Shown here: positions 1 to 64,000 of the stretch, piece by piece
How positions within the stretch are numbered: position 1 is the stretch's first letter
How the letters are laid out: each line of letters opens with the position of its first letter
Origin: a virus
Strand: one strand, 5' to 3'
Length of the DNA: 64,000 nucleotides
Virus record (IMG/VR): IMGVR_UViG_3300050343_000285
Coordinates: 96,001-160,000 of that record
Translations under genes and position numbers: made by a program
Notes under the pieces: generated by a model
The model's database searches: none
The model's input: only the letters and a program-made list of their open reading frames with translations
Told to the model about the DNA's origin: nothing

Positions 1-205
1 CTAATCCTGGAATAGAAGGAGTAGGTAAGTCTATATCTCCTAATTTACTTTTGATTCCTTTTACTATTTTTAAAATAGCTTCTTGCACTGGACTTAATTT
101 ATCTTTAAATAAAATCCATAAGACAATACCTGCACCAGCATATAAAGCCAAATCCGTTGGGCCTAAACCAGAACTAAATTCTTCGAAGGTTTGTGTAAAA
201 TTCAT
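1..205 (-). CDS. Hypothetical membrane protein, 3' end runs off the window
   Basis: Manual translation from ATG at 205 (TAATG overlap with upstream gene): MNFTQTFEEFSSGLGPTDLALYAGAGIVLWILFKDKLSP, one hydrophobic segment. Confidence 0.6.
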   Translation of the reverse strand, partial: MNFTQTFEEFSSGLGPTDLALYAGAGIVLWILFKDKLSPVQEAILKIVKGIKSKLGDIDLPTPSIPGL

Positions 206-675
206 TATTTCCTCACTATGGTTTTAATGTCGTTTAAAAAATCTACCACAATTTTACGTTCTGTTCCAGTATTTGCTTGAGAATCTACAACTTCTTTAGG
301 TTTAAATACACCTACTTGTCTAAATGTCGCTACCATAGCATCAATTCCTGAGCCTACTAATAACATTAAGAAACTCTTCACATGACTATGGATAATTGGT
401 TCTAATACTGATGGAACCCAAGGTAAATCTACATGTACAAAAATCTTATCATAAAAGCTACTGATTAATTCAAGTGCTAATTTTTTCTTATCTGGACTAC
501 TAAGATCATTACCTAAATTTTCAATTAATTGAATAACTACAGCAGTTAACAACTGTAATATTTTCCATACTTCGCTTACAGCAAATTTCTTAACATCTGA
601 AACAGCTTTTTTAGTTTCATTAATTAAATTTTCTACTTCTTTTCTAATTAAATCTTTAGTAGTTGTATCGCTCAT
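205..675 (-). CDS. Hypothetical phage protein
   Basis: 156-aa ORF with GAGGTG SD upstream; no recognisable domain. Confidence 0.7.
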   Translation of the reverse strand: MSDTTTKDLIRKEVENLINETKKAVSDVKKFAVSEVWKILQLLTAVVIQLIENLGNDLSSPDKKKLALELISSFYDKIFVHVDLPWVPSVLEPIIHSHVKSFLMLLVGSGIDAMVATFRQVGVFKPKEVVDSQANTGTERKIVVDFLNDIKTIVRK

Positions 676-684
676 AATTTCACC

Positions 685-1143
685 TCATGCAATTATATAT
701 GGTTTTATCTCTTTAAAAAGTTGTTCGCCTACGCCATTAATGTTTATTAGTTGTTCTGGATTTGAAAATTTATGCTTATTTCTATAGTCTACAATTTTTT
801 GTGCTGTTACTGGCCCTATATGAGGTAGTTGTATTAATTCTCCTATACTAGCAGTATTTATATTAATATTTTTATATTGTTTGTCTACCCCGACATAATC
901 TTCAAGCTCTTTACTAACTTTATTTTCTTCTTTTTCTCTTGCTCTTCTTTCTGACAAATATCTAGAAAAAAAGGCAAACTGACCACCAATTAATATTATA
1001 CTTTCAACTACATGAGTCGATACACTTATTAAATCGTCTTTGGTATCTGCCTCTGTAATTACTCCGAATATAAACAATCCACTAATAAAAAAACTTACTA
1101 AAGTAAACCAAAATTCACTTTTTTTATATCCCGGAGTTTTCAT
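685..1143 (-). CDS. Two-TM (holin-like) protein fused to a ComEA-type helix-hairpin-helix DNA-binding domain
   Basis: N-terminal KTPGYKKSEFW plus two hydrophobic helices; C-terminal ININTAS..EL..LPHIGPVTAQKIVDYR..F...EQL..INGVG matches the ComEA HhH pattern. Confidence 0.8.
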   Translation of the reverse strand: MKTPGYKKSEFWFTLVSFFISGLFIFGVITEADTKDDLISVSTHVVESIILIGGQFAFFSRYLSERRAREKEENKVSKELEDYVGVDKQYKNININTASIGELIQLPHIGPVTAQKIVDYRNKHKFSNPEQLININGVGEQLFKEIKPYIIA

Positions 1144-1145
1144 TA

Positions 1146-1361
1146 TTATACCGTATAATAAGAGGTATCGTCAAATCTGTTTTCGTATAAAGTTTCAATT
1201 GCGTCATCTGTTAGTCCAGACACCGCAGTAGGGTTACAGTTAGTACAATCGTTAGTAACATACGAGCCTGTATTTAGTGCTTGAGTTACAATTGTACCAT
1301 TTTTTACAGTGCCAGAGGGACTAACACTATCGCTAGATAAAGCAACATCTGATGTAGCCAT
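1146..1361 (-). CDS. Small hypothetical protein
   Basis: 71-aa ORF with GAAGGT SD and upstream promoter-like motif. Confidence 0.6.
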   Translation of the reverse strand: MATSDVALSSDSVSPSGTVKNGTIVTQALNTGSYVTNDCTNCNPTAVSGLTDDAIETLYENRFDDTSYYTV

Positions 1362-1401
1362 AAAAATACCTTCTATAAATACGTGTAAATATACAGAAAA
1401 C

Positions 1402-1418
1402 TATTATATAATTACACC
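1402..1418 (-). promoter_or_regulatory. Recurrent phage promoter-like motif (GGTGTAATTATATAATA)
   Basis: Intergenic copy of the GGTGTA-W-TATA motif upstream of the 1361 start. Confidence 0.55.
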
Positions 1419-1420
1419 AA

Positions 1421-1756
1421 TTAAGGCTTTTCTATTCTATGCTCTAAAGCTTCTAGCGTCTTGCCTAAAGTGGCTATCTGTACCTTTAATTCTGTCATTA
1501 CTTCAGTGTTTTTTTCTAATGCTCTAAATAATATACTAGTATCTTCCTTATGACTGTTTAATCTTTCCATAATAAACTGTCGATCTTTAGCATATTGACT
1601 AGCTTGTGATTGAGCAGCAAGCATTTCTTCCACTTCTTTTCTGTTAACTAAATTCCTGACAAACCCTGTCCAAAACCCTATAAGGGCTATAATCACACTT
1701 GCCATATGTGTTGTAAAATTTTCAAAAAAATGTCCTATTGTATTTGGATCTGCCAT
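1421..1756 (-). CDS. Single-TM protein with coiled-coil C-terminus (holin/XhlA-like architecture)
   Basis: Likely start MADPN at 1756; hydrophobic MASVIIALIGFWTGFV followed by a heptad-rich tail. Confidence 0.6.
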   Translation of the reverse strand: MADPNTIGHFFENFTTHMASVIIALIGFWTGFVRNLVNRKEVEEMLAAQSQASQYAKDRQFIMERLNSHKEDTSILFRALEKNTEVMTELKVQIATLGKTLEALEHRIEKP

Positions 1757-1790
1757 ATTTAATAAGCCTTTACAAATAAATGTTTTCTGT

Positions 1791-1822
1791 AAATAAAAAA
1801 GAGGCGTATATTGCAACGCCTC
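1791..1822 (-). terminator. Rho-independent terminator
   Basis: GAGGCGT-8nt loop-ACGCCTC hairpin followed by TTTTTTATTT on the minus strand, just after the stop at 1837. Confidence 0.75.
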
Positions 1823-1836
1823 ATATCAATCAAATA

Positions 1837-2322
1837 TCAGCCTTTAGCTTCATAAGCTTTTGTTACTGTTGTATTACCAATTCTGTATACCAAGTTGCCT
1901 GGAACGTTAAATGATGCTCTAGCAGCATTATCATTGCCAAAAGAATCATTAGCTACAGTAACTGATGTGAATTTACCAGTAATAACATTATAATTGCCAG
2001 CTCTCATAGCAGTAGCTAATCTAGCTGTTCTAGCACTTTCTTTCTTATGAATAGAATCTAAATATTCGGGATAAATAGATGCATTTTTTAAAGATCCACT
2101 AATAGCAGATGCACTTCTTTGATTAATAGCTGTAAATGTAGAATTAGCAAAATCAACAGATGCTAATGATTTTTGACTATCAAGATCATCTGTAGGATAG
2201 TTACCAGCGTTGTAAATCTCATTGGTGGGATTCACTTTATTACCACCGGTTTTACCTGATGTGTAAGTAGCTGTTGTTCCACCAATATTTTGGGCAGAAC
2301 CCGAAACATAATGTATTGACAT
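1837..2322 (-). CDS. Hypothetical, probable virion protein
   Basis: Likely start MSIHYVSG at 2322 with GAGG SD; small-residue (G/S/T/A/N)-rich; has its own promoter motif and terminator. Confidence 0.6.
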   Translation of the reverse strand: MSIHYVSGSAQNIGGTTATYTSGKTGGNKVNPTNEIYNAGNYPTDDLDSQKSLASVDFANSTFTAINQRSASAISGSLKNASIYPEYLDSIHKKESARTARLATAMRAGNYNVITGKFTSVTVANDSFGNDNAARASFNVPGNLVYRIGNTTVTKAYEAKG

Positions 2323-2359
2323 AATTAAAACCTCTAGGTCGTGTGTAAATGATATATCA

Positions 2360-2377
2360 CTATATGAATAGTACACC
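2360..2377 (-). promoter_or_regulatory. Recurrent phage promoter-like motif (GGTGTACTATTCATATAGT)
   Basis: Intergenic motif upstream of the 2322 start. Confidence 0.5.
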
Positions 2378-2389
2378 AATAATAGCGTA

Positions 2390-3136
2390 TTAAGCAAAAA
2401 GTTTATACCAGTCAGAATATTCTTCTGGCACATTGTGCATATTTTTACAACTGGTGTCCATCTGTGTTCTAGAGACAAAATCAGTCCTTACATTAACTAT
2501 TTTTTTTGTAGAGCAAAAAAGGTTGAATTTGTCTATATTATCCGAGATACAACTATCTATTTGTTTATATAGCGGAAAAATTAAGTCTAAAAGCTTTTTA
2601 GAACCCGTCTGTGAGACTACATACCCATAAGTGCCTGTAATTAATCCTCTAGGTTTAGATATAATATTATTAATAATCTTTTTTTGAAAACCAGGAATTT
2701 CGTTACATCCCAAATATATAATGTCATATGAGCCTTGAGAGTCCTCTATTTGCCCTAATACAGAGCTGAGGTCGTAATCGAATCTATCATTTATTATAAT
2801 ATCATCTTCTAAAACAAGAAAGGGCTTATGAGCATCCCTACATTCTTTATAAATTAAATTATGAGATAATGCACAAGCTAATGATCCGTATGTTAAAGAT
2901 ACTCCGTACTGTTGTTGTTTTTGTTTAATAATATCATTTTTGGCTTTTGTCGTAACTATAGATTCAGGTATAAGTCTAATATCTAAGTACTTACCAATAA
3001 CTGCTTCATATCTTTTACAAGTTTTACTTAAAAATTTAGACTTTTTAATTTCTTGTTCGAAGTAAGTTTTTTTATTTTTGTCTTCGTCTAGATTAATGTA
3101 ATATATTTGTTCGAAATACGAGTATAGGTCTATCAT
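2390..3136 (-). CDS. Glycosyltransferase family 25
   Basis: YYINLD, YEAVIG, GSLACALSH, LVLEDDI and GTYGYVVS motifs typical of GT25. Confidence 0.85.
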   Translation of the reverse strand: MIDLYSYFEQIYYINLDEDKNKKTYFEQEIKKSKFLSKTCKRYEAVIGKYLDIRLIPESIVTTKAKNDIIKQKQQQYGVSLTYGSLACALSHNLIYKECRDAHKPFLVLEDDIIINDRFDYDLSSVLGQIEDSQGSYDIIYLGCNEIPGFQKKIINNIISKPRGLITGTYGYVVSQTGSKKLLDLIFPLYKQIDSCISDNIDKFNLFCSTKKIVNVRTDFVSRTQMDTSCKNMHNVPEEYSDWYKLFA

Positions 3137-4062
3137 TGAATATATCTATATATTTTATTGTTATCTAATTTAAACGCTTCTTTTCCATAGTTTTCCCAAT
3201 TAATAGTAATAATTTTTTTATTTAAATCAAATTTACCATAGTGATTATTTTCTATATTAAATATTTTATGTCGTTTGGTATCTATAAAACAATAAGACTC
3301 CCAGCCATAATGAACAAAGTATGCGATATCAAATTCATCTTGACTAATATACATCTTACCTTCGCTATCAGGAATGAAGCAATGCTTGGAGGATATATTA
3401 TTTCCGTGTATGTTGTATATGGCATAATCGATATTATCTAAAACTTTGGATGTGATATTATTGTCTCTCCACTTTTTTCTCCATCCAGCATCTTCAAAAA
3501 TATGTATTTTACTCAATTCTGAGGACGTTGTGTTAAGTAAAACATTTAGTGCTTTTCTATTAAAAATATACGTGAAAGGCATACCAAACTGAACATTGCT
3601 TTTTAAATCCTCATGCCAATGTCCTCCAACGTTATCAAATTTACCCTTATATAATTTATTATTGTTTAGCTGGTATGTAATATAGCCAGACAGCACATCC
3701 TCCTGACATTTTTGATAATGATTTAACATATTCTCTATATATGTTTTTTTATATATATCATCATCATCTATTTTAATAAATATATCATATTTTTTATAAT
3801 CTGCTTTTTTGATTGGGTAAAGATAATTTTCATGTTGAGAGAAATTAGGATGAAAAAGTATTTTTAATCTTTTATCTTTTGAGTAATCAGATAGTAGATA
3901 TTCATATTCATACTGCTCTCTAGGTGTGTCTACAGATAGACCAATAGCGTAATCGAAAGAACTATGCGATTGGTTTAGGATACTATTAGTACAATGATAT
4001 AGATTATAAGGTCTTTTATAGGATGTTGTGAAGCATAAAATACTAGGATTTTTTCTGCGCAT
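3133..4062 (-). CDS. GT-A fold (GT2-like) glycosyltransferase with C-terminal beta-rich module
   Basis: N-terminal ILCFTTSYKRP and IKIDDDDIY (DxD) motif. Confidence 0.65.
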   Translation of the reverse strand: MRRKNPSILCFTTSYKRPYNLYHCTNSILNQSHSSFDYAIGLSVDTPREQYEYEYLLSDYSKDKRLKILFHPNFSQHENYLYPIKKADYKKYDIFIKIDDDDIYKKTYIENMLNHYQKCQEDVLSGYITYQLNNNKLYKGKFDNVGGHWHEDLKSNVQFGMPFTYIFNRKALNVLLNTTSSELSKIHIFEDAGWRKKWRDNNITSKVLDNIDYAIYNIHGNNISSKHCFIPDSEGKMYISQDEFDIAYFVHYGWESYCFIDTKRHKIFNIENNHYGKFDLNKKIITINWENYGKEAFKLDNNKIYRYIQ

Positions 4063-4064
4063 AT

Positions 4065-5108
4065 CTATTCATTAATACTGTAGAAATAATTATCGTTATC
4101 GTATTTTTTATAAAAAAATTTCATCGCCCCAAGTATCCCATGTAATATTTATAGTATCATTATCCTTTATTTCAAAAGCTCCATGGTCGTCATTATCTAT
4201 ATTATACATTCGGTTATTTCTTTTGTTAAGATAAACAAAGGATGACCAGTAATTGTGCTCAAAAACACATAAGGCAAAATTTTCGTTATCTATACTTTTG
4301 TAATAAGCGCCATCGGTATTGATATTAACATCCTGAGTTTCTTCTTTTTCAATAAGAAAAAGAGTGCTAATATGTCCTAATTCTCTTACTTTTATTTTAT
4401 GTTCAGCCCATACGTTCATCCATTCATTTTTAGATCTAACAGGTGAAGAAAAAATTATATCCATTGCTTTATTATTATATATAAAGTTATATTTCTTTTC
4501 ATATGATTTTTCCATATTGAAAGCGCTATCGATTATTTTATCGCAAGATACACACAGAACGTCACAAGGTTTGTCTTTATATATATCGACTAAGTTTTGG
4601 ATATGATTAGGGTTGTAATTAAAGTCTGGATTACAGTATATGAAAGTATTATATTTTTCCTTAGCTACATGTTCCAGCAAGTATAGATCGTCTGACGTTT
4701 GATCATTATATTTATTTTGAAAAACAATTTTGATAGAGTTTTTTGGAATATAATTAGATATAATTTCTCTATATATTCTATGTTCTGATTTAGATTCAGT
4801 GCGAATATTGAGTATAAAATCTATATTAGGATATGTTTGGCTATTAAATTCATTAAGATAAGTCAGTAAAGACTTTGGATCTTTATTGAAATTAGAAAAA
4901 ACATAAGATTCTTAAAATACTATCAGAATTAGCAGGCTTAGGTGTGGGGATTATTTTTTTCTTAGCTTTTTTAGCCACTTTTTTTAATTTGCGTTTTGGT
5001 CGGTTTTCGAATTGGCTTTTTAGTTGATATTTTATTTGTTGGTGTTTTTTTTGTTGGTGTTTTTTTTGTCGGGGATTTGGTTTTAGTACTGGATTTTGCT
5101 CTCGGCAT
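4065..5108 (-). CDS. Paralog of the 3133-4062 GT-like protein with a Lys/Pro/Thr-rich N-terminal tail (two frameshifts)
   Basis: ATG 5108 MPRAKSSTKTKSPTKKTPTKKTPT...SILRILCF; removing one T at ~4900 and one at ~4110 joins it to the 4108-4680 ORF; shares the W.S...NI.N...G.F...I.W..(Y/W)G.E.F module with its neighbour. Confidence 0.65.
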
Positions 5109-5133
5109 TGTATTTTCCTATTTAAAAATAAAC

Positions 5134-6448
5134 TTAAACATTGATAATGATTTTTTCACACCAATCCCCACCCTCTATATGAGGTATTATAACGCAGTGA
5201 TGCACATTTCCTTCACATGAAAATTTAGCGTGATGTGAGTTTCTTCTTTTACTAAAGCATTCTTCGTAATAAGCTTCCTCATGATTGAAATCTTTACGCC
5301 ATAGTAGTTTATTGTCTTTGTCTTCAAATCCAAAAAACCAAAAATCAAATTTAACATTATCAGGAATGTCGTCTCTGTTCCATTCTACATTATAATTATG
5401 GGTACCTAACATACCATTAGACCATTCTTCTTCTGACATAATATATGGCTCTGGTATTTCTGTAGAATCATGGATACGAGATGCATACTTATGCACTTTT
5501 CTGTTTTGGAAATCTAGACCACAATACAGTTCGTATTCGTGTAAACTTCTCTTATTACCAAACCCATAATGTCTAAAGTCTATATTAGAAATTTCCATAC
5601 CAAAAAGTTTTCTTTGTCTTTCTTTAGACCTAATATTTCTAGCTTCAGCTTCGATGTCAAAATCATTGGACTTTACATGATCCTCCCAATGTTTATGCTC
5701 TTTTTGTCTTAAATACTCATGCCATATAATAGAATATGTTGGATGAAACATATCATAGCCATGAGTATATGCTCTAGCGCTCAAAGTTACTTCTTCACCA
5801 CGAAAATATAAATTGGGGTCGTAAATACATTCTCTACAAAAATGACCAGAAGTGAAGATGAAGTGACCAGAAAGCAATCTAGCTTTAATTAAATTAATAC
5901 CTTTAGATTTCAAAAATTTATGATTATTAATGAGTTGTGGTCTAGATATTATATCACCATCATCGGTAAAAGTATCAAAAGTAACAATTCGATACGGCTC
6001 TTCTTTCAGTGGTTCTTTGTCTTCTTTATTCTGGCCAATAGGTTGTTCCATATGTACCAATAATTGGTTTAGATGAAGGAGCTTCCTGATATAGATTTTT
6101 TAAATATTCGTCCCCAGTGTTCTTTAAAAATCTATGATGAGAGTCTAGTTGCAAAATAATACTTCTTCATCTGTGATATAGATGTTTTTGTATAGTGTGC
6201 CTAGCCCAGCAAGCGCCCTTACTTTGTCTGCCAATCGCATTCATAAATTCTTAATGTTTTTATTATCTGTAAATTCTTGTATGGACTTTCGGATTCTTCT
6301 GTTTTTTGCCAACAAATGACCCACTCTAATGAGATCTGGGTGTTTAGCTTTTAATAAAAAGATCTCTTAGCGTCGGTAAAAGCTCAGGATCTCGATATGA
6401 GGCTATGCTTACAAATATCAGATTATTATTCTTTGTCGTTATGGACAT
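5134..6448 (-). CDS. GT60 (Gnt1/OGNT-type, GlcNAc family) protein O-alpha-GlcNAc transferase, frameshifted
   Basis: Manual reconstruction: MSITTKNNNLIFVSIASYRDPELLPTLRD, SKGACWARH, LQLDSHHRF, then in the annotated ORF LSGHFIF, YDPNLYFRGEE, RAYTHGYD, IIWHEY. Confidence 0.8.
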
Positions 6449-7170
6449 ATTCTCTTAATAAATTTAACGATTGGATATGTTTGTACACTAATATATTTAC
6501 ATTCAGATTTTATAATAAGATTAATGTGTTCATCAGTCCAGACATCTCCATTAAAAATGGTATTTATGCCTGATTTTTGTTCTAAATACTTAGATGCTAT
6601 AATATTATCATATATATTATCTAAAAAGAAATTACGTAGATGGATAAACAGTATCTATATTGTTTATACTCCATGTAGAATCGAACTAAAACTTAGCTAA
6701 TATATTATGATTATATTTTCTATAATCTAATAATATATCTGAATAGATGTATCTTCTGGAACGACTGTAGCTTTAATTCTGATAATCTCACTTCTAATTT
6801 TGTCGTATTTTCTATTAACTAAATAAGCACGACGGAGCCATGATAGAGATAATACCAGACTTCTTTGAGACTTCTTCTATCTTTTTTAATCATAGACAGA
6901 CGAATTACTGTACATTTAGTCCCTAGTGGATACGTCTATAGTGAATATTTATTTTGTTAGGATTGATTAAAAAAATTTTAGCTATTCTATATTGATGTTC
7001 ATTAATTAGTACAGAATTTAGATTTGTCGTACTGTCGTGGAGACTTTTTAAGAGTTTCTTTAGTTTCTTGGTCTGTTTAAGAATGAATCTATATAATATT
7101 CTACAAACATTTGATTTAATAATTATTTTTGTAGGTATTTAATAATATCGTCAACATAACTGATATTCAT
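6439..7170 (-). CDS. Hypothetical protein, multiply frameshifted
   Basis: ATG at 7170 and stitched reading-frame fragments fill the gap between clpP and the GT60 gene. Confidence 0.4.
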
Positions 7171-7177
7171 GCAGATC

Positions 7178-7789
7178 CTAAAATACTGCATCAGCGAAAC
7201 CATAATAAATACACTGTTCTGGAGATAATATCCAATCGGCTTTATTATCTAATTGAGATAATATATGTTTCTTAGCATTGACTCTTCTCCATTTTTTTTC
7301 TTTAACCAAAGGGGAGTCCATCAGTTTGTCTGTAAAAATATCTACCATTTTAGCAGCCTCCTTTTGACTCCATTCTAAATTAGATACTGCTACCTTATGA
7401 TCTCCATCCACAAAAGAACTTCCATAATGTATTAATGTGTATGAACTTGGCATCATAATCCTTAAATCAGCAGCCTGTAAAATGATACTTCCTGAAGATT
7501 CTGCTCTAGAATAAACTATAATAGCAATTGGTGAAGGACTTAGTCTAATAGCATCATACATACTCATACAATCACACCACTCTCCACCTGGTATATGCAT
7601 ATGTATTATTATTGGATCAAAAGATAGTTGATTTAAATATCTTAAATTTTTATGCAATGAGACAGCAGATCTAAAGTCTACACCATTATCATCATCTCCA
7701 TAAGTAGCAGAATGTAGATATATTTCCCTACTTCTTGGATCTATATTATGATTATGTAAATATTCTATATCTGAATTTAAATTTCTCAT
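7178..7789 (-). CDS. clpP: ClpP-family protease subunit
   Basis: PGG, AESSGS (catalytic Ser), LIHYG (His) and DWILSPEQCIYYGFAD motifs. Confidence 0.8.
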   Translation of the reverse strand: MRNLNSDIEYLHNHNIDPRSREIYLHSATYGDDDNGVDFRSAVSLHKNLRYLNQLSFDPIIIHMHIPGGEWCDCMSMYDAIRLSPSPIAIIVYSRAESSGSIILQAADLRIMMPSSYTLIHYGSSFVDGDHKVAVSNLEWSQKEAAKMVDIFTDKLMDSPLVKEKKWRRVNAKKHILSQLDNKADWILSPEQCIYYGFADAVF

Positions 7790-7790
7790 T

Positions 7791-8226
7791 TTATTTTTCG
7801 TATACTTTATTCTGTATGTTTTCCATAACAGACCTATCCTGAAAAGCCTTGCCTATACCGATTCTAAATCGATATCTTGTAAAAATATCTAATGTTTCTA
7901 CCCCTTCTGTTTTTTCTATTATATGTTGAATTTTTGAAGATATGCTAAAATTAGTATGACCAATCCAAAATTTAAAAGTTTTAGTACACGCTGTCCCCTT
8001 CATTAAATGGTATAACACCCATAGGGGTTATTATAGCCTTAGTATTCATTTTTGAAACATCTTCTTCTTTATTCTTTTCGTTTATTTCTTTTTGCTGCTC
8101 ATAATCTTCCCATTCAGCATACTCTGAAAAATCCTCAATACTGATATCGTCTAAAAATTCAGGATCTTTGTCTAAAGGTTCAAATGGATTAACCCATTTT
8201 TCCCATAATATTTGTTTATTATTCAT
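7791..8226 (-). CDS. Hypothetical phage protein (two listed ORFs joined by one frameshift)
   Basis: Removing one G at ~7995 joins TPMGVIPFNEG to TACTKTFKFWIGHTNF. Confidence 0.6.
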
Positions 8227-8229
8227 AGT

Positions 8230-8589
8230 TTAAAGACATGCGTTGGTTTTAATTAATGGTTCTTCAGATATTTGTTCTATAGCCACCTCTTTTAATACAT
8301 TATTTTTTTTATCTAATAAATCTAATGCATTATTAATAATATGTTGATCTAAATCTTTTCCTTCATGATCTTTCAAAATACTGATAACCTCGTCTGCGAA
8401 CAATCCGTAATGTAAACCTATAATGAGATTTGCTAATTGATCAGGGCATTTTTCAAGATTATGATCCCATTTAATTTCGAAAGAATATTCATTATTCGTA
8501 CTTATACTAATCAGAACAGAGCAACCATCTTGATCTTTTGCTGATTGATCATCTTTCTTCTTATTAAATAGTTGTAGAAATGACATCAT
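8230..8589 (-). CDS. Hypothetical protein
   Basis: 119-aa ORF in operon context. Confidence 0.55.
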   Translation of the reverse strand: MMSFLQLFNKKKDDQSAKDQDGCSVLISISTNNEYSFEIKWDHNLEKCPDQLANLIIGLHYGLFADEVISILKDHEGKDLDQHIINNALDLLDKKNNVLKEVAIEQISEEPLIKTNACL

Positions 8590-8961
8590 TTATTAATTTT
8601 AATTCTAAAGATATACTTGTGTCGTATATGTCAAAGGTTTTCCAGAAAAATTGATTATTGATTTCTAACTTTGGGCATACGCATCCATATAAAAAATAGA
8701 GATTATCTTTAGTGTCAGGGAATAATTTACAGATAATTTCATCATTTATACTCATAAATTTAGGACTAATATAGCCATTTGCCATTTGCTTGTCAGTAAA
8801 TACATCTGCAATAATTTTATCCTTAATGGTATTTTTGTAAATTCCGATAGTCTTCTATTTCCCAGTAAGGTAATTTAATACTAGATTCTTGAAGAGAAAG
8901 AATGTACTTCTCCTCTTTGTAAAAATCTGTAGTTATCAAAGCCGGTACTGCCCCTAAACAT
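8564..8961 (-). CDS. Hypothetical protein, frameshifted
   Basis: ATG at 8961 overlaps the sigma-factor stop; fragments join the 8564-8785 ORF. Confidence 0.4.
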
Positions 8962-9633
8962 TATACGATATGACCTTTCTTATTATATTATAGGCTTTAT
9001 TTAGATTTTGTCTAACAGCTTCTCTAGTGATGTTATGTGCTTTTCCAATATTTTCTAGTGTCATCTCTTCAAAGTAATACATTCTAAGATATTCGTGACT
9101 GTCTTTCTGATAATAAGTCACTGCTTAAGAGATTCTTGAATATCTTTCTTTAAGATTGTCTTTATCTTCATCTATCTATTACTTGTACTTAATATAGAAG
9201 GATATTATTTTCGCTAGATAATATGTTATTTAGATTTAACTCTTCATCGTCATAATTTTTATCTAGAGATAAGCTGTTTACTTCTGATGCTGATTTTTTT
9301 TACCATACTGTCTAGTGATATAGCTTTTGAATTGCCCAAATAGCGCACTGATTTCTATAAGAATATTTGGTTTTGGCTTTTACCTGAATTATAGCACCCT
9401 TACGATTGCTCATCCCATCTCCAATCAGCCATCATGATACCATTAGCGACATTAGCTATTGCATCTTCACTTGGATAGCATCCTTTTGGTGGCACCTTGG
9501 CAAATTTGATCAGCAAATTTTGCTATACTTTTTTGAGCCAAAGTTAAATAAAAGCTTAAACTTTCAAATGTGATCTTATCTTTATTATTATACTTAGTTT
9601 TTTGTACGTACCAATATCTACTATATCTATCAT
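8954..9633 (-). CDS. Sigma-70-family RNA polymerase sigma factor, frameshifted (absent from ORF track)
   Basis: Region-2-like EDAIANVANGIMMADWRWD and SYRNQCAIWAI; region-4 HTH YYFEEMTLENIGKAHNITREAVRQNL; GAGG SD before ATG 9633. Confidence 0.7.
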
Positions 9634-9665
9634 TTTAATTTCCTCTTAGTAATTTTCCAAAATCC

Positions 9666-10104
9666 CTATAGTTTAAATTTTATTTTTTATCTTCTTCAAC
9701 TTTTGCTGGAGCTGTATTTTTGTCCACCTTCTTGTTTGAGCTCTGCTTGTCTACTGGGAGGATTTTTAACTGGTTTCTTACGTTTACCACACCCGCAACC
9801 CGCACTACACTTTTATCGTCATCCACAGGAGCGATACTTTACAAAATCATGTATAGTTTTCATGTACTCTTCTGTTACAGCAATTTTACCCTGTAACCAG
9901 CTTGCTGTCAAATTCTTTTTTACAGATTGGATCAGATAATGAATCTAAAATAGATTTTGCATTAGTGGCAATAGATTTTAAAGAACCAATATTCATATCT
10001 AATAAAGTCTTCTTTATATTCTGTGAAGCTCTTTTACATCAGAAGTGCTTGTTTGAATATTTTGTTGGACTTCTGTTAATATTTATTTTATACCTCATTA
10101 TCAT
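9666..10104 (-). CDS. Hypothetical basic phage protein, frameshifted
   Basis: GGAG SD; fragments GSLKSIATNAKSILDSL..SWLQGKIAVTEEYMKTIHDF and CSAGCGCGKRKK. Confidence 0.45.
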
Positions 10105-10145
10105 CACTCCTTTTGCGTAAGGCTTCTGTAGTTTAAATTGATTGT

Positions 10146-10814
10146 CTATATTTTTAAATTTTGGATACAACTATAGCTACTAACAATTTCAGACAGCTGC
10201 TCGGTGATCAGATCTATAGTGAACTCCCTGTAAGCATTCTAGCATAACCGCTACTTGGTCTGCTAATAAAAATAAATCTCTCTTATGGTCAGGGATATAA
10301 CTCTGCACACACATGCTGCTAAAAGAGCAGCATACATCGTATGTCCACTGGGGTATGAGGCTGTATGATGTGTTTTAGTAATAATTCGATCAATATCAAT
10401 ATCTAATTTTTCTGCTAATTGAAAAGGTCTAGCTCTATTATAAAAAAGCTTTAAATGATTAATTATATGTAATACTGAAAATCTATATATATTATGAAAA
10501 AGATTTTCTGAAAAATTAATAGATAGATCCTCAGAGAGTTCTCTAAAAAGTATTAAAGGATCGGTATCTACTGTATAAATTAAATGTAAATCAGCTTGGG
10601 ATCTGTTATGAGTTGATGTAGAGATTGATTCTAATTCAGCTAGCGTATTCTTACTAGAATTAGCATAGGGTTTATCTACTATTTTAAATAAATCTATACT
10701 TCCTAATTCTGGAAATTTAATTTTAGCATAAGGAGATTTATCATAGTCAAATGGATCTCTGTATGTAATATTATCCAGTTGTAGATTTTTTTGTATATCA
10801 GATATAATACGCAT
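10146..10814 (-). CDS. PAP2/vanadium haloperoxidase-superfamily phosphatase (C-terminus frameshifted)
   Basis: KLFYNRARP, YPSGH and, after the frameshift, GYARMLTGVHYRSD (all three PAP2 motifs); no obvious TM segments. Confidence 0.75.
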
Positions 10815-10815
10815 A

Positions 10816-11560
10816 TTACCAAGCCTTACAAGACCAGTACCTTGCCTTCCATTTTGGTCCAGGATTATCGCAATTATGTCTAGCTCTAAAACTTTTTCTT
10901 CTTTCTGGTATGTGTTTTTTAATTTTCATATTTGGATCACCAAACCTGACTATAACAACATTGCCTTTTTCGTTTTTTAGTATATACAGCAAATTTTTTA
11001 GGACCATCTGAAGTTCTGAATGGTTTATTCAGTTTTACTTTTCTACCTTTATACTCTGCTGCTCTAATGAGATATCTACCATTTTTTTTATAACTTCCGG
11101 GCCTGTCGTATACATATATTTCTCCGGTTTTAGGATCTTTATATTTGTATATCCTAGATTGGGCTTTTTTAATTTCTTCTGGACTTGGCCTATCTGGATC
11201 TCCAGGTTTGGCTGGTCTATATTTTTTTCCTTCTCTTTCTTTTTTCTTTCTGATATTTTCCCATAAGCCGGGTTTTGCTATAGATAAGTCTATTACTTCT
11301 TCTGTCTCTTCACAATGAATATAATCTTCAATATTTGGTTCTATATAATTGTGTTCATTTACAATCTCAGTATAACCATACATATCAAAATAATAATATT
11401 CTTGAGCACATGATAAAATATTATTTATAGATCCATTAGACATGCACATGCCTAATCTTTGTTTATTGTCTGGAAATTCTTTTTGAGACTTGGGATCAGA
11501 CATACATCTAGCAATAAATTTTTGCCTATCTTCGTCTTGTTCTCTTTTTGGTAAAGGCAT
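10816..11560 (-). CDS. Basic multi-module phage protein (probable head-associated), one frameshift
   Basis: A-run indel at ~10975 joins KKFAVYTK to NEKGNVVIVRFGDPNMKIK...SFRARHNC...KARYWSCKAW; N-terminal MPLP...FIARCMSD module. Confidence 0.65.
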
Positions 11561-11589
11561 GGTAACTCCTTGGACTTACAATAATGTAT

Positions 11590-11605
11590 ATATAGATTAT
11601 ACACC
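11590..11605 (-). promoter_or_regulatory. Recurrent phage promoter-like motif (GGTGTATAATCTATA)
   Basis: Intergenic motif upstream of the GGAG SD and ATG 11560. Confidence 0.6.
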
Positions 11606-11612
11606 AAATGGG

Positions 11613-12614
11613 CTACAGGCCCTCAAGAACTAGCATTTCATCTTCATTAATTATTTTGTTGTAAATTTGACCATTTTTTTTATATGTAAGGTAAAGTCTT
11701 TTAGGGAAGCCAGGACTAGGATCTCCGAATAAACTATTATCAACTACAAAATGTTTTAAATCTGTATGTTGCTTTAAAAAATTTAAACTTGAGGTAACAT
11801 CATTTAATTGACCAAATAAAGCATGATTAATATCTTGTTTTTTAATTTTATTCATAAAATATCTCTCTAGTATTCTAATGTCTTTAATGGGGTGGAAAAT
11901 ACCTTTTAATGATTCCTGTTTTTGTGCCAGATCTATTATATGAGATAGGCAATCACGAGCATCGTAAGTTATATATTTTTCTATTTTTACATCTCCAGTA
12001 TCAAAACTATCAACTTGAAAATCTAAATACTTTAAAATTGTAGCAAATTTAGTCTCTACATATATTTTATTAACTAAAGGTATTTTTTTACATTCTTCTA
12101 CGACTCTATGAACAGCATTGTCTGAAATCATTGTGCCACACAAAGGAGAGCAGGCAACAAAATTGTTCCACCCATAATGTTTATCTATTAATGGCTGATA
12201 TCTCTGAGCTTCAAACCACCAATATGATTCTTCATGGTTCGAAGCAAAGATAGTATTTGCAGATATTATACCATCATGATTTTGTATGACATTATTATCA
12301 ATATGTAAAGTCTCTTTAATACTGTTTGTAACATAGCAGTCGTATTCTAGTATTAAATATTGTTTTGCTCTTTTATCAGGATTAGATAAAAACCAATATA
12401 AAAAAATATTATCAGAACCCCAATACCAAACATCTCGACCACTCCATTGGCTAATATGCCTATAATCTAAAAAATCATAAAAATTATTTGCAAAATCATT
12501 TTGATGTATAGCGTATACCTTAGCTCCATCGCTATATTTTTGTATGGACTGATAATTTATATCAGTAAGTGGACATTTATTAGTATATATAAATATTATA
12601 GCAAGATCATCCAT
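11613..12614 (-). CDS. Putative glycosyltransferase with C-terminal DUF3395/lectin-like module
   Basis: LILEYDCYV (DxD-like); C-terminal HALFGQLNDVT...NSLFGDPSPGFPKRLYL. Confidence 0.5.
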   Translation of the reverse strand: MDDLAIIFIYTNKCPLTDINYQSIQKYSDGAKVYAIHQNDFANNFYDFLDYRHISQWSGRDVWYWGSDNIFLYWFLSNPDKRAKQYLILEYDCYVTNSIKETLHIDNNVIQNHDGIISANTIFASNHEESYWWFEAQRYQPLIDKHYGWNNFVACSPLCGTMISDNAVHRVVEECKKIPLVNKIYVETKFATILKYLDFQVDSFDTGDVKIEKYITYDARDCLSHIIDLAQKQESLKGIFHPIKDIRILERYFMNKIKKQDINHALFGQLNDVTSSLNFLKQHTDLKHFVVDNSLFGDPSPGFPKRLYLTYKKNGQIYNKIINEDEMLVLEGL

Positions 12615-13700
12615 ATAATGTCTCTATAATTTTATCAGTAGTTTTGGTCCAATTGAATTTTGAGGCTGTTTTCAAGCCAGCTTTATTTGTATTAATTTTA
12701 TTCGAATATACATATTTCATATAGTCTATGAAATTGTCTAAAAGGCCATCTAGAGAAGCCCATTGACCAGTACAATCGAAAAATTTACCATCGTCAGCTG
12801 ATTCTAAATTTTTAGCTTCTACGAGAAAACTATTAGATTTATCGCAGTACTCTGTATGCGCTGAATAGTTAGTCGTAATGACAGGTCTATCCATAGCCAT
12901 AGTTTCTATAACCTCGTTGTTCCAGCCTTCTGCTCTACTGGGATAGATACCACAATCAGACAGTTTGATAACTTTAGCAATATCTTTTTGAGTAGGTAGT
13001 CTAGGTAAAATTTTAATTTTATCTCCCAGCTTACTATTTTTATATAAATTATTCCACTGTTGATTTTCTTTACTGATAAAAATGGATTAGAATTTAACAT
13101 CCATAATTCAACATTATCTTTTTCGGTAAAAGCTTGATTGAACATATGTACCAGTAAGTCGTGTCCTTTTCTAATCTCCCATTTACCTATATTTAGAAAT
13201 ATATAAGTGCCTTCTTCTTTATCTTCTAATAAATCATTATATGAACTATAGTCAAAAACTTCAATATCCACACCAGCAGGAGCAACAATAATTTTATTAT
13301 GATCAATACCATTATCTATCAATATATTTTTTGCCCATTTAGATGGTACATAAATAATATCTAGTATATCATAACCCAATCTTTCTTGTTGTGTAATTTT
13401 ATCTATTTCGAAAAACGTATAACCAGCGTATAGATTTTTATTGTATGGCTTAATAATCATGTCATTAGCGTGCCATACTTTTAAGCAAGGTGATGTAATA
13501 TCATAATCAAGTTGATTTTTAATATCATCTACTAAACCCTTTTGATTCCAATGTTTTTCTATGGTTACTTCGTTTATAGGAAATAAAGTGGTAGATACGC
13601 TTTCTCTTAAATTTTTCCATAAGTTATAAGAACTAATACCATATCCTAAAGTGTTTATTGGTCCGTAAAAATTTAATTTTTTATTTATCATATTTTTCAT
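12607..13700 (-). CDS. GT4-family (GT-B) glycosyltransferase, frameshifted
   Basis: FLNIGKWEIRKG and PSRAEGW..E...MAMDRPVITTNYSAH motifs across frames. Confidence 0.8.
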
Positions 13701-14823
13701 AGATCCTGTTATGTGTATTATTCACTCTAATAAAAATAGTTTTTTTACTAAAATCTTTAATTGATTTGGCTCCAATATAGGTACAAGCACTTCTAATACC
13801 GCCTAATATATCTTGCATAATATTTTGGGTAGTTCCTTTATAAGGTATTCTTACGCATCTTCCTTCGCTAGTTCGATAATTTGCTACTCCTCCATCATGT
13901 TTAGACATAGCTTCTTTGCTGCTCATTCCATAAAATTTTAAATATACTTTCCTTTTTTCTGTTGGATACTGAGGATCAAAAGGCTGCCACCATTCTTTAT
14001 TACGGGTTTCATCCTCGCCTAAAGTTTTACATCTCCATTCATATTCCCATTCGCCATCACAACAATCTGTTCCAGCCAACATACCTCCCAGCATTACAAA
14101 ATCCGCATTCCCCCCAAAAGCTTTACAAATATCAGCTGGTATTACACATCCTCCGTCACTACATATATGACCTCCTAAACCATGAGCAGCATCTCCACAT
14201 TCCATAATTGCAGAAAGTTGAGGATATCCTATTCCTGTTTTAAGTCTTGTGGTACAAACACTACCTGAACCAATTCCTATCTTAACTATATCTACACCAC
14301 CACGCAATATAAGTTCTTCTGTCATCTCTGGAGTTACAACATTCCCTGCAATAATAATTATTTCTGGGTACATTTTACGTATAGTATATGCCTTATTGAC
14401 AAAATTTTCGCTATAACCATTAGCAATATCTATACAAATATTGGGTATATTTTTATTATTTTCTTTTAATTGATTATAAACATATTTTATTTTATCTATA
14501 TCTTTTTGTGAGGTGCCAATGGAACAAAAAACTAAATGCAAAATATTTTGATTATTTTCAAAAAAATTAATTAACTGGTTAGCTGTATAATGCTTATGCA
14601 GGCAGGTGATCGCTTGGAATTTAGATAAGCATTTGGCCATTTCGAATGATCCAGTAGTATCCATATTAGCAGCCATGATTGGAGAGCAAGAAAGTTTTCT
14701 GCTCGCATGAGGAAAGCTAAATTCTCTAATCGTATCAACTTCAGACCTGCTACTTAAGTTTGATCTTCTTGGTCTAATTAGAACATCGTTAAAATCTAAT
14801 TTGATATCATCTATAATTTTCAT
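13681..14823 (-). CDS. guaC: GMP reductase
   Basis: LDFNDVLIRP, IMAANMD, DIANGYS, KIGIGSGSVCTTRLKTGIGYPQLSA, FYGMSS, EGR, GGIRSACTY. Confidence 0.93.
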   Translation of the reverse strand: MKIIDDIKLDFNDVLIRPRRSNLSSRSEVDTIREFSFPHASRKLSCSPIMAANMDTTGSFEMAKCLSKFQAITCLHKHYTANQLINFFENNQNILHLVFCSIGTSQKDIDKIKYVYNQLKENNKNIPNICIDIANGYSENFVNKAYTIRKMYPEIIIIAGNVVTPEMTEELILRGGVDIVKIGIGSGSVCTTRLKTGIGYPQLSAIMECGDAAHGLGGHICSDGGCVIPADICKAFGGNADFVMLGGMLAGTDCCDGEWEYEWRCKTLGEDETRNKEWWQPFDPQYPTEKRKVYLKFYGMSSKEAMSKHDGGVANYRTSEGRCVRIPYKGTTQNIMQDILGGIRSACTYIGAKSIKDFSKKTIFIRVNNTHNRIYEKYDK

Positions 14824-15656
14824 TAATCAACCAACATTATTTGGCTAGGATTATAAAAAAGTTTAAAGTCATTATGTTTTTGTTTTAGTGCTTTATGAAG
14901 TGTTACATGTTCACAGTCTTCACCAGAATATAAAGGCTCATAAAATTTAGACCTATATATACATGAGCCGCCAAAGCCGCTGAAAGTAGAGATAGGGCAA
15001 GAGCCTATAGGTAATTGCCAAAACGGAAACCAGTATGAATTGTCTTGTGGGAGCCAATAATTTTGTCTAAAAGCGAAAGAATCATAATTGTGATAGCGAT
15101 CATATTGCTTATTGCTCACATTAATGTAAGAGTTTCCACAGATAGCGCCAATATTATTATTGGTTGACAACCATCCAAAAGAATTCATAATACCTTCTAT
15201 ACTGAAATCTAGAAAATCAATATCTATAACTAAGAAAAAATCTGTAGCATGCTTATTAGTAACCATAGAATAACATTTATTCCTAGCGTTAGCCATATTA
15301 GTTGTTCTAATTTGACTTGTAGACAAAGGCATACTTGGGGTACCAATTTTTTCTGATAAAATACTGAAATTTTCATAACCTGGTCTATCAATTATCTCAT
15401 TAATAACTTGCGGAGTTTGGTCTAAGGAATCATTCTCATAAATATAAATATGCGATTCTTCATTAAATTTTTCTTTAAGTAATCTTAATTTGCGTAAACT
15501 ATATTTAGTTTTATCTTGTATGTTTCTAGCTAAAGCAAGTATAGATATGTTTTGCTTTTTAGCAAAAGCTTGTCCGGACTGCAATAATTCTTGATATATA
15601 TCTAAGAATTCTACATCTACCGGGAATATCTCATTTATATCACGGATTATATTCAT
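14823..15656 (-). CDS. GT-A glycosyltransferase (CAP59/GT69-like)
   Basis: YIYENDS, MANARN, VIDID, YDSFAFR, SGFGG, CEHV pattern. Confidence 0.6.
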   Translation of the reverse strand: MNIIRDINEIFPVDVEFLDIYQELLQSGQAFAKKQNISILALARNIQDKTKYSLRKLRLLKEKFNEESHIYIYENDSLDQTPQVINEIIDRPGYENFSILSEKIGTPSMPLSTSQIRTTNMANARNKCYSMVTNKHATDFFLVIDIDFLDFSIEGIMNSFGWLSTNNNIGAICGNSYINVSNKQYDRYHNYDSFAFRQNYWLPQDNSYWFPFWQLPIGSCPISTFSGFGGSCIYRSKFYEPLYSGEDCEHVTLHKALKQKHNDFKLFYNPSQIMLVD

Positions 15657-15658
15657 TT

Positions 15659-16198
15659 CTAAACCTTAAAAAAATACCATCTATTGTAAGTGTTAATGTT
15701 CTCAGAGCTATTAATGTGTTCTAAATATCCATAAATATCATTCCAATCTGAATATATCATTTGGTGTGGTACAGTTCCGAACAGCCAATCAGGAGTATGT
15801 TCTTTACCTTGTGCCATATGAATTATAATAGGCTTTTTTTGCCTATTAGCCCAAAAAATTTCTTCATAAGTACCACAAGGATGTATTCCTAAGTCTAAAT
15901 TAACTATTAAAAAATCACTAATATCAACAAGTCTTAAATCTACCGATCTAATAACTTTCATCATAGAGCTTAGCTCTTCGTATCTTTTTTTCTTTTTGAG
16001 TTTTGTTTTTACTAAGTGTGTATCATCATCCTCAAGACCAATTGCTGTAGGTTTAGTGATAGGATTAAATACTACTATACCTAAAGATTCTAAGAATGGA
16101 GTTATCTCTTGTCTCCATCCCCTGCCTCTGTCTATAACGCGATCCATTGCTCCTGCTAAATAACATCTTTGATTAAGTAATCTATTCGATTGATTCAT
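15659..16198 (-). CDS. Nucleoside 2-deoxyribosyltransferase-like protein
   Basis: YLAGAMD, WRQ, VFNP, DLRLVDISD, GTYEE, KPI motifs. Confidence 0.75.
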   Translation of the reverse strand: MNQSNRLLNQRCYLAGAMDRVIDRGRGWRQEITPFLESLGIVVFNPITKPTAIGLEDDDTHLVKTKLKKKKRYEELSSMMKVIRSVDLRLVDISDFLIVNLDLGIHPCGTYEEIFWANRQKKPIIIHMAQGKEHTPDWLFGTVPHQMIYSDWNDIYGYLEHINSSENINTYNRWYFFKV

Positions 16199-16288
16199 AG
16201 TAAGCTCTTGATTTATTTTTATGAATTCCGTCTTGAATACCTATATATATAACATATAACAATAAAAATATTTGAATAATTGATAACA

Positions 16289-16807
16289 TTAAATAATTCC
16301 AAATTTGTGATTTTGATTAACGATAATACTAAAAATGTTTTCTATGTTATAATTAATGCAATTAGAGACTATGCAGTTCTGATCATCAGAAGACCACTCT
16401 TTGCTTATATATATCATATCATTGTGTCCTATATCTGCAATATATTTAGAAACATTATTATATGAAGAAGATATATAATTAGCTATAAAATTTTTAGACC
16501 AATCATCAGAAGATATACAGAAGGGAATTAACTGCAAAGGCAAATCTAAATATGCTGGTAAAATTAACTTAATGCCTGCCTGTATTTTATCTGCTATAAA
16601 AGATCTAATATTTGCAGTGGTAAAGTAGCAAAAATCATTAATTCCTATAATAAATTTAGAGTGCTCTAGTATAGAATTGAGGCTGTGAGTTCTGTTTGCA
16701 ATATATTCCATACTATTGCTTAAAGCCGCATAAGAATGATTAGATATACAAGCCTCCATAAAGCTTTCTATTCTAAAAAGATTTTTCATAGATATGGTTT
16801 CATTCAT
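16289..16807 (-). CDS. Hypothetical protein
   Basis: 172-aa ORF with overlapping start/stop context. Confidence 0.55.
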   Translation of the reverse strand: MNETISMKNLFRIESFMEACISNHSYAALSNSMEYIANRTHSLNSILEHSKFIIGINDFCYFTTANIRSFIADKIQAGIKLILPAYLDLPLQLIPFCISSDDWSKNFIANYISSSYNNVSKYIADIGHNDMIYISKEWSSDDQNCIVSNCINYNIENIFSIIVNQNHKFGII

Positions 16808-17189
16808 TAGGGATCTCTATAGTAAAATCTATATCTTTTAGAGTAGTTATTTTTTCTTTAGGGGTTTGCTGTATTTGAACAATAGAGCATAAAATATCTT
16901 GATATATATTATGAATGTCTAGTCTAATCTTATCTTTTTCTTCTTTTGTATAACCATAATTAAAATCAGTTTCTTTAGTGATTACATCCTCTTGAGTATC
17001 TGTAAAACCAAAATAATATTTAGAGAGTATATTGTCTAATTTGACTTCTTCTATATTCATATCTTTAATATCATTAAAAATATTTATTATTTCTTTAACA
17101 TTCGATATGCTTTGAGAAGATTCTGTCTCTTTATATTTAAATAAAAATCTATTTTTAAGCCATTCAATTTTTTCAATTATAAGATTCAT
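16800..17189 (-). CDS. Hypothetical protein
   Basis: 129-aa ORF in operon context. Confidence 0.55.
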   Translation of the reverse strand: MNLIIEKIEWLKNRFLFKYKETESSQSISNVKEIINIFNDIKDMNIEEVKLDNILSKYYFGFTDTQEDVITKETDFNYGYTKEEKDKIRLDIHNIYQDILCSIVQIQQTPKEKITTLKDIDFTIEIPNE

Positions 17190-17727
17190 AAATATATGTA
17201 TGTTGGGGTTTTCTGATAGTATCCATTATTAATTCGTATACAAAAGACCAATTAGCACCGGTCACGTTTCCATGAAATTTAGGAGACATAATTTTGATTG
17301 ATAAATCATTCTCTGACATATATTGCTTAACATAACTTTGTACTTTAGCCAAGCATAATCCCAAAAAACAATAATTAATAGGTCTAGGATTTGTAGATGA
17401 CATTATACCTGTTTGGCATATCATATTAGCTACAATAATTTCATTTTTGTATTTTTTGTCTATAGCGACTTTGACAAACTGAGTATGCCCTAGCGATGTT
17501 CTTAATTTTGTTGAACCAATTAAATGATAATTCTCTTTTGCTATAGGAAAATGTTGCGAAATAACTTTATTAAAACCAGCTCCATAAGTATTCATATTGT
17601 TGCATATATTTAACACTAACACTGAATTGTTGGAGTTTAACAGAGTTTCTTTAGCATCACTTATTAAGTCATATTTTTTGTTAATAATCGATATATTGTG
17701 ATGTACTTTATCTTTAATTGCAGACAT
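17173..17727 (-). CDS. Macro domain protein (ADP-ribose processing, Poa1p/OARD1-like)
   Basis: NICNN...YGAGF, LG, IVANMICQ, PKF..G..GANW pattern. Confidence 0.7.
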   Translation of the reverse strand: MSAIKDKVHHNISIINKKYDLISDAKETLLNSNNSVLVLNICNNMNTYGAGFNKVISQHFPIAKENYHLIGSTKLRTSLGHTQFVKVAIDKKYKNEIIVANMICQTGIMSSTNPRPINYCFLGLCLAKVQSYVKQYMSENDLSIKIMSPKFHGNVTGANWSFVYELIMDTIRKPQHTYIYESYN

Positions 17728-17789
17728 ATGTCAACTCCATATCTGTTGTTTTCTTTATAATAACAGATAGAGAGCAATGAGTCAAATGA

Positions 17790-18044
17790 TTATTCTTTAG
17801 CTAGCCATTTTTTTAAAGGGCATTCTTGATCTGCCCAGGCTAATTTATTCATAAATTCTTTACGATTACTTAAATTGCAACCGCAAATATTACATATAGA
17901 TTTCTTTTTATTAAATTCTTCACAATTAGTGCAAGTGTTATACCTTTCTAAAATTTCTTCTGTATTACATGTAGGAAATCCCTCTATACAGTGCCAGAAA
18001 AAAGCGTAGAAAAACCTTAAAACTTTTTTAATCCATTTTATCAT
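17790..18044 (-). CDS. Small Cys-rich zinc-binding protein (DUF6171-like)
   Basis: RYNTCTNC, CNICGC, K..W..QECPLKKW. Confidence 0.6.
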   Translation of the reverse strand: MIKWIKKVLRFFYAFFWHCIEGFPTCNTEEILERYNTCTNCEEFNKKKSICNICGCNLSNRKEFMNKLAWADQECPLKKWLAKE

Positions 18045-18980
18045 TTATGTCTTTCTCATAAGCTTATTATTCATAATTATATATTCTATTAATGGTTTAT
18101 CCTCAAGATGCAACCATTGAATTTTTAAATTATTTTGTTGATTATCTATAAGATTTCCGTATATGTTTAAATCTTCTTTTAAATAACAAAAATTATTATA
18201 CATAATTACTAGATGTAATCTTTTATATTGTTCATTAAAAATAGGTATAGTTTTGCAAATATTGCCATGTATTTTTAGATTTTCATTTTGTATTAGATAT
18301 CCGAAAATTCTTTCAAGAGAATGACAATAGGTACCTGTATTAGAATTACCATCATGTACTTTTCCAATCTCATTGCTGAGTAGTATATCTAGAGTATCTA
18401 TTTTATCATTAAAATATTTTTGAAATATTTTTGTTTTTGACATAAACATAGACCCAGCGCTGAATAAACCTTTTTTTGTTTTATCATAATCTATATTTAG
18501 TAAACTACATAAATAGTTTATTTTATTAGAATTATTACCTTCTTTATTTTTTAGTTTTAAAAAGCTGTGAGAAATCATTCCAATATGTTTATTTTTTAAA
18601 ATTTTTAAATTATTATCAAAATTAAAGAGACTGCCGATATAAGTGTCAATCAGCACACTCCCCCAATCAACATGGAAGCTACCTCCCCATTTAGATTCTT
18701 TAGAGTGTAATTTAATAAAATATGGATAATCTTCATGGTTTATTTTAGAAATTTGATGTATAAAAGGAGCTATATCTACTCCATAGTTTGGATGAAAATT
18801 TATATTTTTAATTCTATTAGAATATTGATTAATAAAATTTAGTAAAGATGTACTATTTCTATTATGTTCTCCTATAGATAAATCAACATCTAAATATTTT
18901 ATATGATTTAATAATTTAGATATTTCTTCTAATCTATTTAATGAGTATAGAGAAAGTAAAAGAATGCATTTATGTTTCAT
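18045..18980 (-). CDS. Rhamnan synthesis F (RgpF)-like glycosyltransferase
   Basis: NYGVDIAPF, IKLHSK, AGSMF, HSLERIFG motifs. Confidence 0.75.
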   Translation of the reverse strand: MKHKCILLLSLYSLNRLEEISKLLNHIKYLDVDLSIGEHNRNSTSLLNFINQYSNRIKNINFHPNYGVDIAPFIHQISKINHEDYPYFIKLHSKESKWGGSFHVDWGSVLIDTYIGSLFNFDNNLKILKNKHIGMISHSFLKLKNKEGNNSNKINYLCSLLNIDYDKTKKGLFSAGSMFMSKTKIFQKYFNDKIDTLDILLSNEIGKVHDGNSNTGTYCHSLERIFGYLIQNENLKIHGNICKTIPIFNEQYKRLHLVIMYNNFCYLKEDLNIYGNLIDNQQNNLKIQWLHLEDKPLIEYIIMNNKLMRKT

Positions 18981-20061
18981 ATTTACTCATCGCAGAGCCT
19001 ATAATTTGATGCATATCATAATATTTATATTCTGCTAATCTACCACCAAATAGATATTTGGATGATAAGTTTTTAGTTTCATTTTTATACTTGTCATACA
19101 GGTCGTTGTTCACTTTATTATTTATAGGATAGTATTTTTCGGTTTTTTTATTAAAGTCTTGAGGATACTCTTTGGTGATTACAGTATCTTTTTGTTTACC
19201 AAAATTAAAATGTTTATGCTCTATAATTCTTGTGTACGGAACGTCATAATCTGTATAATTAATAATAGCGTTACCTTGATAATCAAGAGTGTCGGTTAAT
19301 ACTTCATGCTGAAATTTCAAACTTCTATAATCTAAAGTGCCATATTTTTGATTGAAAAAATCATCTATCGCACCTGTGTATACAATCTTTTTAGCTAAAC
19401 TATCCCAATAATCTCTTTTAGCAAAATAATCTGTATTCAATACAACTTCTGTTTTTTCTATCATATTAGACATCATGCTTGAATAACCATTTTCTGGAAT
19501 ACCTTGATATTTATCAAAATAATAATTATCATTAAAATTCAATCTTATAGGCAATCTTCTGATAATAAATGTTGGTAAATTTTTAGGCTCAGTACCCCAT
19601 TGCTTCTTTGTGTATCCATATATAAATGTATAATATATTTCTTCTCCTACTTGAGACAGAATCCACTCTTCTAAATTTGTAGGTTTAGTAATATTAAGTT
19701 TTTCTTTTTCTAATTTATCCGAAGCTTCTTTGGGCGTGTTAACTCCCCATAGCTGTTGTAATGTCATTAGGTTTATAGGAAAAGAATATAGAGTATCCCC
19801 ATAATTAACTTTAGGACTGTTTATATAACTATTAAATTCACTAAATTGATTTACGTATTTCCATATTTTATTAGAATTAGTGTGAAAAATATGTGGACCA
19901 TATTGATGAACATCTATTTCATGTTGTTTTTTTGTGTAACAATTACCAAAAGGATGTTCTCTTTTTTCTATAATTAAACATCTTTTATTATCTGCATTGG
20001 CTAAATTTGCAAAAGTAGAGCCGAATAAGCCAGACCCAACTATTAAGTAATCGTATCGCAT
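18970..20061 (-). CDS. glf: UDP-galactopyranose mutase
   Basis: IVGSGLFG FAD motif, GNCY, HQYGPHIFHT, YTKKQWG, YQGIP, TRIIEHKHF, GRLAEYKYYDM. Confidence 0.95.
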   Translation of the reverse strand: MRYDYLIVGSGLFGSTFANLANADNKRCLIIEKREHPFGNCYTKKQHEIDVHQYGPHIFHTNSNKIWKYVNQFSEFNSYINSPKVNYGDTLYSFPINLMTLQQLWGVNTPKEASDKLEKEKLNITKPTNLEEWILSQVGEEIYYTFIYGYTKKQWGTEPKNLPTFIIRRLPIRLNFNDNYYFDKYQGIPENGYSSMMSNMIEKTEVVLNTDYFAKRDYWDSLAKKIVYTGAIDDFFNQKYGTLDYRSLKFQHEVLTDTLDYQGNAIINYTDYDVPYTRIIEHKHFNFGKQKDTVITKEYPQDFNKKTEKYYPINNKVNNDLYDKYKNETKNLSSKYLFGGRLAEYKYYDMHQIIGSAMSKYET

Positions 20062-20073
20062 AGTTTTAAGTCC

Positions 20074-23000
20074 CTACCCTCCTATAACAACAGTATCAAT
20101 ATCACCACAATTAATACATTTACCACCACCATCAATATCGGCTTTAAATGTTTCTGGAGGGCAAAGATATAAATCATTAGAATTTGTATCATAGTTAGGA
20201 CCACAATAAAATAATGCAGCATCAAATGTACAGGTTAAGAGTCCTGTGAGATTATCTAATTCTACTATTAATTTATCTATTTGGAAACCTGTTCTAAATG
20301 GAGATGTTCCATTTACACTAAGCACAGTAATGTCTGAATTGGAGGACAAGAGATTGTTGGTGGAAGAAGGAACTCTGATACGGCCGCCACTATAGGTATA
20401 AGAGTTTTTATTAGCTGAAGATGCTGCTGTTAGGGGTATTTTCAGTTTTATAGCAGATGGATTCTGAGCACCCTCCGAAGATAGTGGTAATATTACATGT
20501 CCGGGTTCAAAGCTTTCTCCGTCTCCACAGCCTGTTTTTGTGTCTAAGGTAGTACAACAGCTGTAACTACCTAAAGCAACACAGGTATCAACAGTACCCC
20601 TTTTGCATAAAGCATAGAAGCCTGCAGGATTAAAGCTACAATCGTCACAACCCTCGTCATTTTCGCATTTATCTTTTAAACAAGATCCTATCAGCTCAAA
20701 TACAGAACATTGTGTATTACCATCTAAGCTACCAAAAAATGGACATGTACCATCTTGTCCTGTACCTATTCTTCCTCTATTTCTGTCTGTATCAGTTATA
20801 CAACCGAGGAAGGCCCAAGGGTCTCCATTACCGTCACATTGATCGCATGGCGGACAGTACATTCTAGATAATGGCCAACATTGATCAGTTGCTCCTGTTT
20901 CATCATCAATACATCTGGCGTAATATCCAACATTATTTCCATAATGCTGTTCCTCTATAGCCCCTCCGCATATATCTATATAATAATCAGCTTCGCATTG
21001 TCTAATTGCCTCAAATTCTGAGCAGTAACTTTGATTTTCGAGACCTATGCTGTCAGAAATTTGACAATGAGTATAGTCATCAACAAAAACAGATTCTAAG
21101 TCGGTTTGATTAGCATCTGATGGTTGTTCTATACAGCCAGCAAAATAATTGGGGGGAATAGGTTCTTCATCAATAGCTTCGGGAGTAATAATGGTTGCGC
21201 AACATAGCAATGGTGTTGCTGTAAATGTCGGAAATATAATAGGCGTGGTTATGGCAATATCGCCAACGGTTGCTGTTGTTTCTGTAGTTATCCTAGCTGT
21301 CTCTTGAGTTCCTGTTGTGGGGGTTGTTGGGGTTGTTGGGGTTTTTGTAGTTGGTGTTGTTGTGGCAGTTGTAGTTGTAGTTGTTGGAGTAGTTGTTGTG
21401 GTTGTGGTTTCAATTACTGGAAATGTTGTTGTTGTTGTTGTTGTTGTTTGAGGGCAATGTTTTTGTAAACATACCCCTTCATCATAATGTTGAGCTTCTA
21501 CTATTAAGTTTTCAATAATTACATTAGTGCTAGGATCGAGGGTGTCTAATTGGTTTTTAGAGATGACATCATTTCTATACATAGCTACACATGAATTAGA
21601 GTCTATTGCATAGAAACCAACATAGTCATATAGATTTGAATAAGATGCTGATGGAGTAGTTGGATCATATAAAAGTATTGCAATATATTCACAAGCATTA
21701 ACGGTAACCGGTGTTGGCGATGTTGCATTTTCATTAGGATCTTTTAAGGTGATGTTTTCCACCCAGTAAGTTATTGGGTTCGGGGTAGGTGTAGGCTCCA
21801 CGCATGGTTGTAAATACATTCTATGATAACAAGGGTTCGGTCCTGGCGTTGGTGTCGTTGCGGTTGTCGTGACTGTCGTGGTGGTTGTCGTTTTTGTAGT
21901 GGTATCAGCAAAAAGTAGTGGTGTAGGTGTAGGTGTAGGTGTAGGTGTAGGTGTAGAAGTTAAGATTGTTGTGGTAGTTGTTGTAGGAGTTGGCGGACAT
22001 GTGCTAGAGTGTAACATATGATCTGTTAAACAGAACTCACAACTAACATATGAGTCTTGAGACGAACTACTATCTAAGGTAGCTTTATAATAAATTATAG
22101 CATCTGCTGGTAAGTCAGAAGCATCGACTAACCAAGCACGAGCGCAAAAATTTTGATCTTCATAACTACCACCATAGTTTTGAAACTGTTTAATATAAAT
22201 ATAATATTTTGGATCGTCTATGTAAGCTGTTGTATTATGCGTACTAAAAATTTCTTCAGTCCAATACTTAGCAGCATATTCATTATCAATATATTGAACA
22301 TATTTAATAGAATTTACTTCATTACAACATCCGTCTATTTCTTGTATTGCTAAATATATTACTTCAGGATATATTTGTGCTGATGATGTTTTTTGAGGAC
22401 CTATAGGATTTGGAGCGTTGTATGTTGTCACAGCCCTAAAGTTGTAAGTTGGATCTAATATAAACATCTCGTTTACTATATAGGTAATAGTTTGAGTATA
22501 AATATTTTGTCCATTTCTATATTCACCTACCAAACTAGCTACATCAAAATTTAGTAAGTTATTACTTCCTGGTAAATCATCCGAACTTTCCCAATCACTA
22601 CCAAAACTAGATTGCCATTGTAATTCAGCAAATTCTCCAGAATCACCAAGTATTGTAGTCCAATGATTTTCCAAAATGACACTTGATAAATTAATAATGG
22701 GTTCTGCAATTTGATAAATAATTTTTGTTCTTAATTGATTAGTCGCTGAACCTGAAGTTTTATAGGTTTCTGCTTTAAATTTAACACTATCTAATATGTG
22801 TGCTGTTGGAGACTGTTTAGTACTACTTAATCCTTTGGTGTCTCTAATAGTGCCTGAAGGATTATAGCTTTTATCATTAGAAAATCTTAAAGGATCTACT
22901 TGATTAATGGGTCCATCAGAATCATATATAGTTTGTTCATAAATATCTTTTTTGATACTACTATTGCCTTTATCACTAAATATTTTGACAATGTAGTTGC

Positions 23001-26000
23001 GTCCTGAAAAATCTTCTCCTGGGAATGTACAGCATGAACAATCTATAGGCGTTGTATATATTGGCGTTGGTGTTGCATTATCCGAATAAGAATAATTAGA
23101 ATTACTGCTGTGAGCACAATCTTTATCTACCAAAAGATTATTGACATGAGAAAGTTGATTATCTATAGTCCCAAAAAATCTTTCTAAATTAATAGTTACA
23201 ATAAAAAATCTCCAATCATTAGGTATATTACCTAAATCTGAACCAAATCCAGATAAAAACTTTCTATATCTAGAAGGAACATTTGAGGAGTCCACCTTCA
23301 AGATAGGAATATCATCCCAAGATTGAAAACCATGGGTAACAGACCAATTGTCTGCATCAACATAACAGCCTGTAGTGTCATTTCCTGTAAAACTATTGCC
23401 GTCAGGAGATAAATCAATACATTTTGTAACCATGTGTGCCATGCCATATACGTGATCAGAAGCTTGATTAGTTGCTATGGATATACCATATCTAGTAGCA
23501 TCGCATTTCCCTGGAGGGTCGTCATCATATAAAGCATTAAGACCAAAATCTGTTATAACTGATAAATCAACAGCCCATGCAATAGTAATACTATCATGAT
23601 CTTTAAATAGTCTAACGTAACGACTATCTTCTGAACAATTTTCAAATGGAGGTTCTGTTGCTGGTGTTGGTGTAGCAGGAGTAAGTTCTGTGGTGGCACA
23701 ACTTAATTGATATCGACTTAACAACGCATTCACATTAGTCTGTATTTCGTTAACATTTAATGCTTTGTCATATACTAAGAAAGGACCCAGTTCACCATCA
23801 TAAGCTCCGGCATAGTTAGTTGCTCGTCCTATATGTGATATAGTTAGGCTGTCTTCAAGTTCATTAGTTGTAGCTATAGCAGCATCTCTTCCATAGTCTG
23901 ATGTTTCTCCCAAAAGGAAACAATCTTTATAATGATAAGCTTTATTATTATCAAATACAATTGTGTAAACAGACCATTGATTACTATTAAAAGAAGTAGT
24001 AGGCCCGTTAAATGTATTTAGATTAACGTCTGTTTCACCTTTAACTTGATTACTATCTAATTGTATATATGATTTATTATGAGATCTTCCATATATGAAA
24101 TTACTAGGGTTAAAATTTCTAATAACAAAACTGATTGTGCTACCAGCTCTACTAAGCGTTAAATCATTTCCAGTTACAGTATTAATATCAAAATCTAAAC
24201 TTTGTGAAGATCCATTAAATGTTAAGTAACTAAAATCATTAGAGAATATAGGCCAGTTTATTAACTGTGCATCATATCTCTCACCAACAGCTTTACCGGG
24301 TGTTAGATCTAATAAATAATTACCATAAGCACTAGCGTTAGGATCATAAGATAGTGGATCTATAAAGCATTCTAAATCATCTGTTACTATACTAGGAAAA
24401 ATATATGGAGTTGGGGTTACTGTAGTGGGGGTTGTTGTTGTAGTTGGGGTTGTTGGTGTGACACAAGAATTAATATCTGGATATCGTCCTGTCTTCACAA
24501 TTTCATTATGGTTGTGTTTAATTTCAGCATCACTTAATGCTTTATCATACAGTAATATTGGACCAACCCTACCCTGAAAGCTGGTGCCTATCCGACTAAA
24601 GTAAAAATGACCTAATAGTTTATTAGCAACAGCATCAGAACCGGCTGCATTAATATTACATTCTGAATATCCATACCATGTTTCTTCACCTATAAATTCA
24701 CAATTTTTATAATATTTAACTATACCTTCTTTGCTTACAACAATAGTAATATTATACCATTTTTCTCTATCCATATCAAATTGTGGTTCATTAGTTACTC
24801 TACTACCATCATATAGATTCGTTGTGTAGAAAGCTGTTTGAAAATAATTTGGACTAAAAAGCAGACCCGATTGTGGATCTCTATAACTACAGCTGTCGTC
24901 ATAATCTTTACTTGACCCATCGGGATTAAATTTTCTTGCTATGTCATCGGTTGATCCTATCAAATAACCTCGTTTGTCACCAAAGAATCTAGATTCATAT
25001 TCTTGAACAGCAATTGAGCTATCATAGTTGGATGTGTCGAATAATATTCCACCATCATAAAATCTATAAACTACAAAATTTAATGTGCATCCACCAGCTG
25101 GATGGTAAATATCTCCGTGTATATTAACATCCGTAATCGGATTGTCTGCATACTCAGGTTGCTCACTTGGAAGTATAGATAAATCAATAGCTCTAGAAGA
25201 CTGTGGTATATCGATATGACCTCCCCATCCGGGTAGTTGAATATAACTATTATCTGAAGCATAGGAGGGTAGTGTCCAAGGAGGATCGTCATCACCTGTC
25301 GCAAAAGTGCTATCAAACTTACCATGATATCCATTACCACTCCAATCGTATATCTGATACTCAGATAGGTCTACACAATAATTTGTCTTAGTTCCTGTCG
25401 TATCAACAAGATCAAAACAATCTTCAAATGATGAAGTAGGGGTCGGAGTGGTAGTAGTATAATTTTCAAGGGGTCGGTTTCGCAAAGAATCAGGAGGTGG
25501 GTTTTGCGAAAGCTCAGGATCATAAAAAAGCGTAAGTCCATCTTTAATAGGATTAAATGAAACTGTGCTTTGATCAGTAGGGTTGGTAACTAAGTATAAT
25601 GAACTAAAACTACTAATATTAACAGATATCGTTTTATTTGCAAAGTTACGAACGTAATCTCCATGTTCGATAGTTGCATCTGTAATACCATACTCATCTT
25701 TGTGGAATATTTTAAGACTATCAAACTCTGATTTAGTTATATTGTTTTTTAAGTTAAATGTTACTATTACGCTACCTGAGAAATTTGCGGTAGCTGTAAG
25801 ATTTACAGCAGAGGCGCTGCCTATCAAATTGTATTCTGTGATTGGTTCAATGTCTGGCAAATCGTAATCGGTTTGTATTTCTAAGTCGCCAGAATTAGTA
25901 ATTTCATCAAAATTTAAGTCAATAGAATCAATGAAATAATCAGAATAAGAAAAATTAGCAGATACATCCGATCCTTTGTTTAATGTTGTATCTCTAGAAA

Positions 26001-27897
26001 TGCGTTGACTTACTATATAAAATAAACTAAATTCATCAACTTGTGCGGATATCTTTTTTGTTTCAAAATCACGAATATATGAACCACTATTAACTGTTAC
26101 GTCTGTAAGTTCTAAAGTATCTTCTTTTATACGAAATACTTTTAAGTTATTGAACTCTGCTTTGGTAATATTATTTTCTGTATCATCTATTGAGAAGTCT
26201 ATAATTGCATCTCCATCAAATGATATTGGTGTGTCAATGTCTATAGAATCAATAATGGCATCGTTAGCATAATCTGTAGCAAAATCTGTAGATGGTACAG
26301 TACTAACATCTAATAATGATAGTGATAATTCATTTAAGTCAATAATATTAGAGAAGGATAACCCCAAAGTAAGAAGCTTATTAGTTCCTATGCTAGGGGA
26401 TGTTGTAATTGAGAATGGAAATTGTGGATCAGGAGTCGCTGTAGTAACAATTTGATGAACAGTAGGTGTGGGTGGAGTTGGTGGAGTTGGTGGTGCTGGC
26501 GGAGTTGGTGGTGCTGGCGGAGTTGGTGGTGCTGGCGGAGTTGGTGGAGCTGGTGGTGCTGGTGGAGTTGGTGATGCTGGAGGTGTTGGTGCTGTTGGTG
26601 CTGTTGGTGTTGTTGGTGGAGTTGGAGGAGTTGGAGGAGTTGGAGGTGAAGGTGGTAGAGTTGGAGGTATTGGTGGCGTTGGAGGTGAAGGTGGTAGAGT
26701 TGGAGGTATTGGTGGCGTTGGTGGCGTTGGTGGCGTTGGAGGTGCTGGAGGAGTTGGCGGTGGTGGTGGTGGTGGTAGAGGTGGTGGTAGAGGCGGTGGT
26801 GGAGGCGGTGGAGTAGGAGTAATTTCTGGTTGAGTTTCTGGTTGAGTTTCTTGTGTTGATTGAGTTTCCGGTTGAGTTTCTTGTGTTGATTGAGTTTCCG
26901 GTTGAGTTTCTTGTGTTGATTGAGTTTGTGCTGGTGGTGTTGGGGGTGCTGGTGGTGGGGGTGGAGGCGGTGGTGGCGGCGGTGGAGTAGCTTCTTGGCA
27001 AGGAGGGAACGCTCCAGAGAAGCCAACTCTATACCTACAATTTTCTGTATCCCATAGTTCGGAAGTCTGATTATCTAATTTATGAATATTAGCTACTTCA
27101 TCAAAACACCATTCAAATATAGATTTACTTGCAGTACAAGAAGGTTGTTTATCTGGACCAATATTGTAATTACAATATTCATGACTACTAATCACAAAAG
27201 CATTATATGGACCAATCGTGGTCCAATTAAAATCATTAACATCTTCATCTTCTGCACAAGGGCAGCATATATCCTCTGGTGGTGGAGTAGTTGTTGCTGG
27301 TGGGGGTCCGGGTGGTGGTGGAGGCTGACTAGGGCACTCAGGTAGATATCTAACAAAAAATGGTACCCAATCACACTGTGATATACTAAAAGCGTACGAA
27401 GTAAGACCTAATTGTGATCCGTCAGGACACATACTAGGTTGACCTACAGGAGGCAAGCTTGTGGGCCCCATGCATTTTGGATCTATAGGTGATTGAGGAA
27501 TATTAGGTGGTGGAAAAGGAGGTAGGGGTGTAGGAGTGGTGCTTGTACTTTGAGCCTCAAAAACATCCTCCTTAGCAATTCTATAGTTAACTATATCTAT
27601 TTTATTTTTGGGCACTTCACCAAAAGCAGATTCAAAAATTAAATTTTCATTTGCGTATATTCTATAATAATTTTCATAAGGATAAAATCCCGTATTATTA
27701 TATAGTACAGTAAAGACTTCGTGATCAGAATCTACAGTAAAGTCATAAGATTTAGCATTAACACTACCTATAAAATCATCATGATTTAAAGAAATTTTAT
27801 CTAATAATTTCTCTTCTCCAGCAATAATAGTTAGGCTATTATTATTCCAACCATCACCTTTAGTATCATATATAATAATAGAATATTTATATTTCAT
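20074..27897 (-). CDS. Giant 2607-aa modular virion fibre/adhesin-like protein (DxxGDGW domain, Pro-rich stalk, tandem beta domain x2, two LamG-like domains, Thr linkers, Cys-rich C-terminus)
   Basis: Uninterrupted ORF; GLTLFYDP..DWSGNGYHG..GPILLYDKALS and FIDP..DLT..FNGSS..GPFLVYDKAL concanavalin-A/LamG signatures; no signal peptide. Confidence 0.75.
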   Translation of the reverse strand: MKYKYSIIIYDTKGDGWNNNSLTIIAGEEKLLDKISLNHDDFIGSVNAKSYDFTVDSDHEVFTVLYNNTGFYPYENYYRIYANENLIFESAFGEVPKNKIDIVNYRIAKEDVFEAQSTSTTPTPLPPFPPPNIPQSPIDPKCMGPTSLPPVGQPSMCPDGSQLGLTSYAFSISQCDWVPFFVRYLPECPSQPPPPPGPPPATTTPPPEDICCPCAEDEDVNDFNWTTIGPYNAFVISSHEYCNYNIGPDKQPSCTASKSIFEWCFDEVANIHKLDNQTSELWDTENCRYRVGFSGAFPPCQEATPPPPPPPPPPPPAPPTPPAQTQSTQETQPETQSTQETQPETQSTQETQPETQPEITPTPPPPPPPLPPPLPPPPPPPTPPAPPTPPTPPTPPIPPTLPPSPPTPPIPPTLPPSPPTPPTPPTPPTTPTAPTAPTPPASPTPPAPPAPPTPPAPPTPPAPPTPPAPPTPPTPPTPTVHQIVTTATPDPQFPFSITTSPSIGTNKLLTLGLSFSNIIDLNELSLSLLDVSTVPSTDFATDYANDAIIDSIDIDTPISFDGDAIIDFSIDDTENNITKAEFNNLKVFRIKEDTLELTDVTVNSGSYIRDFETKKISAQVDEFSLFYIVSQRISRDTTLNKGSDVSANFSYSDYFIDSIDLNFDEITNSGDLEIQTDYDLPDIEPITEYNLIGSASAVNLTATANFSGSVIVTFNLKNNITKSEFDSLKIFHKDEYGITDATIEHGDYVRNFANKTISVNISSFSSLYLVTNPTDQSTVSFNPIKDGLTLFYDPELSQNPPPDSLRNRPLENYTTTTPTPTSSFEDCFDLVDTTGTKTNYCVDLSEYQIYDWSGNGYHGKFDSTFATGDDDPPWTLPSYASDNSYIQLPGWGGHIDIPQSSRAIDLSILPSEQPEYADNPITDVNIHGDIYHPAGGCTLNFVVYRFYDGGILFDTSNYDSSIAVQEYESRFFGDKRGYLIGSTDDIARKFNPDGSSKDYDDSCSYRDPQSGLLFSPNYFQTAFYTTNLYDGSRVTNEPQFDMDREKWYNITIVVSKEGIVKYYKNCEFIGEETWYGYSECNINAAGSDAVANKLLGHFYFSRIGTSFQGRVGPILLYDKALSDAEIKHNHNEIVKTGRYPDINSCVTPTTPTTTTTPTTVTPTPYIFPSIVTDDLECFIDPLSYDPNASAYGNYLLDLTPGKAVGERYDAQLINWPIFSNDFSYLTFNGSSQSLDFDINTVTGNDLTLSRAGSTISFVIRNFNPSNFIYGRSHNKSYIQLDSNQVKGETDVNLNTFNGPTTSFNSNQWSVYTIVFDNNKAYHYKDCFLLGETSDYGRDAAIATTNELEDSLTISHIGRATNYAGAYDGELGPFLVYDKALNVNEIQTNVNALLSRYQLSCATTELTPATPTPATEPPFENCSEDSRYVRLFKDHDSITIAWAVDLSVITDFGLNALYDDDPPGKCDATRYGISIATNQASDHVYGMAHMVTKCIDLSPDGNSFTGNDTTGCYVDADNWSVTHGFQSWDDIPILKVDSSNVPSRYRKFLSGFGSDLGNIPNDWRFFIVTINLERFFGTIDNQLSHVNNLLVDKDCAHSSNSNYSYSDNATPTPIYTTPIDCSCCTFPGEDFSGRNYIVKIFSDKGNSSIKKDIYEQTIYDSDGPINQVDPLRFSNDKSYNPSGTIRDTKGLSSTKQSPTAHILDSVKFKAETYKTSGSATNQLRTKIIYQIAEPIINLSSVILENHWTTILGDSGEFAELQWQSSFGSDWESSDDLPGSNNLLNFDVASLVGEYRNGQNIYTQTITYIVNEMFILDPTYNFRAVTTYNAPNPIGPQKTSSAQIYPEVIYLAIQEIDGCCNEVNSIKYVQYIDNEYAAKYWTEEIFSTHNTTAYIDDPKYYIYIKQFQNYGGSYEDQNFCARAWLVDASDLPADAIIYYKATLDSSSSQDSYVSCEFCLTDHMLHSSTCPPTPTTTTTTILTSTPTPTPTPTPTPLLFADTTTKTTTTTTVTTTATTPTPGPNPCYHRMYLQPCVEPTPTPNPITYWVENITLKDPNENATSPTPVTVNACEYIAILLYDPTTPSASYSNLYDYVGFYAIDSNSCVAMYRNDVISKNQLDTLDPSTNVIIENLIVEAQHYDEGVCLQKHCPQTTTTTTTTFPVIETTTTTTTPTTTTTTATTTPTTKTPTTPTTPTTGTQETARITTETTATVGDIAITTPIIFPTFTATPLLCCATIITPEAIDEEPIPPNYFAGCIEQPSDANQTDLESVFVDDYTHCQISDSIGLENQSYCSEFEAIRQCEADYYIDICGGAIEEQHYGNNVGYYARCIDDETGATDQCWPLSRMYCPPCDQCDGNGDPWAFLGCITDTDRNRGRIGTGQDGTCPFFGSLDGNTQCSVFELIGSCLKDKCENDEGCDDCSFNPAGFYALCKRGTVDTCVALGSYSCCTTLDTKTGCGDGESFEPGHVILPLSSEGAQNPSAIKLKIPLTAASSANKNSYTYSGGRIRVPSSTNNLLSSNSDITVLSVNGTSPFRTGFQIDKLIVELDNLTGLLTCTFDAALFYCGPNYDTNSNDLYLCPPETFKADIDGGGKCINCGDIDTVVIGG
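26460..27000 (-). repeat. In-frame tandem repeats: 18-bp PTPPAP-type units, poly-Pro and three 30-bp QSTQETQPET units
   Basis: Direct sequence: ggtgctggcggagttggt-type units and tgattgagtttccggttgagtttcttgtgt repeats. Confidence 0.9.
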
Positions 27898-28892
27898 TGT
27901 ATTGTTACTATCGTATTTTTTGGTGGGGTTTCATGTATTATTGAAGAAAAAATTAAATCATCACACTCATCGTAAAGCTCATAGTGGTTTTCATAAGATA
28001 ATTGATTATTTTTATAATAATTAATATTAAAATTTTTATCTACTTTATCTATTTCTAAATCTATAGATACAGGACCATACCCATGTGAAATAGAAAGTTT
28101 TTCAGTTAAAGGCTTATGGTTAGCGTCATTAATTACAATATAATTATCTCCCCAGCCATCACCAAAAGTGTCATATAATTTAAGAGTATATCGTTTTATA
28201 TCTGATTTCTTACAGATTCTTGAACTTATATAATTAGCATAATAATTCTGTGATACATAATAGTACTCACCCGATTTAGCATGCATTGGATGTCTATTGC
28301 TAGACCCCCCACTAATCAAAAATTCCTTATTCTCATTTTCTTGATCTATGATTGTAAAAAATTTAAAACCAGCATTAATTAAACCATAAGGAGAAAATGT
28401 ATTAACTGACTTTTCATTTGTTGCAGGCATGATATCAGAGCCATGAGGAAAGGCCCAGTATTTATTGTTTATATAATCAAAATAAGCAGATTTATACCAT
28501 TCGTTATACGTTGGTATCCAGTAGGTCAAATTGTCTTTATCTACCGATCCTGTATTTATATTATATGGAAACTCATCAATTGATTTTAAATTAAAATTAT
28601 TTAGATAATTGCAATAAATTTTAATATTTTCTAAATTAATATATCTTATTGGTGAATAAGGATCTACGCCATCTTTTAGAGTGTAAATAGTTTTATTTAA
28701 ATCAATAATTTTAGATATCTTTTTATTGTATAAGTTTAAATCTTTACATCTGATAGAAACTGCATTCAAAAAATTAACATAATCTTCACAAGAAATAAAA
28801 CTTTGACTCATAAGAAAATTGTAAGATACAGAGCCATAAGTATTTGTATCTTTTATATTATTTTTATATTTTATTAAGCAAAAATTATTCAT
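27894..28892 (-). CDS. FGE-sulfatase/SUMF1-fold (C-type lectin-like) domain plus C-terminal DxxGDGW domain
   Basis: YVNFLNAV, LYN, YWIPTYNEWYKSAY; C-terminal LYDTFGDGWGDN homologous to the N-terminus of the downstream giant ORF. Confidence 0.6.
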   Translation of the reverse strand: MNNFCLIKYKNNIKDTNTYGSVSYNFLMSQSFISCEDYVNFLNAVSIRCKDLNLYNKKISKIIDLNKTIYTLKDGVDPYSPIRYINLENIKIYCNYLNNFNLKSIDEFPYNINTGSVDKDNLTYWIPTYNEWYKSAYFDYINNKYWAFPHGSDIMPATNEKSVNTFSPYGLINAGFKFFTIIDQENENKEFLISGGSSNRHPMHAKSGEYYYVSQNYYANYISSRICKKSDIKRYTLKLYDTFGDGWGDNYIVINDANHKPLTEKLSISHGYGPVSIDLEIDKVDKNFNINYYKNNQLSYENHYELYDECDDLIFSSIIHETPPKNTIVTIQ

Positions 28893-29601
28893 ATTTTGTA
28901 GTAATTTCTATTGAATGATTTGCTATATCTAAATTTAATGGATGTTGTAATATTTGTGTGTCTGTAAATTGTGGGCGGTGTTCTGAACAATCAATCCTAT
29001 TGAATTCATCGTGAGTTAATTTTTCATGATATGATGTAGACATAAAATCTAAATCAAATACATCATTATGCTCTATGTTTTTTTCAGTTATAGAAACCAT
29101 TAAGATTGTTTTATTACGCAAAAAATAAAGATAAGCATAAGCTGTATATTCGTCTGTAGTATTGCTAGAGCACCAAATTTGTGAAAACCCAGTCCATTTA
29201 TTAAATAAAAATTCTTTATCTTTAATTAAACATTTAATATTAGGTAATTTTGTTATATTAGTAAATTCTTGACATAAACTATTAACAGTAGTTATATCAG
29301 GATAATTATCTTGCAATTCTATGTCTTTTGATGGTGGTATTAATATATTTTTTATAAAGCTATCTTGTATTAAATAATCATGATCAATAGACCAATTAGT
29401 ATTGAAGCTTAATGGAGTGTGCTGGCTGTCTGTATATATTTTGAGAATATCTGAATTTTTATCCTGTGTAGTTAAAAAAACTATTTTATTATAGCGATTA
29501 TTACTAAGTTGATAGGAAAAATTTTTCTTACAGATATTTGATCTATTATCATGTTTGTATAAATATAAATTATTATTAGTATAGTTAATAGAAAAGTACA
29601 T
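28885..29601 (-). CDS. Hypothetical protein
   Basis: 238-aa ORF, ATGA-type overlap with next gene. Confidence 0.55.
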   Translation of the reverse strand: MYFSINYTNNNLYLYKHDNRSNICKKNFSYQLSNNRYNKIVFLTTQDKNSDILKIYTDSQHTPLSFNTNWSIDHDYLIQDSFIKNILIPPSKDIELQDNYPDITTVNSLCQEFTNITKLPNIKCLIKDKEFLFNKWTGFSQIWCSSNTTDEYTAYAYLYFLRNKTILMVSITEKNIEHNDVFDLDFMSTSYHEKLTHDEFNRIDCSEHRPQFTDTQILQHPLNLDIANHSIEITTKYE

Positions 29602-29816
29602 TAAATTAATTTATCAATATATTTCAAGGAGCTGAAGTCTGTTATGTTTTTATATATAATTGGATTTCTAGAAGGATCGTATTGTATTATCTTATGATCT
29701 ATATTTATAATAATATTATTTTGATTGATGTCTATCGGATGCTGTACTTTATTATCATCTGAGTTAATATAAAAATTAATTTTATACATAATATCTAGAT
29801 TATCATTCGCATTCAT
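29601..29816 (-). CDS. Small hypothetical protein
   Basis: 71-aa ORF in operon context. Confidence 0.45.
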   Translation of the reverse strand: MNANDNLDIMYKINFYINSDDNKVQHPIDINQNNIIINIDHKIIQYDPSRNPIIYKNITDFSSLKYIDKLI

Positions 29817-32800
29817 TCTCTGTTTGTAACCATTCTAGGGCTTCGTATTCTGTATCAGCTATTTCTATAGTTAAACCAAATGGGTGTGGAGAACATTCTT
29901 CATCAGTAGGTGTTTCTAGTATATATTTAGGACTGCTAATATTAATATAGCAATATTTATCATATAGGCACCATTTATTTTCATTGTATATAGATTTTTC
30001 TTGTAAGCACGGTTCTATACTGCAGGTGTTATTGCAGCAATATCCGGGTCTTTTGATAACTTTGATGGTATATTGATGATAACAATCATTGTCTTTAGAG
30101 TACGGTACATTTTGATTTATATTAAATTGAGCTTCTTCTTCATCTGTATATGGACCATCTTCATAAATTTTATTATGGCACCCATCTGTATAGTTTATGT
30201 AATATATTTGACAATGTGAATTGTTATAGCAATATTGGTTTGAAAATTCTGTCTTTTGATTTTCAAAATTTTGTACAGCTCCGGTGGTAGCAGCGTCTGT
30301 GGTCACAGGAGTATCATCTGTGCCCGGAGTGTCAGTACTGCTTACTATTTTACATACGCCCTCTACACAGCCATATCCAGCTGGACAGCAGATGCCCTCA
30401 CAACAAACATGCCCTGCTTTGCAACAATTGCCTCCACAGCAATAGTAAGTCATATCTGGGCAGCAAACTCCATTGCAACAGTTTTTCTGATTATCGCAGC
30501 AAACACCCCCACAACAACGCTGCAAAGCATTACAGCATACATCATTACAGCAATCTTGTGGGTATGGACAACAAACATCATTAGGCTTAACGCCACAACA
30601 TCTACTATTAGTAGTGCCAGCACAACAAGATCCTGTTCCGTTTTGACAATCTCCACAATAATCATCAAATATATCTGAACAACAAACTGGAGCTCCCACA
30701 GGATTATAGCATACAAAATGGAATCCAATAGGGCATGGGTCTTGAGTTGGAGGAGGCGGTGGAGTCGGTGGAGGCGGTGGAGGTGGAGGCGGCGGAGGTG
30801 GAGGTGGTGGAGGTGGTGGAGGTGGTGGAGGTGGTGGAGGTGTTGGAGGTGGTGGTGGAGGTGGTGGAGGTGTTGGAGGCGCTGGAGGCGTTGGGGGTGC
30901 TGGAGGCGTTGGGGGTGCTGGTGGAGTTGGAGGTGCTGGTGGAGTTGGAGGTGCTGGTGGAGTTGGAGGTGCTGGTGGAGTTGGAGGTGCTGGTGGAGTT
31001 GGAGGTGCTGGAGGCGTTGGGGGTGCTGGAGGCGTTGGAGGTGCTGGTGGAGTTGGAGGTGCTGGTGGAGTTGGAGGTGCTGGTGGAGTTGGAGGTGCTG
31101 GTGGAGTTGGAGGTGGTGGCGGAGTTGGAGGTGGTGGAGGTGGTGGAGGTGGTGGAGGTGGTGGAGGTGCTGGTGGAGTTGGAGGTGCTGGTGGCGTTGG
31201 AGGTGCTGGTGGAGTTGGAGGTGGTGGCGGAGTTGGAGGTGGTGGAGGTGGTGGAGGTGGTGGAGGTGGTGGGGGTGGAGGTGGTGGCGGAGTTGGAGGT
31301 GGTGGCGGAGTTGGAGGAGGCGGTGGAGTCGGTGGAGGTGGTGGAGGTGGAGGCGGCGGAGGTGGTGGGGGTGGCGGCGGAGGTGCTGGTGGAGTTGGAG
31401 GTGCTGGTGGCGTTGGAGGTGCTGGTGGCGTTGGAGGTGCTGGTGGAGTTGGAGGTGCTGGTGGCGTTGGAGGTGCTGGTGGAGTTGGAGGTGCTGGTGG
31501 AGTTGGAGGTGCTGGTGGCGTTGGAGGTGCTGGTGGAGTTGGAGGTGCTGGAGGTGTTGGTGGTGGTGGAGGTGGTGGAGGTGGTGGAGGTGCTGGTGGT
31601 GTTGGAGGTGCTGGAGGTGTTGGTGGTGCTGGAGGTGTTGGTGGTGCTGGAGGAGTTGGTGGTGCTGGTGGAGTTGGAGGTGGTGGAGGTGGTGGAGGTG
31701 CTGGTGGCGTTGGAGGTGCTGGTGGCGTTGGAGGTGCTGGTGGCGTTGGAGGTGCTGGAGGTGTTGGTGGTGCTGGAGGAGTTGGTGGTGGTGGAGGTGG
31801 TGGAGGTGCTGGTGGCGTTGGAGGTGCTGGTGGCGTTGGAGTTGCTGGTGGCGTTGGAGGTGTTGGAGGTGTTGGTGGTGCTGGAGGTGTTGGTGGTGCT
31901 GGAGGTGTTGGTGGTGCTGGTGGAGTTGGAGGTGCTGGTGGCGTTGGAGGTGCTGGAGGAGTTGGAGTTGCTGGTGGAGTTGGAGGTGCTGGTGGTGTTG
32001 GAGGTGCTGGAGGTGTTGGTGGTGGAGTTGGAGTTGGAGGAGCTGATGGTGTTGGTGGTGGAGTTGGAGGAGCCGATGGTGTTGGTGGTGGAGTTGGAGG
32101 AGCTGATGGTGTTGGTGGTGGAGTTGGAGGAGCCGATGGTGTTGGTGGTGGAGTTGGAGTTGGAGGAGCTGATGGTGTTGGTGGTGGAGTTGGAGTTTCT
32201 TTTGTTAAAGTTTCTGTAGGAGGAGTCTTTGTTAAAGTTTCTGTAGGAGGAGTCTTTGTTAAAGTTTCTGTAGGAGTCTCTGTTAAGGTTTCTGTAGGAG
32301 TCTCTGTTAAGGTTTCTGTAGGAGTCTCTGTTAAGGTTCCTGTAGCAGGACTCTTCGTTAATGTTTCTGTAGGAGTCTCTGTTAAGGTTTCTGTAGGAGT
32401 CTCTGTTAAGGTTCCTGTAGGAGTCTCTGTTAAGGTTCCTGTAGCAGGACTCTTCGTTAATGTTTCTGTAGGAATCTCTGTTAAGGTTTCTGTAGGAGTC
32501 TCTGTTAAGGTTTCTGTAGGAGTCTCTGTTAAGGTTTCTGTAGGAGTCTCTGTTAAGGTTCCTGTAGGAGTCTCTGTTAAGGTTCCTGTAGCAGGACTCT
32601 TCGTTAATGTTTCTGTAGGAGTCTCTGTTAAGGTTTCTGTAGGAGTCTCTGTAGTTCTTGTTTTTGTAGGAGTTGTTTCTATCGTTGTAGTTGATACAAT
32701 CGTGGTTATCGTTGTTGTTATAGTGGGACAAGTAGTTACTAGGATAGGGGTAGCATCAGTAAATTCTCGTGGGTTTTGAGTTGGTGCGGGTGGTGTTGGA

Positions 32801-34918
32801 GGTGCGGGTGGCGTTGGAGGCTCCGGAGGTGTTGGTGGTGCTGGAGGTGCTGGAGGTGCTGGTGGCGTTGGAGGTGCTGGAGGTGTTGGTGGTGCTGGAG
32901 GTGTTGGTGGTGCTGGAGGAGTTGGTGGTGGTGGTGGTGGAGGTGGTGGAGGTGGTGGAGGTGGTGGAGGTGGTGGAGGTGGTGGAGGTGGAGGTGGTGG
33001 AGGTGCTGGTGGCGTTGGAGGTGCTGGTGGCGTTGGAGGTGCTGGAGGTGTTGGTGGTGCTGGAGGAGTTGGTGGCGGTGGAGGTGGAGGTGGTGGAGGT
33101 GGTGGAGGTGGTGGAGGTGCTGGTGGCGTTGGAGGTGCTGGAGGTGTTGGTGGTGCTGGAGGTGTTGGTGGTGCTGGAGGAGTTGGTGGTGGTGGTGGTG
33201 GAGGTGGAGGTGGTGGAGGTGGTGGAGGTGGTGGAGGTGGTGGAGGTGCTGGTGGCGTTGGAGGTGCTGGAGGTGTTGGAGGTGCTGGAGGAGTTGGTGG
33301 TGCTGGTGGAGTTGGAGGTGGTGGAGGTGGTGGAGGTGCTGGTGGCGTTGGAGGTGCTGGTGGCGTTGGAGGTGCTGGTGGCGTTGGAGGTGCTGGTGGC
33401 GTTGGAGGTGCTGGAGGTGTTGGTGGTGCTGGAGGAGTTGGTGGTGGTGGAGGTGGTGGAGGTGCTGGTGGCGTTGGAGGTGCTGGTGGCGTTGGAGGTG
33501 CTGGAGGTGTTGGAGGTGCTGGAGGTGTTGGTGGCGCTGGAGGAGTTGGTGGCGCTGGAGGAGTCGGTGGCGCTGGAGGTGTTGGTGTTGCTGGAGGAGT
33601 CGGTGGCGCTGGAGGTGTTGGTGTTGCTGGAGGAGTCGGTGGCGCTGGAGGTGTTGGTGTTGCTGGAGGAGTCGGTGGCGCTGGAGGTGTTGGTGTTGCT
33701 GGAGGAGTTGGTGGTACTGATGGAGTTGGAGGTGCTGACGGAGTTGGAGGTGCTGACGGAGTTGGAGGTGCTGATGGAGTGACTTCTGTTATTAAGCTTT
33801 CTGTAGCAGGACTCTTCGTTAAGGCTTCTGTAGGAGTCTCTGTTAAGGTTTCTGTAGCAGGACTCTTCGTTAAGGCTTCTGTAGGAGTCTCTGTTAAGGT
33901 TTCTGTAGCAGGACTCTTCGTTAATGTTTCTGTAGGAGTCTCTGTTAAGGTTTCTGTAGGAGTCTCTGTTAAGGTTTCTGTAGGAGTAGTTTTGGTAGGG
34001 GTTTCTGTAGGAGTAGTTTTGGTAGGGGTTTCTGTTAAGGTTTCTGTAGGTGTTGTTTCTGTAACGGTAGTTACTGTATCAGTCGTTTTTGTAGGTGTCG
34101 TTTCTGTAACTGTAGTTACTGTATCAGTCGTTTTTGTAGGTGTTGTCGGAGTAGTTGTAGTACCTGTCGGCGGCGTGGTAGTTAGTGTAGTTTCTGTAGG
34201 TGTTGTATCCGTAGGTGTTGTTGGGGTAGTTGTAGTTACTGTCGGCGTTGTATCCGTAGGTGTCGTTGGGGTAGTTGTAGTTACTGTCGGCGTTGTATCC
34301 GTAGGTGTCGTTGGGGTAGTTGTAGTTACTGTCGGTGTTGTTGTGGTTGGTGTTGTTGTGGTTGGAGTAGTTTCTGTTAGTGTTGTTGTGGTTGGTGTTG
34401 TTGTGGTTGGAGTAGTTTCTGTTAGTGTTGTTGTGGTTGGTGTTGTTGTGGTTGGAGTAGTTTCTGTTAGTGTTGTTGTAGTTGGTGTTGTTGTAGTTGG
34501 TGTTGTTGTAGTTGGTGTTGTTGTAGTTGGTGTTGTTGTAGTTGGTGTTGTTGTAGTTGGTGTTGTTGTAGTTGGTGTTGTTGTAGTTGGTGTTGTTGTA
34601 GTTGGTGTTGTTGTAGTTGGTGTTGTTGTAGTTGGTGTTGTTGTAGTTGGTGTTGTTGTGGTTGGTGTAGTAGTTGTAGTCGTAGTTGTAGTTGGTGTGT
34701 TGTGGTGGTGTAGTAGTTGTAGTCGTAGTTGTAGTTGGTGTAGTAGTTGTAGTCGTAGTTGTAGTTGGTGTAGTAGTTGTAGTCGTAGTTGTAGTTGTTG
34801 TGGTTGTATCACAGCAACATAATCTTAGATTGTCTGGTTTGGCATGTTTAAATTTTGTTAATGCTTCATGACCGAATTTTAATATACCGCCACGAATAAT
34901 ATCTCGAAATAAAGACAT
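29803..34918 (-). CDS. Giant (~1700-aa) mucin/extensin-like Thr/Pro repeat protein with Cys-rich ends (frameshift near 34700)
   Basis: True start probably 34918 ([14 protein letters not shown]...[10 protein letters not shown]); missing A residues at ~34700 shift into the 1669-aa frame; [19 protein letters not shown] and poly-Pro blocks; C-terminal CCxxxCC repeats. Confidence 0.8.
30740..32190 (-). repeat. Pro-rich tandem repeat block 2 ([12 protein letters not shown], poly-Pro)
   Basis: Near-continuous ggtgctggtggagttgga 18-bp units and (ggt/gga)n runs on the plus strand. Confidence 0.95.
32190..32650 (-). repeat. 24-bp TETLTETP tandem repeat block 2
   Basis: Repeated tctgttaaggtttctgtaggagtc units. 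Confidence 0.95.
32775..33780 (-). repeat. Pro-rich tandem repeat block 1
   Basis: [12 protein letters not shown] units and a run of more than 20 Pro codons at ~32923-33003. Confidence 0.95.
33780..34050 (-). repeat. [17 protein letters not shown] repeat block 1
   Basis: Same 24-bp unit family as 32190-32650. Confidence 0.9.
34050..34810 (-). repeat. Thr-rich repeats (15-bp PTTTT units and TTTTP variants)
   Basis: Tandem gttggtgttgttgta units. Confidence 0.95.
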
Positions 34919-34929
34919 AACAATTCTAT

Positions 34930-35628
34930 TTAAAATATATTATGTGGATGGAACGTATTTTCAACATGTACATAGTATTTTTCTATATCGAAGTATTCTA
35001 AAGTACTGACAACTCTTTTAATGTTTTTTGTATAAACCTTTATATTTGAAATCTCTAACCAGGGTATTGGTGGATAAAAAATATTTAACTTATGATTATA
35101 TTGTTTTATCGAAAACCGAGGACCTGCATTATTATGTTCTATATCTATAGCAAGATTCTTATTGAAGTGTATGTGTTTTTTATATATATTGTATCCTAAA
35201 TTTATTGCTTTATAGTTATATAAACCTATATTATGCTGCCCTGTATAATTAGCATAAATAATATCATATGTTTTACAATTAGCTAACACATCTAAAATTT
35301 TAGATTTATGACTAGGTTTAATAATAGCTGTGTCGTGTATTAAAAGAGAATAATCTGTTACCTTTATCAACCCTGCATTCAAAAGTTCTTTACAAGCTAT
35401 AAAAAAAGAATATTCATATATTTGTTTTGGTATATTCACTCTATATAAGTTAATATCATATTTTGACAAATATATCTTATCTATATACGTATATATACAG
35501 CTAGTATCTTGACTAGATAAAAAAATATCTTCTGAGTCAATACCATGAATAATCATGCTATTTAACAAATGTTCTAAAGGTTCTTGATATAACCCTTTAA
35601 CCGTAGTTATTACGTACTTAATTCCCAT
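34930..35628 (-). CDS. Putative glycosyltransferase-like protein
   Basis: Short N-terminal beta strand (KYVITTV), YEY, LLIHDT pattern; located in a GT cluster. Confidence 0.4.
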   Translation of the reverse strand: MGIKYVITTVKGLYQEPLEHLLNSMIIHGIDSEDIFLSSQDTSCIYTYIDKIYLSKYDINLYRVNIPKQIYEYSFFIACKELLNAGLIKVTDYSLLIHDTAIIKPSHKSKILDVLANCKTYDIIYANYTGQHNIGLYNYKAINLGYNIYKKHIHFNKNLAIDIEHNNAGPRFSIKQYNHKLNIFYPPIPWLEISNIKVYTKNIKRVVSTLEYFDIEKYYVHVENTFHPHNIF

Positions 35629-35649
35629 GAATCCTATTTTCTAGCACCA

Positions 35650-35673
35650 GTGTATCCATATATACATTACACC
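35650..35673 (-). promoter_or_regulatory. Recurrent phage promoter-like motif (GGTGTAATGTATATA) with inverted copy
   Basis: Intergenic, upstream of the AGGA SD and ATG 35628. Confidence 0.55.
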
Positions 35674-35704
35674 ACACATACTGATGAAATAAAACTAATA
35701 ATGT

Positions 35705-36421
35705 TTATTGTATGTGTTTTTTAGTTATTTGCCAAAAATTTTCGCTATTAATAGGTTCATATCTTATATTCTTATCTATACAAAATTTATTTAAACCTAA
35801 TCTAATACCTGGCCACCCCGGATTATTGAGATCATCACCAAACATAATACCATTATTTTGTAAAATTGACCAAGCATCATTCAGGTCATTATATGTACTC
35901 ACAAGGCCATTATCACCATCTACGTATATGAGATCAGCTGAAATATCATGCATGTCTAACCAGCTGCAACCGTGATGAAATGTATTACATAATGGGATTA
36001 TGGTATCTTCTAGTTTCTCGTGTAGAACGTTTGCTAAAAAATGATAATAAATCGTGGGTTGCCCATGAATCGACATAAGACGTCTTGCTGGATCTTCATC
36101 ATGTAGTCCTATGAACTCTAAAGAACCAAGCCATGTATCAATACAAATAATTTTTGTATCTAAATTATGTTTTTTAATTATATGTCCCATAGCTATAGCT
36201 GAAGCACCAAGCCAAGATCCAAGCTCTACTATTACAGATGGCTTCAGGGTTGTTATGTATTCTTCATATAAAATTGGATCAGTATTCCAACCTATAATTT
36301 TATGCTGGTATTTTTTATAGTCAAAATTTTTGTATATGTTATATCCATGTAGTAATTTCATATAATCATGCATTGTCTTTTCCTTTATGGCAATTAAATA
36401 TATAAAACCATAACCTTTCAC
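35705..36421 (-). CDS. Class I SAM-dependent methyltransferase (Methyltransf_24-like)
   Basis: VELGSWLGAS, CIDTW, DLIYVDG, GIMFGDD. Confidence 0.8.
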   Translation of the reverse strand: MKGYGFIYLIAIKEKTMHDYMKLLHGYNIYKNFDYKKYQHKIIGWNTDPILYEEYITTLKPSVIVELGSWLGASAIAMGHIIKKHNLDTKIICIDTWLGSLEFIGLHDEDPARRLMSIHGQPTIYYHFLANVLHEKLEDTIIPLCNTFHHGCSWLDMHDISADLIYVDGDNGLVSTYNDLNDAWSILQNNGIMFGDDLNNPGWPGIRLGLNKFCIDKNIRYEPINSENFWQITKKHIQ

Positions 36422-37016
36422 AAAAATGACCAGCTTCAGGGTTTATATCACCAAGTTCTTTATCTATAATATTAAGATAAAATATTTTATCCCTACTTAA
36501 TATACATGTTTTTGATACACCAAAATTTGCGCCTATATATATTTTATTATCATATGGCAAAACAGTTGAACTTATATATTCTCTCATGAAAGTAAAACAA
36601 TTATATTGTGATGGTTTACACAAGCTATTGGCCCAATATGATATCTTACCGGTTAACATCTCATAATATATACTAGCAACCATATAATTTGGAGTATGGC
36701 TATAGTTGACTGTTAAGTTATCTATCCAAGATATTATCTCTCTTATACCAACATGTGGAGTTCCTTGTAAAAAAATCACACCATCAGATAAATTATTATA
36801 ATTTTCGTAACAAAACCTTAAGTATGTTTCAGATTCTCTACCTATATTAGGTCTATAATTATGTATAATTTTTGGATTTAATTGTTTTATTTTTTTATCG
36901 TTTATCTTGTTAGGTTCACCCTTACTGTATACAAAAATTTTATTAATTTTATTGGATTTTATCTTTTTTATCCAAGTAATATCTTCATTATAATGGGCGA
37001 CGACTATATCTAGCAT
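36366..37016 (-). CDS. DUF3431-like putative glycosyltransferase
   Basis: LDIVVAHYNEDITW, NIGRESETYL, VIFLQG, HFCERLWFYIF. Confidence 0.7.
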   Translation of the reverse strand: MLDIVVAHYNEDITWIKKIKSNKINKIFVYSKGEPNKINDKKIKQLNPKIIHNYRPNIGRESETYLRFCYENYNNLSDGVIFLQGTPHVGIREIISWIDNLTVNYSHTPNYMVASIYYEMLTGKISYWANSLCKPSQYNCFTFMREYISSTVLPYDNKIYIGANFGVSKTCILSRDKIFYLNIIDKELGDINPEAGHFCERLWFYIFNCHKGKDNA

Positions 37017-37017
37017 T

Positions 37018-37686
37018 TTATTTTTGATAAATGTCGTTAAAAAAACCTTTAAGGCCAATTGGATTAATAACGTTTATTTTTATTTCAGGAGATTCTTCAT
37101 ATACGAACTCTTTAAATTTTGACCAACTATTTAATAAGTATGATAGATTACTTTTCCTATTATTTGGAACAAAATGCTTAGATCCGCTAATATCACATCC
37201 GACAATATTAATTTCTTTAAACCCACAGAACAAAGCAAACTGCATGCATATGAATATAGTAGACCCTCCACCATCTCCAAACCAAAATTTTTGAATATTT
37301 TTCCTAAAACAGCCTTGTTTCTTAAGTATAGAAAAAGGACCTTGACAATCATACCATAAAGCATTAGAGTCTATAGCTATTTGTTGTGAGCAGCCAAAAC
37401 TTGGATCTTTTAAAAAAGTGCCCATAAATTTTTGCATTTTAGGCTTATAGGTAATAATTTTATTTTTAAGTTCTTTACTAGCCCACTTACAATCATTGAA
37501 AAAAAAGTAGTCGAAAATAAATTTTTCTAAAAATACACCACTATTACACCCTATATGAACAGCCTCATCTATCGGCTTATAGTCTAGTAATGTTTTTCCA
37601 GTGCCACAAACTACTGCAATATCATTTTTATGTTTATTTTCATATCCATAAAATGCATTCCAGTTTAATTTAGAGTATTCATGCAT
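37018..37686 (-). CDS. MptE/Maf (DUF115)-like protein, candidate nonulosonate transferase
   Basis: AVVCGTGKTL, IGCN, GSTIF..MQFALFCGFKEINIVGCD. Confidence 0.6.
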   Translation of the reverse strand: MHEYSKLNWNAFYGYENKHKNDIAVVCGTGKTLLDYKPIDEAVHIGCNSGVFLEKFIFDYFFFNDCKWASKELKNKIITYKPKMQKFMGTFLKDPSFGCSQQIAIDSNALWYDCQGPFSILKKQGCFRKNIQKFWFGDGGGSTIFICMQFALFCGFKEINIVGCDISGSKHFVPNNRKSNLSYLLNSWSKFKEFVYEESPEIKINVINPIGLKGFFNDIYQK

Positions 37687-37687
37687 A

Positions 37688-37858
37688 TTAGCTATAATAT
37701 TTTTTCCAGTATTCCCAGTCGTTTTCTTCTTCTTCTAACTTATGTTTTTTAAATTCAACAACTTCTTTGTGTTTAAATTTTTCATCAGCATATTTTTTAG
37801 GTTTTATCTTTTTATTTTTACTACGAACAGATTTGTTTTCTTCTGATTCTATACTCAT
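37688..37858 (-). CDS. Small basic/acidic hypothetical protein (57 aa, not in ORF track)
   Basis: MSIESEENKSVRSKNKKIKPKKYADEKFKHKEVVEFKKHKLEEEENDWEYWKKYYS fills the gap exactly. Confidence 0.55.
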   Translation of the reverse strand: MSIESEENKSVRSKNKKIKPKKYADEKFKHKEVVEFKKHKLEEEENDWEYWKKYYS

Positions 37859-37870
37859 TTTAGAGGGCCT

Positions 37871-38710
37871 TTAATTGAAAAGTTTTCTCCATTTAATTTG
37901 AGATTTATTTATTTTTATAGAGTTTTTTGGATATAATTTTATTGATTGGTGATCAATGCTTGATGTTTTTAACCACGGATATGGAAGATAAATCATTTTA
38001 TCATTTTTTTCGTTAGATAAAATTTTAGACCACCATGAGAAACTACTATTAGAAATAATACCATGTCTACATAAGTACATAATATAGAATTCTTGATATA
38101 CGTCAAGTTCTTCTACGAAAAAACATTTCTCTAGAAAAATATTATTTTTAATTGATTGAAACTCCTGCTTAATCTTTTGTATATTATCGCTAATAATAAA
38201 AAGATATTTAGGTTTAATTTTTTCTATAATATATTCAAAATAATTTATATCTAGAATGTCATAAAAGTTTTGCAAATTTTCATAATCACCTCTTCTAGCA
38301 TGAATGCAAGCAGTATCTTCTAAATTATTAGTTTTTATTTTATCTTTTATGTATTTAAAAGATTTATTAAGTATTATTTTATTTGGTCTTAATTCTTGTC
38401 TTATTTCTGGTAGTAATTTTTCATAGTAAGATAAGTTTTGAAAAAATCCTATAAGATTTATATCCTTTTGGTCTAAAATATTTGCATCAAAATTGAAAGC
38501 GTCTTTTTCTACATATTGATTACTGTCAAAAGTATCAGTTTTTTTATAACTCATTGAATTAGAATCGAAGAAATTTAAGAAATGACTATCAGGATTTACA
38601 AAAAATGAACTATCATGTAAAATAGAAAGAACTTTACATAGAGAATATTGAAAAATTTGATTACCAAACCTACCATAATTTCTATGACCTAAAGATGAAC
38701 AACTAATCAT
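37871..38710 (-). CDS. Alpha-1,2-fucosyltransferase (GT11)
   Basis: GRFGNQIFQY, GFFQN, HARRGDY, ISNSSFSWW. Confidence 0.88.
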   Translation of the reverse strand: MISCSSLGHRNYGRFGNQIFQYSLCKVLSILHDSSFFVNPDSHFLNFFDSNSMSYKKTDTFDSNQYVEKDAFNFDANILDQKDINLIGFFQNLSYYEKLLPEIRQELRPNKIILNKSFKYIKDKIKTNNLEDTACIHARRGDYENLQNFYDILDINYFEYIIEKIKPKYLFIISDNIQKIKQEFQSIKNNIFLEKCFFVEELDVYQEFYIMYLCRHGIISNSSFSWWSKILSNEKNDKMIYLPYPWLKTSSIDHQSIKLYPKNSIKINKSQIKWRKLFN

Positions 38711-39560
38711 TGAAAAATAAAACATGTCCTTCAGGTACGGCTGAAATAATTAAGTTTTTATCTTTATCGAAGATATATAAATTTTTAAACAATCCAGGCA
38801 TAGGATCTTGATTTAATCTCTGAGTAGAAACTTCTATATTTAATCCTGCATTTTTTATATGTTCTGTAACATCCTCATAGCAGCCATAATAAGCACTAAT
38901 AATTTCTATATTATTAATGTCTTTCATACGTTTTATTATATTGTTATTATTTTCCCTAACTCTATCTAAAAGGGTCATTTTATTCTGTAATCCAACTGTA
39001 TAATTAGCATGAAACATAATTAGCTCGTGACTAACTGTAAAATCTTGACCAGACCAATGTCTGTGTTGGAAAGAAATGTTTAAAAATCTATCAGATAGAA
39101 ATTTTGCATTTAATATTTTTATGTTCTTATTAATAGCTTCTTGATCACAGGCGTATAAGTCGTATTTTTCTTTAAGTAATTTAAAAAATGATTTAGTATT
39201 TTTATTAATTCTACATATAAAGAATCCGGCACAATATTCACGACCAACGCCTTCTTGAAAAGCAATATCATAATCACCAAGCTCTTTTATGCATTCCTTA
39301 ATAAATGGGCTATAAAACTCAATATCTACATCTGACCATATAAAAAATTCATCATCTGTATTTATTGCTTTATCATATATTTCTATCTTCTGACGCATGG
39401 ATTCTTTCCACCCGTCTGAATAATATTCCCCTGTACTGCAAACCTGTCTTTGTTTTTCTGATATTATTTCTGCTTCTGGTTCCAATTTCCTAATACTCTT
39501 CTCAAAATACTCATCATGTAAAAATTGATGAGACTTTGATACCATTGTGTATATTTTCAT
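38703..39560 (-). CDS. Nucleotide-diphospho-sugar transferase (GT77-like) with C-terminal lectin-like module
   Basis: WSDVDI, DIAFQ, CAGFF, DQEAIN, FHANY; C-terminal IISAYYG..DVT..DPMPGLFKNLYI. Confidence 0.7.
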   Translation of the reverse strand: MKIYTMVSKSHQFLHDEYFEKSIRKLEPEAEIISEKQRQVCSTGEYYSDGWKESMRQKIEIYDKAINTDDEFFIWSDVDIEFYSPFIKECIKELGDYDIAFQEGVGREYCAGFFICRINKNTKSFFKLLKEKYDLYACDQEAINKNIKILNAKFLSDRFLNISFQHRHWSGQDFTVSHELIMFHANYTVGLQNKMTLLDRVRENNNNIIKRMKDINNIEIISAYYGCYEDVTEHIKNAGLNIEVSTQRLNQDPMPGLFKNLYIFDKDKNLIISAVPEGHVLFFND

Positions 39561-39582
39561 CTTGACTGTCCTATGTCCTATA

Positions 39583-39597
39583 ACTATATTTATACAG
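39583..39597 (-). promoter_or_regulatory. Variant promoter-like motif (CTGTATAAATATAGT)
   Basis: Intergenic, upstream of ATG 39560; adjacent palindrome GGTATAATACC at 39605-39615. Confidence 0.4.
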
Positions 39598-39621
39598 ATG
39601 GGTGGGTATAATACCTATATA

Positions 39622-39945
39622 CTACTCATCTGATACACTAACAGTATCAACATCCAACTCAACTCTAATTGTATAAATTTTAGTTAAAACTTCTGATCCT
39701 CCGGTTGTTTGAACCGATGTGCTTGTTGATATTGTCGTTTTTTCTGGTCTATCAGCAGATGCTGTGCTTGCCCACTGATCACTAAAGGCTTCACAAAAGT
39801 TATACACTAGATCCCTTATATCTCCTGTGTCTGGCTCGGTAGCAGCTTCTGTAATACTATTTAAAGCAGTAAAAGGTATTGTAACATCAGATGCTGAATT
39901 TGTCAAACCTGGAAACCAACCAGAAGGTGCTGGAGCGAATGCCAT
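39622..39945 (-). CDS. Hypothetical small acidic protein, probable virion component
   Basis: 107-aa Thr/Ser/Asp-rich ORF with AGGAG SD and its own promoter motif. Confidence 0.6.
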   Translation of the reverse strand: MAFAPAPSGWFPGLTNSASDVTIPFTALNSITEAATEPDTGDIRDLVYNFCEAFSDQWASTASADRPEKTTISTSTSVQTTGGSEVLTKIYTIRVELDVDTVSVSDE

Positions 39946-39979
39946 TTTAATTCTCCTATTTTGAATAAAACTTGAACTT

Positions 39980-39996
39980 TATATACTATAATACAC
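39980..39996 (-). promoter_or_regulatory. Recurrent promoter-like motif (GTGTATTATAGTATATA)
   Basis: Intergenic, upstream of the AGGAG SD and ATG 39945. Confidence 0.55.
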
Positions 39997-40002
39997 TTAA
40001 AG

Positions 40003-40908
40003 TTAAATAATTGGATTTATTATTCCATACCCTTGATATTTCTTAGTTTTAAATTTTTCATTTTTTATATCAATAGCGTGTTTTTTTAGAATATCATATA
40101 ATGCTTTTTTATCTAACTTTTGATTGTATTTTTGCTTATAATAAGACATATAAAGAGCAGCTACACCAGCAGCGAAAGGATTACTCATGCTAGTACCACT
40201 CATTAAAGCATATTTACCACCTGGTATTATACTCATTATATTATGACCTGGAGCTAAAAAGTCAAGACTAGGACCACTGCATGTAAAATTAGTTCTATTT
40301 AGATTTTCATCTATAGCGCCTATACTAATTGTTTCTGGATATTTGGCAGGAAACATAATGTCTACACTGGGTCCAGAATTTCCTGCTGCACAGAATATTA
40401 TACAACCTTTATCAGAAGCTTTCTTAACAGCTCTTTTTACTAAAGGAGAAGAACCTCTTGAACCAAGTGACATAGTGATTATATCAACATTTTTTTTAGC
40501 AGCATAATTTACAGCCTTAGCAACATTAGTTAAATTTCCACTACCATTTTTATCTAAAGCTTTTAGCGCCAATATCTTTGCGTCGGGTGCTACACCAACC
40601 ATTCCTTTATTATTGTCGCAAGCTGCTATAGTACCAGCTACGTGAGATCCATGACTATTGTCGTCCATTGCGTCTTCTGTGTCGTTTATAAAATTATATT
40701 GACCATCTATATTACTTTTTATATCTGGGTGGTTAACATCGCAACCTGTGTCTATAACAGCCACTCTGATACCACGACCAGTACTCTTAATCCATTGCTT
40801 ATCTACATTGAATTTTGTAATCTCCCATCCTTTCATTTGAGGATCATAAGGAGAAAGACCAAAAAAATCTTCAGTTTTGAAAGGTAATAAAGAAACATTA
40901 TCTCGCAT
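40003..40908 (-). CDS. Subtilisin-family (S8) serine protease
   Basis: VAVIDTG, HGSHVAGTI, AAGN and SGTSMSNPFAAG catalytic motifs. Confidence 0.93.
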   Translation of the reverse strand: MRDNVSLLPFKTEDFFGLSPYDPQMKGWEITKFNVDKQWIKSTGRGIRVAVIDTGCDVNHPDIKSNIDGQYNFINDTEDAMDDNSHGSHVAGTIAACDNNKGMVGVAPDAKILALKALDKNGSGNLTNVAKAVNYAAKKNVDIITMSLGSRGSSPLVKRAVKKASDKGCIIFCAAGNSGPSVDIMFPAKYPETISIGAIDENLNRTNFTCSGPSLDFLAPGHNIMSIIPGGKYALMSGTSMSNPFAAGVAALYMSYYKQKYNQKLDKKALYDILKKHAIDIKNEKFKTKKYQGYGIINPII

Positions 40909-41686
40909 TATCTTGCTCCATTATAGTTTGTATTATTTTTTTAGTTTCATCTATCCATTCTATGTAATCGCTTACTCTTGTACTACACCCAACATCACCA
41001 TAATCAGAGTCACTTTTTCCATCTGTTGCGTAAATATATGAGTGAATACCTGCTAACTTTTTATCTATAAATAATCCACCACCACTATCTCCCGGACATA
41101 TTAGAAATTCTAATTCTGTTTTCTCTCCTGATGTGTGAACTGAATATTTTAGTACATTTTTATCTACACCATCAATGATATTAGAACCAGCTCTCCTAGT
41201 ATTGTCGTACTTACTTATCCATCCACTATTAAAATCTCCATGATGCCCCCAGCCAGATAGACCACAGACTTTATCTACCTCGTCTGTATCAGTATATAGT
41301 TCTGGATAAAAGTCTAATTTAATTGGTTTTAGCTAATCTTGCTACAGCTATATCATTATATCCTATATTTTTAGCTTCGTATTTTGCGTGAATACGGCTA
41401 CTAAGATAACAAGGATATGCTTTATTTTTATATAAAACATGTTGCGTTATAGTATCTGCAACAATATGCGCAGCGGTTAATATATGATATTCATCTATTA
41501 CTACACAAGACGCTCTAAATTGACTATTTAATTTATCGCCCATACACTCCAACGATAGGCAAAACACACTCGTATTTCTTGCCATATTCAACATATTTAG
41601 CGTCAGAAACACTGAAGGGTCAATAGTTCCGCAATAAGCCTGAACAGGAAGTGAAGCAATAGATAGTGCAAAGCAAGGTATTTCAT
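40898..41686 (-). CDS. Trypsin-like (S1) serine protease, frameshifted
   Basis: ILTAAH, NDIAVARL and CPGDSGGGLF catalytic triad found across frames; hydrophobic N-terminus MKYLALHYLL/ICFTSCS region. Confidence 0.85.
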
Positions 41687-41727
41687 AAATACCCCTTTCA
41701 TTATTTGAAGGGTTTATTTTTTACCTT

Positions 41728-41740
41728 ATTATAATACACC
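41728..41740 (-). promoter_or_regulatory. Recurrent promoter-like motif (GGTGTATTATAAT)
   Basis: Intergenic, upstream of the trypsin-like gene. Confidence 0.55.
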
Positions 41741-41750
41741 TTAGAATCTT

Positions 41751-42011
41751 CTATAACATTTTATTCCAACTTTTATAATTCATTAAATGGCCGAAAAGAA
41801 AATGACAGTATTTATCGCATAAAGTAATAAGATTATCTGGGTCTAACTCTTTAGATGGATCTAAATGAACCGGCACAATATGATGTACTTCCGGCCTTTT
41901 ACATGACCCACAAGCCTGACAACAAGGTTGTTTTTCTATATGTTTCTTGCGTAATGCTGACCATCCGGGAGATCGAACAGCATAGCGAATTTTTTTATTA
42001 AAAGGCCACAT
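41751..42011 (-). CDS. Small HNH endonuclease
   Basis: CQACG, EVHHIVP, NLITLC..CH..GH. Confidence 0.8.
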   Translation of the reverse strand: MWPFNKKIRYAVRSPGWSALRKKHIEKQPCCQACGSCKRPEVHHIVPVHLDPSKELDPDNLITLCDKYCHFLFGHLMNYKSWNKML

Positions 42012-43018
42012 TAGTCTAATATAGAAGCCGCTATCAAGGCATCCTTTAGATACTGAGTGCAGAGGGTCGTCTGCGTGCTTGACTTCTTCAATAGGTCCAG
42101 AGGAAACTCTGCTTCGAGTAATTTTTCATTCAGTTTTACTACATGTAACCGTCTGCTCTTGATGTACCACCAGCAACTACGATTCTAATTGGATGCTTTA
42201 AATTTAGGAAGGGCTTTATGCCCTGTAAAGCAGCCGATAGTTGTTTAGCTGTATATTCTATTAATCTTTCATAGTAAGAAGCTACTGCTCCAAGTACTGA
42301 TTATCATTAGGCTCTCCAACCTTAAAACCACCTGCCTCCTTCTCTACTTGAACAACACTGTCAGGTTCTCCTGTTGCTACAGCACTCATACGATCTACCC
42401 AATCCCCAGATTTTGTTGTGCTAAACACTACAGTAGGCTCACCATTAAGCATAACACATACATTTGTCATACCAGCTCCGCAACTGATCCCGATACCAGT
42501 ATAGTCACTAGATTCTAATTCTGCATAACATAATGCTTCCGCTTCGTTAATAGCTCTAGCATCATAACCAGTTTCTGCAAGTATAGTTGTAACTACATCT
42601 TCATGATATCCAACATCAAAATCATCATCTTCTTGATCAACTGGTTGAGCAGGAACGCAGAATACTAATTTTTCACCGGGTTCAGATGCTTGTCCGACTA
42701 CTTCTTTTAGTATATAAGCCAGAACTCTTTTGGCTTCTTTTTCTTTGACTGATACAACCCCTCGATACATAGGTCTTCTGGCAGCTTCGTTTCTTTCGAC
42801 TGCTTTTTCTATTGCGTCTTTACCGAGAAAAATAAATGAGCCATCAGTATCTTTGACGAATACTTTACCAGCCAGACCCTTTTCTATCATTTTTGTGGCG
42901 ATTGGAGTCGTTGGTTTGATTACATAAAAAGCATCTCTAAAATCTTTAAATTTATATTATCTCCTTCATAAGAAGATAAAACTATAAAACTTGTACCTAC
43001 ATCTAAGCCTTTACTCAT
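42011..43018 (-). CDS. Actin-fold ATPase (MreB/MamK/volactin-like), frameshifted
   Basis: MSKGLDVGTSF (phosphate 1), RRPMYRG, INEAEA (connect 1), GISCGAGMTN (phosphate 2), GDWVD, VVAGGTS (adenosine), KGCLIAA. Confidence 0.85.
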
Positions 43019-43019
43019 A

Positions 43020-43322
43020 TCATTTACCCTTCATATTTTTCAGTTTATTGATGGCTGTCTGAGTATTATCTTTTTTACTGGTTGTATTACCCAGCTCTTT
43101 ATTACTCTTGCTCATACTATCTGTAGATACACCTAAAACTATCTTTTTATCGTTTATATCTATTTTTACAGACTTTGGGTCTTCTTTATTATTTTTATCA
43201 AAAAAACTTTTAGGTTTCTGAGAATTATCTATATTATTCTTATTTAAGATATATTTTTCAAATAATATACCAAATGTAAACATAAGAAACAATAGTATAA
43301 ATACCATCATTTGTTCTAACAT
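43020..43322 (-). CDS. Single-TM membrane protein with basic tail
   Basis: N-terminal MMVFILLFLMFTFGILF helix; translationally coupled to the actin-like gene. Confidence 0.65.
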   Translation of the reverse strand: MLEQMMVFILLFLMFTFGILFEKYILNKNNIDNSQKPKSFFDKNNKEDPKSVKIDINDKKIVLGVSTDSMSKSNKELGNTTSKKDNTQTAINKLKNMKGK

Positions 43323-43349
43323 ATTATATCTCCTATAAATATTTTATAA

Positions 43350-43362
43350 TTATATAATACAC
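43350..43362 (-). promoter_or_regulatory. Recurrent promoter-like motif (GTGTATTATATAA)
   Basis: At the neuA stop, upstream of the AGGAG SD and ATG 43322. Confidence 0.5.
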
Positions 43363-43997
43363 TATTTCAATAACTTGCTAATTAATTCTAAATCATCATA
43401 AGTATCTACCTGAAAACTCCTACGTATTGGCATCTCAACTATGCCAGTATTCCCATGATACCTAAGATTATTTTTTAGCAAGCTATCTTTAGTTGTTATA
43501 TATAAAGCCCCATTCTCTACCCAATTTTCTTTACATTGTTGTCTCATTGGTCTAGCATGAGGATTCCAGCCATCTGGTTTACCTTCTATTGTCCATCGAG
43601 GAATCCAATGTTCTTTATACGCACTGAATACGGAGTCATATTGACCCATCATCTCTATACCCTTATTTATATCTTCTGGTAGTAATAGGGGAGATGTTGG
43701 CTGAATAAAAACTAATATATCAAATGCAAAAATTCTACAAAAATGTATCAATGCATCTTCACTTTTGCTTGTATCACCTGATATACTATCTGGCCTAATA
43801 ACTACTTTGGCTCCAGCATTTCTTGCGCATGACATAATATCTTCATCATTGGTACTAATAAATACATCGTTAGCTTTAGATTTCTGAGCAGCTTCTATCG
43901 TGTATTGTATTAGAGGTTTACCATTGATATCAATAATATTTTTTTTTGGTATACCCTTGCTTCCACCTCTGGCGAGTATGACTGTTTTTATTTTCAT
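43362..43997 (-). CDS. neuA: Acylneuraminate (CMP-nonulosonate) cytidylyltransferase
   Basis: ILARGGSKGIPKKN, GKPLI, QPTSPL, ENGALY, VDT..D. Confidence 0.9.
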   Translation of the reverse strand: MKIKTVILARGGSKGIPKKNIIDINGKPLIQYTIEAAQKSKANDVFISTNDEDIMSCARNAGAKVVIRPDSISGDTSKSEDALIHFCRIFAFDILVFIQPTSPLLLPEDINKGIEMMGQYDSVFSAYKEHWIPRWTIEGKPDGWNPHARPMRQQCKENWVENGALYITTKDSLLKNNLRYHGNTGIVEMPIRRSFQVDTYDDLELISKLLK

Positions 43998-44620
43998 TAT
44001 TCTGATTTATAAGTGATGTCTTTATTTAATGTAGATATATATTTTTGCATTCGTGGTCTATTCCACCAAAGATCATTATTTTTATTAATATCTTTAAGTA
44101 AAAAATGTAAGTCTTTATTAGTAAAATATTTATTAAAATTATTTAATAATGATATCTCAGGCACTTTAGAAAAATTAATATCATCAATTTCCCATAATTT
44201 AATCATCATATCTATTGGTCCACATTGCATGTAATCAATCATATAGCAATCAAAATTATCTATTTTTTTATAACAATGCCTTCCTATAAAATTCAATTTA
44301 TCAAAATTTATTATATCAATAAGCTTATCTGGATTAGTCGCATAAAGATCGCTCCTTAACTTAATGCATTTGTTAAACCCTAAGTTTTTTGCGATATATA
44401 GTCCGTTTAAAGTGCTAATTTTTTGTAAATTTATATTATGATGACCAAAAACACGAGGGATTTTACTAAAAATAACAGTATCTTCTTTAGTATATTTATC
44501 TCTTTTTATATCATTTATCCAAGTGGAAAAAATTAAATTATGATTTTTCCAACAATCTCTATGTCTTTTAATATTATCACTAGGACCTTGTACAATAATA
44601 CATATATCTTCGTTATTCAT
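43997..44620 (-). CDS. WavE-like glycan biosynthesis protein
   Basis: IIVQGP, IFSTW, NLQ..STLNGL, KLRSD. Confidence 0.65.
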   Translation of the reverse strand: MNNEDICIIVQGPSDNIKRHRDCWKNHNLIFSTWINDIKRDKYTKEDTVIFSKIPRVFGHHNINLQKISTLNGLYIAKNLGFNKCIKLRSDLYATNPDKLIDIINFDKLNFIGRHCYKKIDNFDCYMIDYMQCGPIDMMIKLWEIDDINFSKVPEISLLNNFNKYFTNKDLHFLLKDINKNNDLWWNRPRMQKYISTLNKDITYKSE

Positions 44621-45060
44621 ATAAAAAAACCTAAATAATCAGAACATATTCCGTAAACTTTTTTATTTTCTATAACTCGCTTAGTTTCTTTCTTGCTCTC
44701 ACAAACTATAACACTATTACTAGTTATGTTTTTTCCTGGGTACGTCCAAATAAATTTTTTTGAAGTTAAAGTGAAATCATCTGTCTGATGCCAGAAATAA
44801 TTTAAATTTTCATATTGTTGCATAAATCTTATGGCCTCTAAATTTTTACAATGTAGCCATAATGACTCTTTATGATTAATTAAAAACATATCGCTAATTT
44901 CATATAACGGTTTATCATGGCCTAAGTATAATATATTATTTATTAATCTTAAATCTATTTCTACGTCGTAGCCTTGCTTTATACAAAAAGCAACTTGATC
45001 AGGGTGATTTTCTTTTTTTGACATACCATGAGTATTTCCTCTGTGACTTATATATTTCAT
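44617..45060 (-). CDS. Glycerophosphodiester phosphodiesterase-like (PLC-like) protein
   Basis: ISHRGN, GYDVEID, LGHD, LHCKN, FWHQ.D, GICSD. Confidence 0.7.
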   Translation of the reverse strand: MKYISHRGNTHGMSKKENHPDQVAFCIKQGYDVEIDLRLINNILYLGHDKPLYEISDMFLINHKESLWLHCKNLEAIRFMQQYENLNYFWHQTDDFTLTSKKFIWTYPGKNITSNSVIVCESKKETKRVIENKKVYGICSDYLGFFI

Positions 45061-45683
45061 TTACTTCTTTCATGCAAGATAAAATCTTTATAATATATTG
45101 TTTTAATTTTTTCAATATTATCATTTGATATTAGAATATTTTCTGAAGATGACATATTAAGTTTAGGCATATTTCGATATACGTTAGAAATATTTTCAAT
45201 ATTAATAATTAATTGTTTTTTAAAAAACCAAAAAATATCGGGAATAAAATCACTTTGAAGAAAAAAATGATGAGGTTCTGATATAAAATTTAATTTAGAA
45301 AAATTATTTAATACTATATCACCTATATCTTCGATTATATTAATTTCATTATGTTTTATTTTAATAATATTCTTAAGCCATTCATGCCCATATTGTTTTC
45401 TTGTTCCATTCACAAAATAATGAGATAATAAAGATTTGAATCTTTTAATAGGATCTCTCGTTATGATCATACCTTCGTTATATATAGATAAATTTTGTTT
45501 TAATATCGGTATCTTATTTTTAAAATATTTCTTACATACGAAACTAGCATTTTTAGGCACTTCTACCCAAAGTGTTTTTGTTTGAAAACTTTTACATAAA
45601 CTCATATCCCATAGATACGTAAACTTGTTGCAGTAGGTGCAATTACATGAATTTAGATTTTTTATATCTGTACTTTTAATCAT
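45057..45683 (-). CDS. Sulfotransferase (family 2-like)
   Basis: VPKNAS 5'-PSB loop and RDPIKRFKS 3'-PB motif. Confidence 0.65.
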   Translation of the reverse strand: MIKSTDIKNLNSCNCTYCNKFTYLWDMSLCKSFQTKTLWVEVPKNASFVCKKYFKNKIPILKQNLSIYNEGMIITRDPIKRFKSLLSHYFVNGTRKQYGHEWLKNIIKIKHNEINIIEDIGDIVLNNFSKLNFISEPHHFFLQSDFIPDIFWFFKKQLIINIENISNVYRNMPKLNMSSSENILISNDNIEKIKTIYYKDFILHERSK

Positions 45684-47055
45684 TTGCCTGCTTGCGATCT
45701 ATAAAATTATTTAAGTCTTCTGGAGTGCCTATTCCCCACATTTTATCTACATGAAAAATAGATATTTTTTTATTATCAGCTATTGCTTCATTAAATACAG
45801 GACATACATAAAATTCATTATTATATCTTTTATTTAACTTAATCATTTGCTTAGCGTATTTAACATAATCTGAACCCTTTTTCCAATAGTAAACTCCTAC
45901 TGTTGCTATATTTGATATTGGGTTTTTTTCTGCTACTTCATTTACAAAACCAGTTTCTTTATCTATCTTAACAAAAGACCATTTAGGATGTGTTGATTCA
46001 AATGTTAATATGCCAGCATCTACATTTTGTTCTTGCATTTTATACATAAATTTGCTTGTATTCCATTCCACATATTGATCAGAGTTAGCTATAATTAGAG
46101 GATTGTCATTATCTATTTCTTTTTCTGCTAACAATGTGGTACACGCTGCCCCATCAGTGATACCATCAACTTCTATAACCTTAGGATTTTTTGTAATAAT
46201 ACTTAATAATGAATCTAAATTATATTTTAGTCTATGATTTTTTTGAACAATAAATATATGATTTGCTTTAAAGTTTAAATTATCTACAACTAACTGTATC
46301 ATTGGCTTATTGTCTATTTCTATTAGAGGTTTAGGGAAGGTATAGCCTGCTTGATCAAACCTACTACCTGCACCAGCCATAGGGATTAAAACATTTAGAT
46401 TAGTATCTTCCCATTTTATATTCTGTTTCATGATTGTATTCTCCGTTTTAATTTTTTTTGAAATATTTTCTATTGTAACTTCATCAGGGCTAGATACACG
46501 GTATACATTAGCTCCAGAAATTTCAGCAGCTTTTAATCCATTAGGGGAGTCTTCAACAATTAGGGTTTCATTTGGTACAGTTTTGAGGATTGACATAGCT
46601 TTCCAATAAATTTCAGGATGAGGCTTGGATGTGGATACATCTTCATTTGTTAAAATTAAATCAAAATACTCGATAACACCAATTTTTGATAGCATAGTAT
46701 ATACTGATCTTCTAATAGAATTAGAGCAACATGATATTTTATAATTTTGAGATAAATAATAAAAAACTTCAACTAACCTATTATCTTTATGTAAAGACTC
46801 GAATTTTTGCAAAGTTATACGTTGTTTAAGATCCCATATTTTTGTATGTAAATTTACTGTTAGTCCTCTGTTTTCTGTAAGTAGTTTTAATTTTTCATAA
46901 GTTTTCAATCCATCATATTTTCTATAATGATCTTGTTTTGATATAATATATTGCTCACCAGCTATGGTATATAAGGCTTCATTCAAAGCATCATAATGCA
47001 TATCCTTAGCTTTTACTAAAACCCCATCTAAGTCGAAAATAATATGCTTAATCAT
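45676..47055 (-). CDS. HAD phosphatase fused to a sugar-phosphate nucleotidyltransferase
   Basis: FDLDGVL, KPHP, EDS (HAD); LIPMAGAGSRF, PKPLI, DGAA, GTPEDL (NTP transferase). Confidence 0.85.
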   Translation of the reverse strand: MIKHIIFDLDGVLVKAKDMHYDALNEALYTIAGEQYIISKQDHYRKYDGLKTYEKLKLLTENRGLTVNLHTKIWDLKQRITLQKFESLHKDNRLVEVFYYLSQNYKISCCSNSIRRSVYTMLSKIGVIEYFDLILTNEDVSTSKPHPEIYWKAMSILKTVPNETLIVEDSPNGLKAAEISGANVYRVSSPDEVTIENISKKIKTENTIMKQNIKWEDTNLNVLIPMAGAGSRFDQAGYTFPKPLIEIDNKPMIQLVVDNLNFKANHIFIVQKNHRLKYNLDSLLSIITKNPKVIEVDGITDGAACTTLLAEKEIDNDNPLIIANSDQYVEWNTSKFMYKMQEQNVDAGILTFESTHPKWSFVKIDKETGFVNEVAEKNPISNIATVGVYYWKKGSDYVKYAKQMIKLNKRYNNEFYVCPVFNEAIADNKKISIFHVDKMWGIGTPEDLNNFIDRKQAND

Positions 47056-48047
47056 TATAATTTTTTCTTTAGTATATTTAATATTTTATCGCAAGAGTTG
47101 CCATCACCATATGGGCAAGATTCATTTACTATTTCTATTTTGGTGTTTTTAAAAATTTTATACAAATCCTTTGGAGATTGACACAGTGTAGAGAACGTCC
47201 CAAGACCTTCTTTTCTTTCAGTTGTTGTCCGACAAACTATACTCTTTTTTTGCAAAAATGAAGACTCTTCTTGAAGGCCCCCGCTATCAGTTATTAATAT
47301 ACTACATTTAGCAATTATATCTATACATTTATTATAAGACAAAGGATCTATTACTTTAACGTTTTTGAATACATATTTATATTTTTGTATTTTATTATTT
47401 GGATGCATAGGAAAAATAAATTCTAAATTTTTATACATAGTTGCTATGTCCTCAATAGCTACAAACCAGTCTTTAATTATTTTTAAATTTTCTCTCCTAT
47501 GTAATGTTATTAAAACCTTGTTTTCTAAAGTTGGTTGAATATTTTTTAAATTATCTAAAACTGTGTTACCAACTAAATAAGTTTCGCCAGAATGATAAGA
47601 CTTTATATTATTTAAATTTTCTTGAGTTGGGCATAGATGTATATCTGCCATATTGCTAATAGCAATTCTATTAAACTCTTCTGGATAGGGATGATTAATA
47701 TTTCCTGATCTAAGTCCAGCTTCTAAATGTATAATTGGTATTTGTCTATGAAATGAGGATAAAGCTACAGCAAAAGCAGAGGTTGTATCTCCTTGAATTA
47801 ATGTATGTGTAACATTGTGAAAAATTGGATTAATCTTACTTAGTATAGAAGATATTATTGAATCCAACCTGTTTGCTGAATTATCTATATTAATATATAT
47901 GGGGTTATATTCAGTAATAAATTTATCTATTAACTCGTTATGTTGCTTAATATATAATAGTTTATAATCAATATTATTTTTTATTTTGTCAATTAATGGT
48001 TTAATTTTTATCCATTCTGGTCTTGTCCCGAAAGCTATTAATAGCAT
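47055..48047 (-). CDS. wecB: UDP-N-acetylglucosamine 2-epimerase (non-hydrolysing type)
   Basis: GTRPE.IK, QGDT, HLEAGLRS, PEEFNR, VGNT, TLHRREN, TDSGGLQEE. Confidence 0.9.
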   Translation of the reverse strand: MLLIAFGTRPEWIKIKPLIDKIKNNIDYKLLYIKQHNELIDKFITEYNPIYINIDNSANRLDSIISSILSKINPIFHNVTHTLIQGDTTSAFAVALSSFHRQIPIIHLEAGLRSGNINHPYPEEFNRIAISNMADIHLCPTQENLNNIKSYHSGETYLVGNTVLDNLKNIQPTLENKVLITLHRRENLKIIKDWFVAIEDIATMYKNLEFIFPMHPNNKIQKYKYVFKNVKVIDPLSYNKCIDIIAKCSILITDSGGLQEESSFLQKKSIVCRTTTERKEGLGTFSTLCQSPKDLYKIFKNTKIEIVNESCPYGDGNSCDKILNILKKKL

Positions 48048-48059
48048 AATTTTAAACCT

Positions 48060-48797
48060 TTATTCTATATTTTTTACTGTATTCCACCCGTTATCAATAG
48101 CATGTTCTACGCAAAGATTTCTTTGACTAAAAAAGGTCTTGTGAGACACTACTGTATTTTTACTAGTTGCAACTCTGTCTCCACCCAGCTTAATAGGTTC
48201 CAAAGATCCATGCAGAGACTTATCATTTTTAGGATGAGGAGGGCAGTAAGTATTAATTTTACCAAATTTTTGAGCCAAATATGAAAACTGTATATCTTCT
48301 CCGTTATCTAACATAAAAGGTTTTTCAAACCACATATATTTCAACCATTCACTTTTAAAAAACCATGCATGACCTACTAAATCAACTCTTTGTATCTCCG
48401 TATTCAAACTGGGCCACCCAGCTCTAGTATGATTTCTATATACTCTAGAATTTAAAATTACACCAGCAGATCCTAATATACCGTTACATTGATTTATAGA
48501 ACTTAAACAATTTTCAAACCATCTTTTTCCAGGAATTGTGTCATCATCAAATACTGCTATATAATCACTTTGTGATAAGAGGGCAGCAGAAAACCTACCA
48601 TAAAACTTCCAATTAAAATTATTATCAAATGTTTTATCAACATCAAAACTCTTTAAGTCTACTTGCTCATTATCCTGATGTAGATTTCTCCATAACCAAA
48701 TATCTGTTGTTTTAATTGTTTGATTCCTAATTGATTCTATTTGTTTTTTAAGATTTTGAGGTCTTCTGTATAAATTTAATATAGTTGTTATAGTCAT
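48060..48797 (-). CDS. GT2-like glycosyltransferase
   Basis: TILNLYRRP, VFDDDTIPG (DxD), GEDIQFSY. Confidence 0.75.
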   Translation of the reverse strand: MTITTILNLYRRPQNLKKQIESIRNQTIKTTDIWLWRNLHQDNEQVDLKSFDVDKTFDNNFNWKFYGRFSAALLSQSDYIAVFDDDTIPGKRWFENCLSSINQCNGILGSAGVILNSRVYRNHTRAGWPSLNTEIQRVDLVGHAWFFKSEWLKYMWFEKPFMLDNGEDIQFSYLAQKFGKINTYCPPHPKNDKSLHGSLEPIKLGGDRVATSKNTVVSHKTFFSQRNLCVEHAIDNGWNTVKNIE

Positions 48798-49651
48798 AAG
48801 CTTTTGTATATTTCTATATATTCTTCTGCAATATCAATTGGATTCCAGTATTTCTTCATCCACTCTCTAGAATTAACTCCTTTTTGCATAATATAATCTA
48901 TACCTTTATTTTCAACCAAGTTTATTAATACGTTCTCTAGCTCTTGTATTGAACACGACAGGAATGGGTGTCCATCCGACTTGGCTACATTTTTTATTAC
49001 CTTATCAACCCCATCGCTTATTTTACATATAGTCAAACACCCCAAGGATAAACCCTCTAATCCAGATCTATGATATGATCCTGTCATCACTTCGTCTATA
49101 ATTATATTGCATAAAGATTTTCTCTGCCTACACTCTCTGTAACCGATTCCATGAATCACATCTATATCAATTTTTTCTTTGTATTTTTCTTTAAGTTTTT
49201 GCAAAATTGTCGTTGTTTGCCTGTACCCTTTATTATACCATCCTCTATCTTTTTTATTAGATGGTGAATATCCTATTTTTATTTTCTTGTCGTAATATTT
49301 TGGAATATTCATGTCTTCCCAGAGGTCTATTGGATTTCTAACTATTGTACAGTTTTTATATTCTGGTAGTGTGGCATGATACTGTGCTATTACGGCTTTG
49401 GGTATTGCAACGCTTAGATCAACCCTAAATGGTTCGCTGTGATATTGAATAAGTCTTGGTAATTTACTGCTATTAAACATATTTCTATTATGTAAATGAA
49501 TGATATCTAAATATTGTAATAAATTAGTTTTTTCACTTGCATAACCATAACCAAATACACTAGCTTCATGATCTGTATATTTATTTATAATATTAGAAAT
49601 AGCTTCTGGAGCATTAGACAACCCTGTTTGTTTATAGTGTGCTATTTTCAT
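48794..49651 (-). CDS. GT-B (GT4-like) glycosyltransferase
   Basis: IGYSPS, IID...GSYHRSGLEGLSLGCLTI C-terminal GT-B motif. Confidence 0.65.
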   Translation of the reverse strand: MKIAHYKQTGLSNAPEAISNIINKYTDHEASVFGYGYASEKTNLLQYLDIIHLHNRNMFNSSKLPRLIQYHSEPFRVDLSVAIPKAVIAQYHATLPEYKNCTIVRNPIDLWEDMNIPKYYDKKIKIGYSPSNKKDRGWYNKGYRQTTTILQKLKEKYKEKIDIDVIHGIGYRECRQRKSLCNIIIDEVMTGSYHRSGLEGLSLGCLTICKISDGVDKVIKNVAKSDGHPFLSCSIQELENVLINLVENKGIDYIMQKGVNSREWMKKYWNPIDIAEEYIEIYKSL

Positions 49652-51156
49652 TTTTTTGTTTTTGAAAAAAATATACAGTATCTATGGAATCTACTAGAGT
49701 AAAACCATAGCTTTTAATCTTATTGATACACTTTTCTTTAAATTTTTTATCTTTCATTAAAAACTGATGTATTTCTATAAGTATCTTGTTACAATTTTGT
49801 ATCACATGAGCGTTTTCCTCTAAAAAAATTAACTCACCACCTTCACAATCTATATTCATGCAGTTAATATTTTCTATATTTTTTTATACTACTTAATTTA
49901 ATACATTCTAAATTATAATCTCTTCTGGTTTTTGCGAAATTTCTACCATTATCAACTCGATCAGCTGACCCAGCAACTATCAAATTATAAGTCTGAAAAT
50001 TAACTATATCTAATGTTTGCGAAATATAACCAAATACCAAGTCTACATTTTTTATATTGTTCTCTTGCATTGTCTTCTGTAATGACTCTTTGAGTTCTGG
50101 ATTGGCTTCCACAGATATGACATGCTTACATTTTCTTGATAATCTTAGAGTAGTAATACCTAAACATGATCCAATCTCTAAAACATTATCCTTTTTATTT
50201 AAATATTTATTAATTAAACATAATTCTGTTTTTTCATATATTTTATTACGAAATCTTTGCATTAGTTCTGGTATGCAATATCTCTTTGGTATAAATATTT
50301 TATTATTTAGATAATTCACGGATTGTATATCTTTTTGTTTTCTTAAACTTTCTCTTTTGATTTTTTCCCCATCTAGTAAAATCCTCGAAGCTGCTGGCTG
50401 GCTCATACTAGATTCAACATCTCTAATACCTTTTACTAATTTAAATAATCCAGCAGGCTCAAGACTCGATAAATGGTCACTACCCCACATATTATGATTA
50501 AGAGTAATGTGCCTTTCGACCCATTCAGCACCTAGAGCCACTGAAGCAAAAGTAGATACTAAGCCATACTCATGACCACTATAGCCTATCTGTCTTGTAG
50601 GCCATCTTTTTTTCAGCCATTTGATATAGTTAAGATTAATTTCATTTACTGGACAAGGATACGTGCTATTTGTATGCATAACAACATCAGCATCGCACGA
50701 GTATATACAGTCTTCTATTTCTTTTTCTGTACTCATACCAGTAGATATTATTAAAGTATTAAACTTTTTTTTAGAATGAACACAAAGATCCCTATCTGTA
50801 ATAACAGCAGAAGGTATTTTTGCAATATTTACATATTTGCTCATTAAATCTGCACTAGGAATATCCCAAACACTAGCAAACATTTTAATATTTTGGCTTT
50901 TAGCATAGTCTATCAATTCAACAATTTGCTCTTCATTAAATTCAATTTTTTCTTTATACTCAAGATATGTCATATCCCCCCAAGGTGTTGATCGCATCTT
51001 GGTCTTTTGGTCTTCTGGAACACAAATGCTTGGCGTTCTTTTTTGAATTTTTACATAATCACAGCCAGAAGCACTAGATATATTAATGAGTTTTTTACAG
51101 GTGTCGATAGAGCCATTGTGGTTGATCCCTATTTCCGCTATAATCTTGGTTTTCAA
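49632..51156 (-). CDS. neuB: N-acetylneuraminate (nonulosonate) synthase fused to an FkbM-type methyltransferase (one frameshift near 49870)
   Basis: IIAEIGINHNG, KIQKRTP, KIPSA, ISTGMS, GYSGHE, VERHITL; then in frame VLEIGSCLG, VEANP and, after an A-run indel, NIDCEGGE. Confidence 0.85.
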
Positions 51157-51188
51157 TAGTAAATTCCTTCTCCTTACAAGATAATATC

Positions 51189-51203
51189 ACTATATTATAC
51201 ACC
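51189..51203 (-). promoter_or_regulatory. Recurrent promoter-like motif (GGTGTATAATATAGT)
   Basis: Intergenic, upstream of the AAGGAG SD of neuB. Confidence 0.6.
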
Positions 51204-51241
51204 TATTTTAATTCGATCAAGTCATTTATGTATTATAATAT

Positions 51242-52355
51242 TTATTCTATTTTTTTAAGTTCATGTTTTATTTTATTATCTCGATCTAATAAAAAATCTC
51301 CTAAATAAACTTGATTATTTTGCGGATATAATAGAGAAGTTGGTTTTCTGTTTTCGTCAAATAAAGTAATGATATCTTCTTTACTTCTTTCCCAATATCT
51401 TTCATTAGTATTATTGTATATATCTATAGTCCCATCCTTATTTAATTGCATATTGCCATGAAACTTTCTTTCCAATGTAGACGTATTAATACTGTAAAAC
51501 TCCCACAAGTGTATAGTTTTATTGTCAATATCCCCAAAATCTGTTTTAAAAAACTTTATCTTTGTTCTCCTGCATCTTTGTTAAAAAGTCTTTATAGTTT
51601 TCCCAAGAATCTATAATATAGTGTATGTGAGTAAGTCTACCTTTAGGATTAATAGCAGAGTAATCTTCATATATATCATTGGAACTATCAAAAAATGTAC
51701 TTTCGACTATAGGCACTTTACATATTTTTGCTAAGACAGACGCTCCATTATCGGTCCACGAAACCTTATACTTATGTGTCAGCTTTAAATATTGTTCGGT
51801 TCTGTTACATAGTTTAATTTTTTGAACAGCACTCATTGAGTAAAGTGTAGCCTCCCAACTATGTACGAACATTGGCGGACCTTGATGACCATTTAGATCT
51901 GATCTACCAAAAAAGATATTTCTCATTTTCATATCTCTTAAAATCATTTGTTGCTTAATACACATATCTCCAGTTCTTCCGGATATTAAACATATCGGAT
52001 CATTATAGTCATAGAAATCTGATAGTAGTTCATATGTTCTATCTATATCCGTACTAGAATCATCATCAACCTGAAAAATCCATTTATAATTAATCGGATT
52101 TTTATATATATAATTTACAAATCTTAGAGATGTAGGAGCGTCGTTACCACAGTCCGACCATTCATAATCATAATTACTACATAAAGACTTTATAAAGTCT
52201 GGCTCAGGACCATCCGCTAGAAATAATAGTTTAAAGCTAATATTATTATGGTTAGTGAATTTTAAACCATAAATCTCTATAAAATTTTTAATTCTTTTTA
52301 AGAATTTTTCTTGCCTTGGAGATGATAATACAGCTATGATAAAATCATATTTCAT
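51242..52355 (-). CDS. Fringe/GT31-like glycosyltransferase with C-terminal extra domain (two ORFs joined by a T-run frameshift)
   Basis: KWIFQVDDDS DxD motif; deleting one T at ~51548 reads KVFKTDFGDIDNKTIHLWEFY into the 88-aa ORF. Confidence 0.55.
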
Positions 52356-52651
52356 TTAAAATACTCATTAGAATTTATATTTTTGTCATCTATAAAGATA
52401 TCGTATACTGGTTTACCAAAAAGCATTTGACTATACTTAACAAGCCATCTATTGAATTGTTCAATTGTAACGGCCCTCCAATCAATACCGCTTTTAGTGC
52501 CTCTAGCAGTCCAATAAATAATTGTGTGGCCTTGATTATACAGATCATTCATTTTGGCTATTCTATCATAAATTGGCGTGGCTTCAGAATAGTCCTGACT
52601 ATCTGTAGGTAGTTTACAAATTGTATCATCTATATCTATATATATTATCAT
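52352..52651 (-). CDS. Small HAD-superfamily phosphatase (capsule-biosynthesis type)
   Basis: IDIDDT, WTARG, GKP..D.FIDDK. Confidence 0.8.
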   Translation of the reverse strand: MIIYIDIDDTICKLPTDSQDYSEATPIYDRIAKMNDLYNQGHTIIYWTARGTKSGIDWRAVTIEQFNRWLVKYSQMLFGKPVYDIFIDDKNINSNEYFK

Positions 52652-53207
52652 AAGTCTACAGCTTTCATCCCTTCATCATATGTTAAAAACGCCGCTATTG
52701 TATATCTAGAGCCTTTAGTTATTTTTGTTACCCCATGAAGACAATCCATACTGCCAAGATGAATCGCAGTATGACCTTTTTTGGGCTTAATTTCTATATT
52801 TCTTTCTGGATAATAAAGCAAACCGCCTTCAAAATCTTCGTTTAAAAATGTTACTATACCAAAATCCCTCCAAGGATAGTCATGAGGAGGACATCCCGGC
52901 GGATTTTCAGCATCGGCATGTGGCTGTAAATCATAACCTTCGGGCCATCTAGCGATGCTAAAATGCTCACAAAAAAACTTTCTTGCTGGTTAAATTCTCT
53001 AACTTGTCTACTACAGATTTAAGAGACTCTAGCATAACATTCTGAACTTCCGGGTTTTTTTACTTGGTGATAGAATAAAGTTCTACCTTGCCAGTAGTTT
53101 TGCTCACTTAATTCTCCAAAATCTTTTGAATTATTATCTAAGTAATCTATAATTAAATTTATATCTTCTTGATTTGTTATATTTTCAAAGACCATAGGAA
53201 ATGTCAT
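52648..53207 (-). CDS. 2OG-Fe(II) oxygenase, prolyl 4-hydroxylase-like (frameshifted, mostly absent from ORF track)
   Basis: Manual translation: IARWPEGYDLQPHADAENP...FLNEDFEGGLLYYP...CLHGVTKITKGSRYTIAAF (HxD...H...R). Confidence 0.82.
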
Positions 53208-53222
53208 GACTATGTATCCTCC

Positions 53223-53978
53223 TTAATTATCTAAATGTGTTTGGTGATCTTTAAATTTATTGCCATATACATCCTCACCATTATGATATCTACGACCATT
53301 ACCGTTTTTTTTGTATTTATCTAAATTACCTCTCTCATCCCCATGCTCTAATCCACATTTCATTTCTGCTTCAAGTTGTTCATTTGATAATATGTCTGCT
53401 GAATCTTTTATTTCAAACTTATCTATAAAATGTCTAGGATATGGTATAACACAACCTACTATATCTCCTTTAGATATTCTTATCTTATGATTAGGTCTAG
53501 TAATTCTAATATTATATGTAAAATCTCTTCTAAGATTATCTGTTTCAACTACTCCCGTCATGTGATATAAGCCGTCAATAAAAGTATTAGGAGGATTGAT
53601 GGTCATTAAATTAACGCCATCTGGAGTACGCAAAGAGAATGTTGTTTGTATCGTAATTGTACCCATGCCGAAATGACTGCTGATAGATTGTAATATTTTA
53701 TTTTTTTTAAAATCTTCAGGATCTAAATAAGTTACTTCTACATCGCTAGGACTATCTCCACCATTCCATATAACTTCTATATCATGTATGCTTTTTAATA
53801 TAAAACCATGCTGATTGCCCATAACTAAAGGTAAACAAAAATACGCATGTTTAACAAACCAATCACGTTTAAAATCCCCTTTAAGAGAAGCATATAATTT
53901 ATCAATATTCTCTTTAGTTTGAAACTCACGGGCATGTGCTATTAAACCTATTGTATTTTCTTTTATTAATTTGCTCAT
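53223..53978 (-). CDS. DUF6065-like protein
   Basis: AYFCLPL..GNQHG, SHFG.G.IT, LRTP, PPN, GVVETD, FT.N.RITRP. Confidence 0.65.
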   Translation of the reverse strand: MSKLIKENTIGLIAHAREFQTKENIDKLYASLKGDFKRDWFVKHAYFCLPLVMGNQHGFILKSIHDIEVIWNGGDSPSDVEVTYLDPEDFKKNKILQSISSHFGMGTITIQTTFSLRTPDGVNLMTINPPNTFIDGLYHMTGVVETDNLRRDFTYNIRITRPNHKIRISKGDIVGCVIPYPRHFIDKFEIKDSADILSNEQLEAEMKCGLEHGDERGNLDKYKKNGNGRRYHNGEDVYGNKFKDHQTHLDN

Positions 53979-55844
53979 TCCAATCTCATTATTCTGTTCA
54001 CTGGTATAGTTTTAGTATTTACTTCTTCCTTGTATCTTTCTTTCATCCATTTAGTTTTCAGTCTATCTGGAACCATCATAAACCCAAAATAAGCAAGATA
54101 ATGTAAAATACTGGCTTTGGTATAAAAACTCAATACATCGTTTTCGTCTAATGATATTTCAGAAGCACCACTACCATATATAATATCTGGGCCATGAATA
54201 TCATCAAGTTCTACTCCAGAGTTATTTAAAAACCATTAACATAGAATATTGGTCTGATAAATGATCAAACCATTTGTAATCTTTTTCGTTTAGTACTTCT
54301 TTTGCTTTTTTTAATAGTTTTTTTCTTTCTATCTTAATCTTATTGCTAAAATCTTTAATTTTTTCGTGATATATTTTACTGGGTAAGATAATTTGGCCCC
54401 CATTGATTCCGTTACCTCCTAAGACCTTTTTAATTGTTTCGTCGCTCCCCTCGCCTATTACATAAGCACAATCATTTCTATTATATTTATTAAACATATA
54501 CGCTGGATTTTTAGTAAAGATAATATCACTATCTATAACAAATACTTTATCATAGTCAAAATTTGCAAAGAGATGATCCATAGTATTCCATTTAAAAAAG
54601 AAGACATCGCTATTCGTCTCTCTGTTAAAATCAAACTCTATAAAATTAACATCTGGAAAATCTAAAAATAAATTTTCATCACCTTCAAAAACTTTAGTGC
54701 TTTTTAAATCATTTTTTTGTTTATTATAATATACAACTATATCGAATTGTTTTTCTGTTTTATATGAAGTTTTATATAGTGTTTCTAAAGCATAATAAAG
54801 CATACAATAATATTTCATATTATTATCATTATAATCATCAAGAAATAATGCGAAAACGATTGCTCTTGTCTCAACTACATCTCCCACTACTTCACTTGGG
54901 TCTTTAACAAATAAGTTTTGCCAATATTTATTCGGATTATTAATTTTATTTATTTTCAATTTCCAATTTTTAGCGCATTCTATTAATTCATTGTTTCTTA
55001 AATATTTAGGGAGCATGAAACAGGAATGACCAGCAGAATAGTGTACGATACACGTTTTAATATTGTCTATTACGATATCATTATTTTTAACAGAGACATC
55101 ATAAACTGTATTATCTGACTCTAAATTAGAACGAGATGGCGTAGTAAAATCTTCTACTTCTAAATCTCCAAAGTCTTTACTATTTTTAGTTAATATATTT
55201 TGACCACAATATTGCTCATTAAAGAATGTAAAATTATTATATTTATCAAGAGTAATTTCTTTTTTATTTAATAACTTTTTTGCTGCTTTATTGAGTCTAA
55301 TTCTTTCTTTAACAACATCTTTATAGAAATTATTTGCATCTTTATGAAACTTTTTAGGTATTAATAGTTGACCGCTACCCATAGGTGATAATGTGGGGCA
55401 CACCTGTGTTGCTGTATCATCCCAAAGACCATAACCATATATTTTTTTATTATCATATTTATTAAAAATATAATTTGGATTTTTATAGAAAATAACGTCA
55501 CTGTCTATTAAGAAAATCTTATCGTAGTCATACTTGAATACATTTTCTAGATTATGCCATTTGCTCATCCAAGGAGTATTGACACCATTAGGGTCTGTTT
55601 CTATTGTGTACTTTTTATCATAAGTGCTTTCTGTTAATATAAATTTATTTTTAAATTCATTATATATACTATATTCTTCTAAATATTTATATTTTTTAAA
55701 ATCAGGAAATGTATAATATACTCTAACATCAAATGACTCATCATATAAATTATCTAATGTTTTTAATGCATAGTAAAGCATTGCGTAGTATGTTGAATTT
55801 TGATTTAAGCAACATATCGAAAAATACAAACAGTTATTATTCAT
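53975..55844 (-). CDS. Protein with two tandem DxD glycosyltransferase-like domains (C-terminus frameshifted)
   Basis: Internal duplication MLYYALKTL..IFLIDSDVIF..GQL..NEQY / MLYYALETL..VFVIDSDIIF..GQI..DQY; stitched C-terminus ends at the ATGA overlap. Confidence 0.6.
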
Positions 55845-56826
55845 ATTCTTTATTATCCTTATAAAATTTATGAATAAATTTTTCTTTATATAGTTTATCA
55901 ATATCAATATCAACTGAAGATATTTCTTTTAATTTATTTTTTAATATTTTTGTATGCTTTCTTTGTGTAGATACAGCATCCTGTCTTATCCTTTGTCTTT
56001 GCTCTAAGGTGGGATAATTAAGTAGCCATTTTCCTACACATTCGGCTACACTTTCTGGGCTATCGTCTGCTATCAAACAGTTAGTACTTGTAAAAAAAGT
56101 ATCTCTACCACCTTTTGATTTAGTAGAGACTATAGGTAATCCGCATAATAAATATTCTATACTACTATACATCGCTCCTTCGCTACTAGAGAGACATAAC
56201 CCCACCCGTGATCTGTTTAATACATCGTTAACTTGATTCTTATTTATCAAGTTATGATATAAAGTAAAAGGATTATTCTGATTAGCCATTAATAACATAT
56301 GACCCTTTTTAGTGTATGGATGAGGCAATCTATTTTCTGAAGTTAAATATAGAATGTTGCTCAAATTATAAGAAAGATGATGTCTTTTGTATGGACACAT
56401 TCTGGCTGTATATACACAATCCCACATTTTATCACAAGACTGTATATTAAAAATTTTCCTACTTACGGTGGCATTGTGATTACATAATATTCCAGAAAAT
56501 CTACTGCCATATTCTTTTGGTATCCTATTTAATGTTTCAATATCATTACAGCATATAACTATATTAAGATCAGTAGTCTCTCCTAATATCTGATTAATTT
56601 GAGGTTTGAGTGCCTTCCAAGACGCATCATTCAATGTGCGATATTGCCATAAAAATAATGTATAAGGATTGTCTTGGTTTTTAATGTACCTTATTGTATT
56701 GCTTAATAAATTTTTATTTTTAGGATTCAGAGGTATATTTTTTTTATCTTTTAGTATTCCTGTCGTACCAAATAATACGTTTATCTCTGGTATTTCAAAC
56801 AATTTATTCAATTTATGCCTCCACAA
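55837..56826 (-). CDS. GT4-like glycosyltransferase
   Basis: YTARMCPYKRH and LSSSEGAMYSSIEYLLCGLPIVST; start position uncertain. Confidence 0.75.
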   Translation of the reverse strand: MWRHKLNKLFEIPEINVLFGTTGILKDKKNIPLNPKNKNLLSNTIRYIKNQDNPYTLFLWQYRTLNDASWKALKPQINQILGETTDLNIVICCNDIETLNRIPKEYGSRFSGILCNHNATVSRKIFNIQSCDKMWDCVYTARMCPYKRHHLSYNLSNILYLTSENRLPHPYTKKGHMLLMANQNNPFTLYHNLINKNQVNDVLNRSRVGLCLSSSEGAMYSSIEYLLCGLPIVSTKSKGGRDTFFTSTNCLIADDSPESVAECVGKWLLNYPTLEQRQRIRQDAVSTQRKHTKILKNKLKEISSVDIDIDKLYKEKFIHKFYKDNKEYE

Positions 56827-57155
56827 TTTTCTCTAATGATATCATTAGACAAAAGTTCAGACCAATAAATTTCGTAGGCTACTGTTTCCTCAAGAGCCTC
56901 GAACATATGATATTCTTTAGGCTTAACAACAGACATTTGCTTTGATGCTATTATAGTTTCGTCTTTTAGGTCGTAATCATTTTTCCATATACTAATTTTT
57001 AAAGAGCCTTTTTCTATAAAGAATGCATTATACTTATTATCATGCTTATGTTTAGAACAGTAACCTCCTTTATTAACTTCTATACGATGAATTTCAACAT
57101 TATTTTTTAAAAAAAGTTGTTGAGTTAAACCCCATATTTTCCCCTGAATATTCAT
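56808..57155 (-). CDS. Cupin-domain protein (sugar isomerase-like)
   Basis: KIWG, CSKHKH...N.F.IE.G, KPKEYHMFEA. Confidence 0.7.
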   Translation of the reverse strand: MNIQGKIWGLTQQLFLKNNVEIHRIEVNKGGYCSKHKHDNKYNAFFIEKGSLKISIWKNDYDLKDETIIASKQMSVVKPKEYHMFEALEETVAYEIYWSELLSNDIIRENCGGIN

Positions 57156-57764
57156 TTATATAGCCTTTATATTTTTAGGTATATATTCGTAATTATATTT
57201 AATTAAAAGTTTTTTATATTTATTCATAAAATTTTCTACAGTTTTGGATTGTATATTTAAAGGATATAAACTATGCTTATTGATTTTATCTTTATGAATT
57301 ACATTGTATCCTTTTAGTATTTGAGATAGATCTTGCTGCAAGTTTTCCTGCCTACCTATGAGCCAAGCATCTTTTGTATAATTATTAAAAAAAGTTTCCA
57401 AGAAATTAGAATGGTAGTTGGCGCATCTCTGCACCGTATCATTTAGATCGTCTTCATTTATACATTCATGCCAATGGCTCCAATTATTTTTACTTTCCCA
57501 ATTATTCTTGGGTTTAGAGTTTTGACTATCTCTACAATTTGCATGTTTCCAGTGTCCCCATACTGAACAAACTAAAGAAAGGGGATGCCTAATAAAAGTA
57601 AAATATTTTTTACTAGTACTGGTTTTTTCCTTGACAACAAAATATGGATCGTGTTTTTCACAAATGTTTTTCCCATTACATTGGCGACTTAATATATTTT
57701 CAATATAAGTACCACCAGTTTTGGGCATATGTATAAATATCATATCATTTAGTTCAATAGCCAT
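57156..57764 (-). CDS. Sulfotransferase-like protein
   Basis: FIHMPKTGGT and FIRHP motifs. Confidence 0.7.
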   Translation of the reverse strand: MAIELNDMIFIHMPKTGGTYIENILSRQCNGKNICEKHDPYFVVKEKTSTSKKYFTFIRHPLSLVCSVWGHWKHANCRDSQNSKPKNNWESKNNWSHWHECINEDDLNDTVQRCANYHSNFLETFFNNYTKDAWLIGRQENLQQDLSQILKGYNVIHKDKINKHSLYPLNIQSKTVENFMNKYKKLLIKYNYEYIPKNIKAI

Positions 57765-58327
57765 TATATATACTCGTAATTAAATCTTTCAAAATCCTCT
57801 GTGTAGTAATCATAAAGATTATTTTTCTGCTCTTTAGTTATATTAATATTTATTATCTGGGTCTCGTTTGTTTTTTTTATCTTAACAGGTATGCCTTTGT
57901 CTATTAGAAATCTTTTTACATCTAAATCATATTGTTCGAATTTTATGACATTATCTGCATGTTCTATACAGTTATAAGGATGGGTTATTGGTATAGCATG
58001 ATGTTTAAAACTTTCAATTCTACCATATTCATTATCATATGCAAGGCTATCATCTTTTAAATAATTTATCGCAGTATCTATTGTTAAGTCTCTAATTTCC
58101 GGCGGGAACACGGTTGTTCCAAATTTAAACATTTTAAAAGCAGATAAAAACCTTTCTATCGGATGTCTGCAAAAACCTATCTTATTATAATTAATATATT
58201 CATTAGGTATATATCCTTTATACCTTTCTGTAAATTTTACACCTGAATATCTTCTAATAGATGATCCTCCACACTTCGGTATATGTATTATAATTAATTT
58301 ATATTTATGGTTAATAAAATTACTCAT
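57764..58327 (-). CDS. Sulfotransferase (family 2)
   Basis: IHIPKCGGSSI, RHPIERFLSAF, YY.EDFERFNY. Confidence 0.8.
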   Translation of the reverse strand: MSNFINHKYKLIIIHIPKCGGSSIRRYSGVKFTERYKGYIPNEYINYNKIGFCRHPIERFLSAFKMFKFGTTVFPPEIRDLTIDTAINYLKDDSLAYDNEYGRIESFKHHAIPITHPYNCIEHADNVIKFEQYDLDVKRFLIDKGIPVKIKKTNETQIININITKEQKNNLYDYYTEDFERFNYEYI

Positions 58328-58842
58328 ATTACTAATTTAATAATTACACAATCATCATTTTTGGGTGTAGCATTTATAGCAGCAGGATTTATGAGATTAT
58401 ATATTCTATCATACCACCAATGCATATTTTTAATAGTTTTATGACAGTTGGTTTTATCTGGTAATAAGATAGTTGCCTCTCTAGTTGAAATAGCATGATA
58501 CATAAATTTTGGTTTTAGATATAACATTTCCTCAAATATATTATCTAGTTCATCTTCATATATATGTTCTAACAAATCGGTAGTAATAACTAAATCATAT
58601 TTTTCTTTGGGTATTTTTTCTTTCCCAGGATAGCATGGGTCAAATTCATCAATTAATACATTTCGCTTTCTTAAACTTTTCGCTAAGGAACCAGTACCAG
58701 AGCCAAAATCTAAAACAGTTTGCGCTCCAGTTTGACGTATAAGGTTTAATATATCTTCAGCGTACTCTAAGCCAGTGTCTCCATAATTACGCTCCTGATG
58801 CAACTGCTTGTATAATTTAAGGTCTTTATAATGATATTTCAT
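58324..58842 (-). CDS. Class I SAM-dependent methyltransferase
   Basis: VLDFGSGTG, FDP, YDLVITTDLLEHI. Confidence 0.85.
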   Translation of the reverse strand: MKYHYKDLKLYKQLHQERNYGDTGLEYAEDILNLIRQTGAQTVLDFGSGTGSLAKSLRKRNVLIDEFDPCYPGKEKIPKEKYDLVITTDLLEHIYEDELDNIFEEMLYLKPKFMYHAISTREATILLPDKTNCHKTIKNMHWWYDRIYNLINPAAINATPKNDDCVIIKLVI

Positions 58843-59603
58843 ACTATTTCCTTAATATTTTGATATAATTTATTACCATCGTGGCATCCACTTTTTACTT
58901 CTTTTCTTCCACAAGGATATGGTTCCCTAGAACGCTTAAAACCTCGACCTTCGGATGATTGACCAGAGTGTAAATGTTTTGGTAATTCTCTACAGGGTGT
59001 TATATAAACATACCTACGAAAAAATTCTTTCCATTTTGATTGATTAAATTCATTAGGTTCCCTAGCCAACATAAAAAAATAACCAAGTATCTGTTCACAT
59101 ATTTCAACATCCAACTCTTTAAAGTTCTCTTTATGACAATATTCTATTATATTTTTTAACGCTTTGATCATATTTTTTTTAGAATCTAAAAATAAATGAC
59201 CAGATAAACAAAAGGGGTGAATATTCCAAAAACCATTATCTGTTGTATGAAGTCTATTAGGGAATTTTATGAAATTATCTATCATTTTATCCAGATTAGG
59301 ATATAATTCATCGCTTCTTGTTTTTAAAATATATTCATTTTTTGCAAGTAAAGAACCCTGTAATAATGTTTTTGTTATATAATATATACTACCATGATTA
59401 ATAATATTTGACATATCATCAGGATAGTCGCTAGTGACTAATTTAAATTTTGCATTTTTTGATTTTTTGTTCAAAAGAAAATAGTTCTCGCCTGTTGACC
59501 ACGTTGAGACTATAACTTCTCCAAAATCTTGGTAACAGTCTATAGCCTCATAGGTTCTTTCGTCCAGCGGCCCTTGTATGACTACCGATATATTTTCTCT
59601 CAT
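58839..59603 (-). CDS. WavE-like glycan biosynthesis protein
   Basis: SVVIQGP, VIVSTW, LKTRSDE. Confidence 0.65.
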   Translation of the reverse strand: MRENISVVIQGPLDERTYEAIDCYQDFGEVIVSTWSTGENYFLLNKKSKNAKFKLVTSDYPDDMSNIINHGSIYYITKTLLQGSLLAKNEYILKTRSDELYPNLDKMIDNFIKFPNRLHTTDNGFWNIHPFCLSGHLFLDSKKNMIKALKNIIEYCHKENFKELDVEICEQILGYFFMLAREPNEFNQSKWKEFFRRYVYITPCRELPKHLHSGQSSEGRGFKRSREPYPCGRKEVKSGCHDGNKLYQNIKEIV

Positions 59604-60496
59604 GTCTCTTTGCCTAAAATCCTACCCTTTTGAGTTCTAATAACATAGCCCATACGAATCATATATGGTTCAATACTATTTTCAATAGTTTCCATAGCGA
59701 TACCTGTCATACTAGATATAGCCTTTAATCCCAAAGGATTAATTCTATTTTTTTTCAAAATATTAAGATACATATTATCATTAGAGTCAAATCCGTTTGA
59801 GTCAATACCTTGTCTATTAAAAATTTTATCTATATTATCTTTATCTTTAGGATATGATGCTATATAATTTTTATACCATTGTAACCTTGCGTTAAGTATC
59901 CTTGGGGTTCCCTTACTTCGCTCGGCTATAGATATCATCTGACTATCACTCAAAGACAATCCTAATTTATCTGCATTCGACCTTGCTAGTTTTGCTAAGA
60001 CAGTATTTTTATAAAAAGATAGATGTTCTTTCATAGTGAAGCGATCATAAAAAGGTTGACTTAAACTACCACCACTAGTCGTAGCGCCGACTAGAGTAAA
60101 GATCGGAAGATCAATGCTGTCAGGTTTATTTTGCACCAGCATATCTATCCTAAAATCTTCCATAACAGGATATAAAAATTCTTCTACTAATTTAGGAAGT
60201 CTGTGTATTTCATCAATAAATAAAACAGACCTTGGTTCTAGGTTCATTAGGTAGGGAATAATATTTTTTATACTTCTAACAGAAGCAGCATTAACAGTAT
60301 ATAGATTAACAGATAGTTCATTGGCTATAGCACTCGCTATAGTAGTCTTACCAAGGCCGGGAGGCCCGTCTATTAAAACATGAGGCATTACTTGACCTGA
60401 TTCTTTACAGCCGTTAGACATTATTTTCAGACGGCCTATAGTATCTTCTTGACCCACAATATCGTTAAAATTGGTCGGCCTAATAGAATTATGCAT
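59600..60496 (-). CDS. ruvB: Holliday junction branch migration ATPase RuvB
   Basis: RP..F.D.VGQ, GPPGLGKTT, FIDEIHRL, LVGATT, DRF, GTPRI, IEPY.IR.G...RT.KGR. Confidence 0.93.
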   Translation of the reverse strand: MHNSIRPTNFNDIVGQEDTIGRLKIMSNGCKESGQVMPHVLIDGPPGLGKTTIASAIANELSVNLYTVNAASVRSIKNIIPYLMNLEPRSVLFIDEIHRLPKLVEEFLYPVMEDFRIDMLVQNKPDSIDLPIFTLVGATTSGGSLSQPFYDRFTMKEHLSFYKNTVLAKLARSNADKLGLSLSDSQMISIAERSKGTPRILNARLQWYKNYIASYPKDKDNIDKIFNRQGIDSNGFDSNDNMYLNILKKNRINPLGLKAISSMTGIAMETIENSIEPYMIRMGYVIRTQKGRILGKET

Positions 60497-60945
60497 GTTT
60501 TACTCCAATATTCTTTAATGCTGTTTTTACCAAAAGAGTCACTTCATTCGTTTGACAAATATGAAAAGACTTATCTATCAGTACCAATGCTTCTTGTTTT
60601 TCAAAACCATAACCAATCAATATATCACAACACTCTTTTTTTATATCCGCATCTAACAAGACAGATGGTTCAGATTCAGGAGGTGTTGTTTGTTTTATAA
60701 AAGTATTATTAGTTTTAGGCTGTTTTGTTTGTACTTTATTAACGCTTTGCGTATTGTCTTTTTTCTTAGCGTAAAGTATTTTAGTGTCTAAAATTCTTTT
60801 AGGCTTTATTATTATATCACAATCACACACGATTTTAAAATTACGAGAGCAAGCCTCTTTATGACTAATCCAATGCTCACAACCACATTTTGTACAAATA
60901 TATTTATAATAAATATCTTTTGATACAGGTTTTAGAACTAAGCAT
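60489..60945 (-). CDS. Zn-ribbon protein with RuvA C-terminal (domain III)-like module; start uncertain
   Basis: CTKCGCEH...CDCD N-terminally; C-terminal ECCDILIGYGFEKQEAL...EVTLLVKTALK resembles RuvA domain III; directly upstream of ruvB. Confidence 0.6.
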
Positions 60946-61371
60946 TTACTTCTTTTTCTTTTTTCTTGTGTCTTCATCGTCATTTCCCTTAACCCAAAAT
61001 ACAAAATCATTTTTATCGCTGTCAAACGCTGATTCAACCAAGCCTTTATTAACTAAATCCCTAACTATATTAGATACCATTCTTTCAGATATATTAACTA
61101 GAATAACATCATAGTCGCCATCTTTAATAAACCAAGCCTTCTCACCCTCTCTTCTATGTAAAAATTCACCAAAGATTGTTTCAACTTCTTTGTAAGGTAG
61201 GAGTTTGTCCATTTCGCTATCATCTTCTTTGCTCGCTATTTTATCTACCTTGTCAAGAAAAGCATCATCATCTAATTTTACATTAGATTCATCGAAATTA
61301 TAATATATGACTCTTCTACTAAAATTAATTAGTTTTTTAAGATTCATTATTTCTAACCAGCCCTCACTCAT
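60946..61371 (-). CDS. Hypothetical protein
   Basis: 141-aa ORF in operon context. Confidence 0.6.
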   Translation of the reverse strand: MSEGWLEIMNLKKLINFSRRVIYYNFDESNVKLDDDAFLDKVDKIASKEDDSEMDKLLPYKEVETIFGEFLHRREGEKAWFIKDGDYDVILVNISERMVSNIVRDLVNKGLVESAFDSDKNDFVFWVKGNDDEDTRKKKKK

Positions 61372-61380
61372 TTTTTCATC

Positions 61381-61803
61381 CTAGTTTAGATTATCGAACA
61401 AACCTTTATAATACATTGGCTGTTTAACAAAGTGTGCTGCATGACTAGATATATGGTTTTTATATTGTTGTTCTATTTTATTTACTACAAAATATTTTCT
61501 TTTCCATATCGCTTCATCATAATTATTATTACCTAAATATTCAAAATATTTGCTTGTCGGAATTTTGGATATATTATTTGATACAGGTTCTTTGGATGGT
61601 TTATAATTACCTAATAGCCATACATTATCTTTTTCATTTACTATATCTTTAATAGCCTCAGATAACCATATTTCCCACGAATCCCAGTCAAATTTAAAAG
61701 GTTTTGGAAATCCATGCTCATTATATTCATGGAATTGAGCGCCATCAGGATAATATTTGTATTCATCATCATCGTATTCATTATGTTCTGGGTCGTCGTA
61801 CAT
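61381..61803 (-). CDS. Hypothetical acidic protein
   Basis: ATG 61803 with GGAG SD; DPEHNEYDDDEY. Confidence 0.6.
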   Translation of the reverse strand: MYDDPEHNEYDDDEYKYYPDGAQFHEYNEHGFPKPFKFDWDSWEIWLSEAIKDIVNEKDNVWLLGNYKPSKEPVSNNISKIPTSKYFEYLGNNNYDEAIWKRKYFVVNKIEQQYKNHISSHAAHFVKQPMYYKGLFDNLN

Positions 61804-61813
61804 AATATTCTCC

Positions 61814-61870
61814 AAAAAAAATCAGGGACTACAAGATATAACTGACTACTATATTATACCCCATAGTCCC
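61814..61870 (-). terminator. Hairpin plus U-tract downstream of rIIB, with a promoter-like motif inside the loop
   Basis: GGGACTA...TAGTCCC stem followed by a T8 tract; the loop contains GGGGTATAATATAGT. Confidence 0.45.
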
Positions 61871-61900
61871 ATTAAGATCAACTAACACAGAACTCATAAG

Positions 61901-61949
61901 AGGATGTGGTGGGGTCGAACCACCTTAGCCCAAATTGCTCACCCATCCA
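61901..61949 (-). ncRNA. tRNA-like mini-element (T-arm plus acceptor-like stem, no D-arm)
   Basis: GGATG...GGTGG-TTCGACC-CCACC-A-CATCC; canonical TTCRANY loop; too short for a full tRNA. Confidence 0.35.
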
Positions 61950-61970
61950 ATCACAGGAAATCACAGACTA

Positions 61971-62811
61971 TTAAAATTCTTCGTCATCTTCATCTTCAAA
62001 CTGATCCCAGTAATCTTCATCATACTCATCATAAACTGTTGAGTATTCATCTTCATCAACATAAGAGTCTGCCTCAAACTCAGCCTTATAAAGAGGCTTT
62101 GGCAATTCTCCCTGATAAAGACCGACTACTTCATATTTACAAGTGCGAAGTTTCTCACAGTTGCAATCGCTAGGAACACTGACAACATCTTCAGGATTGA
62201 TTTTAACAATCACGATATTATCACCAGCATCTACATTACCATAATTTGCAACATAGTTTAATGCTCCAGCATGAAGCCCAGCAGAACATCCTCTACCTCG
62301 ATTGTCATCTACCTTTGCTCGACGCATTTCGCAGACCTGACCAACCTTATTGTCGAATGTTCCTTTCCACTTGTCTTTAAAGTCACTGTTGACTGCCTTG
62401 TATGCAAGAAAACAACCGTCTTCAGTGATAGGAAGATTCTCATGCTCCAAGAAATCATACAGTTCTTGCTGACTTTGCATACTTGGATTCTCCATAAGAT
62501 TTTCCAAGAATTTTACAAGAGGCTCAAAGGGCAAGCCCTTACTCATAAATTCTATAATTCTCTTGCTGATGCTACCGTGAACTTCTTCACCCTCAAACAT
62601 CACCTTACCATTTACGATTGATACTTGTCCGTCACTAAAACTAGCAACAGCCTTTCTCAATGTCTACCAGTTCTAGCAACTCATCTTCTGTCGCAGTTGG
62701 TAGTGCTTCCAGAATCAACTTGTAATTAGTATGATCTGGAATTACTTGGTGAGCCTTATTCTTTAAGATCACCGTTAAGTTGCCGTCAACCCACATAAAA
62801 GGAACACTCAT
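61971..62811 (-). CDS. rIIB: RIIB lysis-inhibition-like protein (frameshift near 62655)
   Basis: LAYKAV, N.VG, M.R..VDD...CSAGLH.G, VKINP.DVVSVP.D....K.R.CKYEVV; N-terminus MSVPFMWVDGNLT from ATG 62811. Confidence 0.85.
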
Positions 62812-62836
62812 AATTAAAACTCCTGTGATAAAAACC

Positions 62837-64000
62837 TTAAACCAAATTTCCTATTGCTGTTCTCAGTTCGCTGAGTTCAACATTGTCAAACCATTTGTCT
62901 CGACCATAGTAACCATTGTTGTGAATATCTGTAGGATCATTAGTCTTGATCCTCTCAATATCCAAATCGTCGTTACCACTAACAATATACTTTAGTATCG
63001 GTGACTTGTCAATAGCATCTTTAAGAATTTTTCTAAGAGCATCCATTTTAGGCAGGGTCTTGATGATTGCCTGACTACAGTGATTTCTTACCAGTTGGTA
63101 ACTCTTCGTAACCATACAGTTTCTTAAATTCAAAAAGCATATTGTTTAGTTTAAGCATTTTAGCATTAATATCCTTTGCATCTTCTGTGATATTGTATGC
63201 ACTTGCTATATTGTCTACATGCTGTTCAAGTCTTTGTCTACTAAATACTCTAAGATTAAAGTATTCACTATTTGCAACTTGAGCAAAGTAGTATATAAGT
63301 AGCCACTGATCCATCGCCTGAGTGACTGTCTCATCTTTAATATAATCCTTGTAGTCAAGGCCATAGATATTTAAAAGATTAGCCATTAGAACTCTATCTG
63401 AACGCTCTGGACTGACTGTGCCAACTTCTTTGTCTTCTTAAAGTCTGAGGTAGAATATTCTTTGTCACAGTGATTGATGACTGCATCATACTTGCCTACT
63501 TCTTCTCTTAATTTCTTAGACATTTTTGCAGCCTTACTCTTAAACCATTTGTTAAAGCATACTAGTTAATACCCTGCTTTTGTAGTTTAGATACTGAACT
63601 TTGTTTGATAGCATAGATGTTATATCTACTTGAATAGTAAAGCACCTAAGACATTATCTTTACCTGCTAGACTATAAATCTTATGAATTCGGGATAAGGA
63701 CTAACAGACTTATATCTAGTGATAGGAACATAGATTACTTGTTCAGCATCTTCTAGTCCTTCTACTAGACTATCGCTCAGTTCGCTAAGTTGAGCAGAGT
63801 CATTAAGATTATTGCCGCTAAGATCAGAACACTCATCAGGCTTATTAATCTTTAGAACTTTTTAGCAGAAAGATTTCGTCTTTACTAATCATACCAGCAC
63901 CAGTTCCAGTTCTCCCCTTGGTGCTAGACTGTAGCAGACTACGGTACTCAGAGATATTCTTGACGTTCTCTTCGCCACCAACATCTTTGATAAGTTTAGC
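62837..64000 (-). CDS. rIIA: Probable RIIA protein, C-terminal part, frameshifted and truncated by the window edge
   Basis: Long stitched minus-strand coding region immediately upstream of rIIB; assignment rests mainly on synteny. Confidence 0.5.

What the first reader, a model, noticed from the sequence alone, without database searches (positions are those of the whole stretch)
5134..58842. Candidate phage-encoded mucin/extensin glycoprotein pathway (a virion glycocalyx)
Seen in sequence: two giant cytoplasmic Thr/Pro-repeat proteins (20074-27897, 29803-34918) sit among about 20 GT-like genes. The same window has a GT60 O-GlcNAc transferase (5134-6448), a prolyl-hydroxylase-like 2OG oxygenase (52648-53207), GT77, GT11 and GT2 transferases, Glf (UDP-Galf), NeuA/NeuB, three sulfotransferases and several methyltransferases. 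None of the GTs shows a clear TM or signal peptide, and I found no Wzx/Wzy/ABC exporter or undecaprenyl-P priming transferase here. Established knowledge: the Dictyostelium Skp1 pathway is P4H, then GT60 Gnt1, then GT2/fucosyltransferase PgtA, then GT77 AgtA. Trypanosoma cruzi GT60 TcOGNT2 primes Thr-rich mucins later bearing Galf and sialic acid. Plant GT77 enzymes (RRA, XEG113) arabinosylate extensins. Chlorovirus PBCV-1 encodes a P4H acting on Pro-rich repeats. Inference: this bacteriophage hydroxylates and O-glycosylates its own mucin/extensin-like fibres in the cytoplasm. That would give a sulfated, methylated, nonulosonate-capped glycan coat for adhesion, protease resistance or host mimicry.
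Basis: partly seen in the sequence, partly recalled or inferred. Interest (0 to 1): 0.92.

Follow-up and report, generated by a model that had tools for sequence, protein, structure and literature searches.

The report
Phage glycan island with mucin-like giants
An uncultured 195-kb marine tailed phage carries two huge threonine/proline-repeat proteins inside a large island of soluble sugar-adding, sulfating and methylating enzymes, so it probably sugar-coats its own fibre-like proteins, but no sugar has been shown on any protein.

Summary
The window belongs to a complete 194.8-kb tailed-phage record. It holds a 2607-aa modular protein with Pro/Thr stalks. It also holds a ~1700-aa protein that is about two-thirds Pro+Thr.

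Both sit in an island with 10 Pfam-supported glycosyltransferases, Glf, a nonulosonate pathway, a 2OG oxygenase, methyltransferases and a sulfotransferase. Corrections:
- I count about 14 GT-like genes in the window, not 20.
- Pfam supports one sulfotransferase in the window, though six in the genome.
- The breaks in GT60 and the oxygenase gene are probably assembly indels; GT60 is intact in relatives.

New here:
- GT60 is a core gene of a widespread marine phage lineage.
- Both giants recur in relatives, and assemblies break inside them.
- A GT42/sialyltransferase-fold enzyme is present.
- An FGE-sulfatase-like protein shares a small beta-sandwich domain with giant 1.
- The genome has no lipid-carrier or export genes.
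- Some gene content is of planctomycete type.

Self-glycosylation of the giants is the best reading (about 0.5) but rests on circumstantial evidence. Virion attachment is not shown. One relative keeps GT60 but has lost the body of giant 1.

Earlier notes of this scan report GT60 next to Thr/Pro giants in several other phage genomes. I found no paper describing this.

The parts
2390..3136 (-). GT25 glycosyltransferase
   Evidence: PF01755, E 3.4e-20. 78% identical orthologue in G002.
3133..4062 (-). GT2 glycosyltransferase
   Evidence: PF00535, E 7.6e-8.
4108..4680 (-). Truncated GT2-like ORF
   Evidence: Sub-threshold PF00535. The G002 orthologue is 357 aa against 190 aa here.
5134..6448 (-). 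GT60 polypeptide GlcNAc-transferase homologue, read in three frames here
   Evidence: PF11397 pieces of 103.8, 32 and 24 bits. Intact 428-aa orthologue at L012:9599-10885 scores 226.7 bits. Several single-base indels relative to G001 in the first ~300 nt of the alignment.
12906..13700 (-). GT4/GT1-type glycosyltransferase, truncated here
   Evidence: Weak PF13439. The 360-aa G002 orthologue hits Glycos_transf_1 at 46 bits.
18045..18980 (-). RgpF-type rhamnan-synthesis transferase
   Evidence: PF05045, E 9.9e-12.
18970..20061 (-). UDP-galactopyranose mutase (Glf)
   Evidence: PF03275, E 2.5e-72.
20074..27897 (-). Giant 1: 2607-aa modular adhesin-like protein. Order: N-terminal 'GDGW' beta-sandwich, Pro/Thr stalk, conserved globular domains including LamG, Thr/Pro linkers, Cys-rich C-terminus.
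   Evidence: 81% identical over 1500 aa to a 2711-aa orthologue in G002.
27894..28892 (-). FGE-sulfatase-like domain plus C-terminal GDGW domain. Its stop overlaps the giant 1 start.
   Evidence: Atlas structure TM 0.63-0.71 to PF03781 clusters. 30.6% identity over 386 aa (E 1e-34) to L080:1888-3054, which carries PF03781. GDGW is 36% identical to the giant 1 N-terminus.
28885..29601 (-). Conserved 238-aa protein of unknown function between the giants
   Evidence: 41% identical orthologue in G002. ORFs of matching size in the same order in L083.
29803..34918 (-). Giant 2: ~1700-aa mucin/extensin-like protein. Order: 37-aa N-terminal peptide ending CCCD, Thr run, PTTTT / TETLTETP / PPAPPT / poly-Pro blocks, Cys-rich C-terminal domain. 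One frameshift lies in the Thr run.
   Evidence: C-terminus conserved in G002 (49% in the pairwise alignment). N-terminal peptide 36/37 identical in L024 and L025.
35705..36421 (-). Methyltransf_24 / CmcI-type sugar O-methyltransferase
   Evidence: PF13578, E 1.1e-13.
36366..37058 (-). DUF3431 protein
   Evidence: PF11913, E 1.4e-11.
37018..37686 (-). GT42/MptE-fold protein, a candidate CMP-nonulosonate transferase
   Evidence: AlphaFold2 pLDDT 91. VIA-align Z 11.1-11.9 to the CstII, Cst-I and Pasteurella sialyltransferases, tied with MptE at Z 12.2. Overlaps NeuB in relative L026.
37871..38725 (-). GT11 fucosyltransferase family
   Evidence: PF01531, E 8.5e-19.
38703..39560 (-). GT77-type nucleotide-diphospho-sugar transferase
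   Evidence: PF03407, E 3.5e-8.
43362..43997 (-). CMP-nonulosonate synthetase (NeuA type)
   Evidence: PF02348, E 8.2e-26.
45676..47055 (-). HAD phosphatase/mutase fused to a sugar nucleotidyltransferase
   Evidence: PF13419 and PF00483.
47055..48047 (-). UDP-GlcNAc 2-epimerase
   Evidence: PF02350, E 1.4e-63.
48060..48797 (-). GT2 glycosyltransferase
   Evidence: PF00535, E 4e-7.
49864..51156 (-). NeuB nonulosonate synthase fused to a methyltransferase domain
   Evidence: PF03102, E 1.1e-59, plus methyltransferase hits at residues 304-395.
52648..53207 (-). P4H-family 2OG-Fe(II) oxygenase, read in two frames here
   Evidence: PF13640, 34.8 bits, at 52684-52959. ORF pieces. A 193-aa orthologue is called in L026.
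55837..56826 (-). GT1-group glycosyltransferase
   Evidence: PF00534, E 2.8e-7.
57764..58327 (-). Sulfotransfer_2-family sulfotransferase
   Evidence: PF03567, E 3.5e-12.
58324..58842 (-). Class I methyltransferase
   Evidence: PF13489, E 8e-9.

Best explanation
A lytic marine tailed phage encodes its own cytoplasmic protein-glycosylation system.

Proposed mechanism (inferred):
1. Soluble enzymes make nucleotide sugars: UDP-Galf by Glf, a CMP-nonulosonate by the epimerase, NeuB and NeuA, and an NDP-sugar by the HAD-nucleotidyltransferase fusion.
2. A GT60 enzyme primes Thr residues, and perhaps hydroxyproline made by the 2OG oxygenase.
3. GT2, GT25, GT11, GT77, GT1 and RgpF-type enzymes extend the chains.
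4. A GT42-fold enzyme caps them with nonulosonate.
5. Methyl- and sulfotransferases finish them.

The most likely acceptors are the two giant Thr/Pro-repeat proteins in the island. They have no signal peptide, so they would leave the cell at lysis. They probably act as bottle-brush fibres carrying lectin-like and Cys-rich heads, most plausibly attached to the virion.

Shown here: the genes, their families, their soluble nature, their conservation, and the lack of lipid-carrier and export genes. Inferred: every enzymatic step, the choice of acceptor, and virion attachment.
For: - True GT60: 226.7 bits for the intact orthologue. It is a core gene kept at 46-88% identity next to ClpP in every relative examined. 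From established knowledge, every characterised GT60 enzyme is a polypeptide GlcNAc-transferase.
- Thr/Pro tracts exist only in the two giants in the whole genome.
- Giants recur in relatives. Giant 1 is in G001, G002, L079 and L083. Giant 2 is in G002, L024/L025 and L083.
- Independent assemblies end inside the giants' repeats: G001, G002, L024/L025 and L079. The contig behind L076 and L080 starts in a Cys-rich ORF at the matching place.
- The giant 2 N-terminal 37-aa peptide is 36/37 identical in a relative whose neighbouring protein is only 63% identical.
- No GT has a TM segment.
- No Bac_transf, WecA/MraY, Wzx or Wzy gene in a genome that CheckV rates 100% complete.
- A sialyltransferase-fold enzyme lies next to the nonulosonate genes.
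- Two Sulfotransfer_2 genes sit inside the plus-strand structural module.
- Giant 1 carries a LamG domain similar to one in an annotated virion structural protein of Vibrio phages D480 and D485.
Against: - No direct evidence of glycans, hydroxyproline or virion location.
- The giants lie in the minus-strand block together with RuvB, not in the plus-strand structural module.
- GT60 is 14-29 kb from the giants.
- Relative L080 keeps GT60, GT1/4, GT25, Glf and the methyltransferase but has only the giant 1 N-terminal domain, fused to Glf.
- Relative L026 shows no giant within 8 kb downstream of the GT42-like and NeuB genes.
- Soluble GTs are also usual in LPS and capsule synthesis, and host flippases could serve them.
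- All relatives examined are syntenic kin, so co-occurrence is largely shared ancestry.
Confidence: 0.5

Rival explanations
1. The island remodels host surface glycans (LPS, capsule or surface glycoproteins) during infection, for example to block superinfection. It would use the host's own lipid carrier and exporters. The giants would be unrelated fibre or adhesin proteins whose Pro/Thr tracts are plain spacers.
For: - GT25, GT2, RgpF, GT1, Glf and NeuA/B are families common in LPS and capsule loci.
- A PAP2-family gene lies at 10263-10814.
- The island content varies strongly between relatives, as surface-glycan loci do.
- Giant 1 is dispensable in L080.
Against: - No priming transferase, flippase or polymerase in the complete genome.
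- GT60 and the P4H-family oxygenase belong to families whose characterised members act on proteins (established knowledge).
- More than 15 GTs, a nonulosonate pathway and six sulfotransferases are a heavy load for a lytic phage with a short infection.
- Two sulfotransferase genes lie in the structural module.
Confidence: 0.2
2. The glycosylation system is protein-directed, but its main targets are other virion proteins (capsid, tail or decoration proteins) or host proteins. The giants are unglycosylated or only marginally glycosylated.
For: - In mycobacteriophages the glycans sit on capsid and tail-tube C-termini, as summarised in PMC12619734.
- GT60 is conserved with ClpP rather than with the giants.
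- Sulfotransferases lie in the structural module.
- L080 lacks the body of giant 1.
Against: - No other protein in the genome has a Thr/Pro-rich acceptor-like tract. The only other low-complexity hit is a Ser/Gly stretch in an 805-aa protein in the plus-strand block.
- The giants lie inside the island, directly next to Glf, RgpF and a methyltransferase.
Confidence: 0.2
3. Some or all of the transferases hypermodify phage DNA with sugars.
For: - Phage GTs that glycosylate DNA with diverse glycans are known (Pyle et al. 2024, as cited in PMC12619734).
- A weak nucleoside deoxyribosyltransferase-like ORF and an IMPDH/GMP-reductase gene lie in the island.
Against: - No thymidylate-synthase or hydroxymethylase family gene in the genome.
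- Sulfation, methylation, nonulosonate and Galf chemistry, together with GT60 and the P4H-family oxygenase, do not fit DNA modification.
Confidence: 0.04

Closest known systems
CAZy GT60 polypeptide alpha-GlcNAc-transferases of protists (Dictyostelium Gnt1 on Skp1 hydroxyproline; Dictyostelium Gnt2 and Trypanosoma cruzi OGNT on mucin Thr)
   Same: - Full-length PF11397 domain.
- A D-S-H motif in the N-terminal part, visible in the alignment.
- No TM segment, as for cytoplasmic Gnt1.
- Thr-rich and Pro-rich repeat proteins are encoded in the same genome.
   Different: - Encoded by a tailed phage of a prokaryote.
- No Skp1 or PgtA homologue was identified, though I did not search for them.
- The acceptor is unknown.
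- The family was not found in 201 Planctomycetota genomes sampled. It is present in four annotated jumbo Xanthomonas and Stenotrophomonas phages and in 3447 metagenomic proteins.
Glycosylated fibrils of Megavirinae giant viruses (PMC10117803, PMC9614988)
   Same: - Virus-encoded sugar-nucleotide synthesis and glycosyltransferase clusters proposed to decorate fibrils around the capsid, independent of host machinery.
- Clade-specific variation of the clusters.
   Different: - The host here is a prokaryote and the virus is a ~195-kb tailed phage.
- The candidate scaffolds are mucin/extensin-like repeat proteins.
- The enzyme families differ (GT60, GT77, GT11, sulfotransferases).
Mycobacteriophage virion glycosylation (Freeman et al. 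2023, as summarised in PMC12619734; I could not read the paper itself)
   Same: Phage-encoded glycosyltransferases that modify the phage's own structural proteins in the bacterial cytoplasm.
   Different: - From my own knowledge, mycobacteriophages have few GTs and place them next to the structural genes; the summary I read states only that glycans sit at capsid and tail-tube C-termini.
- Here there are at least 14 GT-like genes in the window, a nonulosonate pathway, sulfation and methylation.
- Here there are dedicated giant repeat proteins.
Plant and algal hydroxyproline-rich glycoproteins (extensins) and the chlorovirus PBCV-1 prolyl 4-hydroxylase
   Same: Long polyproline-type repeats, a P4H-family oxygenase and a GT77-type transferase in one genome.
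   Different: - The repeats are [12 protein letters not shown] and poly-Pro with almost no Ser, so there is no Ser-Pro(3-5) motif.
- No HPAT (GT95) or SGT1 was identified.
- The setting is cytoplasmic, not the secretory pathway.

Membership tests
CAZy GT60 / Pfam PF11397 | Full-length PF11397 domain above the gathering score | tested here: met
   The window has three pieces of 103.8, 32 and 24 bits covering profile positions 2-351. The intact orthologue in G001 scores 226.7 bits.
CAZy GT60 / Pfam PF11397 | Transfers GlcNAc from UDP-GlcNAc to Thr or Hyp of a polypeptide | not testable with these tools
   Needs an enzyme assay on repeat peptides.
CAZy GT60 / Pfam PF11397 | An intact gene in this genome | tested here: inconclusive
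   The gene is in three frames here. Frame breaks also hit TerL and other large genes when compared with G001. Assembly error is therefore likely but not proven.
Skp1 hydroxyproline glycosylation pathway (P4H1, Gnt1, PgtA, AgtA) | P4H-family oxygenase, GT60 and GT77 enzymes all present | tested here: met
   PF13640, PF11397 and PF03407.
Skp1 hydroxyproline glycosylation pathway (P4H1, Gnt1, PgtA, AgtA) | A Skp1 acceptor and a bifunctional PgtA (GT2 + GT74) | not tested
   I made no search for Skp1 or GT74. The fucosyltransferase-type gene found is GT11, not GT74.
Extensin-type hydroxyproline-rich glycoproteins | Ser-Pro(3-5) repeat motifs as arabinosylation and galactosylation sites | tested here: not met
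   Giant 2 has 30 Ser in 1669 residues. Its repeats are [17 protein letters not shown] and poly-Pro.
Mucin-type Thr-rich acceptors | Long tandem Thr-rich tracts | tested here: met
   (PTTTT)n and Thr runs in giant 2, and T-rich linkers in giant 1.
GT42 sialyltransferases / Maf-MptE fold (ORF 37018-37686) | The fold | tested here: met
   Model pLDDT 91. Z 11.9 (rmsd 3.8, 176 aligned) to CstII and Z 11.7 to Cst-I, tied with MptE HPPK at Z 12.2.
GT42 sialyltransferases / Maf-MptE fold (ORF 37018-37686) | Catalytic residues and use of a CMP-nonulosonate donor | not tested
   The only support is context. The gene overlaps NeuB in L026, and NeuA and NeuB lie in the window.
FGE-sulfatase (PF03781), ORF 27894-28892 | Homology to the family | tested here: met
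   30.6% identity over 386 aa (E 1e-34) to a relative's protein that carries PF03781. Atlas structure TM 0.63-0.71. The window protein itself gave no Pfam hit at E 0.01.
FGE-sulfatase (PF03781), ORF 27894-28892 | The catalytic cysteine pair of true formylglycine-generating enzymes | tested here: inconclusive
   I see no C-x4-C pair before the ...SRICKK end of the domain. The motif is recalled from memory and was not aligned to a solved FGE.
Lipid-carrier-dependent surface polysaccharide pathway (Wzx/Wzy type) | Priming phosphoglycosyl transferase, flippase and polymerase | tested here: not met
   PF02397, PF00953, PF01943 and PF04932 are all absent from the whole genome, while the controls matched. 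ABC-type exporters were not searched.

The most novel reading that the evidence does not exclude
The glycosylated giants are a 'glycan bait'. The host may be of PVC/planctomycete type, a group known from the literature to capture and take up sulfated polysaccharides. The phage would display long fibres carrying a sulfated, methylated, fucose-, Galf- and nonulosonate-type coat that mimics the host's food polymers. The host's own polysaccharide-capture apparatus would then pull the virion to the cell. The shared GDGW beta-sandwich on giant 1, on the FGE-like protein and (in a relative) on Glf would be a docking module. It would gather substrate and enzymes into one cytoplasmic glycosylation factory.
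Probability: 0.1. Interest if true: 0.92.

Novelty: new variant of a known kind. Interest (0 to 1): 0.74.

Why it matters
Virus-encoded glycosylation of virion fibres is established for giant viruses of eukaryotes. In phages it is known only in a minimal form, from mycobacteriophages.

If this reading is right, a bacteriophage would build a mucin-like glycoprotein entirely in a bacterial cytoplasm. It would do so with GT families better known from eukaryotic protein and glycan synthesis: GT60, GT77, GT11, GT25, Sulfotransfer_2, and GT43 in a relative. The product would carry sulfate, methyl groups and nonulosonate.

That would:
- extend the known range of prokaryotic protein O-glycosylation;
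- supply soluble enzymes for glyco-engineering;
- bear on how marine phages adhere to particles and hosts.

The gene set is widespread. There are 3447 GT60 homologues in metagenomes, many on contigs of 70-200 kb. Short-read assemblies break in the repeats, so the giants are systematically missed.

Tried and rejected
- Megablast of 24 kb of the window against 50,697 phage records gave no match.
- Giant 1 residues 505-1400 found no homologue of 1433-4563 aa in the 5.8-billion-protein set. They found none in 201 Planctomycetota genomes either.
- Giant 1's C-terminal 1207 aa found nothing in annotated phages.
- The giant 2 C-terminal domain found no viral contig by peptide patterns. A profile search found only eight representatives at E 1e-10 or better, all short fragments or small proteins.
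- PDB sequence searches found nothing useful for the GT42-like ORF, giant 1 or GT60.
- GDGW domain: a good model (pLDDT 90), but the best PDB match is only Z 6.9, to a calcium-dependent carbohydrate-binding module. That is a generic beta-sandwich, so the fold assignment is inconclusive.
- Xanthomonas phage XacN1 has a GT60. Its nearby 3313-aa baseplate-adjacent giant has only short Thr/Pro linkers, so this gives no clear support for a general GT60-mucin link.
- Moraphages (PMC12619734) were considered as the lineage. They were marker-typed there with a family B polymerase. An earlier, unchecked note of this scan reports a Pol III alpha in this genome. I did not test the relationship.
- Host assignment stays open.
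  - For a planctomycete-type host: DUF1559, DUF1501 and PSD1 genes, and a RuvB closest to Pirellulaceae.
  - Against it: Pirellulaceae ruvB loci have 49-68% GC against 33% here, and a related contig is binned in a Flavobacteriales MAG.
- Literature searches for GT60 in phages, phage mucin-like proteins, and phage sulfotransferase, P4H or nonulosonate virions found no precedent.
- Freeman et al. 2023 could not be read.

Full report
WHAT THE DNA IS

The window is bases 96001-160000 of a single 194,787-bp IMG/VR virus record. The record is linear and CheckV rates it 100% complete. GC content is 33%.

All window genes are on the minus strand. A plus-strand block at 18-64 kb of the genome holds the structural genes. 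That block contains a weak large-terminase hit (phrog_2, E 2.7e-7, and 29% identity to Bacillus phage terminases). It also contains tape-measure-like hits.

Start codons are preceded by a G-rich, Shine-Dalgarno-like signal at positions -11 to -8. I conclude it is a tailed phage of a prokaryote. No annotated phage matches it at the DNA level.

CHECK OF THE OBSERVATION

Giant 1 (20074-27897) is one 2607-aa ORF. It has an N-terminal ~100-aa domain, a Pro/Thr stalk at residues ~300-500, and conserved globular domains that include Laminin_G_3. It also has many short Thr/Pro linkers and a Cys-rich C-terminus.

Giant 2 (29803-34918) is read in two frames.
- A 37-aa N-terminal peptide ends in CCCD and runs into a Thr tract.
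- The frame slips inside that tract.
- The 1669-aa frame that follows has 681 Pro and 424 Thr. It is arranged as (PTTTT)n, (TETLTETP)n, (PPAPPT)n and poly-Pro, each block roughly duplicated.
- It ends in a ~320-aa Cys-rich domain.

In the whole genome only these two genes carry Thr/Pro-rich tracts.

Pfam supports these enzymes in the window:
- Glycosyltransferases: GT25, GT2 (three), GT60, GT1, RgpF, GT11, GT77-type.
- Sugar-nucleotide genes: Glf, NeuA, NeuB fused to a methyltransferase, UDP-GlcNAc 2-epimerase, a HAD-nucleotidyltransferase fusion.
- Modifying enzymes: two further methyltransferases, one Sulfotransfer_2, and a 2OG-FeII_Oxy_3 oxygenase.

That makes ten GT ORFs above Pfam cut-offs, one only through its orthologue (12906-13700). 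There are also a few sub-threshold ORFs, so 'about 20' is too high. Only one sulfotransferase lies in the window. The genome has four more Sulfotransfer_2 genes and one Sulfotransfer_1/3 gene. It also has further GT92, GT25+GT2 and GT2 genes and a GDP-mannose-dehydratase-like gene at 160-180 kb.

THE FRAMESHIFTS

GT60 is in three frames and the oxygenase in two. Many ORFs at 4-14 kb of the window are shorter than their orthologues in relatives.

I compared the ORFs of relative G001 that matched this genome. Ten of 76 are split across frames here. They include the 677-aa terminase and the tape measure. A viable phage cannot have a broken terminase, so assembly indels are the likeliest cause.

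GT60 is an intact 428-437-aa gene in G001 and G002 and in every other relative fetched. One caution remains. The several GT60 indels cluster in the first ~300 nt of the alignment to G001. I therefore cannot exclude decay in this particular genome.

RELATIVES

G001 (113.8 kb, 70-83% nucleotide identity, collinear) starts inside the C-terminal part of a giant 1 orthologue.

G002 (36 kb) starts inside the Pro-rich end of a giant 2 orthologue. It then carries the 228-aa and 329-aa neighbours, a 2711-aa giant 1 (81% identical over 1500 aa) and an intact GT60.

A JGI contig of 113.5 kb starts inside a giant 1 orthologue with 2277 residues called.

Two assemblies (L024 and L025) end exactly in the Thr run of giant 2. 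This comes after an N-terminal peptide that is 36/37 identical to the window's. The adjacent 222-aa protein is only 63% identical.

A 3.4-kb contig (L083) matches the unique stretch between the two repeat regions by ORF order and size.

So both giants are conserved genes of this lineage, and short-read assemblies regularly break in them. The near-invariance of the giant 2 N-terminal peptide argues for a specific function. An anchor or an assembly signal is my inference.

GT60 AS A CORE GENE

Across relatives at 46-88% GT60 identity the gene sits in a fixed block. The block runs: IMPDH-like, GT1/4, a sigma-70 region-4 protein, ClpP, a ~218-aa protein, GT60. The flanking glycan genes vary between relatives.

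The family has 3447 metagenomic members at E 1e-10 or better, many on contigs of 70-200 kb. Among annotated phages only four jumbo Xanthomonas and Stenotrophomonas phages carry it. It was not found in 201 Planctomycetota genomes.

NEW PARTS

(a) ORF 37018-37686 folds with high confidence (pLDDT 91). The fold is that shared by MptE and the GT42 sialyltransferases CstII and Cst-I, at Z about 12. In relative L026 its gene overlaps NeuB. I read it as the candidate nonulosonate transferase. The acceptor is unknown.

(b) The 332-aa ORF between the giants (27894-28892) has a stop that overlaps the giant 1 start. It is a divergent FGE-sulfatase-fold protein with a C-terminal ~100-aa 'GDGW' domain.
- The same domain forms the N-terminus of giant 1 (36% identity, E 5e-8).
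- In relative L080 it is fused directly to Glf (42% identity to the giant 1 N-terminus). The body of giant 1 is absent there.
- The domain models as a beta-sandwich (pLDDT 90). It has no decisive PDB match; the best is a carbohydrate-binding module at Z 6.9.

(c) Two Sulfotransfer_2 genes lie inside the plus-strand structural module, at genome positions 27356-27712 and 64129-64662.

WHAT IS ABSENT

The complete genome has no phosphoglycosyl transferase (PF02397), no WecA/MraY type (PF00953), no Wzx (PF01943) and no Wzy (PF04932). The control genomes matched in every one of these searches. No GT has a TM segment.

No thymidylate-synthase or hydroxymethylase family gene is present. This argues against hydroxymethyl-pyrimidine DNA glycosylation.

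HOST

The phage carries three gene families that I know as expanded in planctomycetes. They are a DUF1559 pilin-like protein with an N-terminal methylation motif, DUF1501, and PSD1/DUF1553.

The DUF1559 protein has 15-24 matches in each of three Pirellulaceae or Mariniblastus MAGs. It has none in a Flavobacteriales MAG. The closest cellular RuvB sequences are from Pirellulaceae, at 38-46% identity.

Against a planctomycete host:
- Their ruvB loci have 49-68% GC, against 33% here.
- The pattern-based scan is biased towards whichever genomes share exact peptides.
- A 78%-identical phage-like contig is binned in a marine Flavobacteriales MAG.

The host is unresolved. A PVC-type host is a lead only.

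MECHANISM AND RIVALS

The best-supported reading is a phage-encoded, cytoplasmic, lipid-independent protein-glycosylation system with the giants as main acceptors. I put it at about 0.5.

The chain of inference has three links:
1. GT60 enzymes are polypeptide-directed (established knowledge).
2. The only acceptor-like tracts in the genome are in the giants.
3. The giants sit in the island and are conserved with it.

Virion attachment is weaker, at about 0.45. In its favour:
- neither giant has a signal peptide;
- both have extracellular-type Cys-rich and lectin-like domains;
- sulfotransferases lie in the structural module;
- a LamG match falls on an annotated virion structural protein of Vibrio phages.

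Against it, the giants lie in the minus-strand block that also holds RuvB, not in the structural module.

A hydroxyproline route through the oxygenase is possible but unsupported beyond the presence of the family. I put it at about 0.3.

The rivals are:
- host-surface remodelling using host lipid machinery (0.2);
- protein glycosylation aimed at other targets (0.2);
- DNA glycosylation (0.04).

The loss of the giant 1 body in L080 with GT60 retained shows that GT60 does not depend on giant 1. The assemblies behind L076 and L080 start in a Cys-rich C-terminal ORF at the position where giant 2 would lie. It gave no blastp match to giant 2.

COMPARISON AND NOVELTY

The phage works like the glycosylated fibril layers of Megavirinae (PMC10117803, PMC9614988). 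It also works like mycobacteriophage virion glycosylation, as summarised in PMC12619734.

It differs in four ways: a prokaryotic host, dedicated mucin/extensin-like scaffolds, GT families better known from eukaryotes, and sulfation plus nonulosonate chemistry.

It is not an extensin system, because the Ser-Pro(3-5) motif is absent. It is not shown to be a Skp1-type pathway.

I found no paper describing such a phage system. Earlier notes of this scan report GT60 beside Thr/Pro giants in several other phage genomes. I did not test those notes. They suggest the association recurs, and they make this a further instance rather than a unique one.

I rate it a new variant of a known kind, with interest 0.74.

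Noticed in passing
L006:3888-4853 (genome 163888-164853); L007:13943-15635 (genome 192943-194635): The phage carries a DUF1559 pilin-like protein with an N-terminal methylation motif. At the contig end it carries DUF1501 and PSD1/DUF1553 genes. I know these families as expanded in planctomycetes. GC there is phage-like (0.30-0.34), so they do not look like host flank.
   Followed up: partly
window 42282-42890, with L024:4051-5052 as the intact orthologue: A Volactin-family actin homologue (PF25216). It is fragmented here (202 aa) and intact at 333 aa in relatives (E 2.2e-66). In relatives it is followed by an HNH gene, a trypsin-like protease and an S8 subtilase. The window keeps the subtilase at 40003-40908.
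   Followed up: partly
G000 29105-31139, 85524-87726, 74195-76083 and 45257-56481: The terminase, two large minus-strand ORFs and the tape measure are each split across frames compared with single ORFs in relative G001. This assembly carries many indel errors, and ORF-based notes on this genome should allow for that.
   Followed up: yes
G000 27356-27712 and 64129-64662 (plus strand): Two Sulfotransfer_2-family genes are embedded in the structural-gene block, away from the glycan island.
   Followed up: no
L080:3057-4616: In a relative, the ~100-aa GDGW beta-sandwich that heads giant 1 is fused directly to Glf (519 aa). The rest of giant 1 is missing. The same domain ends the FGE-like protein.
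   Followed up: partly
L024:11487-12188: A relative carries a GT43-family gene (E 1.3e-39) next to Glf and the methyltransferase. I know GT43 mainly from animal and plant enzymes.
   Followed up: no
window 34808-34918; ends of L024 and L025: The 37-residue N-terminal peptide of giant 2 is amphipathic and ends in CCCD. It is 36/37 identical in a relative whose neighbouring protein is only 63% identical. It occurs nowhere else in the genome.
   Followed up: partly
L028 (NZWA01000021.1, 8.9 kb, in a Flavobacteriales MAG): This contig has 33% GC and a RuvB 78% identical to the phage's. It is probably a phage contig binned into the MAG.
   Followed up: no
window 10263-10814: A PAP2-superfamily gene, truncated here (183 aa against 227 aa in relatives). 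Relatives also show a faint vanadium-chloroperoxidase-type hit. Its role is unknown, and it could bear on the lipid-carrier rival.
   Followed up: no
window 53223-53978: A DUF6065 protein (E 3.6e-39) lies directly upstream of the 2OG oxygenase. Its function is unknown.
   Followed up: no

Follow-up and report, generated by a model that had tools for sequence, protein, structure and literature searches.

A GT60-type glycosyltransferase gene in a large marine tailed phage: record errors behind its broken frames and a probable role in protein O-glycosylation

All characterised enzymes of the glycosyltransferase family GT60 glycosylate polypeptides (PMC8724618, PMC7185993). The protist enzymes OGNT of Trypanosoma cruzi and Gnt2 of Dictyostelium prime mucin-type O-glycans on Thr and are Golgi type-II membrane proteins. 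Mucin O-glycans of T. cruzi have been reported to carry galactofuranose (Galf). Gnt1 of Dictyostelium and Toxoplasma, the founding member of the family, is instead a soluble cytoplasmic enzyme specific for hydroxyproline (Hyp), which acts after PhyA as the hydroxyproline GlcNAc-transferase of a single specific substrate, Skp1. GT60 enzymes are recognized by a GT-A fold that is most like that of the GT27 polypeptide transferases and by the lack of a ricin-type lectin domain (PMC8724618), and the DxH motif is a signature common to GT27 and GT60 (PMC7185993). In phages, the closest described process is the virion glycosylation of mycobacteriophages, in which, as summarized in PMC12619734 (citing Freeman et al. 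2023), a phage glycosyltransferase operon decorates the structural proteins of the phage itself, the glycans being placed on C-terminal extensions of capsid and tail-tube subunits. A literature search on GT60 and PF11397 in phages yielded no more than a brief mention of GT60 in a list of viral auxiliary genes.

The DNA analyzed here is a stretch of 64,000 nucleotides (hereafter the window), positions 96,001 to 160,000 of the IMG/VR record IMGVR_UViG_3300050343_000285. A short earlier note, made from the letters alone, had claimed a GT60-family gene in it, and the claimed extent was correct, with the ATG (6448-6446) and the stop codon (5134-5136) found at both ends on the minus strand (Table 1). 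The motifs that it quoted were all located by six-frame translation of this strand: IFVSIASYRDP at 6418-6386, GACWAR at 6217-6200, LQLDSHHRF at 6154-6128, SGHFIF at 5871-5854, YDPNLYFRGEE at 5823-5791, and RAYTHGYD at 5775-5752. A profile match, which had been named in advance as a test of the family assignment, was obtained for the pieces in the window as well as for the intact protein described below. The C-terminal ORF (6060-5134) matches PF11397 with E 3.8e-29 and 102.7 bits (cut-off 21), and the N-terminal ORF (6448-6344) also exceeds the cut-off (E 1.4e-5, 25.2 bits). In a six-frame family scan of the genome, three collinear pieces cover profile positions 2-351, and such collinear matches far exceed chance. 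The intact 428-aa protein covers the same positions with E 1.2e-65 and 222.8 bits. Judged by these matches, a marine tailed phage of about 195 kb here has a genuine GT-A glycosyltransferase gene of PF11397/CAZy-GT60 type.

Table 1. Location of the GT60-type gene, its parts, and the related genes of the window.
Feature	Position	Strand	Remarks
PF11397/GT60-type glycosyltransferase gene	5134..6448	minus	nine pieces in this record; 428 aa intact in independent assemblies
GT-A catalytic domain	5506..6448	minus	residues 1-305; PF11397 reaches residue 305
D-S-H metal-binding motif (DxH variant of GT-A DxD)	6137..6145	minus	D95-S96-H97 of intact protein
C-terminal beta-sandwich, ~90 residues (predicted)	5137..5403	minus	outside Pfam domain; R375, D377 conserved
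Noisy divergent 5' block of GT60 gene	5985..6448	minus	all eight frame changes; DNA alignments to L004, L005
GT2-like glycosyltransferase, downstream of GT60	4108..5110	minus	346 aa when intact
GT2 glycosyltransferase	3133..4062	minus	309 aa, intact
GT25 glycosyltransferase	2390..3136	minus	248 aa
UDP-galactopyranose mutase (Glf)	18970..20061	minus	directly downstream of 2607-aa giant; E 2.5e-72
Giant 2607-aa protein, candidate acceptor	20074..27897	minus	poly-Thr, PT, PPTPPA tracts
Second giant, ~1700 aa, candidate acceptor	29803..34918	minus	T9[14 protein letters not shown] and PPTPPA repeats, Cys-rich C-terminus
Prolyl-4-hydroxylase-type 2OG-Fe(II) oxygenase (PF13640)	52648..53207	minus	three pieces in this record

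In the record the gene passes through three reading frames (f1 6448-6356, f2 6351-6319, f0 6317-6294, f2 6285-6250, f0 6248-6228, f1 6217-6176, f2 6174-6160, f1 6154-6029, and f2 6018-5134), with eight frame changes that all lie inside 6355-6019. Four independent assemblies, one Tara contig and three Logan contigs, encode an identical and uninterrupted protein (L005:5645-6931, L007:4291-5577, L008:3100-4386, and L009:1134-2420). The window is 100% identical to these assemblies from 5134 to ~5985, after which there are ~20% mismatches and insertions only. The insertions are +1 at ~6355, +1 at ~6318, +5 at ~6294-6290, +1 at ~6252, +1 at ~6229, +1 at ~6175, +2 at ~6166-6157, and +4 at ~6022-6019, together with an in-frame +3 near 6119-6117, and contigs of the runs X1, X2, and X5 are 17 letters shorter than the window over 6000-6314. 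In the noisy block 6000-7200, a comparison with three intact relatives shows 51 inserted bases that are private to the window, against 2 deleted ones. Isolated indels inside the 100%-identical blocks are nine one-base homopolymer differences, eight of them extra bases in the window and one a missing base; six of these extra bases are missing in contigs that come from four runs of four studies. At least six neighboring genes are broken in the same patches, including a GT2 gene, a 218-aa gene, a sigma-like gene, and the prolyl-4-hydroxylase-like (P4H-like) gene; in the GT2-like gene next to GT60 the breaks are homopolymer +1 insertions at 4896 and 4979, with a third +1 at its 3' end (4112). The GT60 gene is thus intact in the natural phage population, and the eight frame changes are insertion-type sequencing or assembly errors of this record, which cluster in a poorly resolved, strain-variable block at ~5985-7230 and are of the same type as those that break the neighboring genes. 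That the gene was hidden by frameshifts, as the earlier note had put it, is true of this record, in which it is masked, and is not a property of the phage.

Given the intact gene in independent assemblies and the insertion errors of the window, we therefore consider the gene neither a pseudogene nor recoded. A true pseudogene, in which the frameshifts were present in the sampled virus DNA, is very improbable. In its favor, exactly this 5' allele is matched by no independent contig (an exact 34-mer of it had no match in IMG/VR or in JGI metagenome contigs, as searched with this record and near-identical ones possibly left out), and a second contig of run X1, of lower depth, seems to share the substitutions of the window at ~6164-6270, so that the divergent allele itself is probably real. 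Against it stand the purifying selection in the divergent block (dN/dS 0.17 compared with L005), the lopsided indels, the homopolymer bases contradicted by the contigs of other studies, and the neighboring genes broken in the same patches; moreover, neither truncated product (308 aa or 42 aa) is encoded, in exactly this form, by any contig on record. As no independent contig with exactly the 5' allele of the window was recovered, we infer, rather than see, that this allele is intact as well. Programmed frameshifting and an alternative genetic code were also considered and rejected, the eight shifts falling within ~340 nt and in both frame directions; recoding is further contradicted by the homopolymer +1 errors of the neighbors and by the uninterrupted gene under table 11 in the four assemblies.

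The D-S-H motif of the intact protein is invariant in 41 homologues. H234, which follows it after ~139 residues, is invariant too and, by its spacing only, is a candidate for the C-terminal His. An AF2 model of the protein (pLDDT 92.7) has ppGalNAc-transferases as all of its nearest solved folds (Z 22.7 over 279 residues, rmsd 3.7); the Z of 22.7 (VIA) to ppGalNAc-T2 spans residues 3-334 of the model, and other GT-A families reach Z 16.5 at most. The model accordingly shows what is expected of a GT60 enzyme, a GT27-like GT-A fold and no ricin-type lectin domain. The animal GT27 enzymes (ppGalNAc-T2; PDB 6nqt, 2ffu) share with it the DxH motif and the domain order, with an accessory domain on the C-terminal side of the GT-A catalytic domain. 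However, there is no detectable sequence similarity between them: no PDB chain was matched at E up to 10 in sequence searches, whether the protein or a profile of 41 sequences served as query, and neither PF00535 nor a ricin family of Pfam matches the intact protein. The accessory domain of the phage protein is predicted to be a beta-sandwich and not a ricin beta-trefoil; modeled alone, it gives weak matches to FN3-like beta-sandwiches (Z 6.7). As modeled, then, the resemblance to GT27 is at the level of the fold only, and the protein is not a member of that family.

Compared with protist OGNT and Gnt2, the phage protein belongs to the same Pfam family and likewise has the DxH motif and no ricin-type lectin domain. 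The candidate acceptor tracts of the phage (T9P, TTTTP) are much like the T. cruzi mucin repeats, and the Glf gene of the phage, as a source of Galf, offers a further parallel with these mucins. Unlike the Golgi enzymes, the phage protein lacks both a signal peptide and a membrane anchor and is predicted to be soluble, and it adds a conserved C-terminal domain. The likeness to mycobacteriophage virion glycosylation lies in phage-encoded transferases acting on the structural proteins of the phage itself, which is shown there and proposed here; we know of no report of mucin-like giant repeat proteins in that system. A full-length homologue, C-terminal domain included, is ORF334 of the Xanthomonas jumbo phage XacN1 (AP018399.1, annotated as "glycosyltransferase family protein"), with 34% identity and 99% coverage. 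At ~9 kb from it is a 3314-aa protein that has PT linkers and adjoins the baseplate wedge; the homologue differs in its distant lineage, its other host, and a carbamoyltransferase neighbor.

Homologues are also found in three other cultured jumbo phages (Xoo-sp13, CM1, and RAS14); two of the four are annotated as glycosyltransferase and the other two as hypothetical protein or not at all. A megablast search of positions 4000-8000 against GenBank phages gave no match. The earlier claim of such a gene in a phage stands, the record being that of a tailed phage, and such a gene is no rarity: relatives are encoded on more than 593 IMG/VR contigs. The phage and bacterial branch of the family comprises 6,376 cluster representatives at 50% identity. 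Among 80 phage GT60 loci, the gene directly upstream (-1) is Thr/Pro-rich in 21 of 79 (27%), compared with 27 of 977 genes (2.8%) at a distance of four or more genes (odds ratio 12.7, p 7e-13, the loci being related to each other). When loci are grouped into clusters at 70% identity, 8 of 21 clusters have a Thr/Pro-rich -1 gene where 3.4 are expected (p 0.0045). Thr/Pro-rich genes thus immediately precede GT60 relatives at about ten times the expected rate, with moderate support at the cluster level. These -1 neighbors carry various adhesin-type domains (ConA-like, P-domain, InlB B-repeat, RCC1, and VWA), and most of the tracts found beside GT60 in other phages are (TP)n or (TPTPTV)n, with as much Thr as Pro. 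When the records of five relatives were scanned with a degenerate DNA pattern for such tracts, four had matches, and the reversed control matched often too; by this pattern the G001 contig starts inside a Thr/Pro tract.

In the window, the GT60 gene is part of a glycan island of ~55 kb, which also holds the two giant Thr/Pro-repeat proteins and a set of transferases and sugar enzymes: two GT2, GT25, GT11, GT77-like, GT4, RgpF-like, Glf, and a cytidylyltransferase. Besides its tracts, the 2607-aa giant combines a ConA-like lectin domain with a Cys-rich C-terminus, and it is intact (2606 aa) on the same independent Tara contig as the intact GT60 gene. The second giant has its frame breaks at ~34.7 kb, inside the Thr repeats, and the Tara contig, a short-read one, begins within the C-terminal domain of this second giant. 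Within its own clade (L014-L023), GT60 has GT2 and GT25 genes as neighbors and no Thr/Pro gene next to it, the giants being 14-28 kb away. Members of the GT2 and GT25 families usually build polysaccharide or LPS. An intact GT60 that works with GT2 and GT25 on an acceptor other than protein, building host polysaccharide, LPS or capsule, or a lipid-linked glycan, or modifying phage DNA, would fit this arrangement, in which the immediate neighbors are GT2, GT2, GT25 (an LPS-type family), and PAP2; it would also fit the carbamoyltransferase and GT9 genes that the XacN1 homologue adjoins and the JGI name of some distant homologues, "glycosyltransferase involved in cell wall biosynthesis". We nevertheless regard it as unlikely, because every characterised GT60 has a polypeptide as its acceptor, the fold is nearer to the polypeptide GalNAc-transferases than to the GT-A enzymes of polysaccharide and LPS synthesis, and Thr/Pro-rich genes are in tenfold excess directly upstream in other phages.

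An acceptor of polypeptide nature is favored by this upstream excess, by the location of the giants among glycan genes, by the acceptors of the characterised GT60 enzymes, and by the intact GT60 gene and the intact 2606-aa giant sharing one independent contig. The earlier note had named the gene as the priming enzyme for the repeat proteins of the window, a role for which the upstream excess gives real comparative support. O-glycosylation of the phage's own giant Thr/Pro proteins is probably the best reading of the locus. The enzyme would work in the host cytoplasm during infection and would add a first HexNAc, for which alpha-GlcNAc taken from the UDP-GlcNAc of the host is most likely, to Thr/Ser, or possibly to hydroxyproline, within the long Thr/Pro stretches of the two giants, which may be the fibre- or adhesin-like proteins of the phage. 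The other transferases and sugar-nucleotide enzymes of the island could then extend the glycan. Taken jointly, an intact GT60, breaks due to record errors, and an enzyme that primes HexNAc on the giants make up a reading that we believe is somewhat more likely than not to be correct.

A different polypeptide target is conceivable by analogy with Gnt1, in that the phage oxygenase would hydroxylate Pro in PPTPPA or poly-Pro and GT60 would add GlcNAc to Hyp and not to Thr. The PF13640 oxygenase is indeed encoded in the same window, the giants hold hundreds of PPTPPA and poly-Pro residues, and the phage protein resembles the cytoplasmic Gnt1 in having no signal peptide or anchor. Yet the oxygenase is 46 kb away from the GT60 gene, no Skp1-like target is present in the phage, and the tracts beside GT60 elsewhere have as much Thr as Pro. 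Nor is the oxygenase linked to GT60 in other phages: a tblastn search with the three P4H-like pieces found no match within 10 kb of GT60 in the 80 loci, at a sensitivity that is low because the query is broken. We find this Hyp-specific pathway quite unlikely.

Returning to priming on the Thr/Pro tracts, a more extended proposal, which we put forward tentatively and with some doubt, is that a complete glycoprotein system of mucin or extensin type is encoded by large phages of marine and freshwater origin and by jumbo phages. In such a system the soluble GT60 would prime giant Thr/Pro-repeat fibre proteins made in the cytoplasm, with its beta-sandwich as an acceptor-targeting module, and phage transferases would extend the glycans by Glf-dependent Galf, fucose, nonulosonic or KDO-type sugars, and methylation. 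The result would be a virion glycocalyx as a counterpart, in viruses of prokaryotes, of the trypanosome mucins.

Insertion errors occur in patches of the 195-kb IMG/VR record, and therefore any "split", "frameshifted", or "recoded" gene from it needs to be checked against independent contigs. The intact GT60 sequence and its candidate peptide substrates are now defined, and the gene joins a large phage and bacterial branch of GT60 with recurrent links to adhesin-like proteins of Thr/Pro-repeat type. If O-glycans are indeed primed on virion proteins, the enzyme would be a soluble polypeptide HexNAc-transferase that can be expressed in bacteria for glyco-engineering, and protein glycosylation would be common and overlooked in large environmental phages, and would matter for the recognition of hosts, adhesion to marine gels and mucus, resistance to proteases, and the stability of the particle.

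The PF11397 protein is spelled jointly by three minus-strand frames of a source record in IMG/VR that comprises 194,787 bases and is rated complete by CheckV; the window takes in its bases 96001–160000. The G+C content of the window is approximately 30%, except in two Thr/Pro-coding stretches. The six GT60 motifs quoted in the earlier note were all found in place by six-frame translation, and its PF11397/GT60 identification was confirmed by the HMM match of the C-terminal ORF. A six-frame scan finds three collinear PF11397 pieces that together cover profile positions 2–351. Assignment to the family is secure, and the gene is a further member of an already known family. The description of the gene as hidden by frameshifts holds for the record, where alignment to full-length homologues places eight frame changes, all within 6355–6019, but not for four independent contigs that carry an intact 428-aa gene.

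Searching for exact matches to the 309-aa product of a neighbouring GT2 gene recovered 14 contigs, and these four are the ones that span the GT60 locus: one from Tara Oceans (110.6 kb) and three from Logan assemblies of other runs. The PF11397 gene is uninterrupted in 4/4 and its protein is identical across all four. From 5134 to about 5985 the window agrees with them at 100% identity (a single mismatch in ~850 nt); past that point it abruptly shows ~20% mismatch, and the indels are insertions only. The surrounding 11 kb is a mosaic of 100%-identity blocks (1800–5985, 7230–9000, and 10330–12191) and noisy blocks (5985–7230 and 9000–10330) with about 15–25% mismatches and many private insertions. 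Isolated indels in the identical blocks are single-base errors in homopolymers (A5 to A6, G3 to G4, T5 to T6, etc.), and six of the extra homopolymer bases are absent from contigs of four runs belonging to four different studies. Across 6000–6314 the contigs of these runs are 17 letters shorter than the window, exactly the 17 inserted bases counted against an 88%-identical relative, and when 6000–7200 is compared with three intact relatives jointly, the window shows 51 inserted bases of its own against 2 deletions. The upstream 218-aa gene, the sigma-factor-like gene, the downstream GT2 gene and the distant P4H-like gene are likewise broken.

Within the noisy block, resemblance to the Tara-type assembly (L005) in one 100-nt bin gives way to resemblance to another relative (L094/P0009 type) in the next, consistent with a region that varies between strains and was inadequately resolved or polished. 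The exact 5′ allele of the window was not recovered elsewhere by an exact 34-mer search of IMG/VR and JGI metagenome contigs, and we therefore infer the intact state of that allele. When the insertions are removed, the divergent block gives a dN/dS of 0.17 against the Tara allele, and therefore the substitutions arose in a working gene; a true pseudogene in the sampled phage is highly improbable. On several independent lines of evidence, the frameshifts are ordinary artefacts of the record. The error mosaic is seen at 1800–12200 and probably exists elsewhere in the record too, and other split or frameshifted genes, such as the +1-broken tape measure and the split DNA polymerase III alpha, need to be checked against independent contigs.

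Features of the window and their state in independent contigs
Feature	Position	Strand	Observation
GT60 gene	6448–5134	-	three frames
C-terminal GT60 ORF	6060–5134	-	308 aa; PF11397, E 3.8e-29
N-terminal GT60 ORF	6448–6344	-	34 aa; profile positions 2–24, E 1.4e-5
Homopolymer +1 errors	4112, 4896, 4979, 7995, 8247, 8832, 8951, 10973		comparison with independent contigs
Lone one-base deletion in identical blocks	5130		comparison with independent contigs
GT2-like gene	4108–5110	-	346 aa in independent contigs; cut by insertions at 4896 and 4979, a third at the 3′ end (4112)
Lys/Thr/Pro-rich 45-aa ORF	4971–5108		true N-terminus of the GT2-like gene
218-aa gene upstream of GT60	6451–7177	-	fragmented; intact in L005, L007, L008 (independent assemblies)
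Small genes (several), one of them for a sigma-70 region-4 protein	8786–10330	-	fragmented; intact in L005, L007, L008
IMPDH/GMP-reductase-family gene (E 8.8e-62) with adjacent GT4, listed jointly	13681–14823 and 12906–13700	-	within the glycan island
Giant 1	20074–27897	-	2607 aa; poly-Thr, PT, PPTPPA tracts, ConA-like domain, Cys-rich end
Giant 2	29803–34918	-	~1700 aa; T9[14 protein letters not shown] and PPTPPA repeats, Cys-rich end
Genes around the giants			Glf, RgpF-like, CAP59-like, GT4, GT11, GT77-like transferases, sugar O-methyltransferase, cytidylyltransferase
PF25216 (Volactin, actin-like family) protein	42282–42890	-	202 aa, E 1e-37
Prolyl-4-hydroxylase-type 2OG-Fe(II) oxygenase	52648–53207	-	PF13640, E 4.4e-9; three frame pieces

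Among the other genes tabulated, the three-piece state of the oxygenase is probably a further record error, and the GT4 gene, 264 aa in the window versus 361 aa in the Tara contig, is therefore likely shortened by another. The PF25216 match points to a phage-encoded actin-like fragment or homologue.

The intact 428-aa protein matches PF11397 over residues 1–305 (E 1.2e-65), and D17, D95-S96-H97, E209-E210, R216, and H234 do not vary among 41 aligned homologues with identity down to 36%. DxH in place of DxD is a signature common to the sister families GT27 and GT60 (PMC7185993). Sequence searches of the PDB found no similarity to any chain, and fold comparison of the confident AlphaFold2 model (pLDDT 92.7) places only polypeptide GalNAc-transferases, the enzymes that initiate mucin-type glycans, at the top of the solved structures (Z 22.7 over 279 residues, rmsd 3.7); other GT-A families come in from Z 16.5 downwards. 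Beyond the Pfam domain, residues ~340–428 are predicted to form a conserved beta-sandwich (modelled alone, pLDDT 88) with weak, FN3-like matches (Z 6.7), which differs from the ricin domain of GT27; GT60 enzymes are described without a ricin domain (PMC8724618). The N-terminus leads directly into the first Rossmann strand with no signal peptide or anchor, and therefore a cytoplasmic location is predicted.

Homologues are widely distributed: full-length (~428 aa) proteins abound in marine metagenomes, with more than 200 matches, and a profile search gives 6,376 representatives of clusters formed at 50% identity; the nearest ESM-Atlas PF11397 clusters are 76–97% viral. Some metagenomic proteins (P0123–P0135) reach 900–2461 aa and hold between two and five GT60 catalytic domains in tandem on a single chain. 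The window stretch itself is present in 20 public seawater runs of 14 studies. Relatives are encoded on more than 593 IMG/VR contigs and, among cultured phages, in XacN1, Xoo-sp13, CM1, and RAS14 alone, all jumbo phages of Xanthomonas/Stenotrophomonas; thus phages with a GT60-type gene are not rare. The product is annotated as glycosyltransferase in Xoo-sp13 and XacN1 and as hypothetical protein in RAS14, the CM1 record being unannotated, and we found no functional study of GT60/PF11397 in phages in the literature.

In the clade of this phage the genes run ClpP-like, 218-aa unknown, GT60, GT2, GT2, and GT25. The Thr/Pro proteins lie 14–28 kb upstream of GT60 on the same strand, unlike the adjacent loci elsewhere; these candidate acceptors are notable for their size and mucin/extensin character, in a non-adjacent, island-type arrangement. 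Giant 2 starts with ATG at 34918 (MSLFRD...CCCD, then T13P T9P T9PP) and changes frame near 34.7 kb, within the Thr repeats. The short-read Tara contig (110 kb) carries both the intact GT60 gene and an intact 2606-aa giant and begins inside the Cys-rich C-terminal domain of giant 2, a point at which the repeats would be expected to interrupt an assembly of short reads; it takes long reads to span them.

Because family, fold, cellular location and context agree, it is reasonably probable that the GT60 enzyme would initiate protein O-glycosylation, acting on fibre- or adhesin-like proteins encoded by the phage itself, at their Thr/Pro tracts. Thr seems the likelier acceptor, and Hyp is distinctly unlikely. 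Since GT2 and GT25 genes adjoin GT60 in this clade, transfer to a non-protein acceptor stays a serious rival to protein O-glycosylation, albeit a rather doubtful one.

To examine through gene context the link that the earlier note draws between the enzyme and the repeat proteins, we called genes in 80 phage loci around homologues and scored as Thr/Pro-rich those with a 60-residue stretch of at least 60% Thr+Pro. The directly upstream gene, which shares the strand of GT60 and in most cases stops 40–80 nt short of the GT60 start, is Thr/Pro-rich in 21/79 loci and the second upstream gene in 11/75, against a background of 27/977 among genes at least four positions away (odds ratio 12.7, p 7e-13). 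When relatedness is allowed for, adjacency occurs in 8/21 clusters (70% identity) versus 3.4 expected (p 0.0045). The Thr/Pro-rich neighbours are long proteins of several domains, with (TP)n/(TPTPTV)n linkers between their globular parts; these parts vary (ConA-like lectin, proprotein-convertase P-domain, InlB B-repeat, RCC1 propeller, VWA), and therefore the association is with a type of tract and not with one conserved gene. The whole glycosylation system is an interesting, unproven idea. In XacN1 (AP018399.1 203370–223508) the full-length homologue ORF334 adjoins a carbamoyltransferase, and the 3314-aa ORF325, with PT linkers in its C-terminal part, lies ~9 kb away beside the baseplate wedge; this phage is a culturable system where virion O-glycosylation could be examined.

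What the first reader, a model, noticed from the sequence alone, without database searches (positions are those of the whole stretch)
29803..34918. ~1700-aa mucin-plus-extensin chimera built as a duplicated super-repeat between Cys-rich caps
Architecture: short basic head ending CCC; Thr block (PTTTT)n; then twice [TETLTETP block, [12 protein letters not shown], poly-Pro]; then a C-terminal CCxxxxCC array and a Cys/Tyr-rich domain. About 1350 residues are almost only P, T, A, E, L, S and K. Polyproline-II rods of this length could span hundreds of nm. The TETL blocks add acidic spacers. A protein so similar to eukaryotic hydroxyproline-rich glycoproteins and mucins is unexpected in a bacteriophage.
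Basis: partly seen in the sequence, partly recalled or inferred. Interest (0 to 1): 0.78.

Follow-up and report, generated by a model that had tools for sequence, protein, structure and literature searches.

The report
Giant proline/threonine stalk protein of a phage
An uncultured 195-kb marine phage encodes a roughly 1,700-residue protein that is almost all proline and threonine, held between a small conserved head and a cysteine-rich tail; it sits among sugar-adding enzyme genes and is probably a sugar-coated fibre, though nothing has been measured.

Summary
It runs: a 36-aa basic head ending CCC; a Thr block; two copies of [[16 protein letters not shown], poly-Pro]; a CC-x(3-6)-CC ladder; and a Cys/Tyr domain.

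It is not one open frame in this record. The head (ATG 34918) and the 1,669-codon body (34812-29803) are one base out of register. The swap lies in a 22-nt stretch at 34690-34711. A relative assembled twice reads head and Thr block in one frame. This record also carries frame breaks in at least four other genes, four of the five sites examined lying at homopolymers. The break is therefore most likely a sequencing error.

Both caps are conserved in other uncultured phages. Their contigs all stop inside the repeat, so this is a real gene family with a fast-changing stalk. The exact repeat length here is unverified.

The likeness to mucins and extensins is one of composition only. There is no signal peptide, no SPPPP motif and no Tyr in the stalk, and no Pfam family matches. 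The CC ladder looks weakly granulin-like. The terminal domain matches no known fold.

The gene lies in an island with GT60, a prolyl-hydroxylase-type oxygenase, GT77, GT11, GT2, nonulosonic-acid and Galf genes. My best reading is a glycosylated 0.3-0.4 µm fibre. The scan has noted similar phage Thr/Pro proteins beside GT60 genes in at least 17 other genomes.

The parts
34811..34918 (-). N-terminal head, 36 aa (MSLFRD...[13 protein letters not shown]): basic, with no hydrophobic signal-peptide core. The ATG lies 11 nt after the stop of the upstream gene.
   Evidence: It is 86% identical to the head in P0015 and 32/37 identical to L015/L017, while flanking proteins are only 44-54% identical.
34712..34810 (-). 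Asp plus the first Thr runs (T13-P-T9-P-T9), read in the head frame.
   Evidence: The relative L015 continues CCCD + T19... in the same frame.
34690..34711 (-). Frame-break junction (ACACCACCACAACACACCAACT). Its first 13 nt look like the canonical 15-nt TPTTT unit ACACCAACCACAACA lacking two A's. A net +1/-2 shift moves the head frame into the body frame.
   Evidence: and the frame arithmetic. No slippery heptamer is visible. Relatives have no break.
34051..34701 (-). Thr block in the body frame: (PTTTT)n, then [25 protein letters not shown] and [14 protein letters not shown] variants.
32764..34050 (-). Super-repeat 1 (main-ORF residues 255-683): [13 protein letters not shown] block, [18 protein letters not shown], and poly-Pro runs up to 27.
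32671..32763 (-). Short non-repeat hinge (residues 684-714) between the two super-repeats, rich in Thr/Ile and holding the stalk's only Cys.
30745..32670 (-). Super-repeat 2 (residues 715-1356): the same order of blocks as super-repeat 1, but longer.
   Evidence: About 83% DNA identity to super-repeat 1 over ~1.2 kb. The peptide TPPAPP is written in 16 different synonymous DNA versions, and the longest exact repeat in the gene is 175 nt.
30349..30744 (-). CC ladder (132 aa): PCPIGF..VCY start, then CC-x(3-6)-CC units ending ..[20 protein letters not shown]. It is predicted to be a stack of beta-hairpins.
   Evidence: 28 invariant columns across 4 phages, and the number of CC units differs between them; model pLDDT 82; only 2 of 48,161 chains reach Z>=2, the best being zebrafish granulin 6cku (Z 3.2, 47 residues aligned, 38% identity). 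No Pfam match.
30238..30348 (-). Thr/Asp-rich flexible linker between the CC ladder and the terminal domain.
   Evidence: pLDDT is below 50 for cap residues 137-169.
29806..30237 (-). Terminal Cys/Tyr domain (~145 aa) with motifs [18 protein letters not shown] and HPFG, ending ..ENECE. The stop codon is at 29803-29805.
   Evidence: HMMER hits P0005-P0011, with E down to 6e-26. Alignments A1/A2. pLDDT 74-90. No Pfam or PDB sequence match and no fold match above Z 4.5.

Best explanation
This is one gene for a ~1,700-residue tripartite protein. The break in this record is most likely a local sequencing or assembly indel inside the Thr repeat.

The three parts are:
1. A 36-aa, highly conserved, basic head ending CCC.
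2. A ~1,320-residue stalk with no globular structure, running Thr-rich, then acidic TETL, then PTPPAP, then poly-Pro, with the last three blocks duplicated.
3. A disulfide-type CC ladder followed by a conserved ~145-aa Cys/Tyr domain.

Inferred mechanism:
- The protein is made in the host cytoplasm, since it has no signal peptide.
- Its Thr residues, and possibly hydroxylated Pro residues, are O-glycosylated by the soluble enzymes of the surrounding island. These are a GT60 polypeptide GlcNAc-transferase type, a prolyl-hydroxylase-type oxygenase, GT77, GT11 and GT2 transferases, and nonulosonic-acid and UDP-Galf supply genes.
- Sugars and prolines keep the stalk extended, giving about 0.3-0.4 µm.
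- The conserved head is the attachment end, fixed to the virion. The Cys-rich end is the distal tip. It would oxidise and stiffen once released into sea water, and bind a surface.

What is shown: the gene architecture, the conserved caps in related phages, the fast-changing stalk and the glycosylation gene context. What is inferred: glycosylation, hydroxylation, virion attachment, polarity and binding.
For: Architecture and composition.

Frame break:
- Head to Thr block is in one frame for 154-194 aa in two assemblies of a relative.
- There are other frame breaks in this record. Two genes are split relative to intact ORFs of relative L010, and both sites have A/T homopolymers.
- GT60 is matched in three separate pieces, two of which read through stop codons.
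- The 2OG oxygenase is in three frames, with A6 and T7 runs in the break zones.

Family:
- The C-terminal cap is conserved in L008, L009, L010 and P0007-P0011. In each of the three loci, Pro/Thr repeats of a different unit precede it and the contig ends inside the repeat.
- The downstream genes are syntenic.
- The head is 86% identical between phages whose neighbouring proteins are 44-54% identical.

Coding and context:
- Codons are the genome's own A/T-ending kind, with many synonymous versions of each unit.
- L020 confirms the 3' junction at 100% identity.
- Glycosylation context.
- The gene is packed in a same-strand run, 11 nt after the upstream stop.
Against: - No expression, proteome, glycan or microscopy data exist.
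- The gene lies on the strand of the replication and metabolism genes, not on the strand of the terminase and tail module. This does not favour a late virion protein.
- The junction has no long homopolymer, unlike four of the other five break sites examined, and repairing it needs two 1-nt gaps or one 2-nt gap.
- No independent assembly of this phage's own 5' end was found.
- No phage EF-P, tRNA-Pro or tRNA-Thr is present to help translate 661 Pro codons.
- No phage thiol oxidase was found.
- Hydroxyproline was reported absent from chlorovirus PBCV-1 particles despite that virus having a prolyl 4-hydroxylase (unpublished analysis cited as reference 162 of PMC7019647). The presence of an enzyme does not prove the modification.
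Confidence: 0.5

Rival explanations
1. The protein is real and glycosylated but is not part of the particle. It would be released at lysis, or deposited on the infected cell, as a mucus-like or gel-forming polymer. Such a polymer could stick progeny or cells to particles, or block other phages.
For: The gene is on the strand shared with early/middle-type genes and enzymes, away from the structural module. There is no homology to any PHROG structural family. Many Cys could cross-link molecules into a network after release.
Against: The extreme conservation of a 36-aa head fits a specific docking interface better than a free polymer. A defined tip domain at the far end suggests a polar fibre. 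No export signal is present.
Confidence: 0.2
2. The frame break is genuine. In this genome the gene would then be a pseudogene, or be expressed only after slippage or +1 recoding, which could act as an on/off switch for the fibre.
For: The junction is not at a long homopolymer. Repeat tracts do mutate by slippage: the relative differs by one Thr codon between two samples, T19 against T20. An in-frame AGA-T sits exactly where the +1 frame opens (34825), and ARAGORN reports a phage tRNA with a four-base anticodon ATCT.
Against: Reading AGAT as four bases would replace the conserved CCC-D-polyThr with a Gln/Leu segment, which relatives do not show. The two 2OG-oxygenase break zones have no in-frame AGAT and sit at A6/T7 runs. 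At least one other break is of the -1 type. The 4.9 kb downstream of the break stays open and keeps a conserved cap, which argues against an old pseudogene. No slippery site is present.
Confidence: 0.12
3. The gene is real, but the number and order of repeat units are an assembly product. This includes the apparent duplication into two super-repeats. The true stalk would be substantially shorter or differently arranged.
For: Every short-read contig of relatives, and of this phage itself (L020), stops inside the repeat. The record is error-prone. Exact repeats reach 175 nt.
Against: The two super-repeats are only ~83% identical and differ in length and unit order. Units carry many synonymous variants. 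A unique hinge separates the two super-repeats. Homopolymer-type errors suggest long reads, which can span 4 kb; that last point is an inference.
Confidence: 0.15

Closest known systems
Mucin PTS domains and 'adhesin on a glycosylated stalk' proteins (animal mucins, yeast Flo/Als adhesins, bacterial serine-rich repeat proteins); from general knowledge
   Same: A long Pro/Thr-rich tandem-repeat stalk with no globular structure, flanked by Cys-rich or globular ends. The repeat unit and number change fast while the ends are kept. Glycosyltransferase genes are at hand.
   Different: There is no signal peptide or secretory route. There are no VWD, C8 or cystine-knot domains (no Pfam match). Pro at 50% of the stalk, with runs of 27, is far beyond mucins. 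It is encoded by a phage.
Plant extensins / hydroxyproline-rich glycoproteins (PMC3355594, PMC4769139)
   Same: Very high Pro content with an expected polyproline-II rod. A prolyl-hydroxylase-type 2OG oxygenase and a GT77-type transferase are encoded nearby.
   Different: There is no Ser-Pro(3-5) repeat, no Tyr in the stalk and so no Tyr cross-link motifs, and no signal peptide. Hydroxyproline is untested.
Cytoplasmic Skp1 prolyl-hydroxylation/glycosylation pathway of protists (P4H PhyA, GT60 Gnt1, GT77 AgtA; PMC3515798, PMC6939170)
   Same: The same enzyme families (P4H-type oxygenase, GT60, GT77, a fucosyltransferase-type GT) act as soluble cytoplasmic enzymes. That is the only compartment open to a phage protein.
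   Different: Skp1 carries one modified Pro. Here the putative acceptor has hundreds of Thr and Pro. No Skp1 homologue is involved, and enzyme specificities are unknown.
Mycobacteriophage virion glycosylation (Freeman et al. 2023, PMC10527164, as cited in PMC12619734)
   Same: Phage-encoded glycosyltransferases modify the phage's own structural proteins in the cytoplasm.
   Different: There, short C-terminal extensions of capsid and tail-tube subunits are glycosylated. Here the candidate is a dedicated 1,700-residue acceptor protein beside a much larger sugar-synthesis island.
Glycosylated fibrils of Mimivirus/Megavirinae (PMC8456856, PMC10117803) and chlorovirus PBCV-1 prolyl 4-hydroxylase with Pro-rich viral proteins (Eriksson 1999, cited in PMC7019647)
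   Same: Virus-encoded sugar synthesis clusters, including bacterial-type sugars, that decorate surface fibres. PBCV-1 is a virus-encoded P4H precedent acting on Pro-rich repeats.
   Different: Those are viruses of eukaryotes. The Mimivirus fibril protein is a GMC oxidoreductase, not a low-complexity stalk. There is no sequence relation.
Granulin module (Pfam PF00396; zebrafish granulin AaE, PDB 6cku)
   Same: Paired-Cys ladder folding as stacked beta-hairpins. The ending ..CCPAGYGC....C resembles the granulin C-terminal half. Granulin is the top structural match.
   Different: Z is only 3.2. There is no Pfam hit at E<=10. The Cys spacing differs, the number of CC units varies, and there is no evidence of common descent.

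Membership tests
Mucin (PTS-domain glycoprotein) | Long tandem repeats rich in Pro, Thr and Ser | tested here: met
   Stalk of 1,319 aa, of which 97.2% is P/T/A/E/L/S/K; arrays confirmed by Tandem Repeats Finder.
Mucin (PTS-domain glycoprotein) | Dense O-glycosylation of the repeats | not testable with these tools
   Only context is available: GT60, GT2, GT11 and GT77 genes in the island.
Mucin (PTS-domain glycoprotein) | Secretory signal peptide and VWD/C8/cystine-knot flanks | tested here: not met
   The head has no hydrophobic core. No Pfam family matches either cap.
Extensin / HRGP | Ser-Pro(3-5) repeats | tested here: not met
   The units are [12 protein letters not shown] and poly-Pro. 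No SPPP appears in the translation.
Extensin / HRGP | Tyr cross-linking motifs in the repeats | tested here: not met
   No Tyr in the 1,319-aa stalk.
Extensin / HRGP | 4-hydroxyproline with O-arabinosides or galactosides | not testable with these tools
   A 2OG-FeII_Oxy_3 gene is present (34.8 bits). Its best solved relatives are prolyl 3- and 4-hydroxylases. A GT77-type gene is present.
Granulin (PF00396) | Match to the family profile (12-Cys motif) | tested here: not met
   No Pfam match at E<=10 and no PDB sequence match.
Granulin (PF00396) | Stacked beta-hairpin fold | tested here: inconclusive
   The model is all beta-hairpin with pLDDT 82. 6cku is the best of 48,161 chains, but Z is 3.2, rmsd 3.3 Å and 47 residues aligned. 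Foldseek found nothing at E<=0.001.
Phage virion structural protein (fibre or decoration) | Homology to a known structural family, or a position in the structural module | tested here: not met
   No PHROG match for the last 298 residues (most of the cap), the only part scanned. The gene is on the opposite strand and about 60 kb from the terminase/tail block.
Phage virion structural protein (fibre or decoration) | Presence in purified particles | not testable with these tools
   The phage is uncultured, and the terminase search found only a distant cultured match (29.5% identity over 35% of the protein, Bacillus phage Stills).

The most novel reading that the evidence does not exclude
A bacteriophage builds, entirely in the bacterial cytoplasm, a hydroxyproline- and threonine-O-glycosylated mucin/extensin-like fibre 0.3-0.4 µm long. 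It would use its own prolyl hydroxylase, GT60 initiating transferase and chain-extending enzymes. The fibre would be anchored to the particle by a 36-aa CCC head and would carry a new disulfide-rich tip domain: a 'hairy', sugar-coated marine phage. This would be the first hydroxyproline-rich glycoprotein of a prokaryotic virus.
Probability: 0.25. Interest if true: 0.85.

Novelty: new variant of a known kind. Interest (0 to 1): 0.6.

Why it matters
If the protein is made and glycosylated, some large marine phages invest about 5 kb of coding DNA plus tens of kb of sugar-pathway genes in a soluble, cytoplasmic mucin-type or hydroxyproline-type protein glycosylation system. Such chemistry is thought of as eukaryotic.

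It would give a compact, Golgi-free route to mucin-like polymers. It would bear on how phages stick to hosts, particles and marine gels. It would also add two undescribed Cys-rich modules: an expandable CC ladder and a ~145-aa terminal domain.

Practically, public gene calls miss it, because short-read contigs break inside the repeat. On the one such contig of this phage only the last 216 aa are on record. This class of gene is therefore systematically under-annotated.

Tried and rejected
- **Giant virus origin.** No NCLDV capsid match was found, although that search had no positive control. A weak large-terminase match and a tape-measure-like match point to a tailed phage.
- **Close relatives by exact peptide scan.** Scans with the cap and with both flanking genes in viral contigs found none. 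A degenerate DNA pattern was needed instead.
- **Prokaryote genomes.** The cap pattern gave one out-of-frame chance hit in a Methanobacteriaceae MAG. Rejected.
- **Homology of the CC ladder to the phage's other Cys-rich proteins** (genome 18-25 kb). Raw tblastn hits disappear under composition-corrected BLASTP, E>=0.18. Other self-hits are the reverse strand of Thr codons read as Cys.
- **Pfam, PHROGs, PDB sequence search, ESM Atlas and Foldseek on the cap.** PHROGs covered only the last 298 residues and the ESM Atlas only the terminal 175. Nothing significant.
- **Quadruplet (AGAT) decoding by the odd tRNA as the cause of the +1 breaks.** Rejected for the two 2OG-oxygenase break zones, which have no in-frame AGAT and sit at A6/T7 runs. 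It is also at odds with the conserved CCC-polyThr reading.
- **Phage helpers for poly-Pro translation or disulfide formation.** No EF-P, tRNA-Pro, tRNA-Thr or Erv1 was found; there is one thioredoxin.
- **T4-type late promoter.** TATAAATA lies 26 nt before the GT77 gene that heads the run. Only five such boxes lie in upstream gaps genome-wide, which is too weak to use.
- **Promoter/terminator scan around the gene.** Uninformative.
- **An independent copy of this phage's own 5' end.** Not found.
- **P0015.** This is the head plus T10 plus the start of a Cys/Tyr-like segment, 106 aa in all. It could be a short paralogue or a collapsed assembly.
Full report
**What is there**

All genes around the finding run on the minus strand of an AT-rich record. 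The main ORF is 34812-29803, 1,669 codons, with a GTG as its first possible start. Its first 37 residues ([14 protein letters not shown]...) are simply the Thr repeat read out of frame.

After about 70 residues that frame degenerates into an Asn/Tyr reading of the same repeat.

The two frames swap in a 22-nt stretch, 34690-34711 (ACACCACCACAACACACCAACT). Its first 13 nt look like the canonical 15-nt unit ACACCAACCACAACA with two A's missing. That gives a net -2, equivalent to a +1 shift. So 29803-34918 (5,116 nt, not divisible by 3) is not one open frame in this record.

Bridged, the product would be about 1,702 residues:
- a head of 36 aa;
- a stalk of about 1,320 aa (P 661, T 402, A 104, E 52; 97.2% P/T/A/E/L/S/K; no Tyr; one Cys; net acidic);
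- a cap of 313 aa with 46 Cys and 23 Tyr.

A unique 31-aa hinge separates the two copies.

**Is it more than chance or artefact?**

The repeats are open in several frames on both strands, so openness alone proves nothing. The Pro/Thr frame is fixed by three points:
- It continues without a stop into a non-repetitive cap that is conserved elsewhere.
- Its codons are the genome's own A/T-ending ones (CCA/CCT, ACA/ACT, GCA).
- Units occur in many synonymous versions: 16 DNA spellings of TPPAPP.

The super-repeats are about 83% identical at the DNA level, and the longest exact repeat in the gene is 175 nt. They are therefore not a verbatim assembler duplication.

A separate 1,578-nt JGI contig (L020) is identical at all 1,568 aligned bases. 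It covers the end of the Pro array, the cap and the downstream DNA. The total copy number remains unverified.

**The frame break**

A relative (IMGVR_UViG_3300014720_003607) was assembled independently from two sister samples (L015/L018 and L017). It reads [37 protein letters not shown] + T19 or T20 + further Thr/Pro units in one frame, for 154-194 aa, up to the contig end.

This record is broken elsewhere too:
- Two genes that are intact in relative L010 align here in two frames. Both sites have A/T homopolymers.
- The GT60 gene is matched in three separate pieces, two of which read through stop codons.
- The 2OG oxygenase is in three frames, with break zones containing A6 and T7 runs.

I therefore read the break as a local record error. 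A genuine lesion is not excluded, because this junction has no long homopolymer and I found no second assembly of this phage's own 5' end.

I also tested whether an odd phage tRNA with a four-base anticodon (ATCT) could explain +1 breaks through AGAT codons. An in-frame AGA-T does sit where the +1 frame opens (34825). Using it would erase the conserved CCC-polyThr. The two 2OG-oxygenase break zones have no in-frame AGAT, and at least one other break is of the -1 type. Rejected.

**What genome**

The window is bases 96,001-160,000 of a 194,787-bp, 32.8% GC IMG/VR virus record that CheckV rates complete. The record has a weak match to a large terminase family and a tape-measure-like protein on the plus strand at 20-64 kb. 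The terminase search found only a distant cultured match, Bacillus phage Stills at 29.5% identity over 35% of the protein. The finding lies on the other strand, in the long run that also holds the metabolic genes.

**Relatives**

A full HMMER scan of 1.8 billion representatives with the cap found ten proteins at E<=0.001. The best is the phage's own cap fragment (P0004), and the weakest is an unrelated Cys-rich protein that matches only the CC ladder. The other eight cover the last ~150 residues, with E down to 6e-26.

Their contigs (L008, L009, L010) show the same layout: a Pro/Thr repeat of a different unit ([12 protein letters not shown] and others), then PCPIGF..VCY and a CC ladder, then a Thr linker, then the Cys/Tyr domain ending ..NEC(E). 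Every contig ends inside the repeat.

The downstream genes are syntenic. There is a small 62-75-aa ORF, then a 228-238-aa protein, then a 324-332-aa protein.

The head is 86% identical between phages whose neighbouring proteins are 44-54% identical. The cap is about 40-43% identical, like its neighbours. The number of CC units differs between phages.

The picture is two conserved ends and a stalk that keeps its composition but not its sequence.

**Folds**

AlphaFold models:
- Whole cap: pLDDT 72.6, with a disordered Thr linker.
- CC ladder alone: pLDDT 82.3, entirely beta-hairpins.

For the ladder, only 2 of 48,161 PDB representatives reached Z>=2. The best is zebrafish granulin AaE (6cku; Z 3.2, rmsd 3.3 Å, 47 residues aligned, 38% identity). 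Foldseek lists only disulfide-ladder ectodomains, all non-significant. Pfam Granulin does not match. I call it granulin-like in look only.

The terminal domain has no Pfam, PDB or Atlas match, and no fold match above Z 4.5.

**Context**

The gene starts 11 nt after the previous stop, inside a same-strand run of sugar genes (window coordinates):

| Gene | Position |
|---|---|
| Methyltransferase | 35708-36421 |
| DUF3431 | 36369-37058 |
| MptE-like | 37021-37686 |
| GT11 | 37874-38725 |
| GT77-type | 38706-39560 |
| Subtilase | 40006-40908 |
| Cytidylyltransferase | 43365-43997 |
| HAD + nucleotidyltransferase | 45679-47055 |
| UDP-GlcNAc 2-epimerase | 47058-48047 |
| GT2 | 48063-48797 |
| NeuB | 49867-51156 |
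| Prolyl-hydroxylase-type 2OG oxygenase | 52648-53222 |
| GT1-family (Glycos_transf_1) transferase | 55840-56826 |
| UDP-Galp mutase | 18973-20061 |
| GT60 | about 5506-6418 |

The best solved relatives of the oxygenase are prolyl 3-hydroxylase 1 (E 1.4e-6) and bacterial and viral P4Hs.

The downstream 2,607-aa neighbour (20077-27897) also carries PTPPAP arrays, Thr linkers and a Laminin_G_3 domain.

**Reading**

The enzymes lack any obvious export context, and the protein has no signal peptide. Any modification must therefore be cytoplasmic, as in mycobacteriophage virion glycosylation and the protist Skp1 Hyp-glycosylation pathway (P4H, GT60, GT77).

I consider a glycosylated, extended fibre with a docking head and a Cys-rich distal tip the best explanation (0.5). 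Virion location and polarity are inferences. The gene's strand and its distance from the structural module count against a classic late structural gene. A released, non-virion polymer is the main rival.

**Novelty**

I found no paper in the searchable library that pairs GT60 with phage or describes a phage mucin- or extensin-like giant. The library is incomplete.

The scan's own unchecked notes list similar Thr/Pro giants beside GT60 genes in at least 17 other phage genomes. The theme therefore recurs on other DNA.

What is particular here is the extreme proline content, the P4H-type enzyme, the CCC head and the two new Cys-rich modules.

Noticed in passing
window 20074-27897 (-): The 2,607-aa neighbour has [10 protein letters not shown] arrays, Thr linkers, a Laminin_G_3 domain and many Cys-bearing globular segments. 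It is absent from relative L010, where the 324-aa gene is followed directly by the 312-aa gene. Its N-terminus (..YDTKGDGWNNN..) resembles the C-terminal part of the 332-aa protein family upstream of it.
   Followed up: partly
window 29601-29789 (-): A small 62-aa ORF (MYKINFYINSDD...) lies directly after the giant gene. It overlaps the next gene's ATG by one base (TAATG). ORFs in the same position occur in L008 (71 aa) and L009 (75 aa). Function unknown.
   Followed up: partly
window ~13065-13080, ~10944-10990, 5506-6418, 52648-53222: Further frame breaks in this record, relative to intact ORFs of relatives or to Pfam models. The genes affected are a 366-aa homologue, a 215-aa homologue, GT60 and the 2OG oxygenase. 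Most are +1 type and lie at or near A/T homopolymers, so the record appears error-prone.
   Followed up: partly
L001:3941-4018 (-) = genome 3941-4018: ARAGORN calls a tRNA with a four-base anticodon (ATCT, 8-nt loop) near tRNA-Lys, tRNA-Ile(TAT) and tRNA-Arg(TCT). It could be a +1 frameshift-suppressor-like Arg tRNA or a prediction oddity. AGAT decoding did not explain the breaks I examined.
   Followed up: partly
L006:18420-18760 (-) = genome 178420-178760: A phage-encoded tmRNA with tag peptide ADTSVLALAA. It is interesting beside genes with 27-Pro runs that should stall ribosomes, given that no phage EF-P was found.
   Followed up: no
window 42285-42890 (-): A 202-aa protein matching Pfam Volactin (archaeal actin-like, E 1e-37) inside the glycosylation island. 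It covers only profile positions 50-222 of 321, so it may be truncated by another frame break.
   Followed up: no
window 40006-40908 (-): A subtilisin-type S8 protease (E 1e-56) in the same gene run. It is a possible processing enzyme.
   Followed up: no
L015:471-508 against L017:7454-7491: Two assemblies of the same relative differ by one Thr codon in the first poly-Thr run (T19 against T20). This would be in-frame length variation in natural populations.
   Followed up: no
P0015 (Logan SRR19514073, 2,174-nt contig): A 106-aa call joins the conserved head and T10 directly to a short Cys/Tyr-like segment, with oppositely oriented neighbours. It is either a short paralogue using the same head or a collapsed assembly. 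No DNA was available.
   Followed up: partly
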